Shown: one piece after another, positions 1 through 64,000 of the stretch
Layout: every line of letters starts with the position of its first letter
How positions within the stretch are numbered: the stretch's first letter is position 1
NCBI GenBank assembly: GCA_947494995.1
Contig: CANLWY010000009.1
Coordinates: 15,945-79,944, forward strand
DNA from: an uncultured Campylobacterales bacterium
GTDB taxonomy: Bacteria > Campylobacterota > Campylobacteria > Campylobacterales > Arcobacteraceae
DNA length: 64,000 nt
Direction of reading: 5' to 3'
Position numbers and translations under genes: made by a program
The notes under the pieces: generated by a model
Database searches by the model: none
What the model saw: the letters and a program-made list of their open reading frames with translations, nothing else
Told to the model about the DNA's origin: nothing

Positions 1-19
1 AAAAAATATAAGGACATAT

Positions 20-445
20 ATGCCTAAGGGTAAAAAAACTATTATAAAAGAGATTAAGTTATTAGAAAATGATGAAATTTTAATAAATGGAAAAGAGTAT
101 GTAATACTTGAAACAACAGAAGATATTGAAACTGCAAAAACTATGAAAGTCTCTTCAAATGGAAATAGAATATTAAGATTTGATGATGAAAAGAAAAAAG
201 CTAGAATAGATGTAAAAAGAAATATCAATATTGTTAAAGTGACATTTACAGATGAAATTAGAGCAAAACAGTTCAGTAAAAAAAATGATAAAAAATTAAT
301 ACTAGATAATGATACAAAAGAGACTATTGATACTGCAAGTTCATTTATTCAAGCGCGTGCTATTGTTGCAAACTTTAAAGATAAAGAAAATGAAAACTAT
401 GATAAAAAAATAGGTATTACTACTTTTTACTTATTTGAAGAATAA
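20..445 (+). CDS. hypothetical protein, no family recognised
   Basis: 141-aa track ORF. ATG 20 is preceded by AGGA (11-14), and a hairpin follows the stop. The protein is Lys/Asp-rich with no motif I can name. Confidence 0.5.
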   Translation: MPKGKKTIIKEIKLLENDEILINGKEYVILETTEDIETAKTMKVSSNGNRILRFDDEKKKARIDVKRNINIVKVTFTDEIRAKQFSKKNDKKLILDNDTKETIDTASSFIQARAIVANFKDKENENYDKKIGITTFYLFEE

Positions 446-447
446 TT

Positions 448-476
448 AAAGAGGGACCGTCTCCTTCTTTTTTATC
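448..476. terminator. hairpin terminator between convergent genes
   Basis: AAGAGGGA-ccgtc-TCCTTCTT (8 bp stem with one G-U pair) is followed by TTTTAT. It lies between the stop of 20..445 (+) and the stop of 489..938 (-). Confidence 0.5.
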
Positions 477-488
477 TTTATAAGAAGA

Positions 489-938
489 TTAATTTAAATC
501 AATTCTATGAATATCCCATTTATCTATTTTATTAAAGCCATGATTTTTTATGTATGAATATCCTATGTTATGACTTTTTAATACTCTCATTTCTATTCTG
601 ATATAGTTGTTTCTTATTGAGTAATCTTTGACAAAACTAAATAGTTCATTTATATTGTTTTCATTTTTGTATTTTTCTTTTAAGTATATATCTTCTAGGT
701 ATATTACTTTTTTACCTAAGTAAGTAGCTACTTTTTCTACATATATTATAAATCCAGTTAAGTCTTTCTCTTTATATATAAGAAATGCATTTGCACATGG
801 TCTTTCATCTAAAAATAGTTTTTTGTAATCTTCAAAAGTTGATGAAAAAAGCTTTTCTTGATTTTCTTCTATTGCTAATTGTTTATTTAAATCATATAGT
901 AGTTTAATATTTTCATCATTTATTTTTTCAAAATTCAT
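489..938 (-). CDS. GNAT-like N-acetyltransferase (divergent)
   Basis: 149 aa. The overall pattern (...IYLEDIYLKE...IRIEMRVLKSHNIGYSYIKNHGFNKI...W) resembles diamine/spermidine-type GNAT proteins. The Q/RxxGxG acetyl-CoA loop is not conserved, so the call is tentative. Confidence 0.5.
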   Translation of the reverse strand: MNFEKINDENIKLLYDLNKQLAIEENQEKLFSSTFEDYKKLFLDERPCANAFLIYKEKDLTGFIIYVEKVATYLGKKVIYLEDIYLKEKYKNENNINELFSFVKDYSIRNNYIRIEMRVLKSHNIGYSYIKNHGFNKIDKWDIHRIDLN

Positions 939-1034
939 TATTTTCCATATTTAATTTTTTTTGATAATATTATACATTATGGGAATAAAAAAAGAAATTA
1001 TATATATGATAAAAGGGGTAGTCCCCTTTATCTT

Positions 1035-1457
1035 CTAACCTCTTGCTATTAAAACACCCATAAATGGTAATATAAACAATAGTGCTAATTGCACTCTTAC
1101 TAGCATGATAATTACTTTTGGCATTTTTATACTTTCTACTGCTCTATTTTTATTTTTAATATAAAATATTGATGGATAGATTGATAATAAAGCAATGATA
1201 ATAAAAAGAGTTAATTTAGCGTGAAAAACTCCATTTTCTAAGTAAAAGCTTGAACCTTTACCTACAAACAACCAAAGTGCTAATCCAGCTATTAATGTTA
1301 AAACAGCACTAATTCCATAAACTATATCAATAAAAGCTATTTTTTTTAATTCTTCAATTTTATTTTCTGAGGCGATTAGTAGATGTTGCATTACTAAACA
1401 GCCAGCTAAACTCATAATTCCTATAAAGTGTAAATATCTAAAAAATATTTCTGCCAT
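1035..1457 (-). CDS. integral membrane protein, DUF2214-like
   Basis: 140 aa with four hydrophobic helices. The N-terminus FFRYLHFIGIMSLAGCLVMQHLL is typical of the DUF2214 family. Confidence 0.55.
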   Translation of the reverse strand: MAEIFFRYLHFIGIMSLAGCLVMQHLLIASENKIEELKKIAFIDIVYGISAVLTLIAGLALWLFVGKGSSFYLENGVFHAKLTLFIIIALLSIYPSIFYIKNKNRAVESIKMPKVIIMLVRVQLALLFILPFMGVLIARG

Positions 1458-1601
1458 TTTTTCTCCAATAATTTTTATAGAAGTTTATATAAGTAGTCTT
1501 AAAATAAGACTCATAAATTATGAATGAGTATTTATTTTATTAGATATTAAAAAAAGATATAATTTAAATACAAAAACAATGTAAATAGAAAAGAAATCAA
1601 G

Positions 1602-2042
1602 ATGATGAATGAAAATAATTCAAAAGATAAAATTCTTATACCACAACTAGCTCCTTGTGGAATATACTGTGGGGCATGTCCTTCTTTTGGAAAGACTTGT
1701 TATGGTTGTTCTTCAGAAGAGAATCAAAAAAGAACAAGTAAATGGAGTTGTAAATTAAGGCATTGTTGTTATTCTGAAAAAAAGATTTCTTATTGTTTTG
1801 AATGTGATGAATTTCCTTGTCAAAAATATAAAAAGAAGCTGATTAAATCTAATCCTTTAAACCCAAAATATAATTATAGGCATGAATTAATAGAAAACTC
1901 AAAAATGTTTTTTAACTTAGGTTTAGAAGAATATCTTCTTTATCAAGATAAAAAATGGAGATGTAAATCTTGCAATAAACGAGTTTATTGGTATGAATAT
2001 AAATGCAGTAGTTGTGGTGCTTCATATGAAGACAAAAGTTAA
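1602..2042 (+). CDS. cysteine-rich DUF3795-like protein
   Basis: 146 aa with the Cys pattern CGIYCGACPSF..CYGC...C....CFECDEFPC plus a C-terminal CKSC...CSSC pair. This points to a putative metal or Fe-S binding protein. Confidence 0.55.
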   Translation: MMNENNSKDKILIPQLAPCGIYCGACPSFGKTCYGCSSEENQKRTSKWSCKLRHCCYSEKKISYCFECDEFPCQKYKKKLIKSNPLNPKYNYRHELIENSKMFFNLGLEEYLLYQDKKWRCKSCNKRVYWYEYKCSSCGASYEDKS

Positions 2043-2155
2043 TATATAGCTTTACAATATTATAGAGTGCTTAGTAAAATTAAACTGAAAATGATATAAT
2101 TCAATCCTTATTAAAATAGTAAGAATAATTAAAAAATTTAAACAAGGAAATATTT

Positions 2156-2503
2156 TTGAACGAAACTATAATTTATCCAATTATTGCAATAGTAGCTTTT
2201 TTTGCTTATAAAAAATACACTCAACACAAGGTATTAAAACTTGTTCCTTCTCTTCTTGAAGAAGGTGCTCAAATTGTTGATGTTAGAACTGAAAATGAAT
2301 TCTCTTTTGCTAACAAAGAAGGAAGTATCAATATACCATTAGAGTCACTTAAAAGTAGAATGAATGAGTTAGATAATTCAAAACCTATAATTGTGTGTTG
2401 TGCTAGTGGGAGTAGAAGTGGCTTAGCTAGACGTCTTTTGATGACAAAAGGTTTTGAAAATGTACACAATGCAGGTACATGGAGTTCTCTTTTAAAGTTT
2501 TAG
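2156..2503 (+). CDS. membrane-anchored rhodanese-domain sulfurtransferase
   Basis: TTG start at 2156 with AAGGAAA at 2144-2150. There is an N-terminal TM helix, then VDVRTENEF...INIP and the active-site loop CCASGSRS. Confidence 0.8.
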   Translation: MNETIIYPIIAIVAFFAYKKYTQHKVLKLVPSLLEEGAQIVDVRTENEFSFANKEGSINIPLESLKSRMNELDNSKPIIVCCASGSRSGLARRLLMTKGFENVHNAGTWSSLLKF

Positions 2504-2576
2504 TAAATCTTTAAATTTTTCTATTCTTTTATAAAAAATTTACTACAATACCAAACTTTAAAAATAAGGTTAATAA

Positions 2577-2807
2577 ATGGCTGGTAAAGAATTAAATACA
2601 TCTAGTGTTAAAACTACAAAAGGTGATATGTTAGCATTACATGGAAATCAAAATAAAAATGCTACTAGAGTTACTTTTTCACAAGAGAAAAATCAAGCAG
2701 AACAAGTAGTCAATGCAAGAAAAGGTGCTAATGGTCAACTTGCTAAAAAGAAAGCTAAACGAAAATCTAAAGCAGCAAAAGCTTCTAGAAAGAAAAACAA
2801 AAAATAA
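2577..2807 (+). CDS. small highly basic protein, unknown function
   Basis: 76-aa ORF with a Lys/Arg-rich tail (AKKKAKRKSKAAKASRKKNKK) and AAGG upstream. No family recognised. Confidence 0.4.
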   Translation: MAGKELNTSSVKTTKGDMLALHGNQNKNATRVTFSQEKNQAEQVVNARKGANGQLAKKKAKRKSKAAKASRKKNKK

Positions 2808-2906
2808 AAATTACAATCTGCAATATTTTTAATCGTACAGACTTTTTTTCTATATACTTCTAAAAATAAAATTGAGGTTATTACAATAAAAAAGAAGGAA
2901 AGTATT

Positions 2907-3236
2907 GTGAATGGAAATATAGAAGTTACATATAAAATAGTTAATAAAAAAGATTTAAATCTATCTCTTAGTTTAGAAGAGCTTTTAACAAATGAAAAGA
3001 TAGTTAAACTCATCAAAAGTGAATTTGCTAAAGGGTATCGAAATATCGATGTTAAAATTGACACTGAGTTAAATGATAAGTTTAAGTTAGAGACTATTAA
3101 GGATTTACACCATTTTTCTGTATTAAAAGATGATTTTGCAGATATTCTTACTTTAGCAGAAGAAGATGCTTCAAGTAGAAAACTTCTTAAAAAAGATTGT
3201 TTTGTAGAGCTTGTGGATATAAAAACAGTAGAGTAA
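2907..3236 (+). CDS. hypothetical protein
   Basis: 109 aa. GTG start at 2907 follows GAAGGAAAG (2891-2899). It is tightly packed with the next two genes (stop 3236, next start 3238). Confidence 0.4.
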   Translation: MNGNIEVTYKIVNKKDLNLSLSLEELLTNEKIVKLIKSEFAKGYRNIDVKIDTELNDKFKLETIKDLHHFSVLKDDFADILTLAEEDASSRKLLKKDCFVELVDIKTVE

Positions 3237-3237
3237 A

Positions 3238-3585
3238 ATGAAAATATCGTATCATCGTAGGCGTAAGATTAAAACCCGAAGAATAGCTTTAAGGGATTTG
3301 ATTTTACAAGGAATTGAAAATCCCAAAGAACTAGCAAAAGAGTTAAAGGTTACACTCCCTACCATAAAAAGAGATTTAAAAGCACTTGAAACTATGAGTG
3401 AAGAGGATTTTTCTTTCCAAAAAGGACAAACATCTGCTGAAATACTCGACAAAAAAGATACTATATTAAGACTACTAGATGATGAAGAGTATTATACAGA
3501 AGATGGAAATGTAAACATATCAAAAATCATGCAAGAGCTTAAGACTAGTAGAACAACAATTCTATCTGTTTTAAATGGAGAATAA
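3238..3585 (+). CDS. small helix-turn-helix protein (DeoR/HTH_11-like segment)
   Basis: 115 aa. NPKELAKELKVTLPTIKRDLKALE looks like an HTH, and a second HTH-like stretch is ISKIMQELKTSRTTILSVLNG. The stop abuts the start of the GIY-YIG gene. Confidence 0.45.
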   Translation: MKISYHRRRKIKTRRIALRDLILQGIENPKELAKELKVTLPTIKRDLKALETMSEEDFSFQKGQTSAEILDKKDTILRLLDDEEYYTEDGNVNISKIMQELKTSRTTILSVLNGE

Positions 3586-3852
3586 ATGGCTTATTTTGTT
3601 TATATACTTGAATGTAATGATGGAAGTTTATATACAGGTATTACTACTGATGTTGTAAAACGTTTGGATGAACATAATAGTTCTGAAAAGGGTGCAAAAT
3701 ATACAAAAGCTAGACGTCCTGTAAAACTATTATATTCTGAGAGTTCTACAAATAGAAGTACTGCTTCAAAACGAGAATATGAGATTAAGAGATTTACCCG
3801 TTTAAAGAAACTACAATTAGTACAAAAATCTTCTAATAAAGATACCAATTAA
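3586..3852 (+). CDS. GIY-YIG nuclease superfamily protein (UPF0213 / YhbQ-like)
   Basis: 88 aa. FVYILECNDGSLYTGITTDVVKRLDEHN...REYEIK is the canonical GIY-YIG core. Confidence 0.8.
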   Translation: MAYFVYILECNDGSLYTGITTDVVKRLDEHNSSEKGAKYTKARRPVKLLYSESSTNRSTASKREYEIKRFTRLKKLQLVQKSSNKDTN

Positions 3853-3903
3853 TTATATTTATTTATTATTCAGATAGAATGAATTTTATAAGGGATATAT
3901 CTT

Positions 3904-4482
3904 ATGAATAATATAGAAAAAAATTCTGAAAAACTATTAGCACTAAACAAACCAAAAGGTTATGTAGTAACGCGTAGTGATGAGTTAGGGAGAAAAACAG
4001 TTTATGATCTTTTACCTTCTTGGGTTTTTGAAGATGAGTGGATGCCTATTGGACGTCTTGACTTAGAATCAAAAGGGCTTTTACTTTTTACTCAAGATGG
4101 AAAAGTTGGCAATGCTTTAACAAAACCAGGAGCTTGTATCAAGGTATATGAGATTTGGGTTAGGGGACATGTGACAGATGAACATATCTCTTTAGCTAAG
4201 AAAGGAGTAGATAGTAAATATGGATTACTAAAAGCTCTTGAACTTGAAAAAATTGGTATGGGTGGTGCGAAAACTAAACTTAGAATTAAGATCGATGAAG
4301 GAAAAAATCGACATATTAGAAGACTTTTTGGTTCTTTAAAAGACCCAAAGTTTGGAACACCTTTGAAGGTTTTAAACTTGACTAGAGTTAGTATTGGCAG
4401 TTTTAACCTTGATATTGAAAGTGGTAAATGGCGATATCTATCATTAGAGGAAGAAAAAACTTTAATGAATAGTTTTTATTAA
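3904..4482 (+). CDS. pseudouridine synthase, RsuA/RluE family (no S4 domain)
   Basis: 192 aa. LALNKPKGYVVT and the catalytic motif IGRLDLESKGLLLFTQDG are present, followed by NRHIRRL. Confidence 0.8.
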   Translation: MNNIEKNSEKLLALNKPKGYVVTRSDELGRKTVYDLLPSWVFEDEWMPIGRLDLESKGLLLFTQDGKVGNALTKPGACIKVYEIWVRGHVTDEHISLAKKGVDSKYGLLKALELEKIGMGGAKTKLRIKIDEGKNRHIRRLFGSLKDPKFGTPLKVLNLTRVSIGSFNLDIESGKWRYLSLEEEKTLMNSFY

Positions 4483-4553
4483 ATATGAATATATTTTATT
4501 ACAAATATTGAAAAACTTCTGTACACTATCTTCAAAATATTTAGGGAAAACAA

Positions 4554-4910
4554 ATGCTTAATAAAATAAATAAAGAAATAGAGACTTTTACATCTACAAT
4601 CAAAGAGCTTGAAGGCTGTGATAAGATGTTGATTTATATTAACAGTAATATTTATTCAGCTATAAAACTTTTAATGTTTGCATCTTCTTCTTTTTCAATC
4701 ATTGCAAGAGTTTTGATGTTCTTGATTATCTTTCTTGCCGGAGTACTTGTTTTAACTGCAATAGGAGCTGTAGCTTTTAATATTAACTATCTAATAGTAT
4801 CAGTTTTTGTTTTATTTATTTTGATATTAGTCTATGTCATGCATTTTAAAAACAATCTTTCATTAAGTATAAAGAATAAAAGAATTTCAATGGAAGAAAA
4901 CAAAAGTTAG
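4554..4910 (+). CDS. hypothetical membrane protein
   Basis: 118 aa with two or three long hydrophobic helices. No family recognised. Confidence 0.45.
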   Translation: MLNKINKEIETFTSTIKELEGCDKMLIYINSNIYSAIKLLMFASSSFSIIARVLMFLIIFLAGVLVLTAIGAVAFNINYLIVSVFVLFILILVYVMHFKNNLSLSIKNKRISMEENKS

Positions 4911-4985
4911 ATATTTGACTTTATATTATCTTTTTTTAACGACTTTTTTTATACAATCACACCAACAGAAAAAAAGGATGAGTAT

Positions 4986-5615
4986 ATGAATTTAATGTTA
5001 TTTGGTGCGCCAGGTGCAGGAAAAGGTACACAAGCAAAGTTTTTAATTGAAAAGTATGATATCCCTCAAATCTCAACAGGTGATATTTTAAGAGCTGCTA
5101 TTGCAGATAAAACTGCTATGGGAATGGAAGCTAAGAAATTTATGGATGCAGGACAATTAGTTCCTGATTCGACAATTATTGGTATTATTAAAGATAGATT
5201 AGCTGAAGCTGATTGTAAAAAAGGGTTTATTCTAGATGGTTTCCCAAGAACATTACCACAAGCAGAAGCTTTAAATGACTTAATGAACGATATGGAAATC
5301 TCTTTAGATAAAGTAATTTCATTAAATGTTCCAGATGAATTAATTGTTGAAAGAATCACTGGAAGAAGAACATCTAAAGTAACTGGTAAAATCTACCATA
5401 TGAAATTTAACCCACCAACTGATGAAAAAGAAGAAGATTTAATCCAAAGAGCTGATGATACAGAAGAGACTGTAACAAAAAGATTATCAGCATACCATGA
5501 GCAAACTGCTCCATTAATTGACTTCTACACAAGTATGGGTGTTATAGTTGAATTAGATGGTACTAAAGATGTATCAGATGTAACTGTTGATATGTTTAAG
5601 GCTATTGAAGGTTAA
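4986..5615 (+). CDS. adk: adenylate kinase
   Basis: P-loop GAPGAGKGTQ, STGDILRAA and GFILDGFPRT. The LID region lacks the Zn-binding cysteines. Confidence 0.95.
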   Translation: MNLMLFGAPGAGKGTQAKFLIEKYDIPQISTGDILRAAIADKTAMGMEAKKFMDAGQLVPDSTIIGIIKDRLAEADCKKGFILDGFPRTLPQAEALNDLMNDMEISLDKVISLNVPDELIVERITGRRTSKVTGKIYHMKFNPPTDEKEEDLIQRADDTEETVTKRLSAYHEQTAPLIDFYTSMGVIVELDGTKDVSDVTVDMFKAIEG

Positions 5616-5629
5616 TATAAGACATCTTA

Positions 5630-5656
5630 GGGGTTGAATTTATTTCAACTCCTTTT
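5630..5656. terminator. hairpin between convergent adk and the downstream minus-strand gene
   Basis: GGGGTTGAA-tttat-TTCAACTCC (9 bp with one G-U pair) followed by TTTT. It overlaps the stop codon of 5645..6019 (-). Confidence 0.45.
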
Positions 5657-6019
5657 AGTTATCTCATAGAGTTCTAAATTACTTTTTTTCTCTAATTCTT
5701 CTATTTTTTTAATAAGCTCTTCTTGAGTTTGAAAATCATATTTTTGACATATTTTTTCTATCAAATTATACTTTGTTTGTTTTGAATTGTCTATTTTGCT
5801 TTTTTCTTGCTCTTTTTGTATGTTATTCCTCTTTGTTATTACACTTTTTAAGTATAAATCTACAGCTTTAGTGTCTAATTCATCTTCAATCATAAATATA
5901 TCAAACTCTTTTAGGATATTTTCAACTTTTTCTTTTAAACTATTAAAACTGTAATCTTTTTTATCATTTGAAAGTTCTTCGATTTTCTGGTCAATTATAG
6001 CTAGTTCATCAGTAGTCAT
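5645..6019 (-). CDS. hypothetical coiled-coil protein
   Basis: 124 aa, Glu/Lys-rich with heptad-like character. No family recognised. Confidence 0.45.
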   Translation of the reverse strand: MTTDELAIIDQKIEELSNDKKDYSFNSLKEKVENILKEFDIFMIEDELDTKAVDLYLKSVITKRNNIQKEQEKSKIDNSKQTKYNLIEKICQKYDFQTQEELIKKIEELEKKSNLELYEITKRS

Positions 6020-6126
6020 TTTTTCTCTTGTTTATTTTTTTAATTCAAGATTAAAGTTTATCACAATATTACCTATATTCTTGCTATAAATATTTTGTAC
6101 TATTCTTTTTTTTAAGGAGCGATTAA

Positions 6127-6456
6127 ATGAATATTGAGATAGAAGATATAGAAAACAATGTAATTCAAAAACTAAAAACAATTAAAGATTTAGAGTTACC
6201 AATAAGTATATATGATTTAGGACTAATTTATAATACAGAAGTTGAAATAAAAGAAGAGGGTGTAAATGTAAATATTGAAACTACAGCAATAAATTCACGA
6301 TGTAATAGTACACTATCTTTTATTGAAGAGATTAAAACTCAAATAAAGAGTATCTCAGAGGTTGATGAATGTATTGTAAAGTTTGTATATTCTCCAAAGT
6401 GGGAAGTATCTATGATAACTCAAAAAGGTTTAGATCAGCTAAGAAGTGCTTATTAA
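6127..6456 (+). CDS. DUF59 / MIP18-family Fe-S cluster assembly-related protein
   Basis: 109 aa. ...LELPISIYDLGLIYN...VNIETTAINSRC...YSPKWEVSMITQKG matches the DUF59 pattern (DLGLIY, single Cys, P-W). Confidence 0.7.
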   Translation: MNIEIEDIENNVIQKLKTIKDLELPISIYDLGLIYNTEVEIKEEGVNVNIETTAINSRCNSTLSFIEEIKTQIKSISEVDECIVKFVYSPKWEVSMITQKGLDQLRSAY

Positions 6457-6460
6457 ATAG

Positions 6461-6487
6461 TATATCCCAAGACTTACTTGGGATATA
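6461..6487. terminator. perfect hairpin between convergent genes
   Basis: TATATCCCAAG-actta-CTTGGGATATA, an 11-bp perfect stem. There is no clear U-tract on either side. Confidence 0.5.
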
Positions 6488-6492
6488 TAGGA

Positions 6493-6912
6493 TTATGCTA
6501 TTTTTTGAATAGTAATAGTAAAGTTAAGATCTTTTCCTGCTAATGGGTGGTTAAAATCAACTTCAACTTCATTGTCTAAAATATTTGTAACAACTACTTG
6601 AATTGGATTTCCATCTTCACCTTGACCTTGAAGTGGCATACCAACTTGAAGCTCTAGGTCACCAAATTGTTCTTTTGGTACTAATTGTTTTGCTTGAGGG
6701 TTATAATCTCCATAAGCTTCTTGAGAAGGTACTGAAATCTCTCTTGTCTCACCTTCATTCATATCTTGTATTCTTGATTCTAATCCAGGGATTATTTTAC
6801 CTTCACCAAAAGAAAATTCTAAAACATCTTTGCCAATATTGCTATCAACAACTTCTCCATCTATTTTTAGTTCATAATTCATTGATACCAATTGATTGTT
6901 TTCTATAGCCAT
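6493..6912 (-). CDS. slyD: FKBP-type peptidyl-prolyl cis-trans isomerase, SlyD-like
   Basis: 139 aa. ...LEFSFGEGKIIPGLESRIQDMNEGE...EAYGDY...DFNHPLAGKDLNF. Confidence 0.85.
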   Translation of the reverse strand: MAIENNQLVSMNYELKIDGEVVDSNIGKDVLEFSFGEGKIIPGLESRIQDMNEGETREISVPSQEAYGDYNPQAKQLVPKEQFGDLELQVGMPLQGQGEDGNPIQVVVTNILDNEVEVDFNHPLAGKDLNFTITIQKIA

Positions 6913-6998
6913 ACTGACTCCTCTTTTTAAATTAATAACACTATATCAGAAAAAAATATTTTTGAGATAAATACATAGGGATTGTATTTAGAATTTTA

Positions 6999-7024
6999 AT
7001 ATCTCCCCAAAAAAGAGGAGATAT
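6999..7024 (-). terminator. possible terminator between the two FKBP paralogs
   Basis: On the minus strand: ATATCTCC-tcttttttgg-GGAGATAT followed by TAAAATT. The U-tract is weak. Confidence 0.4.
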
Positions 7025-7041
7025 AGTTTTAGCTGTTTTGA

Positions 7042-7461
7042 TTAAGCAATTTTTTGAATAACAACTGTAAAGTCTAGATCTTGTCCTGCTAATGGATGGT
7101 TATAATCAACTGTAACATTTTCTTTTGTTACATCAGTAACTGTTGCTTTGTATACTTCTCCATCATCTCCTTCAGCTTCTAAAACCATGCCAATTTCTAA
7201 GTCAATTCCTTCAAAATCTTCTATTGGTAGAGTTTCTGTCAATTCTTTGTCATATTCTCCATACGCTTCAAATGCAGGTACTTTAATCTCTTTTGTTTCA
7301 CCTTCATTCATATTTGCAATTCTTTCCTCAAGACCTTCTAGAAGTTCTCCTTTACCGTATGTAAACTCAATTGGGTCTGCATCTAGATTACTTTCTAAAA
7401 TATCGTCATTTATTCTGATTTCAAAATTCATTCTAACTATTTGATTTTTTTTAATTGCCAT
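7042..7461 (-). CDS. slyD: FKBP-type peptidyl-prolyl cis-trans isomerase, SlyD-like (paralog)
   Basis: 139 aa and collinear with the neighbouring paralog: IEFTYGKGELLEGLEERIANMNEGE...EAYGEY...DYNHPLAGQDLDF...IQKIA. Confidence 0.85.
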   Translation of the reverse strand: MAIKKNQIVRMNFEIRINDDILESNLDADPIEFTYGKGELLEGLEERIANMNEGETKEIKVPAFEAYGEYDKELTETLPIEDFEGIDLEIGMVLEAEGDDGEVYKATVTDVTKENVTVDYNHPLAGQDLDFTVVIQKIA

Positions 7462-7538
7462 TATTCTAAACCTTTATTTTTGATGAGTAACTATATCTAA
7501 AATTGATAACATTTAAGTAAAAAACAATACAATACTTT

Positions 7539-8477
7539 ATGATTTTTAGAATATTACTCTTAAATATAATGTTATTTTCTTTTTCCTTTTCTTCTTTTCA
7601 AGAACTTAAAATAGGGGACATTGATGATTATTATAAAAGTAGAATTAATAAACAAGAGCTACGAGATATTATTGATCAGATTGAATACTTATTTGAATCA
7701 AAATTAAATGTAAATGTGTTTGATTATTCAGAGTATGGAAAGACTATAAACATTATCTATGTTCCTCCTACTAAACTTGAAAAACGAATAGAGAAAAAAG
7801 TTGAAAAACTTAAAAATAAAGAGAAAGAAATTGAGACTTTAAATAAAAAATTACCTTTAATTCAAAGAAAAGTAAATAGATTAAAACAAGAGTTTGAATC
7901 AAATAATAGAATACTTACAAAAAAAATAGACTCTTTTAATAGTTATGTAAAAGGGATTAATCAAAAAAAATCTTTACCAAAAAATGAATATATAAAGGTA
8001 AAAAACTATGTGAAAAATGAGAATATAAAATTAAATAAACAATTAGAAGAACTCAAAAAAGAAGAACTCATAGTAAAAAAAGAGATTATGAAATACAATA
8101 AGAGTGTACGCTCTTTTAATAATTTGATTTATCAGTACAACAATCTTAATAATGAAATAAATAGAATGTCTAGAAATGTTAAGAAAATAAAAGGCATGAC
8201 TTTTGGAATAAAAGAGATTAGAACAAAGATATACTATAAAGATGGGAGGAGAGTAAAAGAGAAGAGTGAACGAAATAGTATGGATAAAATAGAGATTTAT
8301 GGTTTTAGAAATAAAAAAGAGTTAAAAACTATCCTTGCACATGAAATACTACATTTAGTTGGGCTTCCACATATAAATAAAAAAAGAGCCTTGATGAATC
8401 CTATAATACAAAAGAATCAACTTAAGAAATTGACACTAACAAAAGATGATATTATAAATTTTAATAATCATTTTTAA
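7539..8477 (+). CDS. secreted matrixin-like (metzincin) zinc metalloprotease with a long coiled-coil segment
   Basis: 312 aa with an N-terminal hydrophobic signal. HEILHLVGLPH is the HExxHxxGxxH motif and is followed by a Met-turn-like ALMNP. Roughly residues 80-215 are Lys/Glu-rich coiled coil. Confidence 0.7.
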   Translation: MIFRILLLNIMLFSFSFSSFQELKIGDIDDYYKSRINKQELRDIIDQIEYLFESKLNVNVFDYSEYGKTINIIYVPPTKLEKRIEKKVEKLKNKEKEIETLNKKLPLIQRKVNRLKQEFESNNRILTKKIDSFNSYVKGINQKKSLPKNEYIKVKNYVKNENIKLNKQLEELKKEELIVKKEIMKYNKSVRSFNNLIYQYNNLNNEINRMSRNVKKIKGMTFGIKEIRTKIYYKDGRRVKEKSERNSMDKIEIYGFRNKKELKTILAHEILHLVGLPHINKKRALMNPIIQKNQLKKLTLTKDDIINFNNHF

Positions 8478-8571
8478 AAAGATCAAAAAAAGTGAATTAT
8501 TACTTTTTTTTATATTAATAGCTTAAAGTACCATTAAATAGTATACTTATATAATTATTTAAAGTTATTTT

Positions 8572-8580
8572 TGATATAAT
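8572..8580 (+). promoter_or_regulatory. extended -10 box (TGaTATAAT) upstream of the chemoreceptor gene
   Basis: TG at 8572-8573 and TATAAT at 8575-8580, about 45 nt upstream of ATG 8626. GGAGAGGGG serves as the RBS. Confidence 0.35.
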
Positions 8581-8625
8581 TTCATTTGTTTTAATTATAT
8601 TTAAAAATGTTGGAGAGGGGCGAAC

Positions 8626-11034
8626 ATGAACTTTTTAAAAAATTTAAGCTTAGGGAAAAAGATTGGAACAGGATTTACAATAGTATTATTATTGATGCTT
8701 ATTGTTTCAACAGTATCTTATAAAAGTATTGAAAAAATGATTTTCACTACAAAATGGGTTGCACATACACATGAAGTGGTTGAAGTTGCTAAAGAAGTAT
8801 CTAGTTATATGGTTGATATGGAAACGGGACTTAGAGGTTTTTTAGTAACAGGAAATCAAAACTATCTAGAACCATATATTAATGGAAACAAAAATTTTGA
8901 AAAGTACATTAAAATTGGTGCAGAATTAACAAGCGATAATCCTACTCAAATTAAGAGATGGAAAGAGGTTGACTCTTTAAAAAAAGAGTGGGTAAGAAAA
9001 TGGGCGGAACCCGAAATTAAAAAAAGAAAAGAGGTTTTAAAAGGTGCAGATACAATTGCAAAATTTAAAGAGATATCTACAAGAACACTTGGAAAAGAGC
9101 TTTTTGATGGAATTAGAACTAAGTTAGGTGTCCTTGAAAGTAAATTTACAGGTTTTAAAGAGGGACAAAACTTAGTTACTCTTACTACTTTAGCTTTAGT
9201 TAATATGGAGACAGGGCAAAGAGGATTTTTATTAAATGGAAAAAAAGACTCTTTAGAACCATATATAAATGGGAAAAAAGATTTAGTTAAAAATTTAGAA
9301 AAAATAAATGCTATTAGAATAGGAACTTCAGTTTCAGGGGCTGATGTTCGAGCAGTTGTAAATGCTGTAAATGAGTGGCAAAACAAAGTTGCTGATGTTG
9401 AGATTGAAGCAAGAAGAGCTATGAATAATTACAAACTTACTATTGATGATATTATTGCTGATATGGCAAAGGGTATTGGTAAAAAATACATGGACGATAT
9501 TCGAGCAAAAATTGATTTGATAATTAAAGCTGAAGAAGAAATGATTATTACAAGAACAAAGTCTCAAAATGATACAGCAAGTTTTGCTACAACTTTTGTT
9601 GTAATTGGAACTTTAGTTGCAGTTATATTAGGTCTTGTAATTGGAGTTTTAGTTACAAGAATTATTACTACAAAAATTAAATATTTTCAAGAAGGGCTTT
9701 TAGGATTTTTTAAATATCTAAATAGAGAAGCAAATGATGTAAAGTTATTAGATGATACTACATCTGAAGAGATAGGTTCTATGTCTAAAATTGTAAATGA
9801 AAATATTAAAAAAACAAAAGATAGTATTGAGGAAGATAGAAAAGTAATTGATGATACAATTGCAGTACTAGCGGAGTTTGAACAAGGTGATTTATGTCAA
9901 AGGGTAAACTCAAACACAAATAATCCAGCTCTTAAAGAGTTAACAAGCCTATTAAATCAAATGGGTGGAAATATGGAGAAAAATATTGATGGTATTTTAT
10001 ATGTTCTTGAAGAGTATTCAAATGCAAACTATATGAATAAAGCTAATGCAAAAGGAATTAAAGAACATCTTTTAAGGTTGGCAAATGGTGTAAATAGTCT
10101 AGGTGAAGCTATTACTGCTATGTTAGTTGAAAACAAAGCAAATGGATTAACTTTAGAAAATAGTAGTGATATTCTTCTTAAAAATGTTGATACATTAAAT
10201 AAAAACTCTACTGAATCTGCTGCTTCATTAGAAGAAACAGCAGCCGCAATTGAAGAAGTAACAGGAAATATTAGAAACAATACAACAAGTGTTGTTGAAA
10301 TGTCTAATTATGCTAATAAGTTAAATAATTCATCAAGTGAAGGTCAAAAACTAGCATCAAAAACTTCAGAATCAATGGAAGAGATAAATGAAAAAGTAAC
10401 AGCTATAAATGAAGCTATTTCTATTATCGACCAAATTGCATTCCAGACAAATATTCTTTCATTAAATGCAGCAGTTGAAGCAGCGACTGCTGGAGAAGCA
10501 GGAAAAGGTTTCGCTGTTGTAGCACAAGAAGTAAGAAATCTTGCAGCAAGATCAGCTGAAGCAGCAAGTGAAATTAAAACATTAGTAGAGAGTGCTACTC
10601 AAAAAGCATATGAAGGTAAAACAATTGCTGAAGATATGATTTCAGGATATAATGAATTAACAGAAAATGTTAATAAAACAAATGATTTAATATCTGTAGT
10701 TGAAATTGCATCGAAAGAACAATTATCTGGAATTGAACAAATAAATGATGCTATTACGCAACTTGATACTCAAACTCAAGCAAATGTTAGCATTGCAAAT
10801 AGTGCTCAAGATGTTGCTTCTCAAACAGATCAAATTGCAAAACTTATTGTTTCAAGTGCAAATGCAAAAGAGTTTGCTGGTAAAAATGATGTAAAAGTAA
10901 AAAGTATAAACACACAAGAAGATAAAAGTAGTTCAGTAAAGACAAAAGTTAAACCTGTTGCTAAAAAGGTAGAAGAACCTATAAATAACAAATTTGAAGA
11001 CAATCAAAGTAATGATGATTGGGAGTCTTTTTAA
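8626..11034 (+). CDS. methyl-accepting chemotaxis protein with CHASE3-type sensor
   Basis: 802 aa with TM1 then WVAHTHEV...[20 protein letters not shown], repeated as [22 protein letters not shown]2 and a HAMP-like region follow. The signalling hairpin is [45 protein letters not shown], and the C-terminus reads DWESF. Confidence 0.9.
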
Positions 11035-11040
11035 TTAAAA

Positions 11041-11069
11041 TAGTATTGAAAGCTTAGCTTTCAATACTA
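11041..11069. terminator. perfect hairpin between convergent MCP and acpH
   Basis: TAGTATTGAAAGC-tta-GCTTTCAATACTA, a 13-bp perfect stem. An A/T-rich run lies upstream (a U-tract for the minus strand). It overlaps the acpH stop. Confidence 0.5.
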
Positions 11070-11681
11070 AATCTTCCAATGATTTATTTTATTTGAATCA
11101 ATATTCTTTTTTACTTCTTCACAAAGTTTTGGGAAAAAGTATAAAAAATCTTTTTCTAGTTCATCTATATTAGTTTGAACACTTTCAAAATAACTACTAG
11201 CAGTGTCTCTACTTAATAGTTTAGGACTTAATCTTCTATCAATTCTTTCAAAGGCAGTTTTTAAGTGTTGTACACTTTGATATTTGTGAAGTACTTGATA
11301 TTTTACTATTCTATTTACTGGTTTTGAAGCATTTAATGGAAAATTATCTGCTCTTTTTTCTGCTTGTTTATAGAACTCTTGAGTGTATATTTCAAAAGGT
11401 ATATTACAGTAGCTATCCCAATTTTTAGTTAGAAAGTAATCATATGTAATATCAATAACAATTGATTTTAGTAGTCCTTTTTCTCTAAGTCTTTTTTTAC
11501 TCTGTATTACCAAAGGACTTGAGTCTGTAAAAGAATCAATAAGAAGATGGGTTTTTATCCCTTTTTTTAACTCTTCACTTGCATTTTCCCAAGCTTTTCC
11601 TTTTAGTGGATCTGCAAGAAAATTTCCAATTTGAAAATCAATATTTTGTTCAGATAAAAAAATATGTGCTAGCCAATTCAA
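11067..11681 (-). CDS. acpH: acyl carrier protein phosphodiesterase
   Basis: 204 aa. The N-terminus MNWLAHIFLSE...GNFLADPLKG is characteristic of AcpH (DUF479). Confidence 0.8.
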   Translation of the reverse strand: MNWLAHIFLSEQNIDFQIGNFLADPLKGKAWENASEELKKGIKTHLLIDSFTDSSPLVIQSKKRLREKGLLKSIVIDITYDYFLTKNWDSYCNIPFEIYTQEFYKQAEKRADNFPLNASKPVNRIVKYQVLHKYQSVQHLKTAFERIDRRLSPKLLSRDTASSYFESVQTNIDELEKDFLYFFPKLCEEVKKNIDSNKINHWKI

Positions 11682-11730
11682 TAAAAACCTTTTTTTAATT
11701 GCGGTATTGTATCATAGTTTTGTTTGATTA

Positions 11731-11750
11731 ATTTCGACAATTATCGAAAT
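11731..11750. promoter_or_regulatory. inverted repeat, candidate ArsR/SmtB operator
   Basis: ATTTCGA-caatta-TCGAAAT lies 81 nt upstream of the permease-arsR operon start at 11831. Confidence 0.35.
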
Positions 11751-11830
11751 ATAAAGTTTTTATTAAGGAATGGTTTGTAATAATTCCATATATTTAGAAA
11801 TATAGAAATAAATTAATTTAAGGATAAAAA

Positions 11831-12814
11831 ATGCAATTATCAAATTTTTATGAAGCATCAACTTTTTTTATAATAGGTTTTATTGAGTTATCAATTCTTT
11901 TTTTAGGAGTATCTCTTTTCGTAGAAGTTTTAAACTCTTTAATAAATCCGCAAAAGATTCAAAAGATATTATCATCAAGTAAGAGTGGTTATATGATAGC
12001 ATCAGCTTTGGGAAGTATAACCCCTTTTTGTTCTTGTTCTTCTATTCCTTTAATAATTGGGCTTATAAAAGCAAGAGCAGGATTTGGTCCAATTATGACT
12101 TTTCTTTTTACTTCTCCTTTATTAAACCCTATAATCGTCATAGTCTTTTTTATTGCTTTTGGTTTAGAGGTTACATTTATATACTCTTTTGTAGCATTAA
12201 GTGCTTCTTTATTATCAGGGTTCATTTTGGAGAAATTAGGATTTGAGAAATACATAAAAGATGATTTTAAAGGTGAAAAAAATAGTTGTTGTAAAACAAA
12301 ACCACTTTTTTTTACTGCAAAAACTACAGGCTTTTCATTAAAAAAAGAAGAGTATCCCTTTATGGATTTGAGTTTTGAAAAAAATAAATCCTTTTTGAAC
12401 AAAGTTTTAAATAAAGAATTATTAAAAAAAACATGGAAACAGTTTTTATCTTTTGTTCCATATTTAGCAATAGGTATAGGTATTGGAGCTTTTGTACATG
12501 GGTTTGTCCCAGATAGTATTATAAAAGAGTATTCAGGAGATGATAATATTTTTGCAGTTCCTTTTTCTGCTCTTATGGGTATTCCTTTGTATATCAGAGC
12601 TTCAACAATGGTAGGCTTAGCTCCTGAGTTAATTGATAGTGGAGTTAATATGGGGTCTATTTTGGCTCTTACAATTGCAGGAGCAGGAGCTAGTTTACCT
12701 GAGATGATTATGCTTAAGAAAATATTTAAACTTCCTATTATGATTGCTTTTATAATTGCTGTCTTTACAATGGCTATAGGGTGTGGATATTTAGTTAATA
12801 TATATTTTGCATAG
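11831..12814 (+). CDS. UPF0718 / ArsP-type permease
   Basis: 327 aa and polytopic. The TPFCSCSSIPL vicinal-Cys motif is typical of the YraQ/ArsP permease family. It is followed directly by an ArsR-family gene. Confidence 0.75.
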   Translation: MQLSNFYEASTFFIIGFIELSILFLGVSLFVEVLNSLINPQKIQKILSSSKSGYMIASALGSITPFCSCSSIPLIIGLIKARAGFGPIMTFLFTSPLLNPIIVIVFFIAFGLEVTFIYSFVALSASLLSGFILEKLGFEKYIKDDFKGEKNSCCKTKPLFFTAKTTGFSLKKEEYPFMDLSFEKNKSFLNKVLNKELLKKTWKQFLSFVPYLAIGIGIGAFVHGFVPDSIIKEYSGDDNIFAVPFSALMGIPLYIRASTMVGLAPELIDSGVNMGSILALTIAGAGASLPEMIMLKKIFKLPIMIAFIIAVFTMAIGCGYLVNIYFA

Positions 12815-12849
12815 GATATAATCTTTTCAAATTGAAAAAAAGAAGAATA

Positions 12850-13140
12850 ATGAATGATGAACAATTATCAAAATGCCTAGCCCAGTTAGGAAATATTACA
12901 AGACTTAGAATATTTAAATTATTAGTAAAAGTAGGGCATGATGGTATGCCAGTAGGTATAGTTCAAGAAAAACTTAATATACCAGCTTCAACACTTTCTC
13001 ATCATCTAACTAAACTTATGTCTGTAAACTTAGTAGTGCAAAGAAGAGATGGTAGAACACTTTTTTGTACAGCGAATTATGATATATTAAATGAAGTGAC
13101 ATCTTTGTTAAAAGATCAGTGTTGCATAGGTTTTAAATAA
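12850..13140 (+). CDS. ArsR/SmtB-family metalloregulator
   Basis: LGNITRLRIFKLL...PASTLSHHLTKLMSVNLVVQRRDGRTLF is a winged HTH, and there is a C-terminal Cys pair (DQCCIGF). The track ORF starts at TTG 12832. I prefer ATG 12850, which is preceded by AAGAAG. Confidence 0.8.
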   Translation: MNDEQLSKCLAQLGNITRLRIFKLLVKVGHDGMPVGIVQEKLNIPASTLSHHLTKLMSVNLVVQRRDGRTLFCTANYDILNEVTSLLKDQCCIGFK

Positions 13141-13160
13141 AGATTTTAGTTTGGAATATA

Positions 13161-13193
13161 TGCTTCATAGAGTAAATAATACTCTATGAAGCA
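13161..13193. terminator. strong hairpin between convergent arsR and yeeE-like genes
   Basis: TGCTTCATAGAGTA-aataa-TACTCTATGAAGCA, a 14-bp perfect stem. The flanking run is A-rich rather than U-rich on the + strand, so function is uncertain. Confidence 0.45.
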
Positions 13194-13211
13194 AAAAAGA
13201 TAAGAATATAA

Positions 13212-14306
13212 CTATATTTGGAAGTCTACTGACTTCTCTTCTTTTTCTTTATCTTCCCATTCAAAGATAAAACACATTGGAAGTTCATTTTTTCTATTTA
13301 AATAAATTGCTGTAATAGTCCCAGCAATAAAAATAGAACCAATTGCAATAACAGAAGCAAAAGCAAGTGTTGAAAGACCTGTTAATCCTTGTCCTACTGT
13401 ACAACCAATAGAAAGTATTCCTCCACTTCCCATTAATGCTCCACCTATCATATTATTTCTAACTCTATTTTCGCCTTTTGCAGCTGTACATCCAAAGCTA
13501 TATCTTTTATTAAATTTTGACATAGTAAAGGCACCAAGTAAAACACCAATAACTAAGCTAATTGAAAATGTTAATTCATTTACTTCATAAAGCATAAATA
13601 GTTCTAGAGATTTTGCTGTTGGGTAAACAAAAGTTACTCCTGAAAGATTTATTACTCTTTCCATACTCTCTTCACCAATTATACCTGTAACACTCCATGC
13701 TGCTGCAACAACAAGTCCTACTAGTACTCCATCCCATAGAGATAAGATTCTTTTTACTTTTTTAACTAAAAAAATAAGAAGTATAATTAAAATACCAACT
13801 ACAAAATAGATATTCATAGTAAAATTACCTAAAATACCTGACCAGTTTACTAGTGTTTCATTATTTACAATAGGATCAAAGAAACCATACAAAAAACCTT
13901 TTGTAGTAGCAAATGCAAAAATTGCAATAAATACTATAGATATAACAGAGTTCTTATCTCCTTGAGCAAGTTTTATTAAATGTCTATTACTACAACCATC
14001 TGCTAACATCATACCAACTCCAAACATAGAGCCACCAAGAATGATTGCAAAATAGTTGATATTTTCCCTATAATAAGGAGTTTCACTTAGGTCTAGTTCA
14101 AAAAAAGATGATATTAAAGCTGTTGAAACTATAGCTACAATCATAGCCATAACTACAGATGAACCTCTCATTGTTGATTTTGTAAGCATATAGTCTTTTA
14201 TAGAACCACTAAAACAAAACTGTTTTTTTTGTGCAATTGCACCAAAAATAAGTCCTAATAATAATCCAAGTAAATTAACTATTTCAAATACTTCAAAAGA
14301 GTCCAT
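13212..14306 (-). CDS. YeeE/YedE-family sulfur-compound (thiosulfate) transporter
   Basis: 364 aa and polytopic, with two conserved Cys loops: LADGCSNRHL and ILSIGCTVGQG. Confidence 0.85.
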   Translation of the reverse strand: MDSFEVFEIVNLLGLLLGLIFGAIAQKKQFCFSGSIKDYMLTKSTMRGSSVVMAMIVAIVSTALISSFFELDLSETPYYRENINYFAIILGGSMFGVGMMLADGCSNRHLIKLAQGDKNSVISIVFIAIFAFATTKGFLYGFFDPIVNNETLVNWSGILGNFTMNIYFVVGILIILLIFLVKKVKRILSLWDGVLVGLVVAAAWSVTGIIGEESMERVINLSGVTFVYPTAKSLELFMLYEVNELTFSISLVIGVLLGAFTMSKFNKRYSFGCTAAKGENRVRNNMIGGALMGSGGILSIGCTVGQGLTGLSTLAFASVIAIGSIFIAGTITAIYLNRKNELPMCFIFEWEDKEKEEKSVDFQI

Positions 14307-14432
14307 TTTAAATCCTTATAATTTAATATTGATTAATTTAGTAGGAATTATATAGTTTAGTAGATAAAATTGAGATTTATTTATAAGTATAATAATTAAA
14401 TTTAAGGTGAGGTAAATATAAAGAGAGGAGAA

Positions 14433-14693
14433 TTAAATCTCTTGATTCTCCGCTCTCATATCTTCTAATCCTTCTAGTATATCAAGAGCTTGTTCTTGTG
14501 TAATACTATTATTATCAATGTCTTCTATTACTTCATTAAAGTATCTTTTTACTTCATTCATATATTGTAGTTCATCTTTTAACTCTTTATCTTTTTTCTT
14601 TGCAAGAAGAGTCTCTATTTCTTTAATATTTTCGTTTACTTCAATAAGGATATCACTTTTAATTAGTTCTTCTAGTTTTTTAATATAGTCCAT
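14433..14693 (-). CDS. hypothetical acidic coiled-coil protein
   Basis: 86-aa track ORF, Glu/Lys-rich. No family recognised. Confidence 0.45.
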   Translation of the reverse strand: MDYIKKLEELIKSDILIEVNENIKEIETLLAKKKDKELKDELQYMNEVKRYFNEVIEDIDNNSITQEQALDILEGLEDMRAENQEI

Positions 14694-14773
14694 AATTTAA
14701 ATCTCCAGTTGATTTTTCGTGATTATATCAGAAAGAATTTATAAAAAGACTTATCTAAAAATTCTTTTTAGTA

Positions 14774-14802
14774 TTGACAAAATATTTTTAAATTTATATA
14801 AT
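14774..14802 (+). promoter_or_regulatory. consensus sigma-70-type promoter (TTGACA-17-TATAAT)
   Basis: TTGACA at 14774-14779, an exact 17-nt spacer, and TATAAT at 14797-14802. It reads toward the small ORF and the MarR-GNAT gene. Confidence 0.55.
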
Positions 14803-14821
14803 TACGTAACTAGTTACATAA
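14802..14821. promoter_or_regulatory. near-palindromic operator candidate overlapping the -10 box
   Basis: TTACGTAACTAGTTACATAA has 9 of 10 matching half-site positions, and its core GTAACTAGTTAC is a perfect palindrome. Confidence 0.4.
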
Positions 14822-14834
14822 ATAAGGAGATGTT

Positions 14835-14969
14835 ATGAAATGTTTTAAAATCTTAATGATGTTCTATGTTGTTATAGGAGTAGTAAAAATATTAAATAAT
14901 CCTGTACACACAGATATAAGTGTTGTTAAGACTAGTGCACCATTTACACATATTTCACATAAACTTTAA
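14835..14969 (+). CDS. possible 44-aa small hydrophobic peptide (below the track size cut-off)
   Basis: AAGGAGA at 14824-14830, ATG at 14835, TAA at 14967-14969. The translation is MKCFKILMMFYVVIGVVKILNNPVHTDISVVKTSAPFTHISHKL. It lies downstream of the consensus promoter. Confidence 0.35.
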   Translation: MKCFKILMMFYVVIGVVKILNNPVHTDISVVKTSAPFTHISHKL

Positions 14970-14975
14970 AATGCT

Positions 14976-15001
14976 ATAATACGTACCTAATTACGTATTA
15001 T
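14976..15001. promoter_or_regulatory. perfect 10-bp inverted repeat, candidate MarR operator
   Basis: ATAATACGTA-cctaat-TACGTATTAT overlaps a TATAAT box (14975-14980) and ends 12 nt before ATG 15014. It shares the TACGTA core with the upstream palindrome. Confidence 0.45.
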
Positions 15002-15013
15002 AAGAGGTTTTTT

Positions 15014-15970
15014 ATGGTTACTTTATTTGATAAAACAGGTGTTATGGCAATTGGCACTAGGCTTAGGATGCTTAGTGAAAGATTGTCAAAAGATGCAGAA
15101 AAAATGATGGCTTTATATGATATTGATATAAAGTTAAAGTGGTATCCTGTAATTTTTGAATTAATAGAGAATGAAGAGCCTAAAACAGTAACTGAAATTG
15201 CAAATGAAATAGGTCAATCCCATGTTTCAGTAGTTAAAATCATAAGAGAAATGTCAAAAGCTGGAATGATTATTGAAACAAAAGATGAAAATGATGGAAG
15301 AAAAACAAACCTTACACTAAGCTCTTTAGGCAAAGAAAGAATAGGACAAATAGAGTATCTTCACAAAGATGTAACCTTGGCTATTGAAAAAATGCTAGCG
15401 GGAACAAAACATAATCTTTGGTATGCATTAGATGAATTTGAAGAGTTGTTAGATGAAAAATCTACATATCCTAGAGTTTTAGATGAACAAAGAGAAAGAG
15501 AATCTTTAAAAGTTAAAATAGTTGATTTTCAAGATAAGTATAAAAATGACTTTATTGAATTAAACAATGAGTGGATATATAAATATTTTGAAATGGAAGA
15601 ACGAGATGAAGAGATTCTTAATAATCCCAAAGAGAGTATTATAAATTCAGGTGGTTCAATTTTAGTTGCTCTATATGAAGATAAGGTTATAGGTGTTTGT
15701 GCTTTAATGAAAAGTAAAAACGAATCATATGAATATGAACTAGCTAAAATGGCAGTAAGTCCTAACTATCAAGGAAAAGGGATAGGATTACTTTTGGGAA
15801 AAGCTATTATTCAAAAAGCAAAAGATTTAAAAGCTGAAGCAATCTATTTAGAAAGTAATACAGTTTTAAAAACAGCTATAAGTCTTTATAGAAAATTGGG
15901 ATTTAAAAAGGTTGTAGGCTATAAAAGTACTTATGGTCGTTCAAATATAAAGATGGAACTACTCTTATAA
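15014..15970 (+). CDS. MarR-type HTH fused to a GNAT N-acetyltransferase
   Basis: 318 aa. The N-terminal half is a winged HTH (VTEIANEIGQSHVSVVKIIREMSKAGMIIETKDENDGRKTNLTLS). The C-terminal half carries the GNAT motif A, VSPNYQGKGIGLLLGKAI...LYRKLGF. Confidence 0.8.
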   Translation: MVTLFDKTGVMAIGTRLRMLSERLSKDAEKMMALYDIDIKLKWYPVIFELIENEEPKTVTEIANEIGQSHVSVVKIIREMSKAGMIIETKDENDGRKTNLTLSSLGKERIGQIEYLHKDVTLAIEKMLAGTKHNLWYALDEFEELLDEKSTYPRVLDEQRERESLKVKIVDFQDKYKNDFIELNNEWIYKYFEMEERDEEILNNPKESIINSGGSILVALYEDKVIGVCALMKSKNESYEYELAKMAVSPNYQGKGIGLLLGKAIIQKAKDLKAEAIYLESNTVLKTAISLYRKLGFKKVVGYKSTYGRSNIKMELLL

Positions 15971-15983
15971 TTAAAGGAGCATT

Positions 15984-16607
15984 ATGGAAATTATCACTTT
16001 TTTATTTATACTTACTTCAGTAGTAATTATTATGACACCTGGGCAAGATATGATTTTAGTTATGTCAAGATCAATTGCACAAGGTCAAAAAGCTGGAATA
16101 GTTACAGCTCTAGGTGTGTCAGTAGGGCTTATGGGACATACAATTTTAGCGACATTAGGACTTGGTGCTTTACTAATGGCTAGTGAATGGCTCTTTAATA
16201 TAATCAAATATATTGGTGCTGGATATCTTATCTATTTAGGGTATCAATTATTAACAAGTAAAAGTCATAAATTAGCCATAAAAGATTTAGATAAAGTATC
16301 TTATAAAAAAATGTTTATGCAAGGTGCAATTTCAAATATCTCAAATCCTAAAATTACAATTTTCTATTTTTCATATTTGCCACAATTTATTGTTCCAAAT
16401 GGAGGGAGTGAAGCCTTTCAACTATTTATTTTAGGAACAACATTTGCAGTAATTACTTTCTTTTTAAAATCTCCTATTGGATTTATTGCAGGCTTGTTAT
16501 CTACTTGGATAAAAGCAAGACCCATGGTATTAAACTATATAAATAAAACAAGTGGAGTTATTCTTGTGGCTCTTGGATTAAAACTTGCCTTAAGTGAAAA
16601 AAGTTAA
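15984..16607 (+). CDS. LysE/RhtB-family amino-acid exporter
   Basis: 207 aa with six TM segments. MTPGQDMILVMSRS and NISNPKITIFYFSYLPQF are family hallmarks. Confidence 0.85.
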   Translation: MEIITFLFILTSVVIIMTPGQDMILVMSRSIAQGQKAGIVTALGVSVGLMGHTILATLGLGALLMASEWLFNIIKYIGAGYLIYLGYQLLTSKSHKLAIKDLDKVSYKKMFMQGAISNISNPKITIFYFSYLPQFIVPNGGSEAFQLFILGTTFAVITFFLKSPIGFIAGLLSTWIKARPMVLNYINKTSGVILVALGLKLALSEKS

Positions 16608-16663
16608 AAAACACTTTTTTAACATTCCAAAATAGTATAATAAGAGTATAAAAACTTTTTTGG

Positions 16664-17671
16664 ATGTGTCCTATGATTGATTTAATTAAAAAACTACCTA
16701 AAGCGGAACTTCATTTACATATTGAGGGTTCATTAGAGCCTGAGTTAATGTTTAAATTAGCTCAAAAAAACTCTATAGAGATACCTTATAATACAGTTGA
16801 AGATGTAAAAAATGCTTATGATTTTTCAGATTTACAAAGCTTTTTAGATATTTATTATGCAGGTGCTAAGGTACTTGTTACAAAGCAAGACTTTTATGAC
16901 CTTACTTGGGAGTATATTTTAAAATGCAAACAAGATAATATTATTCATACAGAGATATTTTTTGATCCTCAAACACATACAGCTAGAGGTGTTGCTTTTG
17001 AAACTGTAATATTAGGAATAAAAGAGGCACTTGATGATGCTAAAAAGAAGTTTGGAATAAGCTCGTCAATAATAATGTGTTTTTTGAGACATATGTCTGA
17101 AGATGAAGCATTTAAAACTTTAGAAGAGTCTATTCCTTTTAAAAAGTATATTATAGGAGTTGGTCTTGACTCCTCAGAAATTGGTCATCCTCCCTCAAAG
17201 TTTGAAGAGGTTTTTAAAGCAGCCAAAAAAGAAGGTTTTAAAATAGTTGCTCATGCGGGAGAAGAAGCTGATGTTTCATATATTTTTGAAGCATTAGATT
17301 TATTAAAGGTTCAAAGAATTGACCATGGTGTTCAAAGTATTAAATCAAAAGAGTTAATGCAAAGATTAAAAGAGGAACAAATACCTTTAACAGTATGTCC
17401 AAACTCTAATATTGAATTAAAAGTTTTTAAAAACTATAAAGAGCATAATATTAAAAAACTTTTAGATTTTGGATTGTTAGTAACAGTAAATTCTGATGAT
17501 CCTGCTTATTTTAAAGGTTATTTAAATCAAAATTTTATTAATCTATATAAAAACTTAGACTTATCAAAAGATGATATTGTAAATCTTGTAAAAAACTCTT
17601 TTAAAGCTTCATTTATAAGTGAGGAGTTAAAAGAAAAGTATTTACAAAAAGTTGATTTATCTTTAAGTTAA
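16664..17671 (+). CDS. add: adenosine/adenine deaminase
   Basis: LPKAELHLHIEGSLEPELMF, HAGEE and NSDDPAYF are the metal-ligand motifs of the adenosine deaminase family. An alternative ATG lies at 16673. Confidence 0.9.
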   Translation: MCPMIDLIKKLPKAELHLHIEGSLEPELMFKLAQKNSIEIPYNTVEDVKNAYDFSDLQSFLDIYYAGAKVLVTKQDFYDLTWEYILKCKQDNIIHTEIFFDPQTHTARGVAFETVILGIKEALDDAKKKFGISSSIIMCFLRHMSEDEAFKTLEESIPFKKYIIGVGLDSSEIGHPPSKFEEVFKAAKKEGFKIVAHAGEEADVSYIFEALDLLKVQRIDHGVQSIKSKELMQRLKEEQIPLTVCPNSNIELKVFKNYKEHNIKKLLDFGLLVTVNSDDPAYFKGYLNQNFINLYKNLDLSKDDIVNLVKNSFKASFISEELKEKYLQKVDLSLS

Positions 17672-17690
17672 TAATTAAAAAGGGCTATAG

Positions 17691-18134
17691 ATGAATGAGA
17701 TTAACAATTATATAAAGATTAATAATAATATAGCCACCTCTGGTCAACCAACTCGTGAACAGTTCAGAAGTATCGCAGAAGCTGGATATGAATATGTTAT
17801 AAACTTATCAGTTGCTCATAGTGAAGGAAGAATTGAAAAAGAGGATGAAATTGTAAGTGACCTTGAAATGAACTACATTCATATTCCTGTAGAATTTAAA
17901 GAACCTACAACAAAAAATCTAATAGATTTTATTGAGATTTTATCTTCTCTCTCTCATAAGAAAGTATGGGTTCATTGTATTATGAACTATAGGGTAAGTG
18001 CTTTTATGTATGTATATCATAAGTATTATCTACGTACACCTTTTGAAAAAATTGATTTAAAGGTTTTTGATGAGTGGGCACCTGATGAAAAGTGGCAAGC
18101 TCTTATGAAAACACCATATGAAGAACTTCAATAA
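17691..18134 (+). CDS. DUF442 / PTP-fold phosphatase-like protein
   Basis: 147 aa. IATSGQPTREQFRSIAEAGYEYVINL and VWVHCIMNYRVSAF (a Cys-Arg loop) resemble the DUF442 family. Confidence 0.6.
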   Translation: MNEINNYIKINNNIATSGQPTREQFRSIAEAGYEYVINLSVAHSEGRIEKEDEIVSDLEMNYIHIPVEFKEPTTKNLIDFIEILSSLSHKKVWVHCIMNYRVSAFMYVYHKYYLRTPFEKIDLKVFDEWAPDEKWQALMKTPYEELQ

Positions 18135-18256
18135 CACGATATTTAGTAAGAATTAGATAAAATAGCCAACTTTAAAAATGGGATAAAGGGATTTATAAAA
18201 ATAAACCCTTTAAATAGAGATACTTCAAAAAAATTTGGAAAACGCTTTAAAATAAA

Positions 18257-19363
18257 ATGAAAATAGAAACAAAAACAGCAAAATTTACCGAACCTCTTTA
18301 TTTAGAGAGTGGTCGGATTTTAGAAGAGTATGAACTAATATACGAAACATATGGGACTTTGAATGAAGATAAATCAAATGTAATAATCATATGTCATGCC
18401 TTAGCAGGGAACCATCACGTAGCAGGTCGTTATGCTGATGAAGCAAAACCAGGATGGTGGGATAAGTTTATTGGTGATGGGAAAGCAATAGATACTACAA
18501 AATATTTTGTAATCTGTTCAAACAATCTTGGTAGTACTTTTGGCTCAACCAATGCTTTAAGTATTGATCCTTCAACAGGACAAGAGTATAGATTAAAATT
18601 TCCAATTTTAACTATCTCTGATATTGTAAAAGCTCAGATGAAACTTTATAAGAGTTTAGGTATTACAAATGCAAAAGCAGTAATTGGTGGTTCAATGGGT
18701 GGTATGCAAGCCCTTTGTTATTCTATTGAGTTTCCAGATTTTGCTGAACATATTTTTGCATTGGCTACAACTGCATACACAAGACCTTGGGCAATAGCTA
18801 TAAATAAATTGGCAATAGAGTCAATAAGACATGACCCAGCTTTTAAAGATGGACAATATACAAAAGATGATTTACAAGCAAGTGGATTACCTGGACTTGC
18901 TATAGGAAGAATGGCAGGATTAATTGCCTATTTAAGTCCAAGTCTTTTCAATAAAAAGTTTGGAAGAGACTATGCTAGAACAGATGGTTTATATGAACTT
19001 TTTGGTAGGTTTGAAGTTGAGAGATATTTAGAGTATAACGCATACTCTTTTCCTAAAATCTTTGACCCTTTATCATATCTATATATTTGTAAAACTATGA
19101 ATATCTTTGATATCTCAAGACATACAGATAATAAAGAAGAAGCCTTAGAGAAGATAAACTCAAAACTTCATCTAATATCTTTTTCTGATGATATGCTTTT
19201 CTTTCCAGAAGAGATGGAAGAGATAAGAGATATGATGATAAAAATCGGAAAAGAAGACCAAATCACATATAAAATGATAGAGAGTGAGTCAGGACATGAT
19301 TCTTTTCTTGTAGAAGTAGAAAAATTTGATGACTATGTAGTTGATATATTGGAGAATAAATAA
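18257..19363 (+). CDS. metX: homoserine O-acetyltransferase
   Basis: 368 aa. ICHALAGNHH and the nucleophile elbow GGSMGGMQAL are present, followed by a C-terminal GHDSFL. Confidence 0.92.
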   Translation: MKIETKTAKFTEPLYLESGRILEEYELIYETYGTLNEDKSNVIIICHALAGNHHVAGRYADEAKPGWWDKFIGDGKAIDTTKYFVICSNNLGSTFGSTNALSIDPSTGQEYRLKFPILTISDIVKAQMKLYKSLGITNAKAVIGGSMGGMQALCYSIEFPDFAEHIFALATTAYTRPWAIAINKLAIESIRHDPAFKDGQYTKDDLQASGLPGLAIGRMAGLIAYLSPSLFNKKFGRDYARTDGLYELFGRFEVERYLEYNAYSFPKIFDPLSYLYICKTMNIFDISRHTDNKEEALEKINSKLHLISFSDDMLFFPEEMEEIRDMMIKIGKEDQITYKMIESESGHDSFLVEVEKFDDYVVDILENK

Positions 19364-19590
19364 TGAGTGAAGAGATTATAAAAAAAGAGAGCGAAGAACA
19401 ATCATTTGAAGAAAAGATAGAAAAAGCAAAAGAGCTTTTAGAAAAACTTTCAAATCCACAAATCACACTTAGTGATTCTTTGGATCTTTATAAAGATGGA
19501 ATAAAAGAGTTAGATGAAGCCCAAAAACTTCTTGATGAAGCTAAACTAATATTTAAAACAGAAGAGAAACAAGAAAACATACCTTTTTAA
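19363..19590 (+). CDS. xseB: exodeoxyribonuclease VII small subunit
   Basis: 75 aa. FEEKIEKAKELLEKLSNPQITLSDSLDLYKDGIKELDEAQKLL is present, and the ATG overlaps the metX TAA (TAATG). Confidence 0.8.
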   Translation: MSEEIIKKESEEQSFEEKIEKAKELLEKLSNPQITLSDSLDLYKDGIKELDEAQKLLDEAKLIFKTEEKQENIPF

Positions 19591-19667
19591 AAAATATTGC
19601 AAAATGTTATATTTTTAAGCTAAGTTCCTAAAAGCTGCTAAACTTCTCCAAAAAAGTGGAGAGGTTT

Positions 19668-20330
19668 ATGAAATCAATAACCCAACTACAAACTATAGAT
19701 AAACCAAGAGAAAGATTATTTAAATATGGTCTAAGTGCTTTAAAAAACTATGAACTAATAGCCATTCTTCTAGGAAGTGGAGTAAAGGGCAAAGATATTA
19801 TAAAGCTCTCTCGTGAAATAGAGAGTTTTTTTAACTCAAACTTTGAGACTATGGACTTAGAAAAACTTTTAAAAATACATGGACTAGGACGTGCAAAAGC
19901 CTCACAAATCATATGTGCAATAGAACTTAGTCGCAGATACCTAATAGACACTCAAACTTATAAAATATCAAGCTCAAAAGATGTATACGAGGAGTTGAGT
20001 GATTATAAAAATAGACAACAAGAGTATTTTATAGCTTTGTACTTGGATGGAGCAAATCATCTAATAGATAAAAAAGTCATCACAATAGGAACTCTAAATC
20101 AAACTCTTGTACATCCAAGAGAAGTATTTGCCTATGCAATAGAAAAAAGATGTGCCAGTATAATAGTAGCCCATAATCACCCAAGTGGAATATTAAGCCC
20201 TAGTAATGAAGACATAAATGTAACTAAAAGACTAAAAGAGTCTGCAAAAATATTAGGTATAGAACTACTAGACCATATAATCTTTACAAAAGAGGGCTTT
20301 TATAGTTTTCAAGAAGAAGGCTTACTCTGA
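19668..20330 (+). CDS. radC: RadC-family JAB/MPN-domain protein
   Basis: KPRERL, a HhH-like HGLGRAKASQI, and the JAMM motif HNHPSG...PSNEDI. The track ORF starts at GTG 19656. ATG 19668 follows GGAGAGG (19658-19664). Confidence 0.85.
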   Translation: MKSITQLQTIDKPRERLFKYGLSALKNYELIAILLGSGVKGKDIIKLSREIESFFNSNFETMDLEKLLKIHGLGRAKASQIICAIELSRRYLIDTQTYKISSSKDVYEELSDYKNRQQEYFIALYLDGANHLIDKKVITIGTLNQTLVHPREVFAYAIEKRCASIIVAHNHPSGILSPSNEDINVTKRLKESAKILGIELLDHIIFTKEGFYSFQEEGLL

Positions 20331-20408
20331 AAATATCTTTTCTTTTATCCCTTTAACTACTTTACTTTAGTAAAATAATACCCTTATAAATAAAAGGTTT
20401 AATAATAT

Positions 20409-21971
20409 ATGGGTGAAGAAAACAAAAAAAGATTAGAACAACAGCTTTGGAACATAGCAAATGAACTTAGAGGAAAAATGGATGCAGATGATTTTAGAGA
20501 TTATATTCTAGGTTTTATTTTCTATAAGTATCTTTCTGAAAAGATGGAAAACTATGCAAATGCTGAACTAGAAGAAGATAACTTAAGATACACGCAATTA
20601 GATGAAAAAGACTCATACCACCAAGAACTACTAGAAGCTTTAAAAGAGTACTCTATAGAGTCACTTGGATTTTTTCTAAAACCAAATGAACTTTTCTCAC
20701 AAGTAGCCCTTAGAGGAAATAGCGATACAAACAATTTTATTTTAGATGACTTAACAGAAATACTAAGACATATAGAGTCATCAACTATGGGAAGTGAGAG
20801 TGAAGAGGATTTTGAACATCTTTTTTCTGATTTGGATTTAAGCTCACCAAAACTTGGACGAAGTGAAGAGCAGAAAAACACTCTTATCTCAAAAGTACTT
20901 TATCACTTAGACAATATTGACTTTGAACTAAAAAATCACGACAGAGATGTACTAGGTGATGCCTATGAGTATCTAATAGCACAGTTTGCAGCGGGAGCTG
21001 GTAAAAAAGCAGGGGAGTTTTATACTCCTCAACAAGTATCAAAAATCTTAGCTCAAATAGTAACTTTAGGAAAAGATAAATTAAAATCAGTATATGACCC
21101 AACTTGTGGTTCTGGTTCTCTACTTCTTAGAGTTGCAAAAGAGGTAAAAGATGTAGCAGATTTTTATGGACAAGAGAGAAACCCAACTACTTATAACCTT
21201 GCTCGTATGAATATGATTATGCATGATGTTCACTATAGAAAGTTTGATATCAAGCAAGAAGACACCCTAGAACACCCACAACATATAGACAAAAAGTTTG
21301 AAGCAATAGTTGCAAACCCTCCATTTTCAGCCCAATGGTCAGCAAATCCACTTCACCTAAGTGATGATAGATTTTCTCAATACGGAAAACTAGCTCCAAA
21401 AACAAAAGCAGACTTTGCTTTTGTACAGCATATGATACACCACCTTGATGATATGGGAACTATGGCTTTAGTACTTCCCCATGGAGTACTTTTCAGAGGT
21501 GCAGCAGAAGGACACATAAGAAAATACCTAATCGAAGATAGAAACTATTTAGACGCTGTTATAGGTTTACCTGCAAATATCTTTTATGGTACTTCTATTC
21601 CTACTTGTATTTTAGTATTTAAAAAGTGCAGAGAATCAAGTGATGAGGTACTTTTTATAGACTCTTCAAAACATTTTGAGAAAGTAAAAAATCAAAATGT
21701 TTTAAGAGATGAAGATATAGAAAAAATAGTATCTACTTATAAAGGAAGAATTCAAGAAGATAAATACTCTTTCAAAGTAAGTCTAAAACAGATAAAAGAA
21801 AATGACTATAATCTAAATATCCCAAGATATGTAGATACTTTTGAAGAAGAAGAGCCAATAAATATTGATGAGGTAAGCTCTAAGCTAAAACAGCTAGACT
21901 TAGACATGAAAACTACAGATAAAACAATACAAAGCTTTTGTGATGAGCTTGGTATTAAAACACCCTTTTAA
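20409..21971 (+). CDS. hsdM: type I restriction-modification system, DNA methyltransferase subunit
   Basis: 520 aa with the N-terminal HsdM_N pattern LWNIANELRG. GEFYTPQQV, the AdoMet motif DPTCGSGSLL and the catalytic NPPFS are present. Confidence 0.93.
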   Translation: MGEENKKRLEQQLWNIANELRGKMDADDFRDYILGFIFYKYLSEKMENYANAELEEDNLRYTQLDEKDSYHQELLEALKEYSIESLGFFLKPNELFSQVALRGNSDTNNFILDDLTEILRHIESSTMGSESEEDFEHLFSDLDLSSPKLGRSEEQKNTLISKVLYHLDNIDFELKNHDRDVLGDAYEYLIAQFAAGAGKKAGEFYTPQQVSKILAQIVTLGKDKLKSVYDPTCGSGSLLLRVAKEVKDVADFYGQERNPTTYNLARMNMIMHDVHYRKFDIKQEDTLEHPQHIDKKFEAIVANPPFSAQWSANPLHLSDDRFSQYGKLAPKTKADFAFVQHMIHHLDDMGTMALVLPHGVLFRGAAEGHIRKYLIEDRNYLDAVIGLPANIFYGTSIPTCILVFKKCRESSDEVLFIDSSKHFEKVKNQNVLRDEDIEKIVSTYKGRIQEDKYSFKVSLKQIKENDYNLNIPRYVDTFEEEEPINIDEVSSKLKQLDLDMKTTDKTIQSFCDELGIKTPF

Positions 21972-21980
21972 GAGTAAGCT

Positions 21981-23219
21981 ATGAGTAAAAATATGAAAGT
22001 CCCACAGCTTAGATTTAAAGAATTTTCGGGTGAGTGGGAAGAGAAAACTATAAAATCAATGACTTCATTGTTAAAAGATGGTTCACATGGTACACATAAG
22101 GATTTTCCAGAAAGTGATTATTTATTACTTAGTGCAAAAAATATAATAAATGACAAAATAGAAATATATGATAATGATAGAAGAATATCGAAAGAGGATT
22201 ATCATCAAATTTATAAGAATTATTCTTTAAAAAATGGAGATATTATTTTAACAATAGTTGGAACTATTGGACGTACAGCAATTGTGAACAATTTACATAA
22301 GGTTGCATTTCAAAGAAGTGTTGCTTTTTTTAGATTTGATAATTATAATAGTAATTATATATTTCAATTGTTTCATACCAAAAATTTTGTAAATGAATTA
22401 GAAAAAAGAAAAGTAGTATCTGCTCAACCAGGAATATATTTAGGAGATTTATCTAAAATAAAACTAAATATCCCTTCAAAACAAGAGCAAGAAAAAATTG
22501 CCTCTTTTTTATCTTCTCTTGATACAAAAATAGAACAACTAACAAAAAAAGCAAAGTTACTTAGTGAATATAAAAAAGGCACAATGCAAAAGATATTTTC
22601 ACAAGAGATAAGATTCTCCCCCAAGGGGACTTCTTCGCAAGCTCAGGGCGAAGATGAAAATGGAAAAAATTATCCTAATTGGGAAGAGGAAGAACTTGGA
22701 AATTTAATATCAATTATTTCTAAAAAATTCAATCCTAAAACAAATTGTGAAATTAAAAAATGTATTGAACTTGAAAACCTTTCTCAAGGAACTGGACAAT
22801 TACTTGATTATGTTTATTCAAATGAACAAGAAAGTATTAAAAATAGTTTTGAGAAAAGTCAAATATTATTTGGAAAGTTAAGACCTTATTTAAAAAAGTT
22901 TTGGAAAGCAAATTTTGATGGTGTTTGTTCAAGTGAAATTTGGGTTCTTTCAAGTATAAAGGTATTAAATGAGTATCTTTTATATTTAATACAAACTAAA
23001 AAATTTAATGATATTGCAAATGTATCTAGTGGCTCAAAAATGCCAAGATCAGATTGGAAGTATATGTCAGTAATTCCATTTAAATATCCCTCAAAAGAAG
23101 AACAAACAAAAATAGCAAACTTCCTATCCTCAATTGACACAAAAATTGAACAAAACCAAAAAGCCTTAGAAAAAACAAAAGAGTTTAAAAAAGCATTATT
23201 ACAACAGATGTTTGTGTAA
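21981..23219 (+). CDS. hsdS: type I restriction-modification system, specificity subunit
   Basis: 412 aa with two target-recognition halves. Each ends in a conserved helix: EQEKIASFLSSLDTKIEQL... and EQTKIANFLSSIDTKIEQN... Confidence 0.9.
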   Translation: MSKNMKVPQLRFKEFSGEWEEKTIKSMTSLLKDGSHGTHKDFPESDYLLLSAKNIINDKIEIYDNDRRISKEDYHQIYKNYSLKNGDIILTIVGTIGRTAIVNNLHKVAFQRSVAFFRFDNYNSNYIFQLFHTKNFVNELEKRKVVSAQPGIYLGDLSKIKLNIPSKQEQEKIASFLSSLDTKIEQLTKKAKLLSEYKKGTMQKIFSQEIRFSPKGTSSQAQGEDENGKNYPNWEEEELGNLISIISKKFNPKTNCEIKKCIELENLSQGTGQLLDYVYSNEQESIKNSFEKSQILFGKLRPYLKKFWKANFDGVCSSEIWVLSSIKVLNEYLLYLIQTKKFNDIANVSSGSKMPRSDWKYMSVIPFKYPSKEEQTKIANFLSSIDTKIEQNQKALEKTKEFKKALLQQMFV

Positions 23220-23231
23220 ATATAAATATTG

Positions 23232-23240
23232 TGTTATAAT
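23232..23240 (+). promoter_or_regulatory. extended -10 box (TGtTATAAT) in the hsdS-antitoxin gap
   Basis: TG at 23232-23233 and TATAAT at 23235-23240. It is followed by the direct repeat ATTACGgaaaATTACG (23250-23265) and then ATG 23277. Confidence 0.35.
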
Positions 23241-23276
23241 GCTTGAAATATTACGGAAAATTACGAGGGAAATATT

Positions 23277-23558
23277 ATGGTAACATACACAGCAGATGAA
23301 TTAATACCATCATCAGAATTAGCTAAGAAGTTTGGAACTTACCTTTCTCAAATCAAAGACCACTCTGTAGAGAAACTTGCAGTTTTAAAAAACAACAAAG
23401 TCGAAGCAGTACTTATTTCAAAAGATGAGTATGAAGTATTAACAGAAGCATTAAAGCAAGTAGAAGCACAGCAGATTATGACATCTATTCAAAATGGTTT
23501 AGATGATGTAAAAAAAGCTAAAACAAAACCAATAGAAGATTTATGGGATGAACTGTGA
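23277..23558 (+). CDS. Phd/YefM-type antitoxin
   Basis: 93 aa. ...SELAKKFGTYLSQIKDHSVEKLAVLKNNKVEAVLISKDEYEVL matches the Phd/YefM N-terminal fold pattern. Its stop overlaps the toxin start (GTGA). Confidence 0.7.
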   Translation: MVTYTADELIPSSELAKKFGTYLSQIKDHSVEKLAVLKNNKVEAVLISKDEYEVLTEALKQVEAQQIMTSIQNGLDDVKKAKTKPIEDLWDEL

Positions 23559-23881
23559 CTATAGAGTATAGTGACAACTTTTTCAAAGAAGCCAAAAAAC
23601 TATCAAAAAAATACAAGCTTTTAAAGTCAGATTTACAAGAAGCAGTAGAAGAGATAGAAGAGAAAAGAGACTTAGGTGTATCACTAGGCTTTAACCTTTT
23701 TAAAAAAAGAGTTCCAAACTCTTCTATTCCAACTGGTAAAAGTGGAGGTTTTAGAGTTATTATTTATGAGAAAATTGAAGATAAAATAGTTTTAATATCA
23801 ATATATTCAAAAACTCAAAAAGATACTTTAAGTGATGAAGAGTTAAAAGCTATTTTAAAAGAGTATATGGAAACAAAATGA
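23555..23881 (+). CDS. RelE/ParE-superfamily toxin (HigB / PF06296-like)
   Basis: 108 aa. GKSGGFRVIIYEKIEDKIVLISIYSKTQKDTLSDEELKAILKEY is the typical C-terminal signature. The GTG start at 23555 overlaps the antitoxin TGA, and its own TGA overlaps the hsdR ATG. Confidence 0.7.
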   Translation: MTIEYSDNFFKEAKKLSKKYKLLKSDLQEAVEEIEEKRDLGVSLGFNLFKKRVPNSSIPTGKSGGFRVIIYEKIEDKIVLISIYSKTQKDTLSDEELKAILKEYMETK

Positions 23882-26796
23882 GCACCCAAAGCGAAGCAGT
23901 ATTAGAAGAGAAACTTATCAAGCAGTTAGCCTCACAAGGCTTTGAAAATGTTAATATCAAAGATGAAAAAGCCTTAGAAACAAATCTAAAAACACAGTTA
24001 GAAAAACATAATAAAAAAACTTTTAGCAATACTGAATTTAAAAAGATACTAAACCATCTAGGCAAAGGCAATGTCTTTGAAAGAGCCAAGCTTTTAAGAG
24101 ATAAGTTTGTACTACAAAAAGATGATGGAACAAAAGAGTATATAGAGTTTTTAGACCAAGAACACTGGTGTCAAAATCTTTTTCAAGTTACAAATCAAAT
24201 CAGTATAAATGGAACATACAAAAACAGATACGATGTAACACTTCTAATAAATGGACTTCCTTTAGTTCAAATTGAGCTAAAAAGAAGAGGCTTAGAGCTA
24301 AAAGAAGCCTTCAATCAAATCAATCGTTATCAAAAACACTCATATAGTGCAAATCATGGGCTTTTTAATTTTGTACAAATCTTTATTATTAGTAATGGAG
24401 TAAATACCAAGTATTACGCAAATAATAAAAAGCAAACTTTTAAACAAACTTTCTTTTGGGCTAATAGTGAAAATAAAAATATAACAAACCTAGAAGAGTT
24501 TACAACAAACTTTTTAGAAAAATGTCATATTTCTAAAATGATATGTAAGTATATAGTATTAAACCAAACAGATAAAATACTTATGGTTCTAAGACCTTAT
24601 CAGTTTTATGCAGTAGAAGCGATAGTTGATAAAGTGCAAACTTCTGATAAAAACGGATATATCTGGCATACAACAGGAAGTGGTAAAACACTAACTTCAT
24701 TTAAAACTGCTCAAGTTTTGATGAAACTACCAAAAGTAGACAAAGTAGTCTTTGTAGTAGATAGAAAAGATTTAGACTATCAAACAACAAAAGAGTTTAA
24801 CAGCTTTAGCCAAGGAAGTGTTGATGGTACAGATAATACTAAAGCTCTGGTAAAACAGTTTGGTGATGATACAAAACTAATAGTAACAACTATACAAAAA
24901 CTAAACACAGCAATCAAAAAAGTAAGATATAGTGAAACTATGGAAAAACTAAAAGATAAACATATTGTTTTTATCTTTGATGAGTGCCATAGAAGCCAGT
25001 TTGGAGAAACTCACCTAAATATAAATAAATATTTCCAAAACAACCAAATGATTGGGTTTACAGGAACACCAATCTTTAAAGATAATTCAAGTTCAAACAG
25101 ACTAGGAAGAAGAACAACAGCAGACCTTTTTGGAGAAAGACTCCATAGATATGTAATAACAGATGCAATTTCAGATGAAAATGTATTGAAGTTTTCAGTT
25201 GAGTACGTGGGAAGATATAAAGAGAAAAAAGATAGTGCTACATATATAGATATGGAAGTAGAAGATATAGATACAAAAGAGTTACTACAAAGTGATGATA
25301 GAGTAGAAAAAATTGTTGATTATATCTTATCAAATCATGATAGAAAGACACACAGCAAAACATATACAGCTATGATGACAGTAAGTTCTGTAGAGATGCT
25401 TATAAAATATTATGAAGCTTTTAGAGCAAAACAGCACGATCTAAAAATAGCTACTATTTTCTCATATAGTGCAAATGAAGAAGACAAAGATGCAAATGGT
25501 CTATATGAGAGCGATGGCGCACATATAGATGAAATGCATATAAACAAACATAGCCGTGAAAAGCTAGATGAGTATATAGGTGATTATAATAAAATCTTTG
25601 GAACAAAACATAGTACAAAAGATTCTCAAAGCTTTTATAACTACTACAACGACATCTCAAAAACAGTAAAAAGAGGTGAAATAGATATATTACTTGTTGT
25701 AAATATGTTTTTAACAGGATTTGATAGTAAAAAACTAAATACTTTGTATGTGGATAAAAATTTAAAGTATCATGGACTTATACAAGCCTTTTCTAGAACA
25801 AATAGAATACTTGATGATAGAAAATCCCAAGGAAATATTATCTGTTTTAGAAACCTAAAAACTGCAACAGATGATGCTATTGCTATGTTTTCTAAAAAAG
25901 AAGCAAAAGATGAAATACTTATGCAAGCTTACGAAGAGTATGTAATAAAATTCAATGAAGGTTTCACAAAACTTTTAAATATAGCTCCAAGTGTAAGCTC
26001 TGTAGATATGCTTATAGATGAAGATGACAAGTTAGAGTTTATCAAAGCTTTTAGGGAGTTGATAAGATTACTTAATATTCTAAAAGGCTTTAGTGATTTT
26101 AAATGGTCTGATTTATCTATGAGTGAGCAACTTTTTGAGGACTATAAGTCAAAATATCTTGATATGTATGATAGGATAAAAGCAGACAGACAAGAAGGAA
26201 TGGAAAAGGTATCTATTTTAGAAGATGTGGATTTTGAGTTAGAACTTATCCATAAAGATGAGATAAATGTAAGTTATATCTTAAGGTTACTTGCAAGATA
26301 TAAAGATTCAGATGAAGAAGAACAAAAGAAACAAAAAGAAAATATTTTAAATATCCTTAGTAATAACCCACAGTTAAGAAGTAAAAAAGAGCTTATTGAA
26401 AAATTTATCAATGAAAATCTTATGAGCATAAATGAAGACAATATAGAAGATGAGTTTGAAAAGTATTGGGAAGAACAAAAAGATAGTGCTTATGAAAAAC
26501 TATGTAAAGAAGAAGACTTAAATTGCAAAGAGGTAAGAAAACTAGTAGATAAATATATCTATGAACAAAAACTACCTCTAAAAGATGATATAGCTCAAAC
26601 CTTGAAGTTCAAACCTAAGCTTTTAGAGAAAAAAAGAATTATTCCAAGAGTCCTAGATAAAATAGTTAGTTTTGTTGATGTCTTTTATGATGATGTAGAT
26701 ATTGTAACAACTATGCCTAAAGAGGAGCTACTTTTTCCAAATGTCTATGAAGAAGAGTTATTAGTAGCTAGTCCAAAACCAGTATATAATTCTTAA
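23878..26796 (+). CDS. hsdR: type I restriction endonuclease, R subunit
   Basis: 972 aa with an N-terminal nuclease region (RYDVTLLINGLPLVQIELKR). The helicase motifs are HTTGSGKT, DECHRS, GFTGTP and FLTGFDS...QAFSRTNR. Confidence 0.93.
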   Translation: MSTQSEAVLEEKLIKQLASQGFENVNIKDEKALETNLKTQLEKHNKKTFSNTEFKKILNHLGKGNVFERAKLLRDKFVLQKDDGTKEYIEFLDQEHWCQNLFQVTNQISINGTYKNRYDVTLLINGLPLVQIELKRRGLELKEAFNQINRYQKHSYSANHGLFNFVQIFIISNGVNTKYYANNKKQTFKQTFFWANSENKNITNLEEFTTNFLEKCHISKMICKYIVLNQTDKILMVLRPYQFYAVEAIVDKVQTSDKNGYIWHTTGSGKTLTSFKTAQVLMKLPKVDKVVFVVDRKDLDYQTTKEFNSFSQGSVDGTDNTKALVKQFGDDTKLIVTTIQKLNTAIKKVRYSETMEKLKDKHIVFIFDECHRSQFGETHLNINKYFQNNQMIGFTGTPIFKDNSSSNRLGRRTTADLFGERLHRYVITDAISDENVLKFSVEYVGRYKEKKDSATYIDMEVEDIDTKELLQSDDRVEKIVDYILSNHDRKTHSKTYTAMMTVSSVEMLIKYYEAFRAKQHDLKIATIFSYSANEEDKDANGLYESDGAHIDEMHINKHSREKLDEYIGDYNKIFGTKHSTKDSQSFYNYYNDISKTVKRGEIDILLVVNMFLTGFDSKKLNTLYVDKNLKYHGLIQAFSRTNRILDDRKSQGNIICFRNLKTATDDAIAMFSKKEAKDEILMQAYEEYVIKFNEGFTKLLNIAPSVSSVDMLIDEDDKLEFIKAFRELIRLLNILKGFSDFKWSDLSMSEQLFEDYKSKYLDMYDRIKADRQEGMEKVSILEDVDFELELIHKDEINVSYILRLLARYKDSDEEEQKKQKENILNILSNNPQLRSKKELIEKFINENLMSINEDNIEDEFEKYWEEQKDSAYEKLCKEEDLNCKEVRKLVDKYIYEQKLPLKDDIAQTLKFKPKLLEKKRIIPRVLDKIVSFVDVFYDDVDIVTTMPKEELLFPNVYEEELLVASPKPVYNS

Positions 26797-27293
26797 ATAG
26801 TTTCGTTAAACTCTTTTATCTCTTTTAGTTTATTAATAAAGTTATTAAGTAAAGGTTTTGGTGCATATTGTAGCAAAGAGATAAGCTCTTCTTCGAGTTT
26901 TTCTTTTTTATTATATGTACTTGTAGGTTCTTTAATAATTATACTTTCAGAGTATTTTAGATTGAATTTATTTTTAATAATTTCAATCTCTTCAGGAGTA
27001 GAAGTTTTAAGAATATTTTGAAAAAATCTTTTTCTACTTCTTTCATCATTTGTAAATAGTTCTTGTTCTGTGATTTGTAAAACTTCTGCAATATAAGGGA
27101 TAAGTTCTATTTTGATTGAGATTGAGCCATTTAGATATTTGTATATAGTTTTTTCACTAGGTATTTCTCCTGTACTATTTAATCTTGGTTCTAAGTCTCT
27201 TAATCTTTTTGCAAATTCTCTTTTTGTTAAATTATTTTCTTTTATTAAACTGTTTATTCTTTCAAATATTTCCATCAAGTCCCTTATTGCCAT
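26793..27293 (-). CDS. XRE-family HTH protein with an unassigned C-terminal half
   Basis: 166 aa. LTKREFAKRLRDLEP...SEKTIYKYLNGSISIKIELIPYIAEVLQITEQELF is an XRE-like HTH. Its stop codon overlaps the hsdR stop (convergent). Confidence 0.6.
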   Translation of the reverse strand: MAIRDLMEIFERINSLIKENNLTKREFAKRLRDLEPRLNSTGEIPSEKTIYKYLNGSISIKIELIPYIAEVLQITEQELFTNDERSRKRFFQNILKTSTPEEIEIIKNKFNLKYSESIIIKEPTSTYNKKEKLEEELISLLQYAPKPLLNNFINKLKEIKEFNETI

Positions 27294-27406
27294 AATTGTA
27301 TATAAAAATATTATTTCATTAATAGAATTTTAATTCTCCAGATTGTAGAATTAAATAGTTCTTTATTAATTTATTTAGAATATAAAAAATTTAAAGGTAA
27401 AAAATC

Positions 27407-28417
27407 ATGAATAAAAATCTAACAAGATTTTATATTATATTTGTTTTTCTCTCTATATTAAATTATTTTTTATATACACTTATCAAAAACAATTATATAC
27501 TCAGTATTCTTGAAGATAAACTTTTATTATTTCTAATAATATTATTTATTATACTATTGATACTTTTTGTATTGATTTTAATTCTAAGAGAGGTGTATCA
27601 GAATAGGGCCTTGTGTAAAAAATTAGAAAAAAAAGAAAAATTATTAAAAAATAGAAATAAAAAGATTGCTGAATTGAGAAAGAAAATTATTATAAATAGA
27701 GAAAATGACAGAATCTTTTTTGAAAAGTCAAAAATTTCATCAATGAATGAACTAATATTAAATATAACACACTTTTGGAGACAACCTTTATCTATAATTT
27801 CTACTTTATCAACAAGTATGCAAATTCATAATGAGTTAGGAACAATATCAAGTAATGATATAAATAAAAACAATGAAATGATAAATAAAAATGCTCAATA
27901 TCTCTCTTCTATAATTGAAAAGTTTACTAAACCATCAAGAAAAAGGAAAAAAGAACTTTTTAACATTGAACAATTGTTAAATGATATTTTAAAACATACT
28001 AAATCTCAACAGATTGTACTTCAAAATTATTTAAAGTGTAGTTTTACTATTTTTAATCATAAAGACGAGTTAGTTCAAGTATTAGTGAATTTGTTACAAA
28101 ATTCATTTGAAGTTTTTGAAAAAAGATCTATTGATGAGAAATATGTTTTGCTAAGTTTCAATACTGATGAAGATAGTTTAATAATTAAAATCAAAGATAC
28201 TGCTGGTGGATTTGAAGAGAATATTCTATCTAAAGTTTTTGAACCTTATACAACTACAAAACAGAAGTCTATAGGTGTAGGTTTAGGTCTTTTTTTATCT
28301 TATATAATTGTAAGTGATATTCTAATTGGTAAAATAGATGTTAAAAATGAAGAGTTTAGTTATAAAAATAGAGACTATAAAGGAGCTTCATTTAATATAA
28401 GAATACCTTTTTGTTGA
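27407..28417 (+). CDS. sensor histidine kinase (orphan, no adjacent response regulator)
   Basis: 336 aa with two N-terminal TM helices. The kinase boxes are the H-box ITHFWRQPLSIIS, the N-box LVNLLQNSFEV, G1 DTAGGF and G2 GVGLGLFLS. Confidence 0.8.
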   Translation: MNKNLTRFYIIFVFLSILNYFLYTLIKNNYILSILEDKLLLFLIILFIILLILFVLILILREVYQNRALCKKLEKKEKLLKNRNKKIAELRKKIIINRENDRIFFEKSKISSMNELILNITHFWRQPLSIISTLSTSMQIHNELGTISSNDINKNNEMINKNAQYLSSIIEKFTKPSRKRKKELFNIEQLLNDILKHTKSQQIVLQNYLKCSFTIFNHKDELVQVLVNLLQNSFEVFEKRSIDEKYVLLSFNTDEDSLIIKIKDTAGGFEENILSKVFEPYTTTKQKSIGVGLGLFLSYIIVSDILIGKIDVKNEEFSYKNRDYKGASFNIRIPFC

Positions 28418-28543
28418 AAAAATGTTGACTATAATTATCAACTTTAAACTTGATTTATATCATATTATTTTAATCTAAATCTGCTATGATTATGAGATAA
28501 GATAATAAAAATTAAACTATACTTATATAATAAGGATTGTATC

Positions 28544-29224
28544 ATGAGTGAAATACATGAGTTTTTCAACAGACAGATAAAACTATGGGGTGAGGAGACT
28601 CAAGACTCTTTACAAGACAAAAGTGTTGCTATTATAGGAAGTGGAGGATTAGGATGTACTCTTGGTATTGCCTTAGGAGCTTCTGGTATTGGAAACTTTA
28701 CTTTTGTTGATTTTGATGAGGTAGGTGTTCACAATATCCATAGACAAATTGGATTTAAAGTTGGAGATGATGGAAAATATAAAGCTGATGTTTTAAAAGA
28801 TTTAATTGAAGCTAGATGTCCATATACAAAAGTTACAGCATATAAAGAGTCTTTTCAAGAGTTTGCAAAAAGAGGACTTACTTTTGATTTAATTATTGAT
28901 GCAACAGATAACTTACCAACAAGAGCTGCTATAAATGAATATTGTATTGAAAATAATCAGCCTTGGATTTATGGTTCAGTAGAAGAGTTTCATGGTCAAG
29001 TTTGTTTCTTTGAAAAAGCATCATATGAAGCAGTATTTCAAATCAATGATAGAAAACCAAATGGTATTGCTTGTCCAATTGTTATGCACATTGGTTCTTT
29101 ACAAGCAAACTTAGCTATTAGACATTTATCTGGACTTCCTGTTAAAAAAGATGTTTTATACTATCTATCATTTGATCAAGATGGTGTTTTACAAAACCAA
29201 AAATTTAATTTACCTACAAACTAA
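28544..29224 (+). CDS. ThiF/MoeB/HesA-family E1-like adenylyltransferase
   Basis: 226 aa. FNRQIKLWGEE, the nucleotide loop IIGSGGLGC, and FVDFDEVGVHNIHRQ. Confidence 0.8.
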   Translation: MSEIHEFFNRQIKLWGEETQDSLQDKSVAIIGSGGLGCTLGIALGASGIGNFTFVDFDEVGVHNIHRQIGFKVGDDGKYKADVLKDLIEARCPYTKVTAYKESFQEFAKRGLTFDLIIDATDNLPTRAAINEYCIENNQPWIYGSVEEFHGQVCFFEKASYEAVFQINDRKPNGIACPIVMHIGSLQANLAIRHLSGLPVKKDVLYYLSFDQDGVLQNQKFNLPTN

Positions 29225-29225
29225 T

Positions 29226-29249
29226 TAAGTATCCTTTTTAGGATACTTA
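29226..29249 (+). terminator. hairpin after the ThiF-like gene
   Basis: TAAGTATCC-ttttta-GGATACTTA starts right after the stop at 29224. A T-rich run begins about 10 nt downstream. Confidence 0.45.
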
Positions 29250-29364
29250 GTTCTTACTTTTTAATACTAACTTTCATATTCATTTTCAAACTTAAAAACA
29301 GCTTTATTTTTTATCTTAATAGGAGTATAATTTTGATAAGGAAATAAATTATAAGGAGGAGAAA

Positions 29365-30264
29365 ATGAAATGGGAAAAAGTTAGAAAGCTATACTTATTT
29401 AACTTATGTATTGTTGTTGCTTGTTTTTTTATTACAGGTTGTGGACCAAGTACAAAATCTAATACTTATGTTAAACCTAAACCTATTGATGCCCCTGAAG
29501 GAAAAGTTTCTTTTAAGAATACTTCAGAGTATAAAAAACTGTTAAGAGATAGGGATAATCATGAAAAATGGCTTGATAATTTGGAAAAACAGAGATATGC
29601 TTTAGATTATAAAAGAACTCAACCAATGGTTAAGTTTCATGGAGTAGCTAAAGGTGCAGGTGCTAGTGGAATGGTTAATGCAGAAGGTATGAGTAATGAT
29701 CCTTTAGGTGATTTAAAAAGAGATCAATGGCAATATGAATCTGTTATTCATCAAATAAATGTTTTAACAAATGATCTAAATAAAATCAACAATAAGATAC
29801 ATAGTTTAAATACAGAATCATATAAATCTTGTTTTCCAAAAGATACTAAAATATTAACAAGTGAAAATAAGTTTAAAAAAATTTCTGATATAAAAATAGG
29901 AGATGAAGTTCTTGTTTATGATATTGCAAATGATAATGTCTCAAAATCAATTGTAAAAGAAAAATATGTTGATGAAAACAATCATGTCTATAAAGTTAAT
30001 AATTCAATTGAAGCAACTGCCTATGAACGATTTTTAACAAAAAAAGGTTGGAAAAAAATAAGTGAGTTAAAAAAAGGTGATTTAATTTTTAATGGTAATA
30101 GCTTTGAAAAAGTTTTTAATGTTTTAAAAATGGAAAAAGATTTGATTGTTTACAATTTACATATTGAATCAAGTCATAACTTTTTTGTATCAAAAGATGG
30201 AGAATCTTCATATTTAGTTCATAATACCGGTGGAGGTAGTGGTGGAAGTGGAGGAGGAAAATGA
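29365..30264 (+). CDS. lipoprotein with a C-terminal Hint (intein-like / BIL-type) autoprocessing domain
   Basis: Strong RBS AAGGAGGAG and lipobox FITG-C (Cys26). Residues 156-287 (nt 29830-30225) read CFPKDTKILT...VYNLHIESSHNFFVSKDGESSYLVHN, followed by a Thr and then only GGGSGGSGGGK. Confidence 0.7.
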   Translation: MKWEKVRKLYLFNLCIVVACFFITGCGPSTKSNTYVKPKPIDAPEGKVSFKNTSEYKKLLRDRDNHEKWLDNLEKQRYALDYKRTQPMVKFHGVAKGAGASGMVNAEGMSNDPLGDLKRDQWQYESVIHQINVLTNDLNKINNKIHSLNTESYKSCFPKDTKILTSENKFKKISDIKIGDEVLVYDIANDNVSKSIVKEKYVDENNHVYKVNNSIEATAYERFLTKKGWKKISELKKGDLIFNGNSFEKVFNVLKMEKDLIVYNLHIESSHNFFVSKDGESSYLVHNTGGGSGGSGGGK

Positions 30265-30980
30265 AAACTTTTAAATATATCTATATTGTCATAGTTGTTT
30301 TATTATTTACTGGTTGTGTTAAGGATTTAAAAAGTGTTTATTTTAATGAAGAAGGAGATAGAAATTATAAGGAAGGAAGCTATTTAAAGTCTGTTGAATC
30401 ATATAAAAAAGCAGCATTAAATGGAAATGCTTATGCTTACTATAGATTGTATGAAATATATAAATATGGTAAATATGGGGTTAAAAGAGATATTAACTTA
30501 TCAAATGAAATGATAAAGAAAGCTGTTGAATTGGGTGATTATCGTGCAGAATACATTTATTCTTTAAGATTTTTATATTCTTCAAACCCAAATATTGAAA
30601 AAGCAATTAATTTATTGAAATCTTCTGCAAAAAAAGAATATCCTTATGCATATTTAGAACTTGGACATCTTTATTTATATGGATACGGTGTTGAACAGGA
30701 TAAAGAAAGAGCTATAGGATATTATAGATTAGCTAATTCCTTTGGTTTAAAAACACCAGATGTAAATAGTGTAAAAACAAAAGTACTTACAAAAAAGGAA
30801 ATAATTAGAAAAATTCAAAGTAATCTTAAAAAATTAGGTTTTTATAATTCTAGTATCGATGGTATAACAGGTCCAATGACAAGAAAAGCAATATCATCTT
30901 TTCAAAGATATTATGATTATCCTATTGATACCAAAGCTAGTCAAAAAGTTTTGGAACAAATAAAAAGGGAATTAAGATAG
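30261..30980 (+). CDS. lipoprotein with Sel1-like repeats and a C-terminal peptidoglycan-binding (PG_binding_1-like) domain
   Basis: Lipobox LFTG-C. Sel1-type repeats include AALNGNAYAYYRLYEIYKYGKYGVKRD and EYPYAYLELGHLYLYGYGVEQDKERAIGYY. The C-terminus is LGFYNSSIDGITGPMTRKAISSFQRYYDYP. The ATG overlaps the upstream TGA (ATGA). Confidence 0.75.
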   Translation: MKTFKYIYIVIVVLLFTGCVKDLKSVYFNEEGDRNYKEGSYLKSVESYKKAALNGNAYAYYRLYEIYKYGKYGVKRDINLSNEMIKKAVELGDYRAEYIYSLRFLYSSNPNIEKAINLLKSSAKKEYPYAYLELGHLYLYGYGVEQDKERAIGYYRLANSFGLKTPDVNSVKTKVLTKKEIIRKIQSNLKKLGFYNSSIDGITGPMTRKAISSFQRYYDYPIDTKASQKVLEQIKRELR

Positions 30981-31007
30981 TTAGGAGAATTCTCCTAACT
31001 ATTTTTT
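30980..31007 (+). terminator. rho-independent terminator closing the lipoprotein pair
   Basis: GTTAGGAGAATTCTCCTAAC is a perfect palindrome and is followed by TATTTTTT. Confidence 0.7.
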
Positions 31008-31073
31008 AAGCACTTTTTAGATACACTATCCAAATTTTTAACTACATAATTGAAACTATTACGGGGAACATAA

Positions 31074-34000
31074 ATGCCAAAACGAGAAGACATAAAATCT
31101 ATTTTACTTATTGGTTCAGGACCAATTGTTATTGGACAAGCGTGTGAGTTTGACTACTCTGGAACACAAGCTACAAAAACGCTTAAAGAGTTAGGATATA
31201 GAGTTGTACTTATTAACTCTAACCCAGCTACTATTATGACTGATCCAGAATTTGCTGATAAAACTTATATTGAGCCGATTACGGAAGAGGTTGTTGCAAA
31301 AATTATTGAAAAAGAGAAAATTGATGCTGTTTTACCTACAATGGGTGGGCAAACAGCACTTAATGTTGCAACTTCAATGTATGATAAAGGGATGTTAGAT
31401 GGAGTACAATTCCTTGGTGCTCATCCTGATGCAATTAAAAAAGGTGAAGATAGACAGCTTTTCAACGAAGCAATGATTAAAATTGGTATGGATTTACCAA
31501 AAAGTGCAAATGCTTATACTGTTGATGAAGCTATTACAAAAGCAAAAGAGATTGGTTTCCCAGTAATTTCTAGAGCGTCATTTACCCTAGCAGGTGGAGG
31601 TTCTGGTGTTGCTTATAATATGGAAGAGTTCAAAGCCTTAGCCGAAGCAGGAATTGAAGCTTCACCAATCAATGAAATTGAAATTATGGAATCAATGCTT
31701 GGATGGAAAGAGTATGAAATGGAAGTTATCAGAGACAAAAAAGATAACTGTATTATTGTATGTTCTATTGAAAACTTAGATCCAATGGGAGTTCACACAG
31801 GTGACTCTGTTACTATTGCCCCAGCACTTACTCTTACAGATAAAGAGTATCAAAACATGAGAAATGCATCTTTTGCAATCTTAAGAGAGATTGGTGTTGA
31901 TACTGGTGGATCAAACGTTCAGTTTTCAATTTGTCCAAAAACTGGAAGAATGATTGTTATTGAAATGAATCCAAGAGTTTCTAGATCTTCTGCTCTTGCT
32001 TCAAAAGCAACTGGATATCCTATTGCTAAAGTTGCAACTTTACTTGCAGTTGGATTTACTCTTGATGAAATTGAAAATGATATTACAGGTACAACGGCAT
32101 CGTTTGAGCCAGTAATTGACTATATTGTTACAAAGATTCCAAGATTTACTTTTGAAAAATTCCCTAAAGCAAATTCTACGCTTACAACTGGTATGAAATC
32201 TGTTGGTGAAGTTATGTCTATGGGTAGAACATTTAATGAATCTATTCAAAAAGCTCTTTGTTCTATGGAGACTGGAATTGTAGGATTTGATCCTATTTGT
32301 GATGATTTAGAAAAAATCAAAGCAGAGATTAGAAGACCAAATGCTGATAGATTAAGATATGTAATGGAAGCATATAGAAAAGGTCTTACAAATGAAGAGA
32401 TTTTTGAGTTATGTGCTATTGATCCATGGTTCTTAAGTAAATTTAGAGAAATATATAATATTGAAAAATCAATTGATGAATCAATTTTAAGTGATGAATT
32501 TAAGATGAGAAATGCAAAAACAAATGGTTTCTCAGATGCAATGATTGCGCAACTTATTGGAAAATCTGAAGAAGATATTTATAAAGCTAGAAAAGAGTTA
32601 GATGTTAACTTTGAATATAATGAAGTTGATACTTGTGCTGCTGAGTTTAAAGCACTTACTCCTTACCTTTATTCAACAACTAATATTACAAAACTTCCAA
32701 AGCAAGTAAAACAAGATGATGATAAAAAAGTATTAATTATTGGTGGTGGACCAAACAGAATTGGTCAAGGTATTGAGTTTGATTATTGTTGTGTACACGC
32801 TTCATTTGCATTAAATGAAATTGGTGTAAAAACAATAATGTATAACTGTAACCCAGAAACTGTATCAACAGACTATGATACATCAGATATTTTATATTTT
32901 GAGCCAATTGATTTTGAACACGTAAGATCTGTAATTGAGCAAGAGAATCCAGATGGAATTATTGTACACTTTGGTGGACAAACTCCTCTTAAATTAGCTA
33001 ATCAAATTCATGATTTTGGTGGAAAAATTATTGGTACAACAGCAGAGGTTATTGATTTAGCAGAAGATAGAGAAAAGTTCTCAACTTTTGTTGAAGAGGT
33101 AGGATTACTACAACCAGATAATGGTACAGCTGTAGAAGTAGAAGAAGCAATAGAAATCGCTGAGAGAATTGGATATCCTGTACTTGTAAGACCATCTTTT
33201 GTACTTGGTGGTAGAGGTATGAGAATCGTTTATTCTACAGAAGAGTTAAAGAAATATATGGATGAAGCAGTATCTGTTTCAAATGATGCTCCTGTACTTA
33301 TTGATAAATTCTTAGATAGAGCAATTGAACTTGATGTTGATTGTATTTGTGATGGTAAAGAAGTTTATATTGGTGGAATCATGCAACATATTGAAGAAGC
33401 TGGTGTTCACTCAGGTGACTCTGCTTGTTCTCTTCCTCCTGTATCAATCTCTGATGAGTTAATCAAAGAGCTTGAAGAAAAAACAAAAGCTATGGCACTT
33501 GGACTAGGTGTTGTAGGTCTTATGAATACTCAGTATGCAATTCACAAAGGCAAAATCTTCTTAATTGAAGTAAATCCAAGAGCTTCTAGAACAGTTCCTT
33601 TTGTATCTAAAGCAACTGGTATGCCACTTGCAAAAGTAGCAACTAGAGTTATGTGGGGTGAATCTCTAAGATCTGCACTTGATGTTTATAATTCTGATAT
33701 TGTATATGAAGATAATGGAGTATTAAAACCAATTTTAAAAGAGCATATTGCTGTTAAAGAAGCAGTTTTCCCATTTAATAAACTATCTGGTTCTGATCCA
33801 ATCTTAACACCTGAAATGAAATCTACAGGTGAGGTTATGGGTATTTCTGATAACTTTGGTGAATCTTATGCAAAAGCACAAAGTGCTGCTAAAAATGGAT
33901 TACCAACAGAAGGAAAAGTGTTTATCTCTTTATGTGATTTAGATAAAGAGTTTGCACCAGAAATTGCAAAAAGTTTAGTTGATGAAGGTTTTACAGTAGT

Positions 34001-34313
34001 TGCTACTGGTGGAACTCATAAAGCTATTACTGATGCAGGTATTGAGTGTGAAAAAGTACTTAAAATTTCTGAAGGTAGACCAAATATTACGGATGCAATC
34101 ACTAATGGTGAAATTGCATTAGCATTTAATACTTCAGATGGTAAAGAATCATCTAAATCAGATGGTCAAGATATCAGAAGAGCAGTATTAAAAGAGAATG
34201 TTCCTTATGGTACTACTGCTGCAACTGCATTAGCTTGTATTGAAGGAATGAAAGCATTAAGACAAAAAGATGGATTAGGTGTTAAGTCTATCCAAGAATT
34301 TTTAAATGACTAA
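31074..34313 (+). CDS. carB: carbamoyl-phosphate synthase large subunit
   Basis: 1079 aa. [24 protein letters not shown] is duplicated as [24 protein letters not shown], giving two ATP-grasp halves. The C-terminal MGS-like domain is also present. Confidence 0.97.
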
Positions 34314-34756
34314 TGGACAAAAATAAAGTATATTTAGTTCAAACTGATACTACAGTTGGTTTCTCATCGTCAAACGGTGAGAAACTATCTTCAATAAAAC
34401 AAAGACCCCTTTCTCAAAAAATACTTCAAACGGTAGATTCTTTTAAAACTTTAAGAGCAAATACAAGAGTTCCAAAAGAGTTTAGAAAAAAAGTTAGAAA
34501 TTCAAAAAGAACAACTTTTATTTATCCAAATACTAAATCTTTTAGAGTAATTGATAAAGATGATGCTTTTTATCCTTTTATAAATAAGTTTAAACAACAG
34601 TATTCTACTTCTGCAAATTTGACAGGGAATAAATATGATGAAAGTTTTGCAAAAGAGAATAGTGATGTTATTGTTTATTCAAAAGATGGCTTTAATGAAA
34701 CTCTATCTTCTTCTATATATAAACTTACTAATAAAAAAATAAAAAAAATAAGATAA
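34313..34756 (+). CDS. YrdC/Sua5-domain protein (short form)
   Basis: 147 aa. VYLVQTDTTVGFSS...TTFIYPN...STSANLTGNKYDE resembles the YrdC/YciO fold. The ATG overlaps the carB TAA. Confidence 0.6.
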   Translation: MDKNKVYLVQTDTTVGFSSSNGEKLSSIKQRPLSQKILQTVDSFKTLRANTRVPKEFRKKVRNSKRTTFIYPNTKSFRVIDKDDAFYPFINKFKQQYSTSANLTGNKYDESFAKENSDVIVYSKDGFNETLSSSIYKLTNKKIKKIR

Positions 34757-34789
34757 ATATCGTTAAAATAAAATAAAAAAAGAATATAA

Positions 34790-36091
34790 ATGTTTCTACA
34801 AAGAGAAAAAGAATTACAAGAGTTAGAAAAAAGTTATAATAGTGCAACTTCATCTTTAAAGTTTGTATATGGACCTAAAAATGTTGGGAAAACAACTTTA
34901 TCACAACAATATATAAAAGATAAAGAAAGTATCTATTTTGCAAATCATGAAATGATTCCTTCTCAGTTTTTTACTAATATGGCAAATACTATTAGTGAAT
35001 ACTTTCATAATGTAAAAACTGTTGGTATTCCATTTAAATCTTTTGAGAATATTTTAGAGTTTTTAGATAAACAAAAAATAGATAAAAAACTAGTTTTGGT
35101 TTTTGATGATTTTCAAAATGTATTAAAAGTAGATAAACATAGTTTAGAAAATTTGTTAAAATTTTGGAAGAAAAAATTAAAAAATAAAAATCTTCAAATA
35201 ATTATAGTAAGTTCACTTCTTTTTAGTGATAAAGATAGTGAGATTGAATCTTGTGCATCTGTATTAAAGCTTGGATATTTAGATTTTATTTCAATAAAAG
35301 AGTTTTTCCCTGAAATGAATAGATTAGACCAACTTTATGTATACTCTTTATTAGGAACAACTCCTACAAACTTGAAGTTTTATAATTCAAAAATTGAGTT
35401 TACAGAGAACATATTTAATCTATTTTTATCTGCAAATTCATATCTTTTTGATTATGGGATTAGAGTTTTGAAAAGTGAAATTAGTGATATAGGAACTTAT
35501 TCTTCAATTCTTCATGCAATATCAAAAGAGAATACAAAAATAGGAGATATTGCAAGTTTTTTAGATGTAAAGTCAACTTATCTTACAAGGTATCTTCAAA
35601 AGCTTATAGATATGATGATTATAAAAAAAGTTGTTCCAATTGGAGAAGATAAAAAATCTTCAAAATTTGGAAGGTATGAAATATTAGACAATGCTTTAAA
35701 GTTTTGGTTCTCTTATATATATCCAAACTTGACAGCTCTTCAACAAAATGACGTAAAAGATGTAAGTAAACAGATTCAAGATGAGTTTATTAGTAAAACA
35801 GTTTTTTTATCTTATAAAAAATGTATAAAAGAATTTATTCATAAAAGTCAAGAAAATATTTTTGGATATACACCAAATGAGATTGGAAGTTGGTGGGATA
35901 ATCAGAATAATAATATAGATTTACTTGCTTTTGATAGAAAGATTGTGACTTTTGTACAGATACTTTGGGAAGAAAAAGATATGGCAAAAATATCTTATGG
36001 AAAGCTAAAATCCACATCTGAAAAGTTTGAAACATCTCTAGAAAAAAAATATATAATTGTTTCAAAAGATACTTTTTTTAATATGAAATAA
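34790..36091 (+). CDS. AAA-type ATPase with a DUF234 / winged-helix C-terminal region
   Basis: 433 aa. Walker A is GPKNVGKTTL and Walker B is LVLVFDDFQ. A later wHTH-like segment reads IGDIASFLDVKSTYLTRYLQKLIDMMIIKKV, followed by a DUF234-like tail. Confidence 0.7.
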   Translation: MFLQREKELQELEKSYNSATSSLKFVYGPKNVGKTTLSQQYIKDKESIYFANHEMIPSQFFTNMANTISEYFHNVKTVGIPFKSFENILEFLDKQKIDKKLVLVFDDFQNVLKVDKHSLENLLKFWKKKLKNKNLQIIIVSSLLFSDKDSEIESCASVLKLGYLDFISIKEFFPEMNRLDQLYVYSLLGTTPTNLKFYNSKIEFTENIFNLFLSANSYLFDYGIRVLKSEISDIGTYSSILHAISKENTKIGDIASFLDVKSTYLTRYLQKLIDMMIIKKVVPIGEDKKSSKFGRYEILDNALKFWFSYIYPNLTALQQNDVKDVSKQIQDEFISKTVFLSYKKCIKEFIHKSQENIFGYTPNEIGSWWDNQNNNIDLLAFDRKIVTFVQILWEEKDMAKISYGKLKSTSEKFETSLEKKYIIVSKDTFFNMK

Positions 36092-36119
36092 TCAAAATCA
36101 ACTTTAAAATACCTTAATA

Positions 36120-36139
36120 AATATGTTGCTTAACATATT
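36120..36139. promoter_or_regulatory. inverted repeat AATATGTT-N4-AACATATT, copy 1
   Basis: AATATGTTgcttAACATATT lies in the 189-nt gap upstream of the giant gene. Confidence 0.4.
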
Positions 36140-36183
36140 GATATAAATAGACACTATTACTATTTTATAGGCTATATAATTTA

Positions 36184-36203
36184 AATATGTTTTAAAACAT
36201 ATT
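36184..36203. promoter_or_regulatory. inverted repeat AATATGTT-N4-AACATATT, copy 2 (perfect 20-bp palindrome)
   Basis: AATATGTTttaaAACATATT has the same arms as copy 1. The two centres are 64 bp apart. Confidence 0.4.
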
Positions 36204-36238
36204 AATATATAAAAAATAAATATATAAAAATATAATTT

Positions 36239-36247
36239 TGATATAAT
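36239..36247 (+). promoter_or_regulatory. extended -10 box (TGaTATAAT) for the giant gene
   Basis: TG at 36239-36240 and TATAAT at 36242-36247, 34 nt upstream of ATG 36281. Confidence 0.35.
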
Positions 36248-36280
36248 ATTTTATTAAATTGTATTATTGAGGAAATTATT

Positions 36281-39200
36281 ATGGCAACTGATAATAAATA
36301 TGTAAAGTATCAAAACAAAAGTGTTAAGATTATAGATAAACCACAAATTGATGAAAATATTTCAGTTTATGTAAGACCTGGGGATTTAGTAGATTTTAAA
36401 ATACCAGGAATTAATCTTGAAGATTTAGAATATGAACTTGTAGGTGGTGATATTGTAATTGAAATACCTGACTATGGAACTTTTACTTTTGTATCAATGG
36501 CCTTAATGGGATATAATGATACTCCCCCTAGGTTTGCAAGTAGTTCTGGAAAACAATTAACGCTTAGTGATATTTTATCTGAAGTTGAAGAGATCAATTC
36601 GTTGCCTATTGACTCTTTAGTTTCAAATGCCGAAATTAACATTCCTGATAATACAGCACGAGATAATCAAGAAGGGGATGCAACTGAAAACAATGCTGAG
36701 TCTACTCCTGTAGTAATTGTTCAAGAAGTTGAAGTTGCTCCTGACGAAAACCCTGATGTAGAAGAAACACCAGCAGAATTTGAAATTCCTCCTGTTGAAG
36801 CTCCTGAAGTAATTGAAAATTTAAATACAAGTACGGATGATTCATCAGATTCTAATTCGAAAACAGAAGAATCAATAACAGAAGGTGCAACACCTACTTT
36901 AAATTTTGATATAAATGTACAACATGTTGACTTAACAGATAGTACTACAAGTTCAAAGTTAACTGTTGAAGGTGGAGGTGGTGTCTCTTATGATAATATT
37001 TATCCTGATACAAATGATACTGCTGATAGAGCTTCAATTATCAAGCAAACAGATGCAGAGATTATCGATTATTCTAATATTTCTAATGTTCAAGCAAGTA
37101 GTGTTGTAATAAATGCTGATAGTAGTGATTATTTTTCTTCAGATATTGTTTCAAGAACAATTATTTTAAATCCAGAACAGCCAGAGGGATATGCAATTGA
37201 AAAAATCACTTTGAGTTCTTCTCATGATATTGATGGTTTTGTTGCAGCTTATGGTACTGTAGTAAATCAACAATGGGTTGTGCAAAAAGACAACCCTGAT
37301 ACAGAAGAGATTGATGGATTTACTTATGATTCAACAGGAAATATTCAAGTATCATTCTCTTTAAATAGAACTCAAACAAACCCAAATTTTGAAGTAAATG
37401 TTGAAGCTGAATCGGTTTTTAATATATTAAATGTTTCTGAAGAAAATAGAGCAACTATAGAAGTTCCAGTGGAAACTACACTTACATATGAAAAAGCTTA
37501 TGGAGTAAATATCAAAGAGGTTGAAAATATTAATGACCCTGATGAATACTTTTTTGAATCTTTTACAAACTCAATTGGAGAGGTTGTTGATTCAGGATTT
37601 GTAATAACTACAAATATCAATGACAATATAATTTATGGTTCTAAGGAAGTAGAAAATACAATTAATGGTGGCCTTGCAAACGACACAATTACAACTGGTA
37701 TTGCCAATGACACTATATTAGCAAATGAAGGTAATGATACTATTGTTTCAGGTTTAGGTGATGACTTAGTAGATGGTGGAGAAGGAAATGATACTTTAGA
37801 TTTCTCTTCTATTGATAATCAGAACAATATAGGAATTGATGCAAACTTAATTAATGGAACAGTAGAAGGAGATGGTTTAGATACTATTTCTAATATTGAA
37901 AATATTACAGGTACACAAGATAACGATATATTAACTGGTAATTCTGAGGTTAATATCTTAAAAGGTGAAAATGGAGTAGATACTCTGTTTGGTAATGAAG
38001 GAGATGACACTTTAGAAGGTGGAGCCCAAGATGACACTTTAGAAGGTGGTTTAGGGGAAGATGTTCTAAAAGGTGATTCTGGAAATGATACGGTAAGTTA
38101 TGAAAGAGCAAATGGTTCTGTAACTGTAAATTTAGAAGATGATGCAAATAGTCCAGGACTTGGAAGCGCAAGTGGAGCAGATGGAGTAGATACTCTATCG
38201 GATTTTGAAAATATTATCGGTTCAAACTATGATGATACAATCAATGGAGATGGTTCTGCAAATATTTTAACAACACTAGATGGAAATGATTATATAACAG
38301 GTGGTACAGGAAACGATACTATTGATGGTGGAGATGGTATTGATACTATTGATTTTAGTGCTTCAGGTTCTACTCAAGAGGTTGATTTATCTATAAATAG
38401 AGCAAAAGGTGGAGAAGGTACTGATAGATTATTTAATATTGAAAATGTAATAGGTACAAGTTTTGATGATGAAATAATTGGTGATGATAAAAGTAATCTT
38501 CTTAATGGTGGTGAAGGAGATGATACTATAGATGGTGGTCTTGGAAATGATACTCTTTTAGGTGGAATAGATGATGACATTTTAAGTGGTGGATTAGGTG
38601 ATGATACTATAGATGGTGGTCTAGGTGAAGATTATGCTGATTATAGTAGCGTTACAAGTAATACTCAAAAGGGTGTAGAGGTATCTTTACTTGAAACTAC
38701 TGCACAAGATACAGTAAATGCTGGAAATGATTTGCTTATTGATATTGAAAATTTAATTGGTTCTGCTTTTAATGATACTCTAATTGGAGATGCAAATAAT
38801 AACTCTATTTTGTCTGGAACAGGAAACGATACAATTATTTCAGGGGGAAGTGCAACTTCTGGAAATGATTATGTTGATGGGGGAAGTGGTGATGATTTAC
38901 TAAGCTTCTCAACTTCAGCGGAAGTTATCAATGTTGATTTAGGCATTAGTGACGTACAGACTACAGGAAATGGTGATATTCAAATACGAAATATTGAGGA
39001 TTTAGAGGGTGGTTCAAATAATGATACTCTTTTAGGTAACTCAAGTAGCAATGAATTGTATGGACTTGCTGGAAATGATTTCTTAGATGGAAAAGAAGGA
39101 AATGATACTCTCTTTGGTGGCTTAGGAAATGATAAGTTAGATGGAGGAATTGGTGTAGACTCTATCTTTGGTGAAGATGGAGATGATGTTTTAATTGGTG

Positions 39201-42200
39201 GACTTGGAAATGACATCTTAGATGGTGGAACTGATATAAATGGAGATACTGTTGATTATGAAGAATCAGATGATGCGGTTATATTAACTCTTGCAGAAAC
39301 AAATAATGATGCTTCTGCTTTTGTTGGAGTAGAAGTTGATACTATAAGAAATATAGAGAATATTGAAGGTTCAAGATATAACGATACTCTAGGTGGTAAT
39401 AGTGATAACAATACATTAGATGGAAATCAAGGAAATGATACCTTAATAGCAAGTGATGGAAATGACTTATTAATTGGTGGTGAAGGAAATGACACGATTG
39501 ATTATAGTGCTAGAAATAATAGTATTGAGCTTACTTTAAGTGATAGTAATCAAGCGGATTTATTTGAAAATGGTATTGCCAAAGATAAGATTTATAGAGT
39601 TGAAAATGTAATAGGTTCTACTAACGATGATGCTATTACAGGTAATAGTGATGATAATATATTAAAAGGACAAGAGGGTAATGATACTCTATTAGGAGCT
39701 CTTGGAAATGATACTTTAGAAGGTAATCAAGGAGATGATGTTCTTAATGGAGAAGAAGGAGATGATACTTTATTAGGTGGATTAGATAACGATACTTTAA
39801 TAAGTGGTGCTGGAAATGACCTATTTGATGGTGGAACAGGGGTTGATACTATAGATTTCTCATCTGCAACTATTACTGGTGTAAATGTAGATTTAAGTAG
39901 TTCTGGTATTCAAGAAGTTAGTGGCACTGAAGGTTATGATAGGATTTTAAATATTGAAAATATTATAGGTTCCACTTTTGCAGATACTTTAGTTGGAAAT
40001 GCTGAAGATAATATCATTGATTCAGGAATAGGTAATGATATTTTAAAAGGAAAAGCTGGAAATGATGAACTAATTGCTGGTTTAGGAAATGATACCTTAG
40101 AAGGTGGTGCAGGAGATGATATTCTTAATGGTGGAGATGGTTTAGATACTGCTGATTTCTCAGAAGCTACTCAAAGCGTAAATATTGATTTAAGTGCTAC
40201 AGGAAGTGTTGATATTGGTGCAGGTTTAGGTCAAGATACTTTTATCTCTATTGAAGGTGCAATTGGTGGTGCATATGATGATACAATAGTTGGTACTAAT
40301 GGTGCAAATAATATTGTAGGTGGTGATGGAAATGATACTTTAATCAGTATGGGTGTTGATGATATTACAAATGGTAATGTTGACACTATAGATGGAGGAA
40401 ATGGAACTGATTTAATTAGTTTTGGTTTTACTTCAGATGATATTGCTTTAGACCTTTCAAATAGTGCAGAACAAGCTACTGGTGGTGCTGGTAGAATAAT
40501 TGTTAGCAATGTAGAAAATATTGATGGAAGTTTTGGAAATGATACTTTAACTGGAAATGATGAAGATAATACGCTTAAAGGTGGTTTTGGTTCAGATACT
40601 TTAGTTGGTACAGAAGGAAACGATACTTTAGATGGGGGTAAAAACTCTGATTCTCATAGAATTAGTATCAATGGAGCAAGTTCTGCTTCAATATATACAA
40701 TTATTATAGGAGCTATTACTCTATCTACAGCAGCGGCAGCAGATGATGTAATGCTAGATGATATTGTTAGTCAATTTAATGCTCAAAATAGTGATGGAAG
40801 TTTAGGCGTAATGCTAAGAGATGGAAATGAGTTATTACTTCAAACTACTCAAACTGTAACATTACCAAATGGCGACTTTATTGATACTCCTTCTACTTTT
40901 ATTGATACAGTTGATTATTCTTCTTTTTCAACAGAATCAGTAGATGTAGATATGATAGCGGGAACTGTCGATGTTTCAGATGGTTCACAAGATAGAATTA
41001 TTGATATAGAAAGAGTAGTTGGATCTCAAACAGATGATAATATTGTAGGTGATACAAATAATAATATCTTAGAAGGTCAAGCAGGGAATGATATTATTAG
41101 TGGTGGAGAAGGAAATGACACTATTTTAGGAGAAGATGGAAGCGATACTTTATATGGTGGGGCTGGAAATGATTCTATAAGTGGTGGAAATGATAATGAT
41201 ATTTTATTTGGAGAAGCAGGGGATGATTCTCTTTCTGGGGGATTAGGTAAGGATACACTTTCAGGCGGTGCAGGAGATGATATTGTTGAAGGTGGGAGTA
41301 ATGATGATACTATTATTGCTTCTTTTCAGGATAGTGCAGAAGATGCAGATAATATAAACGATACCATAGATGCAGGAGAGTTAGGTGAAACTATAGGTGA
41401 TACAATTGACTATAGTGGAACAGACTTTACAAATCATAAGATAACAGCAGATTTAACAGCAGGAACAATTGCAGTTGATGGTGGAGATAGTGACCTTGTG
41501 TCAAATGTAGAGAATATTATAGGTACAGATTATAATGATTCTAACAATACAACAATAGAAGATATTATTACAGGTACAAGTGAAGCAAATATCATAGATG
41601 GAAAAGCTGGGGATGACTCACTTTTAGGTGAGCAAGGTAATGATACAATTTATGGTGGTGCAGGATATGACACAATTTTGGGTGCAGATGATTCTGATTC
41701 ATTATATGGAAACTCAGGAAACGACTATTTAGATGGTGGTTCTGGTGATGATTATATTGATGGTGGACTAAATAATGATACTTTAAAAGGTGGTTCAGGT
41801 ACTAATATCTTAGTAGGTGGAAATGGAGTTGATACAGTAGATTATAGTGGTTCAAAAGCAATAGATGTTGATTTATCTTTATCTTCATCTCAAAATGTAT
41901 TTAAAGATAATACAGCAAATGATAGTATCAGTGAAATTGAGAATGTAATAGGTTCTGATTTATCTGATACAATAAAAGGTAATAACCAAAATAACTCACT
42001 ATTTGGTGGGGCTGAAGATGATACTTTATATGCTAGTGAAGGTGATGATACTTTAGATGGTGGAACCAATGGAATAAATGGGGATACGGCTGATTACTCA
42101 AATCAAGCGCAAAATATAGTTCTTACAACAGCATCTGGGACAAGAGATTATTCTGTTACAAAAAATAGTGGAACGGATAGTTTAATTGATATTGAAAATA

Positions 42201-45200
42201 TAAGAGGTTCAAATCTTGATGATACTATGATAGGGGATAGCCTAAATGATACTTTTCATGGTGGAGAAGGAAATGATTTACTTAGAGGAAATGCAGGAGA
42301 AGATACTCTTTATGGTGAAGGTGATAATGACACTATAGATGGTGGAGCTGATAATGACTTATTATTAGGTGGAAGTGGAAATGATACTTTTATATCTTCA
42401 ATAGCTGATGGAAGTGATATTATAGATGGAGGAGATGACCTAGATACTATTGATTATAGTGCTGAGACTAACAGTATTGATGTTACTTTAAATGGAAGTA
42501 GTGATACTTTTGTAAACATTAATTCAACTCCAAATGATCAAATTAAAAACGTAGAAAATATTATATCAGGTAGTGCAAACGATACTTTAATAGGTGACTC
42601 TTTAGATAATACATTTATTGCAAATGCAGGGAATGATACTCTAAGTGGAGCAGGTGGAAATGACTATTTAGATGGAGGAAATGAAGCAGATTCTTCAAGA
42701 GGAAGTGACTGGGTTGATTATTCAACTGCTACTTCAACAGGAATTACAGTAGATTTAAATAAAACAAATGCTCAAACTATTAGTGCTACAGAAGGTAATG
42801 ATACTTTAGTAAATATTGAAAATGTTAAAGGTTCAATTTTTGATGATACTTTAATAGGAGATGATGGGGATAATACTCTTGAAGGTGGAGAAGGTGATGA
42901 CACTTTAAAAGGAAACGCAGGGGATGATTCTTTTATAGGTGGAAATGGTCTTGATACTGTTGATTATAGTGATGTTACTCAAAAACTTGTAATTGATATG
43001 GCATCTTTACCTACAACTGAAATTGCACCTGGGCAAGGAATTGATACATATGATTCAATTGAAGGTATTATTGGTGGAACAAATGATGATACTTTAACTG
43101 GAACTGCTGATGCAAATGTATTAGCAGGTTCAGCAGGAAATGATACTCTAACAGGAAATGGTGGAGATGATACTTTAGATGGAGGAGAAGGAACAGAAGA
43201 TTTAGTTAATTTCTCTTATAGTTCAAATGATATTGTCTTAGACCTTTCTTTAGGGGATGCAGTTCAATCTACAACTGAAGGTAATTTAATAGTTAAAAAC
43301 ATTGAAAATATCCAAGGTGGTAGTGGAAATGATATTTTAACTGGAAATAGTGAAGAGAATACTATCTCAGGTGGTTTAGGAAATGATACTCTATTTGGAA
43401 AATCAAATAATAACCTTTTAGATGGTGAAGGTGGGATCGATACTGCTGATTACTCAGGGATCTCTACTAGTGTTGGAATAGATGCAAATATGAATACAGG
43501 TTTAGTTGAGTATAACTTAACTTCACAAGATACATTAGTAAATATTGAAAATATTAGAGGTACTAAAAATAGTGATACTATTGTAGGAAATACAAGCGAT
43601 AATGTAGTAAACATTTTTGAAGGTATGGGTGGTTCTGATGTGATTTCAGGAGGTTCTGGAAATGATACAATTTATGGGGCACAAAATGGTAATGATTTAT
43701 CAAGTACTGATTTAGCTGATACTCTTAGTGGTGGAGCTGGAGATGATGTAATCAATGGACAAACTGGAGATGATACTTTAAGTGGAGATAGTGGTGCAGA
43801 TACTCTAAATGGTGGAGAGGGAAGTGATACTGCTAATTATTCTTATTTAGATGCAGGTTCAAATGCAGTAACAGTAGATTTCACGACAAATACAGCAAAT
43901 GATTCTACTGATACTGATACTTTAAGTAGTATAGAAAATGCAATAGGTAGTACAAATAATGATAGTTTTATTATGGATTCTTCAACTACTACAGCTAATA
44001 GAATTGATGGTAGAACAGGTGTTGATACTTTAGATTATTCTGATTATATTAATTCAATTACAGTAAATTTGGATAATAATAATGATAATACTGATGGAGT
44101 AAATGGTACTGTTGTTTCAGGAGCAGATACTGATACTGTACTAAACATAGAGAATCTTACAGCTGGGACAAATGATGATATTATTACTGGGTCTTTTTTT
44201 GATAATTCACTATTTGGAAATACAGGAAATGATACTTTCTTTTCAAGTTCAGGAAATGATACTTTAAATGGTGGAACAAATACCGCAACAGGAGATACTG
44301 CTGATTATTCAAATGCTTCTTCAGGAATAGTAGTTTCGGGTGGAAATAGTGTAGATAAAACTACTGGAGGAACTGATACTCTAATTGATATTGAAAAAAT
44401 TGAAGGTACAAACTTCTTAGATATTATGACAGGTGGTTCATCTAGTGATATATTTTATGGAGGAGAAGGAAATGATACCTTAAGAGGTGAAGATGGAGCT
44501 GATACTTTATATGGGGATGAACACAATGATATTATAAGTGGTGGAGCTGACAATGATACTATTTATGGTGGAACTGGAACAGATACTGTTGATTATAGTA
44601 GTAGAAATGAGAGTATAACTCTTACTTTAAATTCAAGCTCTGGAACTGCTTCAATTGGTATATCAGGTGAAGAAGATACTTTATATGAAGTAGAAAATGT
44701 ATCAGGTTCTACTGTTGCAGATAATATTACTGGTGATGAAAATGCAAATGTTTTAGAAGGAAATGCAGGAGCAGATAACTTAAATGGTGGGGCTGGAGTT
44801 GATACTATTAGAGGTGGAGCCAATAATGATATTATAGATGGTGGAGCTGATGGAGACTATATTTATGGTGATAGTGGTGATGATACTATAAATGGAGCTG
44901 ATTTCTCAGGAGATATTATAGATGGTGGAGATAATACTTCTGTTGGTGATACAATTGATTATAGCTCTTTATCAAATGGTATAGAATTAACCTTGTCTGA
45001 ATCAAATTCAAGTGACTCAAATGTAACTGTAAATGGTATACCTGCAAATCATAAAATTATAAATATAGAGAATGTAATAGGTACAGGTTCTATAGATATA
45101 ATAACAGGAAATAGTGAGAATAATACTCTTCAAGGAAGAAATGGTGATGATACCCTAATTGGTGGTGATGGATTAGATTATTTATCTGGTGGAAATGATA

Positions 45201-48200
45201 ATGACTCTATTGAAGGTGGAGCTGGAAATGATACTCTGCATGGAGATGATGGTGACGATATACTTAAAGGTGGAGCGGGAGATGATTCACTTATAGGTGG
45301 AGCTGGAAATGATACTGCTGATTTCTCTGATGCAAATGCTAGTATTACAGTAGATTTAGCAAGTCCTGCACCTATAGGAGCTGGTCTTGGAAGTGATACT
45401 TTTGATTCTATAGAGGGTGTTATTGGAGGTATTTATGATGATGTACTTAGAGGTACAACAGGTCAAAATACACTAATTGGTGGAGCTGGGAATGATACTT
45501 TATATGGATTAGGTTCTTCTGGTGATGCGGATTTCTTAGATGGTGGAGCTGGTGATGAAGATTTTGTAAGTTTTGATTATGCTATTCCTGCTTCTGGGGG
45601 TGTTACTGTTGATTTAAGTAATACAAATGCCCAAAATACAGATGGTGACTTAACAGATGATTTAATCATAAGAAATATAGAAAATGTAGAAGGTGGAGCT
45701 GGTAATGATGTAATTACTGGTAATGCTTCTGATAATACAATAAATGCACTTGACGGAAATGATATTATTAATGGAAGTGGAGGAAGTGACACTATTGATG
45801 GTGGTGCTGATACTACTGGTGATACAGTTAACTACTCTTCTTTAGCTTCTGGAATTACAGTAAATGCTACGGGTGTAGGCTCATATACAGTTACAAAAAC
45901 AGATGGTATTGATACTCTTACAAATATAGAAAATATTACAGCCTCTGGACAAGATGACAGTTTAATTGGAGATGGTTCTAATAATACTTTTTATGGTGGA
46001 GCTGGAAATGATTATTTAGATGGTGCTGGTGGAGATGACTCTTTATATGGAGAAACTGGTAACGACACTATAAGAGGTGGAACTGGAAACGACCATATTG
46101 ATGGTGGAGATGACACAGATACTGTTGATTATAGTTATATTTTAGATGGTGATACTACACCAAATACTGGTGGAGTACAGTTAACTTTAAATGGTTCTAC
46201 TCAAACAAATGCAACTATTGATTCTGATAACAGTGGTACTTTTGGTGGTTCTGATGAGATAGATGAAATAGTAAATATAGAGAATGTTATAGGTTCTCAA
46301 AACAATGATAGTATAACAGGTGATTCAAATATAAATACTATTGTTGGTGAAGATGGTAATGATACATTAACTGGTGCGGGAGGTGCTGATAGACTTGAAG
46401 GTGGAACTGGAAATGATACTTTACAAGGTGATGCAGGAGCAGATAGTTTATATGGAAATGAGGGTAATGATACATTTATTCAAACTGCTACATTAAATGA
46501 TACAACAGGTGATATTATAAATGGTGGAGCTGATATTGATACAGTTGATTATAGTAATGTTGGTGCATATATAAATGTCAATTTAAATGATACAAACCCT
46601 GCAAATGTATACTTAAATGGAAGTATAACAGCTGATCACCAAGTTCAAAATGTAGAAAATATTACTGGTACTATTTTAAATGATACTATAGAGGGAAATG
46701 TTTTTGATAATGTTTTAGATGGACATGATGGAACAGGAGATACTATCTCTTATGAAAATACTAACTCTTCTGTAGTTGTAAATCTTGGAGGAGAATTAAC
46801 TACTCCTGATTTAAATTTAGACTCAACAACTGAAAGTACTATCTTAGCAAATAGTGGTACAGGAGCATTAGCAGGTACAGATACTTTATTAAACTTTGAA
46901 AATATTATAGGTACAGCAAATGCAGATACTCTTATTGGTAATTCAGGTGTAAATACTATAAATGGTGGAGCAGGAGATGACTTACTTCTTGGGGGTGCAG
47001 GAAGTGATAGTTTAATTGGAGGAATAGGTGAAGATACTGTATCTTATGCATTAGAAGCTTCAGTTGATGCTTCTATTAGAGATGCAAGAGGTGAAGTTGG
47101 AGTTGATACTGATCAATTCACAGGTATAGAGAATATTATAGGTTCTACTGGTGATGATATTATAGAAGGAGATTCTTCAAATAATACATTAATTGGTGGA
47201 GCAGGAGAAGATACTTTATCTTATGAAGATGCAAACTCTTCTGATAGTACAGGTGTAACTGTAACGCTATCAGATAGCGCAACACCTTACATAATTGATA
47301 CAATAAACGATGGAACTGACACAATAAGTGGATTTGAAAATATTTTAGGCTCAATTAAAAATGATATTTTATCTGGTAACAGTCAAGACAATACAATATC
47401 TGGTGCTACAGGTGATGATACACTTTCTGGAGGAGCAGGAGTTGATGAGTTAAATGGTGGTACTGGAAATGATACTTTTTTAATAAAAACTGCTGATATA
47501 GATAACTCAATTGATGTGATTAATGGTGATGGAAATACAGATACTTTAGATTATACAGGTATTGGAAACTCTCATTATATAAATGTAAACTTATCAACAA
47601 CTACAGCGCAGATTTTACAGAATGGTACAAATTCATTAGAAGATACAGATACTATAAATAATATAGAAAATGTTAATGGAAGTTCTTCAGGTGATATAAT
47701 AACTGGTGATAATATAGATAATGAATTAAATGGTATGGCAGGAGATGACCAGTTAAATGGTGCAGCAGGAGCAGATACTATAGATGGTGGTGCTGGAGCA
47801 GATACCATAGACGGTGGTGCAGGAGCAGATATCATAAATGGTGGAACTGAAGATGATATTATAGATGGTGGAGCTGATGCAGATATTCTTTCAGGAGAAG
47901 AGGGAGATGACACATTTATTCAAAGGGATGGTGAAACTACTGGAGATGTTATAAATGGAGCTTCTCATGCTACTTTAGGAGATACAGTTGATTATAGTAA
48001 TTTTAACTCTAGTTTAGAAATAAATCTAAATAATACTAATGATGTTAAGGTGAGTGGAGTTAATGATCATCAAATTGTAAATGTTGAAAATATCACAGGT
48101 TCAACTGTGGATGATATTATAACTGGAAATAATCAAGTTAATACTATTTTAGGTGGAGATGGTGATGATACTATAGACGGTGGGCTAGGAGCTGATTATT

Positions 48201-51200
48201 TAGATGGACAAGGTTCAACTGCTATAGGAAATAAATTAACTTATTCTTCTCTTGCACAATCAGTAAGAGTAGATTTAACTACAAATAGTGCAATCACAGA
48301 TTTAGATGCAGATGGTTTTACTTATGATGGAAGCGGAAATAACACAGATGTAGATGATGAACAAGATACTATCTTAAATTTCAAAACTGTAGAAGGTTCT
48401 ACAAATAATGACATTTTAATTGCTAGTAATAGCGGGAACTCTTTACTTGGAAATATTGGTAATGATACTTTAACAGGTGGAACAGCAGCTGATTATTTAG
48501 AAGGTGGAGCAAACCTTGATACATTTATTCTAGGAAATAATAATGGTATAAATGGTGCAGATACTATAGATGGAGGTACAGGAAGAGATACAGCTGATTA
48601 TAGTGGTATTACAGATACATCTAGAAGTATAAGCGTTGAACTTGAAGGTTCTGAAGTTAAAACTGTAACGATAAATGGTGCAGATAATGATACTTTAACA
48701 AATGTTGAAAATGTTATAGGTGGTTCAGGTAATGACAATATCATTGGAGATGGAGGTATAAATACTCTTGAAGGTGGTATTGGAAATGATTTCTTAGATG
48801 GTGCAGATGGGAAAGATGTTCTAAGAGGTGGAGATGGTATTGATAATATCCTTGGTGGAGATAAAGAGGATACTATATATGGTGATGCTGGAAATGATGA
48901 TCTAAAAGGAGAAAATGATGCTGATTCACTTTTTGGAGGAGCAGGTGATGATACTTTAGCAGGTGGTGAAGGGATTGACTACTTAGATGGTGGAACACAT
49001 GATAGTGTTGGAGATAGTATAGATTTCTCAACGGAAAGTGGAAAACTTGATATTAACCTAAGAGATGTAGATATAAATGGTTTTGCACAAGCCCAGCTTG
49101 ATAATGTAGGTGATGACTTCTTAAAAGATATAGAGAATATTAAAGCTACAAACCAAGATGATTATGTTGGTGGTAATGAATCAATCAATACAATTTTAGC
49201 TCTAAATGGTAATGATGTAATAGTTGGAGATGACGGAGCTGACCACTTAGAAGGTGGAGATGGTGATGATACATTTAAAGCTGGTGTAGATACAAATGGT
49301 GATAAAGTTCTAGAAGATGCAAATGATGGTGCCGATATCATAGATGGTGGCAATAACATTGACACAGTTGATTATTCGAATATTTCAAAATCTATTGATG
49401 TTACATTAAATGGTTCTACTGATACAACAGTTTCAATAGCAGACTATGACAATGATACTATTAGAAATATAGAAAATGTTATAGGTTCTAGTGTTAATGA
49501 TACAATCTCTGGTGATAGTGGAGTAAATACTCTTGATGGTAGTGCAGGAGATGATACTCTTTATGGTGCAGCAGGAAATGATACTTTAATTGGCGGAACT
49601 GGTGTTGATACAGCAGATTATACAAATGCAGGTGGATTAGTAATTGCAGATTTAAGTGTAGCAAATGCTGAGGTAAGTGCAGATGGGGATGGTTCTAGTG
49701 ATAATTTAATTGATATTGAAAAAATTATTGGTTCTTCTTATGGGGATACTTTAGATGGTTTTGATAATGCAGATACTCTTTATGGTGGAGCTGGAAGTGA
49801 TACTATTTCAGGTGAAAAAGGTGCTGATGATTTAAGAGGTTATGGACTAAGTTCAGGAAGTGATTCTGATATTGATACTGTTTCATATGCTTATGTAGCT
49901 AGTGCAGATGAGGTAAATGTAGATTTAGCTGCTGGAACAGCAATTGTAAATGTTTCAGGAGATACTACAGATAGTGATACTTTAAGTGGTTTTGAAAATG
50001 TTATAGGTGGAGCAGGAGATGATACTATAGGAGGTTCATCTATTGCAAATGTTATAAAAGCTGGAAGTGGAAATGATACTATAACTGGGCAAGAAGGTGA
50101 TGATGATCTTCAAGGTGAAGCTGGAAATGATACTTTTATTGCTACTGGGGTAAATGATGGAATTGATTCTATAGATGGTGGAGGAGATTCAGATACAGTT
50201 GACTATTCAATTCTAGGAGTAGGTAATGAGATTACTCTTACTCTTGCAGAAACGGGAAATACAAATCAAATCACAATTGCTGGAAGCGGTGATGCTGATA
50301 ATATAAAAGATGTTGAAAATGTAATAGCTTCGCAAGGTATTGATACTATTACTGGTAATAGTGGCGTGAATACTATTTATGGACAAGATGGAAATGATAT
50401 AGTTGATGGTAAAGCAGGAAATGACTCTTTATTTGGAGAAGAGGGAGATGATACTTTAAAAGGTGGATTAGGTGATGACTATATTCATGGTGGAAATAAT
50501 ACAGCTATTGGTGATACAGTAGATTATTCTGATGCAAGCTCTAGTGTAAATATAGATATGTCAGGTAGCTCTGTAAATGTAGGTGCAGGACTTGGAACAG
50601 ATACTTTAGTTGATATTGAAAATGCTTTAGGTTCTGATTATGATGATACTTTTGTTACAGATGAAACTTCAAATAATAGATTTTATGGTGGAAATCATCA
50701 AACAGTAGGTGATACTGTTGATTACTCTTCAAGACTAACAGATGCAAATGATAAGATTGTTGCAGATTTAACTAGTGGAAATGTAGATGTTTATAATGAT
50801 GGAACTACAACTATAGATGCAACAGATACTTTATATGATATAGAAAATATTACAGCTTCAAGTGGTGATGATACTATTGATGGAGATTCAAATGTAAATA
50901 CTATTTTTGGATTATCAGGAAATGATACCATTTTAGGTGGAGCTGGAAATGATTATCTTGATGCAGGAATAGGTTTAGATGATAGAGTAGATTACTCATA
51001 TAGTGGAACAACTCCTGTTACAATTAACCTTCAAAATGGAACTGGTGTTGTAAGTGGAAGTGATAGTGACACTTTAGTTGGCTTTGAAAATGTAACTGGT
51101 ACAGATGGTAATGATACAATTATTCTAAAAACAGATTCTGGAAATCGTGAACTTATTGAAAATGAGATAGATGGAGGTACTGGAACATCTGATACTGTAA

Positions 51201-54200
51201 GTTATGAGAATTATTCAGAGGATTTAACTATAAATATGGGTGCAGGAGCAGCTGCTACAGGTGATAATGATATTCTTACAAATATCGAGAATGTAAAAGG
51301 TGGTACAGGAAATGATACCTTCTTAACAAATGTTGCAGTTGCAAACCATTTTGATGGAAATGATGGTGTAGATACTTTAGATTTCAGTTCAATTACGGAA
51401 ACAATTGATGTAACTTTAAATGGTGCAACTCAAACAACAATTGATTTTGGAGGAGTACAACCTTCAGACACAGCTGTAAATATTGAAAATATTACAGGTG
51501 GTAGTAATAATGACACTATTATTGGTGATAATGAAAATAATATATTCTATGGAAATGCAGGTGAAGATACATTAAATGGTGTTGATGGAGATGATACTTT
51601 ATTAGGTGGAGCTGATAATGATTCTTTAATAGGTGGAGCAGGACTTGACTCTATTGAAGGTGGAGCTGGAAATGATAATATTGAAGGTGGGTCTGATAAA
51701 GATATTATTTATGGAGATGATTCTGCTAATACTCTAAGTGGTGATGATATTATTGATGCTGGAACAGGAAATGATACTGTTTATGGTGGACAAGGAAATG
51801 ACTCTATTGAGGGTAATGCCAATGATGATAAGCTTATTGGTGGTTTAGGAGTAGATATCATAAATGGTGGAACTGGAACTGATATAATTTATGGTGATGA
51901 TGAGACAAATCAAGGAAATGATGCAGGTTCAGGAGATACATTAAGTGGTGGTCTTGGAAATGATAAGCTTTATGGTGGATTTGGAGATGATACTCTAGCA
52001 GGAAATGAAAATGATGACGAAATCTATGGTGGAGCAGGAACGGATACTGTTGATTATAGAACAGCAACATCAGGAGTTACTGTAGATTTAGGAAATGATG
52101 GTTCTACTTCTCAAAATGTAGGTGGAGGACAAGGACTAGATAAAATTACAGAAGTTGAAAATGTATTAGGTTCAAGTTTTGATGATACATTCTATGCAGA
52201 TATAGCTTCTAATAATAGATTTGATGGTGGAACAAACGCTGGAGTTGAGACTAATTCAGATGAAATAAATGGTGATACTGTTGATTATAGTGATAAATTA
52301 GACCAATCAGGAGATAGTGTTGTTATCGACTTAACAAATGCAACAGCAACAGCAACTGTATATGATGCTAGTACAACTATAACAACTACAGATACTTTAG
52401 TAAACATTGAAAATATCACAGGAACTTCAGGAAATGATGAAATCACTGGTAGTGCAGAGAATAATACTCTAAAAGGAATGGCTGGGAATGATACTCTTCA
52501 AGGTGGAGATGGAAATGATACTTTAGATGGTGGAGCAGGAATTGATAAAGCTATCTATACATATGCAGGAAGTTCAGTAAATATTGACCTTGATAGTGAA
52601 ACAGCTGTTGTAAATGGAACAGATAGTGATACTTTAATTGATATAGAAAATATTGATGGTTCGGCATATGATGATAAAATCATTATGAAAGCTGGAGACA
52701 ATCCAAATGTTATTGATGGAGCAGGTGGAGAAGATACTGTTTCATATGAAAAATATACTACTAATGTTACTGTTGATTTAGGAGATAACACATCTCAAAC
52801 TGTAACGGGTGCTGATAATGATACATTATTAAATATAGAAAATCTTATTGGTGGTACTGGAGATGATACTTTCACAGGGTCTGATGGTATTGATAATAGT
52901 TTAGAAGGTTCACAAGGTGATGATAGCTTTATTGTTTCAAGTGGAAATGACTATATAGATGGTGGAAATGAAGATTCTGGTGCAAGAGGTAAAGATACAA
53001 TTGATTATAGTTCTTTAACAGATGGTGATGCAGATATTTCTACTGGTGGATTAAATGTAACATTAAATGGTTCAAATGTAGTAAATCTTACGGTTGATTC
53101 TGATAATAACGGAACATTTGATGGTTCTGATAAAAGAGATGAAATCATAAATATTGAAAATGTAATAGGTACTCAAAATAGTGATACTATTATTGGTGAT
53201 GATGCAGTAAATACACTTATTGGAAATGCAGGAAATGATATTATAGATGGTGGAATTGATGCTGATACACTTATTGGAGGAACTGGTGATGATACTTTTG
53301 AAGGTGGTGCTGGAAATTTTGATGATGTAATTTATGGTGGAAACTTTGATGGTGTAACTCATACAGATAGTGGAATAGATACTGTTGACTATAGTGCAGC
53401 GGTATCTTCTGTAACAGTAAACCTAAATGATGTATCAGGAAAAAGTGTAGTAGCAGGTGCAACTGGATATGGAGAAAGTATTGATCAAGGTTTAGATTCA
53501 TTATTTGGGATAGAGAATGTTGTAGGTTCAACTTTAAGTGATAGTTTTGTAACTAGAGTAGGTGAGACAAATATAATTGATGGTGGCACAAATGGAGTTC
53601 AGGGTGATACTATTGATTATAGTACTAAAAATACAGCTGTTGATGTAACATTAAATGGTTCTACACTTACAAATGTAGTTATTACAGGCGATAGTGATGA
53701 CCAAATTCAAAGTATCGAAAATGTTATAGGAAGTAGTGTTGCAGATAATATTTTTGGAGATAACCAAGTAAACACATTAGATGGTGATGCTGGAGATGAT
53801 ATCTTATCAGGTGGTTTAGGAAACGATACTATTATTGGTGGAAGTGGGACAAATACTGTTTCATATGCATATTCAACTTCTAGTGGTGTAACTGTTGATT
53901 TAGCATTAGGAACAGGTGTTATAACTGCTTCAGATAGTGATATTTTAACTCAAGTTCAAAATGTAATTGGTACAGATTTTGTAGATGAAATTACAGGAAA
54001 CAGTGAAGTAAATATTTTATCTGGAGGAACTGGAAATGATACTTTCTATAGTTCAGGAAGCAATGACCAAATAAATGGTGGCGATGACAATGACACTATG
54101 GATTATAGTAATAGTACAGGAAATAAAATCCTAGTTGATTTAAGTTCAAGTTCAAATGTAATAGTTGATGAAGCAAGTGGTGATTTTTCAACACCAATTT

Positions 54201-57200
54201 ATACGGATTCATTAACAGATATTGAAAATATTGCTGGAAGTAACAATGATGATACTATAACAGGAAATGCAAGTGTAAACACATTATCTGGAAATGATGG
54301 AGCAGATACTTTAAATGGTCATGGTGGAGCAGATGTTATAAATGCAGGTGCAAATGACGATTTAATTATAATGTCAAATGAAACACATACTATAGGTGAT
54401 GATATAGATGGAGAATCAGGTTTTGATACTATAGATTATCAAGGTTTTACAACTGATGGTCTAACTATTAATATGGCTGGTACAACAGATGTTGATGTTA
54501 CTGTTGGAGCAACTGCTAATCATCATACTTTTACTGGTATTGAAAATATTATTGCAACAAATCAAATTGATAGTATAACAGCTGATGAAAGTTCAAATAA
54601 AATCATAGGTATGCAAGGTAATGATAGTATTGCTGGACAAGGTGGAAACGATATTCTTTATGGTGGAAATGAAGCAAATAATCTAGCATCAAGTGGAAAT
54701 GATACTCTTGATGGTCAAAATGGAGATGACACTCTTTATGGTGGAGATGGCTTAGATAGACTAATTGGTGGAGATGGGAAAGATGTCCTTTATGGAGATG
54801 AGGGAGATGACTCTTTACTAGGTGAAGCCGGAGATGATACTATCTTTGGTGGAGCTGATAATGATAATATCAAAGGTGGTCTTGGTGCTGATGAAATGTC
54901 GGGTAATGCAGGAAATGATACATTTACTTTCCAAAGATCAGATGTTGATGATGACATTATCTATGGTGGTGATAGTACTACTGACAGTGGAATAGATACA
55001 GTTGATTACTCTCAATCATTTAATGGTATGACAATTACTCTTGGTGAAGGTGATGCACAAGGTATTGCAACTTCTGCTGACCAAGGTACAGATTCAATTT
55101 ATGGTATAGAGAATGTTATAGGTTCTGATACTGATGTTTATTCTGATAATATTACAGGAAATAGCGAAGTAAATACTTTAAGTGGTCTTGCTGGGGATGA
55201 TACTATGTATGGACTAGCTGGAGAAGATACCTTATTTGGTGGAGCAGATGATGATGAACTTCATGGTGGGAATGATTCTGATTCTATTGATGGTGGAACT
55301 GGGGATGATAAAATTTATGGTGATGCAGCTGCCGATAATCTAACAGGTGGAACTGGAAATGATACTTTCTTCTTAGGTGCTAATGATGGTTTAGATGTAA
55401 TAGATGGAAATGAAGATAATGATACTTTAGATTATTCATCTATTACAACTGGAACTCCTGAAACTGATGGTATTGTAGTAAGTTTGGAAGGTTCAACTCA
55501 AACAACAGTTACTATAAATTCAGTTGACCAAGACCAAATCTCAAATATTGAAAATGTAGTAGGTACTTCTAATAATGATACATTTACAGGTGATGCAGGA
55601 GATAATACACTAACAGGTGGAGCAGGAACTGATGAAGTAAGATATGATTATGCAACATTAGGTGTAAGTGTAGATCTAGAAGCTGGAACTACAACAGAAG
55701 ATGCCGGAATTGATACCTTAAGTAGTATTGAGAATGTTTTAGGTTCTAGTCACGATGATACTTTTGTAACTGCAAGTGGAGTATCAAATGTTATTGATGG
55801 TGCAGGTCATAGTGATGGTGATACTATTGATTACAGTTCAAGAAATAATTCAATTAATGTAACACTAAATGGTTCAACATTAGAAACAGTTACTGTAACT
55901 GGTGATAATAATGACCAAATTAGAAATATAGAACATGTTACTGGTTCAACTAATAATGATGATATTACGGGAGATGGATTAGATAACACTTTACTTGGTA
56001 TGGATGGTGCAGATGTTCTTTCTGGTAATGCAGGTGCAGATTATATAGATGGTGGAGCTGGAAATGATCAAATTACTGGTGGAACGGGTGCTGACAACTT
56101 ACTAGGAGGAGCCGGTGATGATACTTTTGATGGTAATACTTTTGATGGAGATACTATTAATGGTGGTTCAAACACAACAGATGGTGATACAGTAGATTAT
56201 TCAGCTATTGCAACACATGGTGTAACAGTTGATTTAGATACTACAAATGCAAGTACAGTAACAATAAATACTGTTACTCATACATTAGCTGATATAGAAA
56301 ATGTAGTTGGTACGAATCAAAATGATGATATAACAGGTGATTCAAATAAAAATATTTTATCAGGGAATCAAGGTGTTGATACTATCTTAGGTGAAGAAGG
56401 AAATGATACTATTTATGGAGATGAAGGAGCTGATACTTTAAGAGGAGGATCTGACAATGATGTTATTTATGGTGGTGATGCACTAGATGATAATATGCTT
56501 GATAGTGATACTCTTTATGGAGATGCAGGGGCCGATACTCTTTATGCAGGTGATGGAGATGATGTCTTAATTGGTGGAATAGGAAATGACTCTTTATTTG
56601 GAGGAGATGGTTCTGATACAGTTGATTATAGTTCTTCTACTACTACTATTGATGCAACATCAACAACTTCAATTATTGTTGGTGGGACTGAGATAGATTT
56701 TAGAAGTAGTATAGAGAATGTAATAGGTTCAAATGTTGCTGGAACAGGAGATATTATTTCTGATGTTGATGCAAGTGCAACTTCAAATACTTTAATAGGT
56801 CTTGATGGAAATGATACTATTACTGAGGGTGCTGGGGATGATAGAGTTGAAGGTGGTGAAGGAAATGATACTATTTTTGCAGGTGCTGGAAATGATATTA
56901 TTGATGGAGATGACACTGATGGATTAACAGTAAATGGTACTTCTGATACGTTAGATTTTACAAATCTATTAATTAGTGATGATACAGGTGATACAAGAGA
57001 TGTATCAACTGAGAGTGGAAGTGATTTATATACTGGAGTTGAAATTGACCTTTCTATAACCACAGCCCAAAGAATTCATGCTGAGTTTGGAACAGATACT
57101 ATTACAAATATAGAGAATGTAATAGGAACTGGAAAAGCTGATTATATTGCAGGTAATAATGAGGCAAATGAACTTGAAGGAAGGTCAGGAAATGACTATT

Positions 57201-60200
57201 TAATAGGTCTTGATGGTGCAGATAGTTTTAAAGGTGGAGATGGTCAAGATACTATTGACTTCTCTGCTGGTGGAGGTAGAGTTTTTGTTGATTTAACAAA
57301 AGAACAAACTTTAGGTGATGATACCTCTTATAGAGTTCAAGAAGATGGTTATGGAAATGGAAATAAAGAGTATGTTGATGGTGTAGAACATATTACAACT
57401 GGTGCAGGTGATGACACAGTTTATGGAGATGACCAGTCAAATAGTATCTTAACTGCTGCTGGAGATGATGTTATTAGAGGTGGAACAGCAGCTGATTATA
57501 TTGATGGGGGAACACATGGAATAAATGGAGATACTGTTGATTTTTCTGATTTAGGAACTACAAAAGTTGTTGTTGATCTTGTAAATGAAACTGCACAATC
57601 AGGAAGTGATACTGACCAGATTATAAATATTGAAAATGTCATAGGTACAAGCGAAGACGATACCATTTATGGAGATGCAAATAATAATACTATTCAAAGT
57701 GGTTTAGGTAATGATTTAATCAAAGGATTAGATGGTGTAGATTATATTGATGGGGGAGCAGGTTCTGATACAGTAGATTTCTCTGATGGAACTCAAAAGA
57801 TTGTTGTAAACTTAACAGACATTGCCGCAAATAGAGTTGTAAATGATGGATTTGGAAATAGTGAATATCTTAATGGTGTAGAAAATATAATAGGTACAAA
57901 TTTAGCTGACACAATTTATGGAGATGCAGAAGATAATAAACTTGAAGGTGGACTTCAAGGGGATACTCTTTATGGAAATAGTGGTGATGATACTTTAGTT
58001 GGTGGAGATGGTGCCGATACTTTTAGAGCAGGTACAGGCAATGACATAATTTATGGAAATGCAGAAAATCCTACTAGTGCAGATAGTAGTAGAGATGTTA
58101 TAGATTACTCTGATATAGCAACCTCAATGACTGTAGATTTAGATAATCAAACTGCAAGTGGAATAGGTCAAGGAATTGATACTCTTTATGATATTCAAGA
58201 TGTTATAGGTTCACAAACTGATGATGATATAACTGGAACTCATGGAGTCGAAAACTCACTATTTGGAGCAAATGGAGATGATGTATTCCATGGAGGATTA
58301 GATAATGATGCCATTTATGGTGGAGTTGTAACTGCTGGAAGTCATATTGATAATGGAAGTGATACTGTAGATTATTCATATATAACTGCTGCAGATGGTA
58401 GAGCTATTGATGTTGACTTATCAAGGGATGACTCAAATGCAACTACAAATAATGAAGAAGAGATTAGAGTAATAGGAACTCCTACTTCTTTTGATTCATT
58501 AGAGGGAATTGAAAATGTAATTGGTACTCAAAATGATGATATTATCAAAGGTAGTAACTCTATAACTGAAGTTAATATTTTAGATGGAAATTTAGGAGAT
58601 GATACCTTTTATTCTTCAAATGGTGTAGATAGTTTTATTGGTGGAGATGGTATTGATACATTAGATTTTACAAATAATGGTGGAGTTAGTGTACATGTAG
58701 ATTTAGATCAAGATAAAACTATAGATGATGGATTTGGATATGAAGATTATATTGCAAATGATATTGAAGAGATTATTGGTTCTACAAATAATGATATTAT
58801 AAGAGGTGATTCTGCAAACAATACATTAAAAGGTGGTCAAGGACTTGATCAGATCTTTGGTGGAAGTGGAAATGATAGTATTGATGGAAATGATGGAGTA
58901 GATACCTTAAAAGGTGAAGATGGAGAAGATACACTTCGTGGTGGAGCAGATGGTGACTCAATATATGGTGGAGCTGATAATGATATTATAGATGGAGAAG
59001 CAGGTGATGATACAATCTTCTTTGGAAGTGGAAATGATAATATTACAGGTGGAACAGGAGTTGATACTTTAACTTATGAAGAACAGATTATTACACGTTC
59101 AGGAATTACAGCAACATATAATGATATTGGAGCTTCAATTGATGTTGGAGTAGATGGCACTGATACTGTAACTGATCATATGGAAATATTAAAAGGTACA
59201 GGTCTTACGGATGTTATGACTGGGTACACAGGTACAGATAATGGAAATAGTTATAATGAATCTTTATTTGGACTTACTGGAGATGATACACTAAGTGGTG
59301 GTAGAGGAGATGACTATTTAGATGGAGGAGATGATAACACTGCAGATACTTTGATATTTACAGATGCACAAAATGGTGTAAAAGTTGACTTAAGTGTAAC
59401 TCAAACCTTAGGAGATGATATAACTTATGCAGTTCAAGATGATGGTTTTGGTGACCAAGATTATGTAACTAATATTGAGAATATTACGGGTACAAGTTAT
59501 GTGGATACAATTGGTGGAGACTCAGATGATAACTCAATTGGAGCTGGACAGGGTGATGATACTCTTTTATTATCAACAGGTACTGATATTTTAAATGGAG
59601 AAAATGGATCTGATTGGTTATCTTTAGAAAATATTCAGTCTAATATTGATTTATTAAATGTAACTCATTCTGAAGCTATGAATAATAATGGAACTACAAC
59701 AATAACTGATATTGAAAATATTTTAGATTCTACTACAGATACAAATGATAAACATTTATGGGGAACATATGGGGATAATACTTTTATTACATATACAGGA
59801 ACTGATAGAGTTTATGGAAGAGATGGAAATGATGTAATAGATGCTGGTGATGGCAACGATTTTGTTTACTCAAATGAAAGAACTTCATTAAATGCAATAG
59901 GAACAGGAATTGATACTATAATTGGTGGTGATGGTATAGACCGTTTAGATTATTATAGTCATGGTAATGGGGATAATATTGATGGAGGTATTAGTTCAAA
60001 GGTAATATTACAAGATGCTTCAATAGATACAAACTTTGATTTTGTAGGAGATACAAATTTAACAGCAACTACTTCAAATATTGATGTGTCAGGTCTTAGC
60101 TCTTTAGCAGATGGAACTCATACTTTTGTTCAAGTTACAGATGGTACAGGAAATACAGATTATATCTATCAAAATGGTTCAGGTAATGTAGATTTTGAAT

Positions 60201-63200
60201 ATTTCTTATTAAGTACAGTTGGTGACACTATGATTGGTGATGAAGCTAACAATACAATTAATTCAAACTATGGTAATGATACAATCCTTGGAATGGGTGG
60301 TGAAGATACTATTTATGGTGGATATGGAAATGATATATTATATGGTGGAGCAGATAATGATCGTATAGAAGCTGGAGATGATGTGGACATTATTTTAGGA
60401 GGAATAGGTAATGATATCATTTATGCTGGAAATGATAATGACACTATTTATAATGAAGAGGGTGACGATTTTATTGACGGACAAGCAGGAAGTGATACTC
60501 TTATTTTCAAAGAAGGAACTCAAGGTATTGAAATTGATTTAACTGGAATTACTGATAATGCGACAGATTCTTTTGGTAATCTTGAAACTATAAGAGAAAT
60601 TGAACATATAACAGCTACAGATTTTGTTGATACAATTATTACGAATGATTCATGGAATGTTATTAGAGCTGGGGATGGTAATGATACTATTTATGGTTCA
60701 TTAGGTTCAGATAGCTATTATGGTGAAACGGGAGATGGCGATTTACTTGATTATAGTAATTTAGTAGGAGTAGGAGTAACAATTGAGTTAGAGGATAATG
60801 CTACTATCACTCTTCCTGGACCTGTAGTTTATAATCAAACTATTTTAGGTATTGAGAATGTAAGAGGTAGTGATTCTGATGATAATATAGAAGGATTTAC
60901 AAATGTTAATACTCTTTGGGGTGGTTCAGGTAATGATAGTATATTTGGAGATGCAGAGGCTGATACTCTTTATGGAGATGCTGGTAATGACACTTTAAGT
61001 GGTGGAATAGGAAATGACCTACTTGATGGTGGAGCAGATGAAGATTATGTAGATTATGGTGATAGAGCAGATAGAATTATTGTTGATTTAGATGCTTTGG
61101 GTAATGATAGTGTTAGTGTTGGTGTATTTGGTGAAGTTGATACAATTGCTAATATTGAAAATATTAGAGGTAGTACAGTAGCAGATACAATAACTGGTAA
61201 TGATTTAGAAAATACAATATTTGGAGATAGAGGAACTGATACTTTAAATGGTGAAGGTGGGAATGACTATATCCATGGTAATGCTGATGAAGATAGTATT
61301 ATTGGTGGAGCAGGTGATGATATTCTTAATGGTGGAACAGGAGATGATTCTTTTATTACTTCTTTAGGTGATGGTGATGATATCATGAATGGTGGAAACA
61401 ACATTGATATTATAGATTATAGCTCAAGAAGTAGTGTAAATATAACTCTTTTAGATGATGGTGCAACATTTACTTATGGAACAACAGCTGTTGAAACTGG
61501 AGAAGACACAATTTCAAATATTGAGGGAATCATAGGTACAAATGCAAATGATTCAATTACAGGAAATAATCAAGATAATATCTTCTATGGAGGGGGTAAT
61601 ACTGATATATTAACTGGAAATGAAGGTTCTGATACACTATATGGACAAGATGGTGATGATACTTTAATTGGTGGCTCAGGAGATGATACTCTTGATGGTG
61701 GAAATGGAGATAATGATTGGGTTCATTTTGGTTCTTCACCTTCTATAACTGTAGACTTGAGACCTGAAGAAGGGTCAGCTACTGGAGAAGGTACAGATGT
61801 AATTAGTAATATTGAACATGTTAGATTTACAGATGGGGATAATCTTGTTCAAGGAAGTACAGCAGATAACTCTTTTGTAGCTGGAAATGGAAATGATACT
61901 TTAAGCTATGATGGAGCTACAGGAAGTATTGATGTTGATTTTGATGCAGGAACAGTAACTACAACTACAGATGGAGCTGATGTATTTGTAGAGTTTGAAA
62001 ACTTTATAGGTACAACTGTTGGTAATGATACTTTAAGAAATGACTCTGTAAAAGCAGATAGTGACTTTGCTACATTTGATGCTTTAGGTGGAAGTGATAC
62101 TGCTGATTATTCTGCTAGTTCACAAAATATAGGTGTTACAGTAAATGGGGCAACTATTACTCTTGAAGATGATACTACAACTCCAACTAATGATGATGTT
62201 TTATCAAATTTTGAAGTTTTACAAACAGGTTCAGGAAATGATGTCTACGAAATTCAAGATATTGGAGCTATTACAACATTAGATGCAAATGGTGGTACAG
62301 ACTCATTAAGTGTTACTGGAACAAATGTTGATTTATCAGCTGTTCAGTTATTAAACTTTGAAGAAATATTAGCTAAAGATGGTCAAACAGTTACTATAAA
62401 CACGGTTGTAATTACAGGTAGAACATTTACATTACATACACAAGGTACTGGAAAAATTATCGTAAATGCTTCATCTACTCCATCTGAACATGATTACACT
62501 AATATAACAGTTAACAATGAAGATCCAGCTGGAAGAATTGAGTTAAATGTTGATAATACACTTGATTTAACTTCACAAAATATTGAAGGCTTAAGTGGAA
62601 ATATTTTTGATATTTTTGATATAGCTGCTAGTGAACAACTAACTTTAGGAGCTTCTCAGATAGATGGAGAAACTGTTGATATAGCAGGTAATGGTAATTT
62701 GGTATTAGAAGCTACTACAACAGCAAGTGACCATAATTTTGATAACTTGACAAAAAGTGGAAGTGGTGATATTACATTAGATGTAGATGGAAGTGTAGAT
62801 TTAAGTTCAGTTGATTTAGGTGCTGTAAATAGATTTGATATTTCAGCAAGTCAAGTTTTAACACTTCAATCTTCGCAAGTAAGTGGAGCAACACATATTT
62901 TAACTGGAGCTGGTAATCTTCAAGTAGATGCAAGTAATGCAAATAGTACAATTGATTTAAGTACTCTTGTAAGTGACAGTTTTTCAGGAGATTTAATTGT
63001 AAATGATGGAACAGGTAATAATATTATTACTTTAAACAATATGGATTCAACTACAAACTTAACAGGTGGAGATGATAATCTAACACTTGGAACAGGTACA
63101 AATATTGTAAATATTGTTTCTTCAAATCTTTCAAGTGCAGATACAATTACTGCTACTGCTGGTTCAAATGATACTTTAAACATAACAACAGCAGGAAGTG

Positions 63201-64000
63201 TTGATTTAACATCTGTAAATCAAGTTGAGACTATTAATTTAGCAGATGGAACAAACACTGTAACAGTTGGTGCAAATACAACTATAATTAATGGTGGAAC
63301 GGGTGCAGATACATTTAATATTGCAAAAGCAAACTTAAGTAGTACAGATGATATTGATGGTGCAGGTGGAAGTGATGTTATAAATATCACAGATAATGGT
63401 GGAGTATATACAGATTCAGATTTTGCAAATATTACAAGTATAGAAACTTTAAATTTAAGTGACACAGGAAGTGATACTATTACTTTAGGTGATACAAATA
63501 TACAAGCTTCAGGTATAAATACAGTAAATGCAAGAGGTGGAGACGATACCATTACTATTATTAATACAAGTGGTTTAACAACTGTTGATGGTGGTATTGC
63601 AGGAAGTGATAATCTTGTAATTGGTGTTGATGGAATGAATTTTACTTCTACAACAATTACAAACTTTGAAATAATAACTGTAAATGGAAATGTTGACCTA
63701 AGTTCTAAGTTTGATTCAAATGTTAGTAATATTGTTATTGCAAATACTAAAACATTAACAGTAGATGCTTTGGATATAAATAATGATGCAATTTCTATAA
63801 ATACTAATACATCAGGAGAGTTAATAATAACTGCTGATACATCAACTCCATCAAATAATGAATTTGGCGGTTTAGTTAATACTGGAAGTGGAGATATTAC
63901 TTTAGATATTAATGCTAGTGTTGATTTAAGTACTGTAAGTTTAGGTGATGTAAATGCATATGATATAAGTGCGGGAGAAACTCTTACTTTAGATTCATCT
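36281..64000 (+). CDS. giant RTX-type calcium-binding repeat protein, 5' part only (over 9,240 codons, continues past the window)
   Basis: ATG 36281 follows GAGGA (36269-36273) and an in-frame TGA at 36239-36241. I hand-translated this frame at 36281-36400, 37562-38900, 40619-40920, 47759-47900, 49982-50040, 50519-50890, 52021-52450 and 62200-64000 and found continuous sense protein each time. The track lists no stop-terminated + ORF after 36091, as expected for an ORF with no stop in the window. The N-terminus reads [22 protein letters not shown]... It is followed by dozens of GGxGxDxLx nonapeptide runs such as GNDTLDGG and GDDTLEGG. Confidence 0.9.
37660..62110 (+). repeat. coding repeat field: RTX nonapeptide runs alternating with 'DYS ... 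V.L ... DTL..IEN..GS...D.I.G' modules
   Basis: Examples: 37666-37800 [46 protein letters not shown], and 47759-47893 with five consecutive GGAGADTID-type units. The IENV/I-GS motif recurs at irregular intervals of about 250-500 nt (37890, 38205, 38440, 38745, 39350, 39600, 39950 and onward). Confidence 0.85.
62200..64000 (+). repeat. second repeat class inside the giant ORF (Thr/Ser/Asn/Val-rich, no GGxGxD)
   Basis: A unit of the form ...S.H.F..L...[23 protein letters not shown]...LTL.SSQ is seen at about 62467-62670, 62707-62890 and 63829-64000. Confidence 0.6.

Follow-up and report, generated by a model that had tools for sequence, protein, structure and literature searches.

A Hint protein with a conserved Gly-Lys tail and a peptidoglycan-binding partner form a putative two-gene bacterial envelope module

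To our knowledge, inteins and intein-like domains occur almost only in cytoplasmic enzymes, as selfish inserts, or in polymorphic toxins, where they are presumed to be release devices. The Hint fold is also found C-terminally in Hedgehog, a secreted protein whose passenger is modified at its C terminus through a thioester; this autoprocessing involves no terminal Asn or +1 chemistry and requires a sterol-recognition region after the Hint domain. A related domain, BIL2 of Tetrahymena BUBL (6Y75/6TMM), carries out an ATP-independent ligation of its N-extein to the ε-amine of a lysine. Type A bacterial intein-like (BIL) domains are defined by a C-terminal His-Asn and by where they lie, in the variable parts of bacterial proteins that are not conserved and often secreted (PMC4031507, PMC7765530), and BIL domains by definition lack a +1 nucleophile (PMC4031507). 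Splicing by an N-S shift, transfer and Asn cyclization is known for both type A BIL domains and inteins, and type A BIL domains give mostly cleavage rather than splicing in vitro (PMC4031507).

An earlier note on a 64-kb window, by which we mean the whole stretch of DNA analysed here, had recognized a Hint- or BIL-type module by its Cys1, its block F and its His-Asn end in the first of two adjacent open reading frames (ORF1 and ORF2; Table 1), and had proposed a search with Hint profiles and an alignment to A-type BIL domains. Both bear the reading out. ORF1 matches PT-HINT (PF07591) over residues 168–287 with an E value of 2.7e-10, and its 41.1 bits clear the gathering score of 27.7. Five other Hint or intein Pfam families score below threshold, with the Pfam Hint family PF01079 at 25.9 where 29.7 is required. 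All 45 of 45 homologues carry PF07591. Among PDB sequences the best match of ORF1 is 2LWY, a bacterial intein-like domain from C. thermocellum, and a profile of the family matches the DnaB mini-intein, BUBL BIL2 and 2LWY with E values of 1e-8 to 1e-7. In the AF2 model, pLDDT exceeds 90 across residues 156–287, and the best Foldseek matches of this module are BIL2 6Y75 (E 1e-10, TMt 0.76), 2LWY and mini-inteins (TMt range 0.75–0.83), so that the fold is closest to BIL domains. The assignment of a Hint module to ORF1 is confirmed far beyond chance.

The module begins at the junction SYKS/CFPKDTKILT and terminates with YLVHN, and its block F (VYNLHIESSHNFFV) spans residues 262–275. C156, H286 and N287, as well as N264 and H271, are invariant in 46 relatives, and the first three are at least 90% conserved in a wider alignment of 98 sequences. 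The block B position does read TAYE rather than TxxH, as had been noted (residues 218–221): E221 aligns with, and replaces, the Ssp DnaB intein's catalytic His, and the wider alignment has Glu here in 44 sequences and His in 52. The Hint module also has a family-specific motif, N205/H207/N212. A second Hint-like match, to a loose regular expression, lies at position 6447 of the window.

Table 1. Features of the two-gene locus, in window coordinates
Feature	Position	Strand	Basis and details
Terminator-like hairpin, 13-bp stem and T-run, after the upstream ThiF-family gene	29223..29252	+	Consensus terminator scan; ThiF Pfam match
Shine-Dalgarno sequence AAGGAGGAG of ORF1, strong	29353..29361	+	Read from sequence; ATG at 29365, 3 nt downstream
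ORF1, predicted exported Hint-GlyLys protein, 299 aa	29365..30264 (including stop, 30262-30264)	+	Sequence
ORF1 signal peptide, lipobox FITG/C, Cys26 at 29440-29442	29365..29442	+	Sequence; predicted helix 2-25
ORF1 variable N-domain, residues 27-155	29443..29829	+	AF2 and identity comparison
Hint module, residues 156-287: Cys156 (codon begins 29830), T218/E221, VYN264, H271, H286-N287 (Asn287 at 30223-30225)	29830..30225	+	Pfam, AF2, Foldseek
C-extein tail TGGGSGGSGGGK: +1 Thr288, Gly/Ser leash, terminal Lys299	30226..30261	+	Family census
Dual-use stretch GGAGGAGGAAAATG	30250..30263	+	Gly-Gly-Gly-Lys codons also serve ORF2 as Shine-Dalgarno sequence and start codon
ORF2, secreted partner, 239 aa, lipobox LFTG/C (Cys19)	30261..30980 (ATG 30261-30263)	+	Sequence, Pfam
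Intrinsic terminator, 14-bp hairpin overlapping the ORF2 stop codon, then T-run	30974..31008	+	Folding

The part of ORF1 upstream of Hint is far more variable, with a pairwise identity across the family of 19%, against 55% for the Hint module. Neither Pfam nor NCBIfam gives a match for this N-domain, in agreement with the earlier view that it has no recognizable family. The AF2 model orders it as a disordered linker, a helix (residues 50–93), a loop and a second helix (residues 113–149), followed by an E-S-x-K-S junction motif that is conserved. In other family members the same position is occupied by a FecR domain or by coiled-coil versions. These comparisons suggest that the N-domain is a fast-evolving, variable passenger, here of two helices. 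The description of ORF1 as a lipoprotein holds for the protein in the window, but not for the family, of which only about half have a lipobox, the remaining members having LGS instead; the presence of a lipobox is correlated between ORF1-type and ORF2-type proteins.

Just 12 residues follow Asn287, and the earlier note had concluded that there was no host protein to splice back together. A census of the family argues against such a pointless tail. A C-terminal Lys was found in 150 of 153 proteins (98%), on tails of 1–20 residues that are about 80% Gly, and 138 of these 150 (92%) have Ser, Thr or Cys at +1, so that all three class-1 splicing nucleophiles are kept. The tails of some members are as short as ‘K’ alone (P0127), or read ‘GGGGK’, ‘YGGGK’ or ‘HGGGG..K’, and in related tandem-Hint proteins, which have oligo-Gly linkers, the +1 residue after 34 of 64 Hint ends is Lys. 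In all Campylobacterota loci the tail codons also provide ORF2 with its Shine-Dalgarno sequence and start (GGAGGTGGAAAATGA). That the tail is merely a by-product of this ribosome-binding site was rejected as the sole cause, given that the terminal Lys codon is either AAA or AAG and that the stops TGA, TAA and TAG are all used, including at loci where the genes do not overlap. Desulfobacterota loci keep the Gly-Lys tail despite intergenic gaps of 20–50 nt. These data argue for selection on the tail at the protein level, and it is the second most conserved part of the ORF1 protein.

The rest of the locus is laid out largely as first described. The ORF1 stop and the ORF2 start overlap in ATGA at 30261–30264, and the product of ORF2 is, as proposed, a second lipoprotein by its lipobox, with a Sel1 α-solenoid (approximately residues 19–160), a linker and a C-terminal PG_binding_1 domain (residues 181–233, nt 30801–30959); both Pfam matches are above threshold, at 45 bits for Sel1 and 44.8 bits for PG_binding_1. 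No catalytic domain is found among the Pfam domains of ORF2-type partners. The hairpin terminator placed at 30980–31007 is in essence the feature we recovered by folding, with a stem at 30974–31005, −17.5 kcal/mol and a z score of −5.6; it is absent from the consensus terminator scan. The hairpin that follows the upstream ThiF-family gene is the 5′ boundary of the two-gene unit.

We found the two-gene module in Campylobacterota, Desulfobacterota and Azonexus, where Azonexus hydrophilus ZS02 is a culturable carrier, and the co-occurrence survey that had been suggested revealed tight coupling from both directions. The partner gene lies directly downstream of the Hint gene in 26 of 36 genome loci, and the Hint gene lies directly upstream in 3 of 3 partner-anchored contexts and in 7 of 8 metagenome loci. 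Flanking genes vary between loci and, in chromosomal contexts, are housekeeping genes; neighbour clustering over the 36 loci found no recurring third gene such as a transpeptidase or protease. A regular expression for the YkuD motif found none in the 64-kb window, which at that span is weak evidence. In a Desulfatibacillum subgroup the Hint-GlyLys cassette is kept beside another kind of partner, one that gives no PG-binding match. In related pairs, dN/dS is 0.1–0.3 for both genes, consistent with purifying selection on each. ORF1 and ORF2 thus appear to constitute an autonomous, conserved two-gene envelope module.

The ORF1 protein resembles several of the described systems, each in part. With type A BIL domains (C. 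thermocellum BIL4, 2LWY) it has in common Cys1, a VYN-type block F, the C-terminal His-Asn and a poorly conserved host, predicted to be exported, rather than a conserved enzyme; it differs in the C-flanking nucleophile (Thr288, and Ser, Thr or Cys in most Lys-ending members), the conserved Gly leash of 1–20 residues ending in Lys, the fixed partner gene and the block-B Glu. Class 1 mini-inteins such as that of Ssp DnaB (1MI8) also have Cys1, a terminal His-Asn and a +1 Thr, the block B sequences are remarkably alike (IKATAYERFLTkDGWKk against IKATANHRFLTIDGWKR), and the one Hint-less allele, described below, may be a further likeness. The class 1 pattern of an N-terminal Cys or Ser, His-Asn and a +1 Cys, Ser or Thr is found in ORF1 as Cys156, His286-Asn287 and Thr288, whereas its T218-A-Y-E221 departs from the T-x-x-H of block B. 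Unlike these inteins, ORF1 has a fast-evolving host with a signal peptide, a Hint module more conserved than its exteins, a C-extein of 12 residues, no homing endonuclease and a coupled partner gene. BUBL is eukaryotic and cytoplasmic with ubiquitin-like exteins and lacks a signal peptide, a Gly leash and a partner that binds peptidoglycan, whereas the N-extein of ORF1 is helical, not ubiquitin-like, in the AF2 model and its conserved Lys lies in its own C-extein, where attack by that Lys would be hypothetical. The Hedgehog domain (1AT0) is a weaker Foldseek match (E 7e-5), and ORF1 differs from it in its conserved His-Asn and tail and in having no recognition region; a Hedgehog-type reaction could proceed without Asn287 and without the tail. 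In function only, there is an analogy with Braun's lipoprotein (Lpp), whose C-terminal Lys is linked covalently to mDAP by an L,D-transpeptidase, in that the window's protein is a lipoprotein with a helical body, a C-terminal Lys and an operon link to peptidoglycan binding. In contrast to Lpp, ORF1 has an intervening Hint module and belongs to a family with a lipobox in only about half of its members, and a cross-link from its Lys to peptidoglycan would be hypothetical; Pfam and NCBIfam give no Lpp-family match for ORF1. We know of no Lpp homologue in the Campylobacterota and Desulfobacterota lineages.

A partner-anchored metagenome scan yielded one natural Hint-less allele, the only one known, which was assembled identically in three datasets. 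It lies beside a partner gene, and in its product the signal peptide, N-domain and junction motif of the family run straight into a Gly-rich tail, the Lys codon having turned into a stop; in its partner, PG_binding_1 has decayed below threshold while Sel1 is intact. A search with an N-domain-only profile for further such alleles returned a single match, itself a family member, the N-domain being too divergent. The Hint-less allele can be read as a gene-encoded equivalent of a spliced product. The joint loss of Hint, Lys and PG binding would fit better with all three acting in one reaction.

Our preferred reading, which we hold tentatively, is that splicing joins the N-domain to the Gly-Lys tail outside the cytoplasm and that ORF2 docks the resulting complex on peptidoglycan. 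ORF1 would be exported by Sec and, in this organism, lipidated at Cys26. In the periplasm, the Hint module would excise itself by an N-S acyl shift at Ser155/Cys156, transfer to Thr288 and cyclization of Asn287; where a relative lacks the +1 nucleophile, as a minority do, joining would have to proceed through an amine, either the Lys ε-amine or the freed α-amine. The outcome of this ATP-independent splicing would be a membrane-anchored helical protein with a Gly leash ending in Lys, plus free Hint. ORF2 would act as a dedicated scaffold, its Sel1 solenoid binding the ORF1 product and its PG_binding_1 domain docking the complex on peptidoglycan, with the terminal Lys as the functional end, a docking point or a cross-linking point. 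Because the tail and its +1 nucleophile are conserved and a Hint-less allele exists, splicing onto the tail is no less likely than the Hedgehog-like outcome proposed earlier. Several points weigh against it. Type A BIL domains tend to cleave in vitro; with Glu at block B, as in this protein and roughly half of the family, the N-S shift may be slower; ‘K’-only tails cannot be explained by classical splicing; the terminal Lys is better kept than the +1 nucleophile; and in the single Hint-less allele the Lys codon is a stop and the partner's PG_binding_1 has dropped below threshold. Moreover, a cell could encode the spliced product directly, yet Hint is much better conserved than the N-domain, which suggests that its chemistry does more than make the N-domain with its tail.

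A rival reading, close to the transfer proposed in the earlier note and in our view unlikely, is that Hint passes the thioester on the N-domain C terminus to an external amine held by the partner, giving a self-catalysed covalent wall tether without an L,D-transpeptidase. The most plausible amine would be that of mDAP in a peptidoglycan stem to which PG_binding_1 binds, with a Lys of the partner as the alternative. A partner that binds peptidoglycan and has no catalytic domain, the lack of any transpeptidase gene recurring near the module, the variable passenger with its coiled-coil and FecR versions, and the decay of PG_binding_1 beside an intact Sel1 in the partner of the Hint-less allele are all consistent with such a transfer. 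So is the chemistry, as ATP is absent from the periplasm and a Hint thioester is a source of activated acyl groups, and the best structural match, BIL2 of BUBL, attaches its N-extein to Lys of other proteins. However, transfer would require none of Asn287, His286, the +1 nucleophile and the tail, yet all are conserved, the Hint module is followed by no adduct-recognition region, and the partner in the Desulfatibacillum subgroup has no PG-binding match. Combining the Hint thioester, the nearly invariant Lys at the C terminus and PG_binding_1 of the partner in one reaction, as a periplasmic ATP-independent ligase that tethers a membrane-anchored passenger covalently to peptidoglycan, or that builds a Lys isopeptide resembling a wall cross-link, is a self-sortase or Lpp-like scheme that draws mainly on the co-loss in the single Hint-less allele and that we regard as quite unlikely. 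It is still less probable that the terminal Lys, looping back on its Gly leash, attacks the thioester with its ε-amine in BUBL-like fashion, so that after Asn cyclization the N-domain and tail are joined by an isopeptide bond and the Lys α-carboxylate and tail N terminus are free. This would account for a Lys better conserved than the +1 nucleophile, for tails such as ‘K’ and ‘GGGGK’, for Lys at +1 in the tandem-Hint relatives and for the loss of Lys together with Hint, and BIL2 makes just such a K(ε)–C-terminal isopeptide; but with Ser, Thr or Cys at +1 in most members, and Thr in the window, attack by a distal Lys should lose out to the classical route.

Cleavage without ligation, the typical behaviour of BIL domains, is rather unlikely as the whole function. 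Here Hint would cut N-terminally, C-terminally or both, as a step of maturation or release, and free the N-domain from Hint, a small Gly-Lys peptide, or both. Type A BIL domains yield mainly cleavage products (PMC4031507), the PT-HINT domains of polymorphic toxins are thought to release the part downstream of them, and the block-B Glu may disfavour coordinated splicing. Yet a conserved terminal Lys on a low-information Gly leash is hard to explain if it is discarded, a ‘K’ tail would free just lysine, the widely kept +1 nucleophile is needed for neither cut, and in the Hint-less allele the tail stays fused to the N-domain. Highly improbable, in our estimate, is that the locus is a remnant of a polymorphic toxin–immunity pair, or that Hint is catalytically silent and used only for binding. 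The pre-toxin Hint family, which occurs in polymorphic toxins (RHS, CdiA, MafB and UmbC), is the best, and sole, Pfam family above threshold for the module, and UmbC (8W20) matches the ORF1 family profile; an Acidobacteriota RHS toxin, L036, with RHS_repeat, Ntox10 and PT-HINT, has HN-C-GGGGG after its Hint domain and then a long C-terminal region; plasmid matches are to Hint domains of polymorphic toxins only; and some periplasmic Sel1-repeat proteins, which appear among the low-ranking fold matches, are T6SS immunity proteins (PA5086-88). ORF1, by contrast, gives no RHS or toxin Pfam match and lacks both a trafficking N-terminus of RHS or filamentous type and a C-terminus that varies; its tail is conserved rather than polymorphic, and architecture and tail are kept across phyla under purifying selection. 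Its neighbours are housekeeping genes, the partner is conserved, predicted to be secreted and PG-binding rather than a cytoplasmic immunity protein, and invariant catalytic residues speak against a silent Hint. A defence or toxin reading was likewise set aside, as PADLOC returned nothing meaningful and phages gave no match.

If its chemistry is indeed what is selected, the module would offer a natural case of protein splicing or ligation in a periplasm free of ATP, and maybe a new route for tethering envelope proteins in bacteria without Braun's lipoprotein. What sets the family apart is that Hint is the most conserved part of a protein with an export signal, that every splicing nucleophile is kept, and that the sole C-extein is a Gly leash ending in Lys, locked to a PG-binding partner in at least three bacterial phyla; this pattern suggests that the chemistry itself is the selected function. 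Full-text literature searches found no description of the Hint-GlyLys family, which agrees with the earlier statement that no characterized system with this arrangement was known. A compact Hint module of 132 residues with a natural C-extein of one to a dozen residues may also interest protein engineers.

The window has a GC content of 30%, and the closest relatives are Arcobacter and Arcobacteraceae metagenome-assembled genomes. Public sequencing runs, with no RNA runs among them, shared only 6–7% of words and were seawater metagenomes.

Residues 156-287 of the protein encoded by ORF1, the first gene of the pair, are a Hint domain, and this assignment is solid. The Pfam PT-HINT model (PF07591) matched at 41.1 bits against a gathering score of 27.7 (E 2.7e-10), upholding the Hint module that an earlier note had read from the sequence; all of that note's statements about the sequence proved correct on re-reading the window DNA. 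By sequence, the closest PDB entry is the C. thermocellum bacterial intein-like (BIL) domain 2LWY, and a profile of the family matched the Ssp DnaB mini-intein, the Hint domain of Tetrahymena BUBL (BIL2) and 2LWY with E values of 1e-8 to 1e-7. An AlphaFold2 model of ORF1 built from 46 homologues had pLDDT > 90 over residues 156-287, and its top structural matches were BIL2 (6Y75, E 1e-10), 2LWY and mini-inteins, with Hedgehog farther away (E 7e-5); the overall architecture is not Hedgehog-like. In the model, a signal helix and a disordered linker precede two long helices (50-93, 113-149), which are followed by the Hint fold and then by a tail that is disordered. ORF2, the partner gene, encodes the proposed Sel1 repeats and PG_binding_1 domain, each above its Pfam threshold; in its predicted structure, a linker connects an alpha-solenoid over residues 19-160 to a small helical domain. 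Neither the full ORF1 protein nor its N-domain has a model in Pfam or NCBIfam, and full-text searches of a literature library found no paper describing the family.

The pair is bounded at its 5' edge by a terminator-like hairpin 3' of the upstream ThiF-family gene, detected in a terminator scan, and ends in a 14-bp hairpin with a T-run (-17.5 kcal/mol, z -5.6 on folding). At window 30250-30263, the Gly-Gly-Gly-Lys codons of ORF1 (GGAGGAGGAAAA) also provide ORF2 with its Shine-Dalgarno sequence and part of its start codon. Such dual coding, in which the tail codons (GGAGGTGGAAAATGA) are reused for ribosome binding and initiation of the partner, is present in all Campylobacterota loci, and the 4-nt overlap is kept throughout that phylum. 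A type I restriction-modification system lies just upstream (window 20409-26796), and its ORF at 20409-21971 may be the methylase.

Features of the gene pair, its surroundings in the window and related loci (a slash marks a boundary within a motif)
Feature	Position	Size or strand	Sequence or remark
ORF1	29365-30264	299 aa	strong Shine-Dalgarno sequence 5' of start
Lipobox of ORF1			FITG/C26, read from sequence
N-domain/Hint junction of ORF1			SYKS/C156FPKDTKILT, read from sequence
Block B of ORF1	residues 218-221		TAYE
Motif of ORF1	residues 262-275		VYNLHIESSHNFFV
Hint C-terminus of ORF1			YLVH286N287, then TGGGSGGSGGGK, then stop
ORF1 stop/ORF2 start overlap	30261-30264		ATGA
Specificity subunit, type I R-M	21981-23219		Pfam
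R subunit, type I R-M	23878-26796		Pfam
166-aa ORF	26793-27293	minus	no Pfam hit
147-aa ORF	34313-34756		between carB and ATPase_2/DUF234 gene; no Pfam hit
ATPase_2/DUF234-family ATPase gene	34790-36091		downstream of carB; Pfam
Hint-less allele	L049 335-1527; L122 3001-4193; L124		
Tandem-Hint proteins			P0063, P0114, P0146, P0161, P0157, P0103, P0117, P0169, P0095 (alignment A3)

A homology search returned 45 proteins built like ORF1 and 250-340 aa long; when 1.84 billion representatives were searched exhaustively with a profile, 144 matched at E <= 1e-30. The loci belong to Arcobacteraceae, Sulfurospirillum, other Campylobacterales, Desulfobacterales/Desulfobacteraceae and Azonexus. The two genes are co-conserved, as the earlier note had supposed: a Sel1/PG_binding_1 gene lies directly 3' of the Hint gene in 26 of 36 loci and, viewed from the partner, the Hint gene is immediately 5' in 3/3 contexts and in 7/8 metagenome loci. 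Both genes are under purifying selection (dN/dS 0.1-0.3). About half of the family have an LGS motif in which the lipobox Cys is replaced and so are not lipoproteins, and the presence of a lipobox is correlated between Hint protein and partner (both in 13 loci, neither in 8, discordant in 5). One Arcobacteraceae chromosome (OY782822.1; L006 and L009) carries two divergent copies of the whole module, one with a lipobox on both proteins and the other with none on either. The flanks vary by locus (UvrD/ValRS, thioesterase/hydrolase, MFS transporter, ThiF/CarB), and no third recurrent gene was found among the neighbours of the loci. In five Campylobacterota loci (L007-L010, L018), a conserved 136-aa multi-pass membrane protein is encoded directly after the partner gene, ~700-800 nt 3' of the Hint gene stop codon; it is missing in the window, where carB follows ORF2. 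A Desulfatibacillum subgroup (L029, L032-L035) has kept the Hint-GlyLys protein and replaced the Sel1/PG-binding partner; the replacement is a secreted protein of 180-220 aa (…AAADPGGFQGLPWA…) with no Pfam family.

Three features should surprise an intein or cell-envelope specialist: the near-invariant terminal Lys, the conservation pattern and the partner. Pairwise identity is 19% in the N-domain helices and 55% in the Hint, a pattern that is inverted relative to classical inteins. In some members, a FecR domain substitutes for part of the N-domain, which indicates that the passenger part of the cassette is interchangeable. P0077, P0089 and P0106, of ~450 aa, have FecR N-terminal to a coiled-coil region, a layout probably shared by P0045, P0046 and P0058 (loci L013 and L015). 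Given the low identity and the FecR swaps, the N-domain acts as a variable passenger, with Hint and tail as the constant cassette. Invariant positions in the 46-sequence alignment are C156-F-P, N205, H207, Y209, N212, T218, E221-R-F, T225, G228-W, V-Y-N264, H271-N-F-F, L284 and H286-N287. In the Ssp DnaB intein, the residue aligned with E221 is the catalytic His of block B (IKATAYERFLTkDGWKk against IKATANHRFLTIDGWKR); in the wider alignment, 44 sequences have Glu here and 52 have His.

Lys is the last residue in 150 of 153 distinct single-Hint proteins, and 138 of these 150 have Ser, Thr or Cys at +1, the residue right after the Hint Asn. The tail is 1-20 residues long (median 9), with ~80% Gly and 10% Ser. 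Members that depart from the +1 pattern still have the Lys, with tails such as GGGGK, YGGGK, HGGGG..K or just K. Neither the P0127 gene nor that of P0083 lies at a contig end, and the CK tail of P0149 was verified, although this protein is a more remote member and lacks a signal peptide. Because the Lys is encoded by AAA and AAG, all three stop codons are used and the tail is retained in loci without gene overlap, we conclude that it is selected at the protein level.

A natural Hint-less allele was found in metagenome locus L049, where a 154-aa ORF lies directly 5' of a diverged partner. It consists of the family signal peptide (…GVLFLLGS), an N-domain collinear with the family (phmmer E 3.5e-5 against family member P0020 over residues 6-137, for a nominal database of 1e6 sequences) and the junction motif (…AIAEKSNET), followed at once by QNDGNNGGDGGDGGQG and a stop; what is missing is exactly the 132-residue Hint. 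The protein was assembled identically in three independent datasets. In effect, this allele encodes directly what splicing would produce, which speaks for the viability of an N-domain joined to a Gly tail. Its last codons are GGA TAA TGA, compared with GGA AAA TGA in relatives, so the Lys codon has turned into a stop. Its partner keeps Sel1 (48.5 bits), with PG_binding_1 at 20.7 bits, below the threshold of 23; the other eight scanned partners score 44-63 bits. As a pointer only, from a single allele, this suggests that Hint, terminal Lys and peptidoglycan binding are functionally linked.

The central question is what the N-domain ends up joined to. ORF1 has the features of an exported protein, its BIL/PT-HINT-class active site is intact and it retains all three class-1 nucleophile positions; the family has a selected Gly-Lys tail, a dedicated Sel1/PG-binding partner and a Hint-less allele. 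We tentatively favour, at somewhat less than even confidence, splicing of the N-domain onto the Gly-Lys tail after export, with the partner docking on the wall. The Hint would catalyse an N-S acyl shift at Ser155/Cys156, the N-domain would be passed to Thr288, and the Hint would be released by cyclisation of Asn287, giving a membrane-anchored helical N-domain with a flexible Gly leash and a terminal Lys. Sel1 would then bind this product and PG_binding_1 would dock on the wall. In inteins and type A BILs, each of these splicing steps has support from known chemistry (PMC4031507). The reading is weakest in explaining why a Hint is there, because a gene for N-domain plus tail would yield the spliced product without one.

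That the Hint is so strongly conserved implies some use for its thioester, and other fates can be considered. Transfer to an amine of the wall or of the partner is rather unlikely; BIL2 conjugates its N-extein to other proteins without ATP (PMC8616854). Regulated cleavage alone is likewise unlikely, and formation of an isopeptide with a Lys ε-amine is improbable. It is very improbable that the gene is a toxin remnant or its Hint silent, because a toxin domain is lacking, the tail is conserved, the gene contexts are housekeeping and the catalytic residues do not vary.

By sequence and fold, the family belongs to the PT-HINT/BIL branch of the HINT superfamily. Its +1 nucleophile sets it apart from canonical type A BILs. 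It differs from canonical class 1 inteins in having Glu in place of the block-B His, an exported host of low conservation, and exteins that are less conserved than the Hint. It is also not one of the polymorphic toxins. Hint relatives do occur in these (L036, Leptospira and Nostoc plasmids, and UmbC 8W20). What appears to be new is a cassette of Hint plus Gly-n-Lys, intein-like and putatively autoprocessing, that has its own dedicated wall-binding partner and is predicted to work in the cell envelope. Apart from the toxins, the nearest relatives outside the family are proteins in which Hint domains follow directly on one another in arrays of 3-4 or more (up to 11 HMM stretches), joined by linkers of only K-G-G-(G-G) (…LVHN/KGG/CFLPGT…); several also match Pfam AXH. 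Lys stands at +1 in 34 of their 64 Hint ends, and none has Cys, Ser or Thr there; their linkers share the Lys and oligo-Gly composition of the family tail in reversed order. A Cys plus oligo-Gly linker after a Hint is also found in toxins such as L036, and a toxin of this type is a possible evolutionary source of the Hint-Gly-Lys cassette. The L036 gene (1588-4263, Acidobacteriota), unlike the other genome loci, encodes an RHS-repeat/Ntox10 polymorphic toxin whose PT-HINT ends in HN/CGGGGGDYK…, followed by a further C-terminal region.

Follow-up and report, generated by a model that had tools for sequence, protein, structure and literature searches.

At positions 36281 to 64000 of the 64,000-nt window, by which we mean the whole stretch of DNA analysed here, a genuine gene without interruption encodes a calcium-binding protein of the RTX type. 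The open reading frame lies on the plus strand, comprises 9,240 codons and is still open at the window end. The gene is intact, conserved and chromosomal and comes from a marine-type member of the Arcobacteraceae (Campylobacterota); its product, though very large, can be recognised as an RTX protein. Of its residues, 9,240 lie in the window, and the full protein probably has 10,000-11,500. As a whole, the data are best explained by an RTX fibre that is exported by a type I secretion system (T1SS) and stays attached to the cell as a surface adhesin or a fibril of the matrix, a reading that we consider likely.

The open reading frame and its upstream region

Translation of the frame from ATG 36281 to base 64000 revealed no stop codon in 27.7 kb, and a six-frame check agreed with the preliminary description, which had reported the same 9,240 open codons. 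Given the regional base composition, stops should occur roughly once in 11 codons, so that the log10 probability of a frame without any stop is -373 (~1e-373). The other five frames of 36281-64000 contain 297-1,589 stops each, and their longest open runs measure 43-259 codons. Therefore, a shadow or chance ORF is ruled out. The earlier observation that the supplied ORF track does not show the gene was correct and has a simple cause, since the lister omits any ORF that is still open where the source ends.

The nearest in-frame stop 5' of the ATG is a TGA at 36239-36241, and no ATG, GTG or TTG is found in the stretch between the two. A Shine-Dalgarno sequence, GAGGA, is located at 36269-36273 on the plus strand, 7 nt before the ATG. 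Both elements had been named before and were read at these positions. The context of the Shine-Dalgarno site, TGAGGAAATTATTATG, is identical in the related locus L003, and the first 21 residues of the product are those of the annotated N-terminus of the Arcobacter orthologue P0025. Hence, the start at ATG 36281 is supported by the ribosome-binding site as well as by the N-termini of orthologues.

The gene is preceded by an AT-rich intergenic region of 189 bp that harbours two perfect 18-bp palindromes of the form ATATGTT-N4-AACATAT (36121-36138 and 36185-36202, together 36121..36202), which are 64 bp apart. These are the sole matches to this pattern in the 64-kb window, compared to 0.08 expected. 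The orthologous genes of L003 and L004 are preceded by similar palindrome pairs, in L004 also with a spacing of 64 bp, and the corresponding region of L007 contains variant forms. Judged by sequence, the pair represents candidate operator sites for the giant gene.

Further upstream, carB, a 147-aa ORF with a weak Sua5/YrdC-like match and a DUF234 ATPase gene are located, which confirms the neighbours reported earlier, the 147-aa ORF being the yrdC-like gene. Likewise, the statement that no T1SS ABC/MFP/TolC or LapG/LapD-like genes lie upstream held true, as profile searches of the 36 kb in question (window 1-36,000) yielded no T1SS, TolC, LapG or LapD gene. Neither a BTLCP protease nor a GGDEF-EAL gene was found in the window, no acyltransferase gene was found upstream of the giant gene, and no Rfam family matched in the window.

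Architecture of the predicted product

The in-window product has a mass of 944 kDa. It begins with the acidic non-repeat region of ~450 aa that had been noted before, and a 28-residue acidic peptide quoted from it at the time was found in the translation at aa 154-181. This region is conserved; a small beta domain comes first, followed by a linker that is acidic and disordered and by a sandwich of the Ig-like type. The beta-rich domain spans aa ~4-103 (36290..36589, plus strand) and is delimited by identity among relatives and by an AF2 model with a pLDDT of ~80-90. Identity to relatives is 46-83% over aa 1-125, and nowhere is the family better conserved than in the N-terminal ~105 aa. No match to this domain was obtained among Pfam, NCBIfam or PDB sequences. 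Retention-module and BapA-prefix models of NCBIfam and Pfam did not match when aa 1-120 and aa 1-500 were searched, and the only Pfam and NCBIfam matches within aa 1-500 were calcium repeats. In a Foldseek search with the model of aa 1-125, no retention domain was matched and the matches obtained were weak and beta-roll-like; the sole structural resemblance, a weak one, was to the block V beta-roll of CyaA (TM 0.43, E 0.02).

The following linker (aa ~104-286; 36590..37138, plus strand) is acidic and rich in Pro and Glu, predicted to be disordered (pLDDT <50), poorly conserved and variable in sequence. The first 300 aa of the window protein and of the orthologues P0024 and P0025 contain no Ala-Ala dipeptide of the kind found at a LapG-type site, and LapG-controlled release of the giant protein itself was therefore rejected. 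Some small family members do carry the motif AAKP and adjoin a LapD-like gene. For the Ig-like beta-sandwich domain (aa ~290-445; 37148..37615, plus strand) the model has a pLDDT of ~75-85, and Foldseek found weak matches to AggA and PsaA, which are fimbrial subunits, and to further Ig-like folds (best E 7.6e-4), while Pfam gave no match. An N-terminal signal peptide is absent; the maximum 12-aa hydropathy within the first 60 aa is 0.6.

Most of the protein, ~8,100 aa, is taken up by the RTX field (aa ~455-8,650; 37643..62230, plus strand), which is composed of ~74 beta-roll blocks of the CyaA type, each diverged from the others, with a median length of ~101 aa. Each block starts with a DTxDYS...VDL...-type segment followed by 3-8 GGxGxDxLx nonapeptides. 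The HemolysinCabind profile proposed in the preliminary description (Pfam PF00353) matched with E=3e-290 in aa 501-4500 (62 stretches) and with E=1.3e-228 in aa 4501-8500 (45 stretches). This corresponds to scores of 935 and 738 bits at a cut-off of 23 and to 107 profile stretches over aa 501-8500. Moreover, we counted 74 IENxxGS-type anchors and 333-587 nonapeptide-like cores, among which a spacing of 9 residues is dominant. In a search of PDB sequences, the best solved relative of the repeats was the RTX domain of CyaA (7usl_C, E 6e-58). Asp and Glu amount to 1,755 residues in the window product compared to 217 Lys and Arg. With tandem nonapeptides, an acidic pI, no Cys and no N-terminal Sec signal, the protein belongs to the RTX class. 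The huge field of GGxGxDxLx nonapeptides described earlier is thus present, but it is not uniform, being divided into ~74 blocks with non-nonapeptide segments, and it ends at aa ~8,650 and not at the window edge.

The field contains a single non-RTX insert of 90 aa (aa ~1456-1545; 40646..40915, plus strand), a conserved segment low in Gly, Asp and Asn. Nowhere is the protein more hydrophobic than in one stretch of this segment, where hydropathy peaks at aa 1469. The same insert is found in the orthologues P0024 and P0025, similar modules occur in P0032, P0035 and P0036, and insert-related modules are multiplied in more distant relatives. Searches of Pfam and NCBIfam at relaxed thresholds and of PDB sequences found no family match for it.

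From aa ~8,651 onward, the last ~600 residues in the window (to aa 9,240+; 62231..64000, plus strand) belong to a C-terminal non-RTX region which is cut by the window end. It consists of beta-strand-rich modules arranged in a super-repeat of ~372 aa, aa 9153-9240 repeating aa 8781-8865. These modules gave no Pfam, NCBIfam or PDB matches and recur in P0009 as well as in the C-terminal ORF of L005. A terminal family domain of ~90 aa (ending ...QVV), known from complete small members and from P0009, is absent from the window product. No T1SS C-terminal signal is found within the window and the C-terminus of the giant protein lies beyond its edge, as had been stated for the secretion signal. Exact 60-mers searched for the 3' continuation had no match in genome and metagenome contig collections, and protein-guided contig scans with the last 601 aa returned pattern matches and no relatives.

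Secretion, surface display and known RTX proteins

A pI of ~4.05, the lack of Cys in all 9,240 aa and the missing N-terminal signal peptide are usual traits of T1SS substrates. Evidence for the export route comes from relatives. P0009, which carries the C-terminal modules and the terminal domain, is directly followed by two genes, one for an ABC protein of the LssB type (with a C39-like domain) and one for an adaptor of the HlyD family. In L005, which possesses the N-terminal domain as well as the C-terminal modules, an LssB-family ABC exporter scoring above the NCBIfam cut-off is encoded 2 kb downstream. The loci L008 and L009 encode small members with the same N-terminal domain, and the gene of a TolC-like OMP adjoins them. 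The earlier reading as a T1SS substrate therefore stands as far as the acidic, Cys-free and signal-less chain and the T1SS genes beside relatives are concerned, but export of the giant protein itself is read from these relatives, and by this analogy T1SS export may be assumed.

The CyaA RTX domain folds in a Ca2+-dependent manner from the C- to the N-terminus, and this folding drives T1SS export. In the likely reading given above, the very acidic chain, free of Cys and of a signal peptide, would stay unfolded in the low-calcium cytoplasm and would be exported C-terminus first by an LssB/HlyB-type T1SS encoded elsewhere, which would recognise the conserved ~90-aa C-terminal domain beyond the window. 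Outside the cell, the blocks may fold one by one upon binding several hundred Ca2+ ions, thereby ratcheting the chain out, and the folded product would be a stiff fibre of ~0.2 micrometre with the distal non-RTX C-terminal modules as its putative contact or ligand end. Three N-terminal elements, namely the small domain, the acidic linker of ~180 aa and the Ig-like domain, would remain in or at the channel of the outer membrane, and this hold could tether the fibre to the cell surface, where it would serve as an adhesin or a fibril of the matrix. We infer the number of Ca2+ ions, the fibre length, the surface retention and the adhesive role, the latter by analogy to known adhesins. The protein is probably the main determinant of attachment to surfaces, particles or hosts in marine Arcobacter-like bacteria.

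The same gene and the same export route could also yield a product that is released and acts outside the cell as a matrix protein, an S-layer-like protein or a Ca2+-dependent scaffold, with the N-terminal region serving another role such as self-assembly or chaperone binding. This reading is in line with the missing retention-module match, the lack of a LapG-type di-alanine site, the absence of LapG and LapD from the window and the weakly beta-roll-like fold of the N-terminal domain. However, the N-terminus is the part of the family under the strongest conservation, and its layout, in which a long disordered linker joins a domain to an Ig-like sandwich, parallels that of known retention regions (PMC12077191). 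Furthermore, small members with the N-terminal domain adjoin LapD-like and TolC-like genes. We therefore regard release as possible but rather improbable and favour a fibre that is held at the surface.

Such a fibre would resemble giant RTX adhesins of the LapA/MpIBP/FrhA/AhLap type, which are likewise very large, acidic, Ca2+-binding and devoid of a Sec signal. LapA-type adhesins also have a small folded domain at the N-terminus, to which a linker and an Ig-like domain are attached, a likeness of layout only (PMC12077191), and both kinds of protein have a variable, probably ligand-facing region near the C-terminus. The TolC-like and LapD-like genes that adjoin small relatives of the giant protein are a further parallel. 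However, LapA-type adhesins use tandem Ig-like domains as their long extender, and only a short roll at the C-terminus is formed by nonapeptides (PMC12077191), whereas here the RTX field itself is the extender and no Big/Ig-type Pfam family was detected in the protein. In further contrast to the LapA type, the retention-module and BapA-prefix models did not match the giant protein, its first 300 aa have no Ala-Ala site, and no lapG or lapD gene is present in the window. It is conceivable, if doubtful when all parts are taken together, that the protein represents a distinct architectural class of T1SS surface fibres in Campylobacterota. These would use an all-beta-roll rod of ~74 non-homogenised blocks as extender instead of Ig-like domains and a new, sequence-unrelated retention module formed by the N-terminal domain, the acidic linker and the Ig-like sandwich, which in smaller relatives would be coupled to a TolC-like(+SPOR)/LapD-like c-di-GMP module, with poly-G slippage switching the gene in some relatives.

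Relatives, gene integrity and size

A total of 84 relatives emerged at 50% clustering; for 30 the E-value was <=1e-30, and all named ones belong to Arcobacter, Halarcobacter, Malaciobacter or Arcobacteraceae. The Arcobacteraceae giant RTX-block family is defined here by the N-terminal domain, and the window protein shares with it this domain, the linker, the second beta domain, the RTX blocks and the locus. Genomes of Arcobacter and Halarcobacter share the carB / 147-aa / DUF234 locus, as seen in L003, L004 and L007, where carB is ~90% identical. Uncharacterised entries of Arcobacter, Halarcobacter and Malaciobacter annotated as 'calcium-binding protein' or 'Ca2+-binding RTX toxin-like protein' (e.g. 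XPV69995.1, WP_423298271.1, MDC0933511.1) are true orthologues or family members: their N-terminal domains are 38-59% identical over 470 aa, the insert is common to them and the blocks are colinear. In register, colinear identity amounts to 45-58% over 3,300-4,200 aligned columns versus 30-33% off register; therefore, each block keeps its own identity across species. Orthologues total ~9,980 aa and, in Halarcobacter, ~11,700 aa (4415+7303). A word-indexed protein search for the 7,303-aa second ORF of the latter gave nothing larger than ~2,620 aa.

The window copy is the longest uninterrupted stretch among the copies examined, and the entries mentioned above are all fragments or split by a frameshift or nonsense codon in the records. 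In three of three other genomes the orthologous gene is interrupted, namely by an in-frame TAA in one case and by frameshifts in the other two, one at a G7 run and one at an A-rich site, so that the gene may be dispensable or often switched off. The break in L004 is located at the sole G7 run in 33 kb and that in L005 at the sole G9 run in 15 kb; the gene of L006 contains a frameshift and that of L007 the in-frame TAA. As the gene is interrupted in every other genome inspected (L004, L005, L006, L007), it might be decaying or phase-variable and mostly silent, with the long frame surviving in this strain by chance of sampling. However, 27.7 kb are intact here, the block-by-block identity across genera implies long-term purifying selection, and the breaks in metagenome-assembled genomes lie mostly at homopolymers, where sequencing errors are common. 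Moreover, the whole window lacks any G or C run of >=6, and a poly-G phase switch in the window copy was rejected on these grounds. We consider decay or silencing very unlikely. Genes of this kind are systematically fragmented or missed due to ORF listers that require a stop, contig breaks and homopolymer frameshifts, and the intact 27.7-kb copy is therefore a useful annotation reference for the family.

It is extremely unlikely that a chimeric or mis-expanded repeat array fakes the long frame, even though the region is repetitive at the protein level and the majority of relatives in databases are fragments at contig ends. Exact DNA repeats in the region reach 32 nt at most and the DNA repeat families are 60-75% identical, so that reads place uniquely; as the blocks are moreover at most 56% identical to each other, assembly collapse was rejected. 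Besides, a chimera would neither hold one frame over 9,240 codons nor match the independent assemblies of other species block by block.

In Bordetella pertussis CyaA (PDB 7usl, 5cvw), the RTX domain likewise consists of successive beta-roll blocks parted by non-nonapeptide segments. CyaA has 5 blocks compared to ~74, the giant protein is ~6 times longer and lacks the adenylate cyclase and the hydrophobic and acylated domains, and the N- and C-terminal domains differ. A pore-forming or multifunctional toxin of the HlyA/CyaA/MARTX type instead of a structural or adhesive protein, to which the kinship of the repeats with CyaA and partial sub-threshold NCBIfam matches to RTX hemolysin models might point, is hardly credible and was rejected, since there is no hydrophobic pore-forming domain (one 19-aa stretch alone reaches a hydropathy of 1.67), no acyltransferase gene nearby and no effector, CPD or MARTX A/B-repeat domain in Pfam and NCBIfam searches, and the RTX_toxin model matches span the nonapeptide part only (54-56 bits, cut-off 1000).

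The earlier ranking of the protein among the largest of bacteria was overstated, as predicted bacterial proteins reach 85,804 aa (Omnitrophota) and exceed 10,000 aa in several phyla; it is far from the largest. The Omnitrophota giants and Cag_663/Cag_665 of Chlorobium chlorochromatii share with it the extreme length, a repetitive beta-rich build and a presumed role at the cell surface. Cag_663/Cag_665 also bind Ca2+, but are hemagglutinin-like, and the Omnitrophota giants, unlike our protein, contain numerous transmembrane regions and have type II secretion genes as neighbours. The protein is several-fold smaller than these other giants, and the repeat chemistry and export routes differ. Since RTX repeats and type I secretion are well known, the finding extends a known class and does not open a new one. 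With ~1 MDa or more the protein would be among the largest gene products of its genome, and its synthesis would thus be a major investment of the cell.

An open reading frame of 9,240 codons

Translation of the plus strand from the ATG at 36281 to base 64000 yields 9,240 codons without a stop, in agreement with the preliminary description, which had proposed a giant frame still open at the window edge. The closest in-frame stop upstream is a TGA (36239-36241), and a Shine-Dalgarno sequence on the plus strand, GAGGA (36269-36273), lies 7 bases before the start codon. With 35% A and 31.5% T in this region, one stop is expected per ~11 codons, and the base composition gives a chance of ~1e-373 for a stop-free frame of this length. 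Moreover, the remaining five frames contain 297-1,589 stops and stay open for 43-259 codons at most. The ORF track looks empty after the start of the giant gene because the ORF lister leaves out frames running off the source.

The region is repetitive at the protein level only. Tandem Repeats Finder detected only short 27-nt arrays (63-88% matches), identity within the direct-repeat families is 60-75%, and the ~72 protein blocks share at most 56% identity with their best partner (median 49%). Since the DNA repeats are short and diverged, reads place uniquely. An assembly artefact or chimera was therefore rejected, as the longest exact DNA repeat within the ORF measures 32 nt and a chimera would not hold one frame over 27.7 kb. 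Besides, we observed a strongly positive GC skew between 38001 and 62000 (+0.32 to +0.45) and a G+C content of 33-35% inside the ORF versus 24-32% upstream. Both are explained by the Gly/Asp codon load of the coding strand (GGT/GGA, GAT) and not by a foreign origin. The relatives show synteny at this locus.

Domain anatomy of the product

The part of the product inside the window has a mass of 944 kDa and a pI of ~4.05, with 1,755 Asp and Glu against 217 Lys and Arg residues, no cysteine and no hydrophobic N-terminus. It starts with a small beta-rich domain (aa ~4-103, AF2 pLDDT 80-90), which is the best-conserved part of the family; residues 1-125 are 46-83% identical to those of the relatives. 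This domain is followed by a poorly conserved acidic Pro/Glu-rich linker that is predicted to be disordered (aa ~104-286), and by an Ig-like beta-sandwich (aa ~290-445) with weak Foldseek matches to the fimbrial subunits AggA and PsaA (best E 7.6e-4).

The RTX field extends over aa ~455-8,650. Pfam HemolysinCabind matched 62 stretches in aa 501-4500 (E=3e-290) and 45 stretches in aa 4501-8500 (E=1.3e-228), and among solved structures the closest in sequence is the multi-block RTX domain of CyaA (7usl_C, E 6e-58). The protein is a bona fide RTX protein, in support of the preliminary interpretation. The nonapeptide field, however, is not uniform and ends short of the window edge. It consists of ~74 blocks with a median of ~101 aa, each composed of an anchor segment ([16 protein letters not shown]) and 3-8 nonapeptides. 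A single 90-aa non-RTX insert (window 40646-40915, aa ~1456-1545) carries the most hydrophobic stretch of the protein, with the core [20 protein letters not shown]...SQFN...LLLQT. We found no family or structure match for this insert. It is also present in the orthologues P0024 and P0025, and similar modules occur several times over in the more distant relatives P0032, P0035 and P0036.

From aa ~8,650 on, the product continues as a non-RTX, beta-strand-rich repeat region without Pfam, NCBIfam or PDB match. Residues 9153-9240 repeat residues 8781-8865, which corresponds to a super-repeat of ~372 aa. Since a copy of this super-repeat reaches the window edge, the C-terminal non-RTX region is cut by the window end.

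Inferred export and possible surface retention

The preliminary description pointed out that proteins of this class are normally substrates of type I secretion systems (T1SS) and saw neither T1SS nor Lap genes upstream. The latter was borne out: no ABC/MFP/TolC, LapG or LapD genes were found in the 36 kb upstream, which hold carB, ThiF, a type I restriction-modification system, an MCP, transporters and housekeeping genes. T1SS export of the giant protein itself can be inferred from the gene context of its relatives. The gene of P0009, a protein of 1,106 aa that has C-terminal modules in common with the giant protein, is directly followed by genes for an LssB-type ABC exporter carrying a C39-like domain and for a HlyD-family adaptor. 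Similarly, a family member encoded in locus L005 (2,235 + 998 aa) shares the N-terminal domain and the C-terminal modules, and 2 kb downstream of its gene lies an ABC exporter assigned to the LssB family above the NCBIfam cut-off.

A conserved domain of ~90 aa ends P0009, the L005 member (8049-11045) and the complete small members of 1.5-2.2 k aa (P0052, P0054, P0060, P0061, P0063 and P0082). It follows the pattern ...NIETL...W...L.LD...Q..K..I...Y.I...VV with the end ...(M/L)(Q/A)VV, is covered by no Pfam or NCBIfam model and probably serves the family as its secretion domain. The window product contains no match to it, consistent with a C-terminus beyond the window.

In known RTX adhesins, an N-terminal retention domain holds the protein at the surface until it is released by LapG under the control of LapD and c-di-GMP; their long extender consists of Ig-like domains and the nonapeptides are found only near the C-terminus (PMC12077191). 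The N-terminal region of the giant protein has an analogous layout, in which a small domain is followed by a long disordered linker and an Ig-like sandwich. It may therefore work like an RTX adhesin, and retention at the surface via its N-terminal region is our hypothesis. In contrast to the LapA class, however, the protein matches no retention-module model or fold, giant proteins have no Ala-Ala site in their first 300 aa, and the extender is built of RTX blocks instead of Ig-like domains. Since these three LapA features fail, it is not a member of the LapA family. Some small family members contain 'AAKP' at the border between linker and second domain. Small proteins with the same N-terminal domain are also encoded in two further loci (L008 8334-16979 and L009 1-8785) beside a conserved cluster of a MotA/ExbB-like protein, a 217-234-aa protein, a TolC-like OMP with SPOR domain, a LapD-like GGDEF-EAL protein, an unknown protein of 178-191 aa and a Sel1-repeat protein. 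For the GGDEF-EAL protein, the top-ranking NCBIfam model is LapD, with a score far below the cut-off (E 3e-35). The cluster may represent a Campylobacterota control module of the Lap type in which no LapG is recognisable.

Based on established RTX biology and on inference, the giant protein would remain unfolded in the cytoplasm and be exported through a T1SS with the C-terminus leading. Once outside the cell, the ~74 blocks would fold one by one with Ca2+. The N-terminus would remain at the envelope, and contact with the substrate would be made by the distal non-RTX modules. A beta-roll measures ~0.48 nm per 18 residues. With this geometry, 8,100 aa of beta-roll would form a rod of ~0.2 micrometre with several hundred bound Ca2+ ions.

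The protein is a very large new member of an uncharacterised Arcobacteraceae family with the database label 'calcium-binding protein' only. Ranking it among the largest bacterial proteins was overstated, as predicted bacterial proteins of up to 85,804 aa, many of them >10,000 aa, have already been described. Giant Ca2+-binding proteins are also known from Chlorobium chlorochromatii. An extender made entirely of RTX blocks and end domains without annotation are noteworthy variations and not a new kind of system.

Relatives, full length and neighbouring genes

At 50% clustering, we found 84 relatives for the N-terminal 470 aa, of which 30 reach E<=1e-30; all named ones belong to Arcobacter, Halarcobacter, Malaciobacter or Arcobacteraceae. 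A word-indexed search of proteins yielded nothing above ~2,620 aa and missed both P0024 (4,415 aa) and a 7,303-aa ORF, part of whose exact sequence served as the query. The full HMMER library returned P0024 and other relatives of 3,200-4,400 aa, and the 7,303-aa ORF was absent there too. Giant proteins are therefore under-reported by the indexed search.

In three genomes, the giant gene likewise follows carB, a 147-aa ORF and a DUF234 ATPase at the same locus: an Arcobacter sp. metagenome-assembled genome (L003), Halarcobacter sp. CP182352.1 (L004) and Arcobacter sp. PKUJ01000010.1 (L007). Their carB genes are ~90% identical to that of the window, whose source is therefore a different, though related, member of the Arcobacteraceae. 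The orthologues align colinearly from block to block, with an in-register identity of 45-58% (3,300-4,200 aligned columns) compared to 30-33% off-register. Accordingly, the blocks have retained their individual identities since the species diverged, which speaks against concerted evolution of the blocks and argues for purifying selection on the entire array.

The gene in L004 is called as 4,415 + 7,303 aa (~11,700 aa in total) and split at a G7 run, that in L007 comprises 1,838 aa, an in-frame TAA and 8,082 aa (9,980 codons), and a more distantly related gene with different surroundings (L006) encodes 3,533 + 5,487 aa. From colinear alignments with the orthologues, the end of the window gene is projected at aa ~10,400-11,300, 3.5-6.5 kb past the window. 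In other assemblies, every orthologous or related giant gene is interrupted (L004 23221-23227, G7; L005 8054-8062, G9; L007 ~15518, TAA; L006 ~20590). The breaks in L004 and L005 lie exactly at the sole long poly-G tract of the respective locus and reflect either homopolymer sequencing errors or Campylobacter-style phase variation. No G or C run of >=6 occurs anywhere in the window.

Upstream of the giant gene lie two perfect palindromes, ATATGTT-N4-AACATAT, with a spacing of 64 bp (36121-36138 and 36185-36202). They are the only matches in the window, where 0.08 would be expected. In L004 (~9832-9909, 64-bp spacing) and L003 (~9806-9912, 87 bp), similar pairs lie ahead of the orthologous genes, and the L007 upstream region contains variant forms. 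The pair is a candidate conserved operator pair.

The restriction-modification system is complete (20409-26796; hsdM 20409-21971, hsdS 21981-23219, hsdR 23878-26796), with a RadC-like gene (19656-20330) just upstream. Between ThiF and carB, a pretoxin-HINT domain ORF (29365-30264) overlaps an ORF with Sel1 repeats and a peptidoglycan-binding domain (30261-30980); different genes occupy this position in L004 and L007. Finally, a 312-aa ORF (7539-8477) matches the zinc protease family Peptidase_M10 (matrixin) in its C-terminal 60 residues only (E 6e-10).
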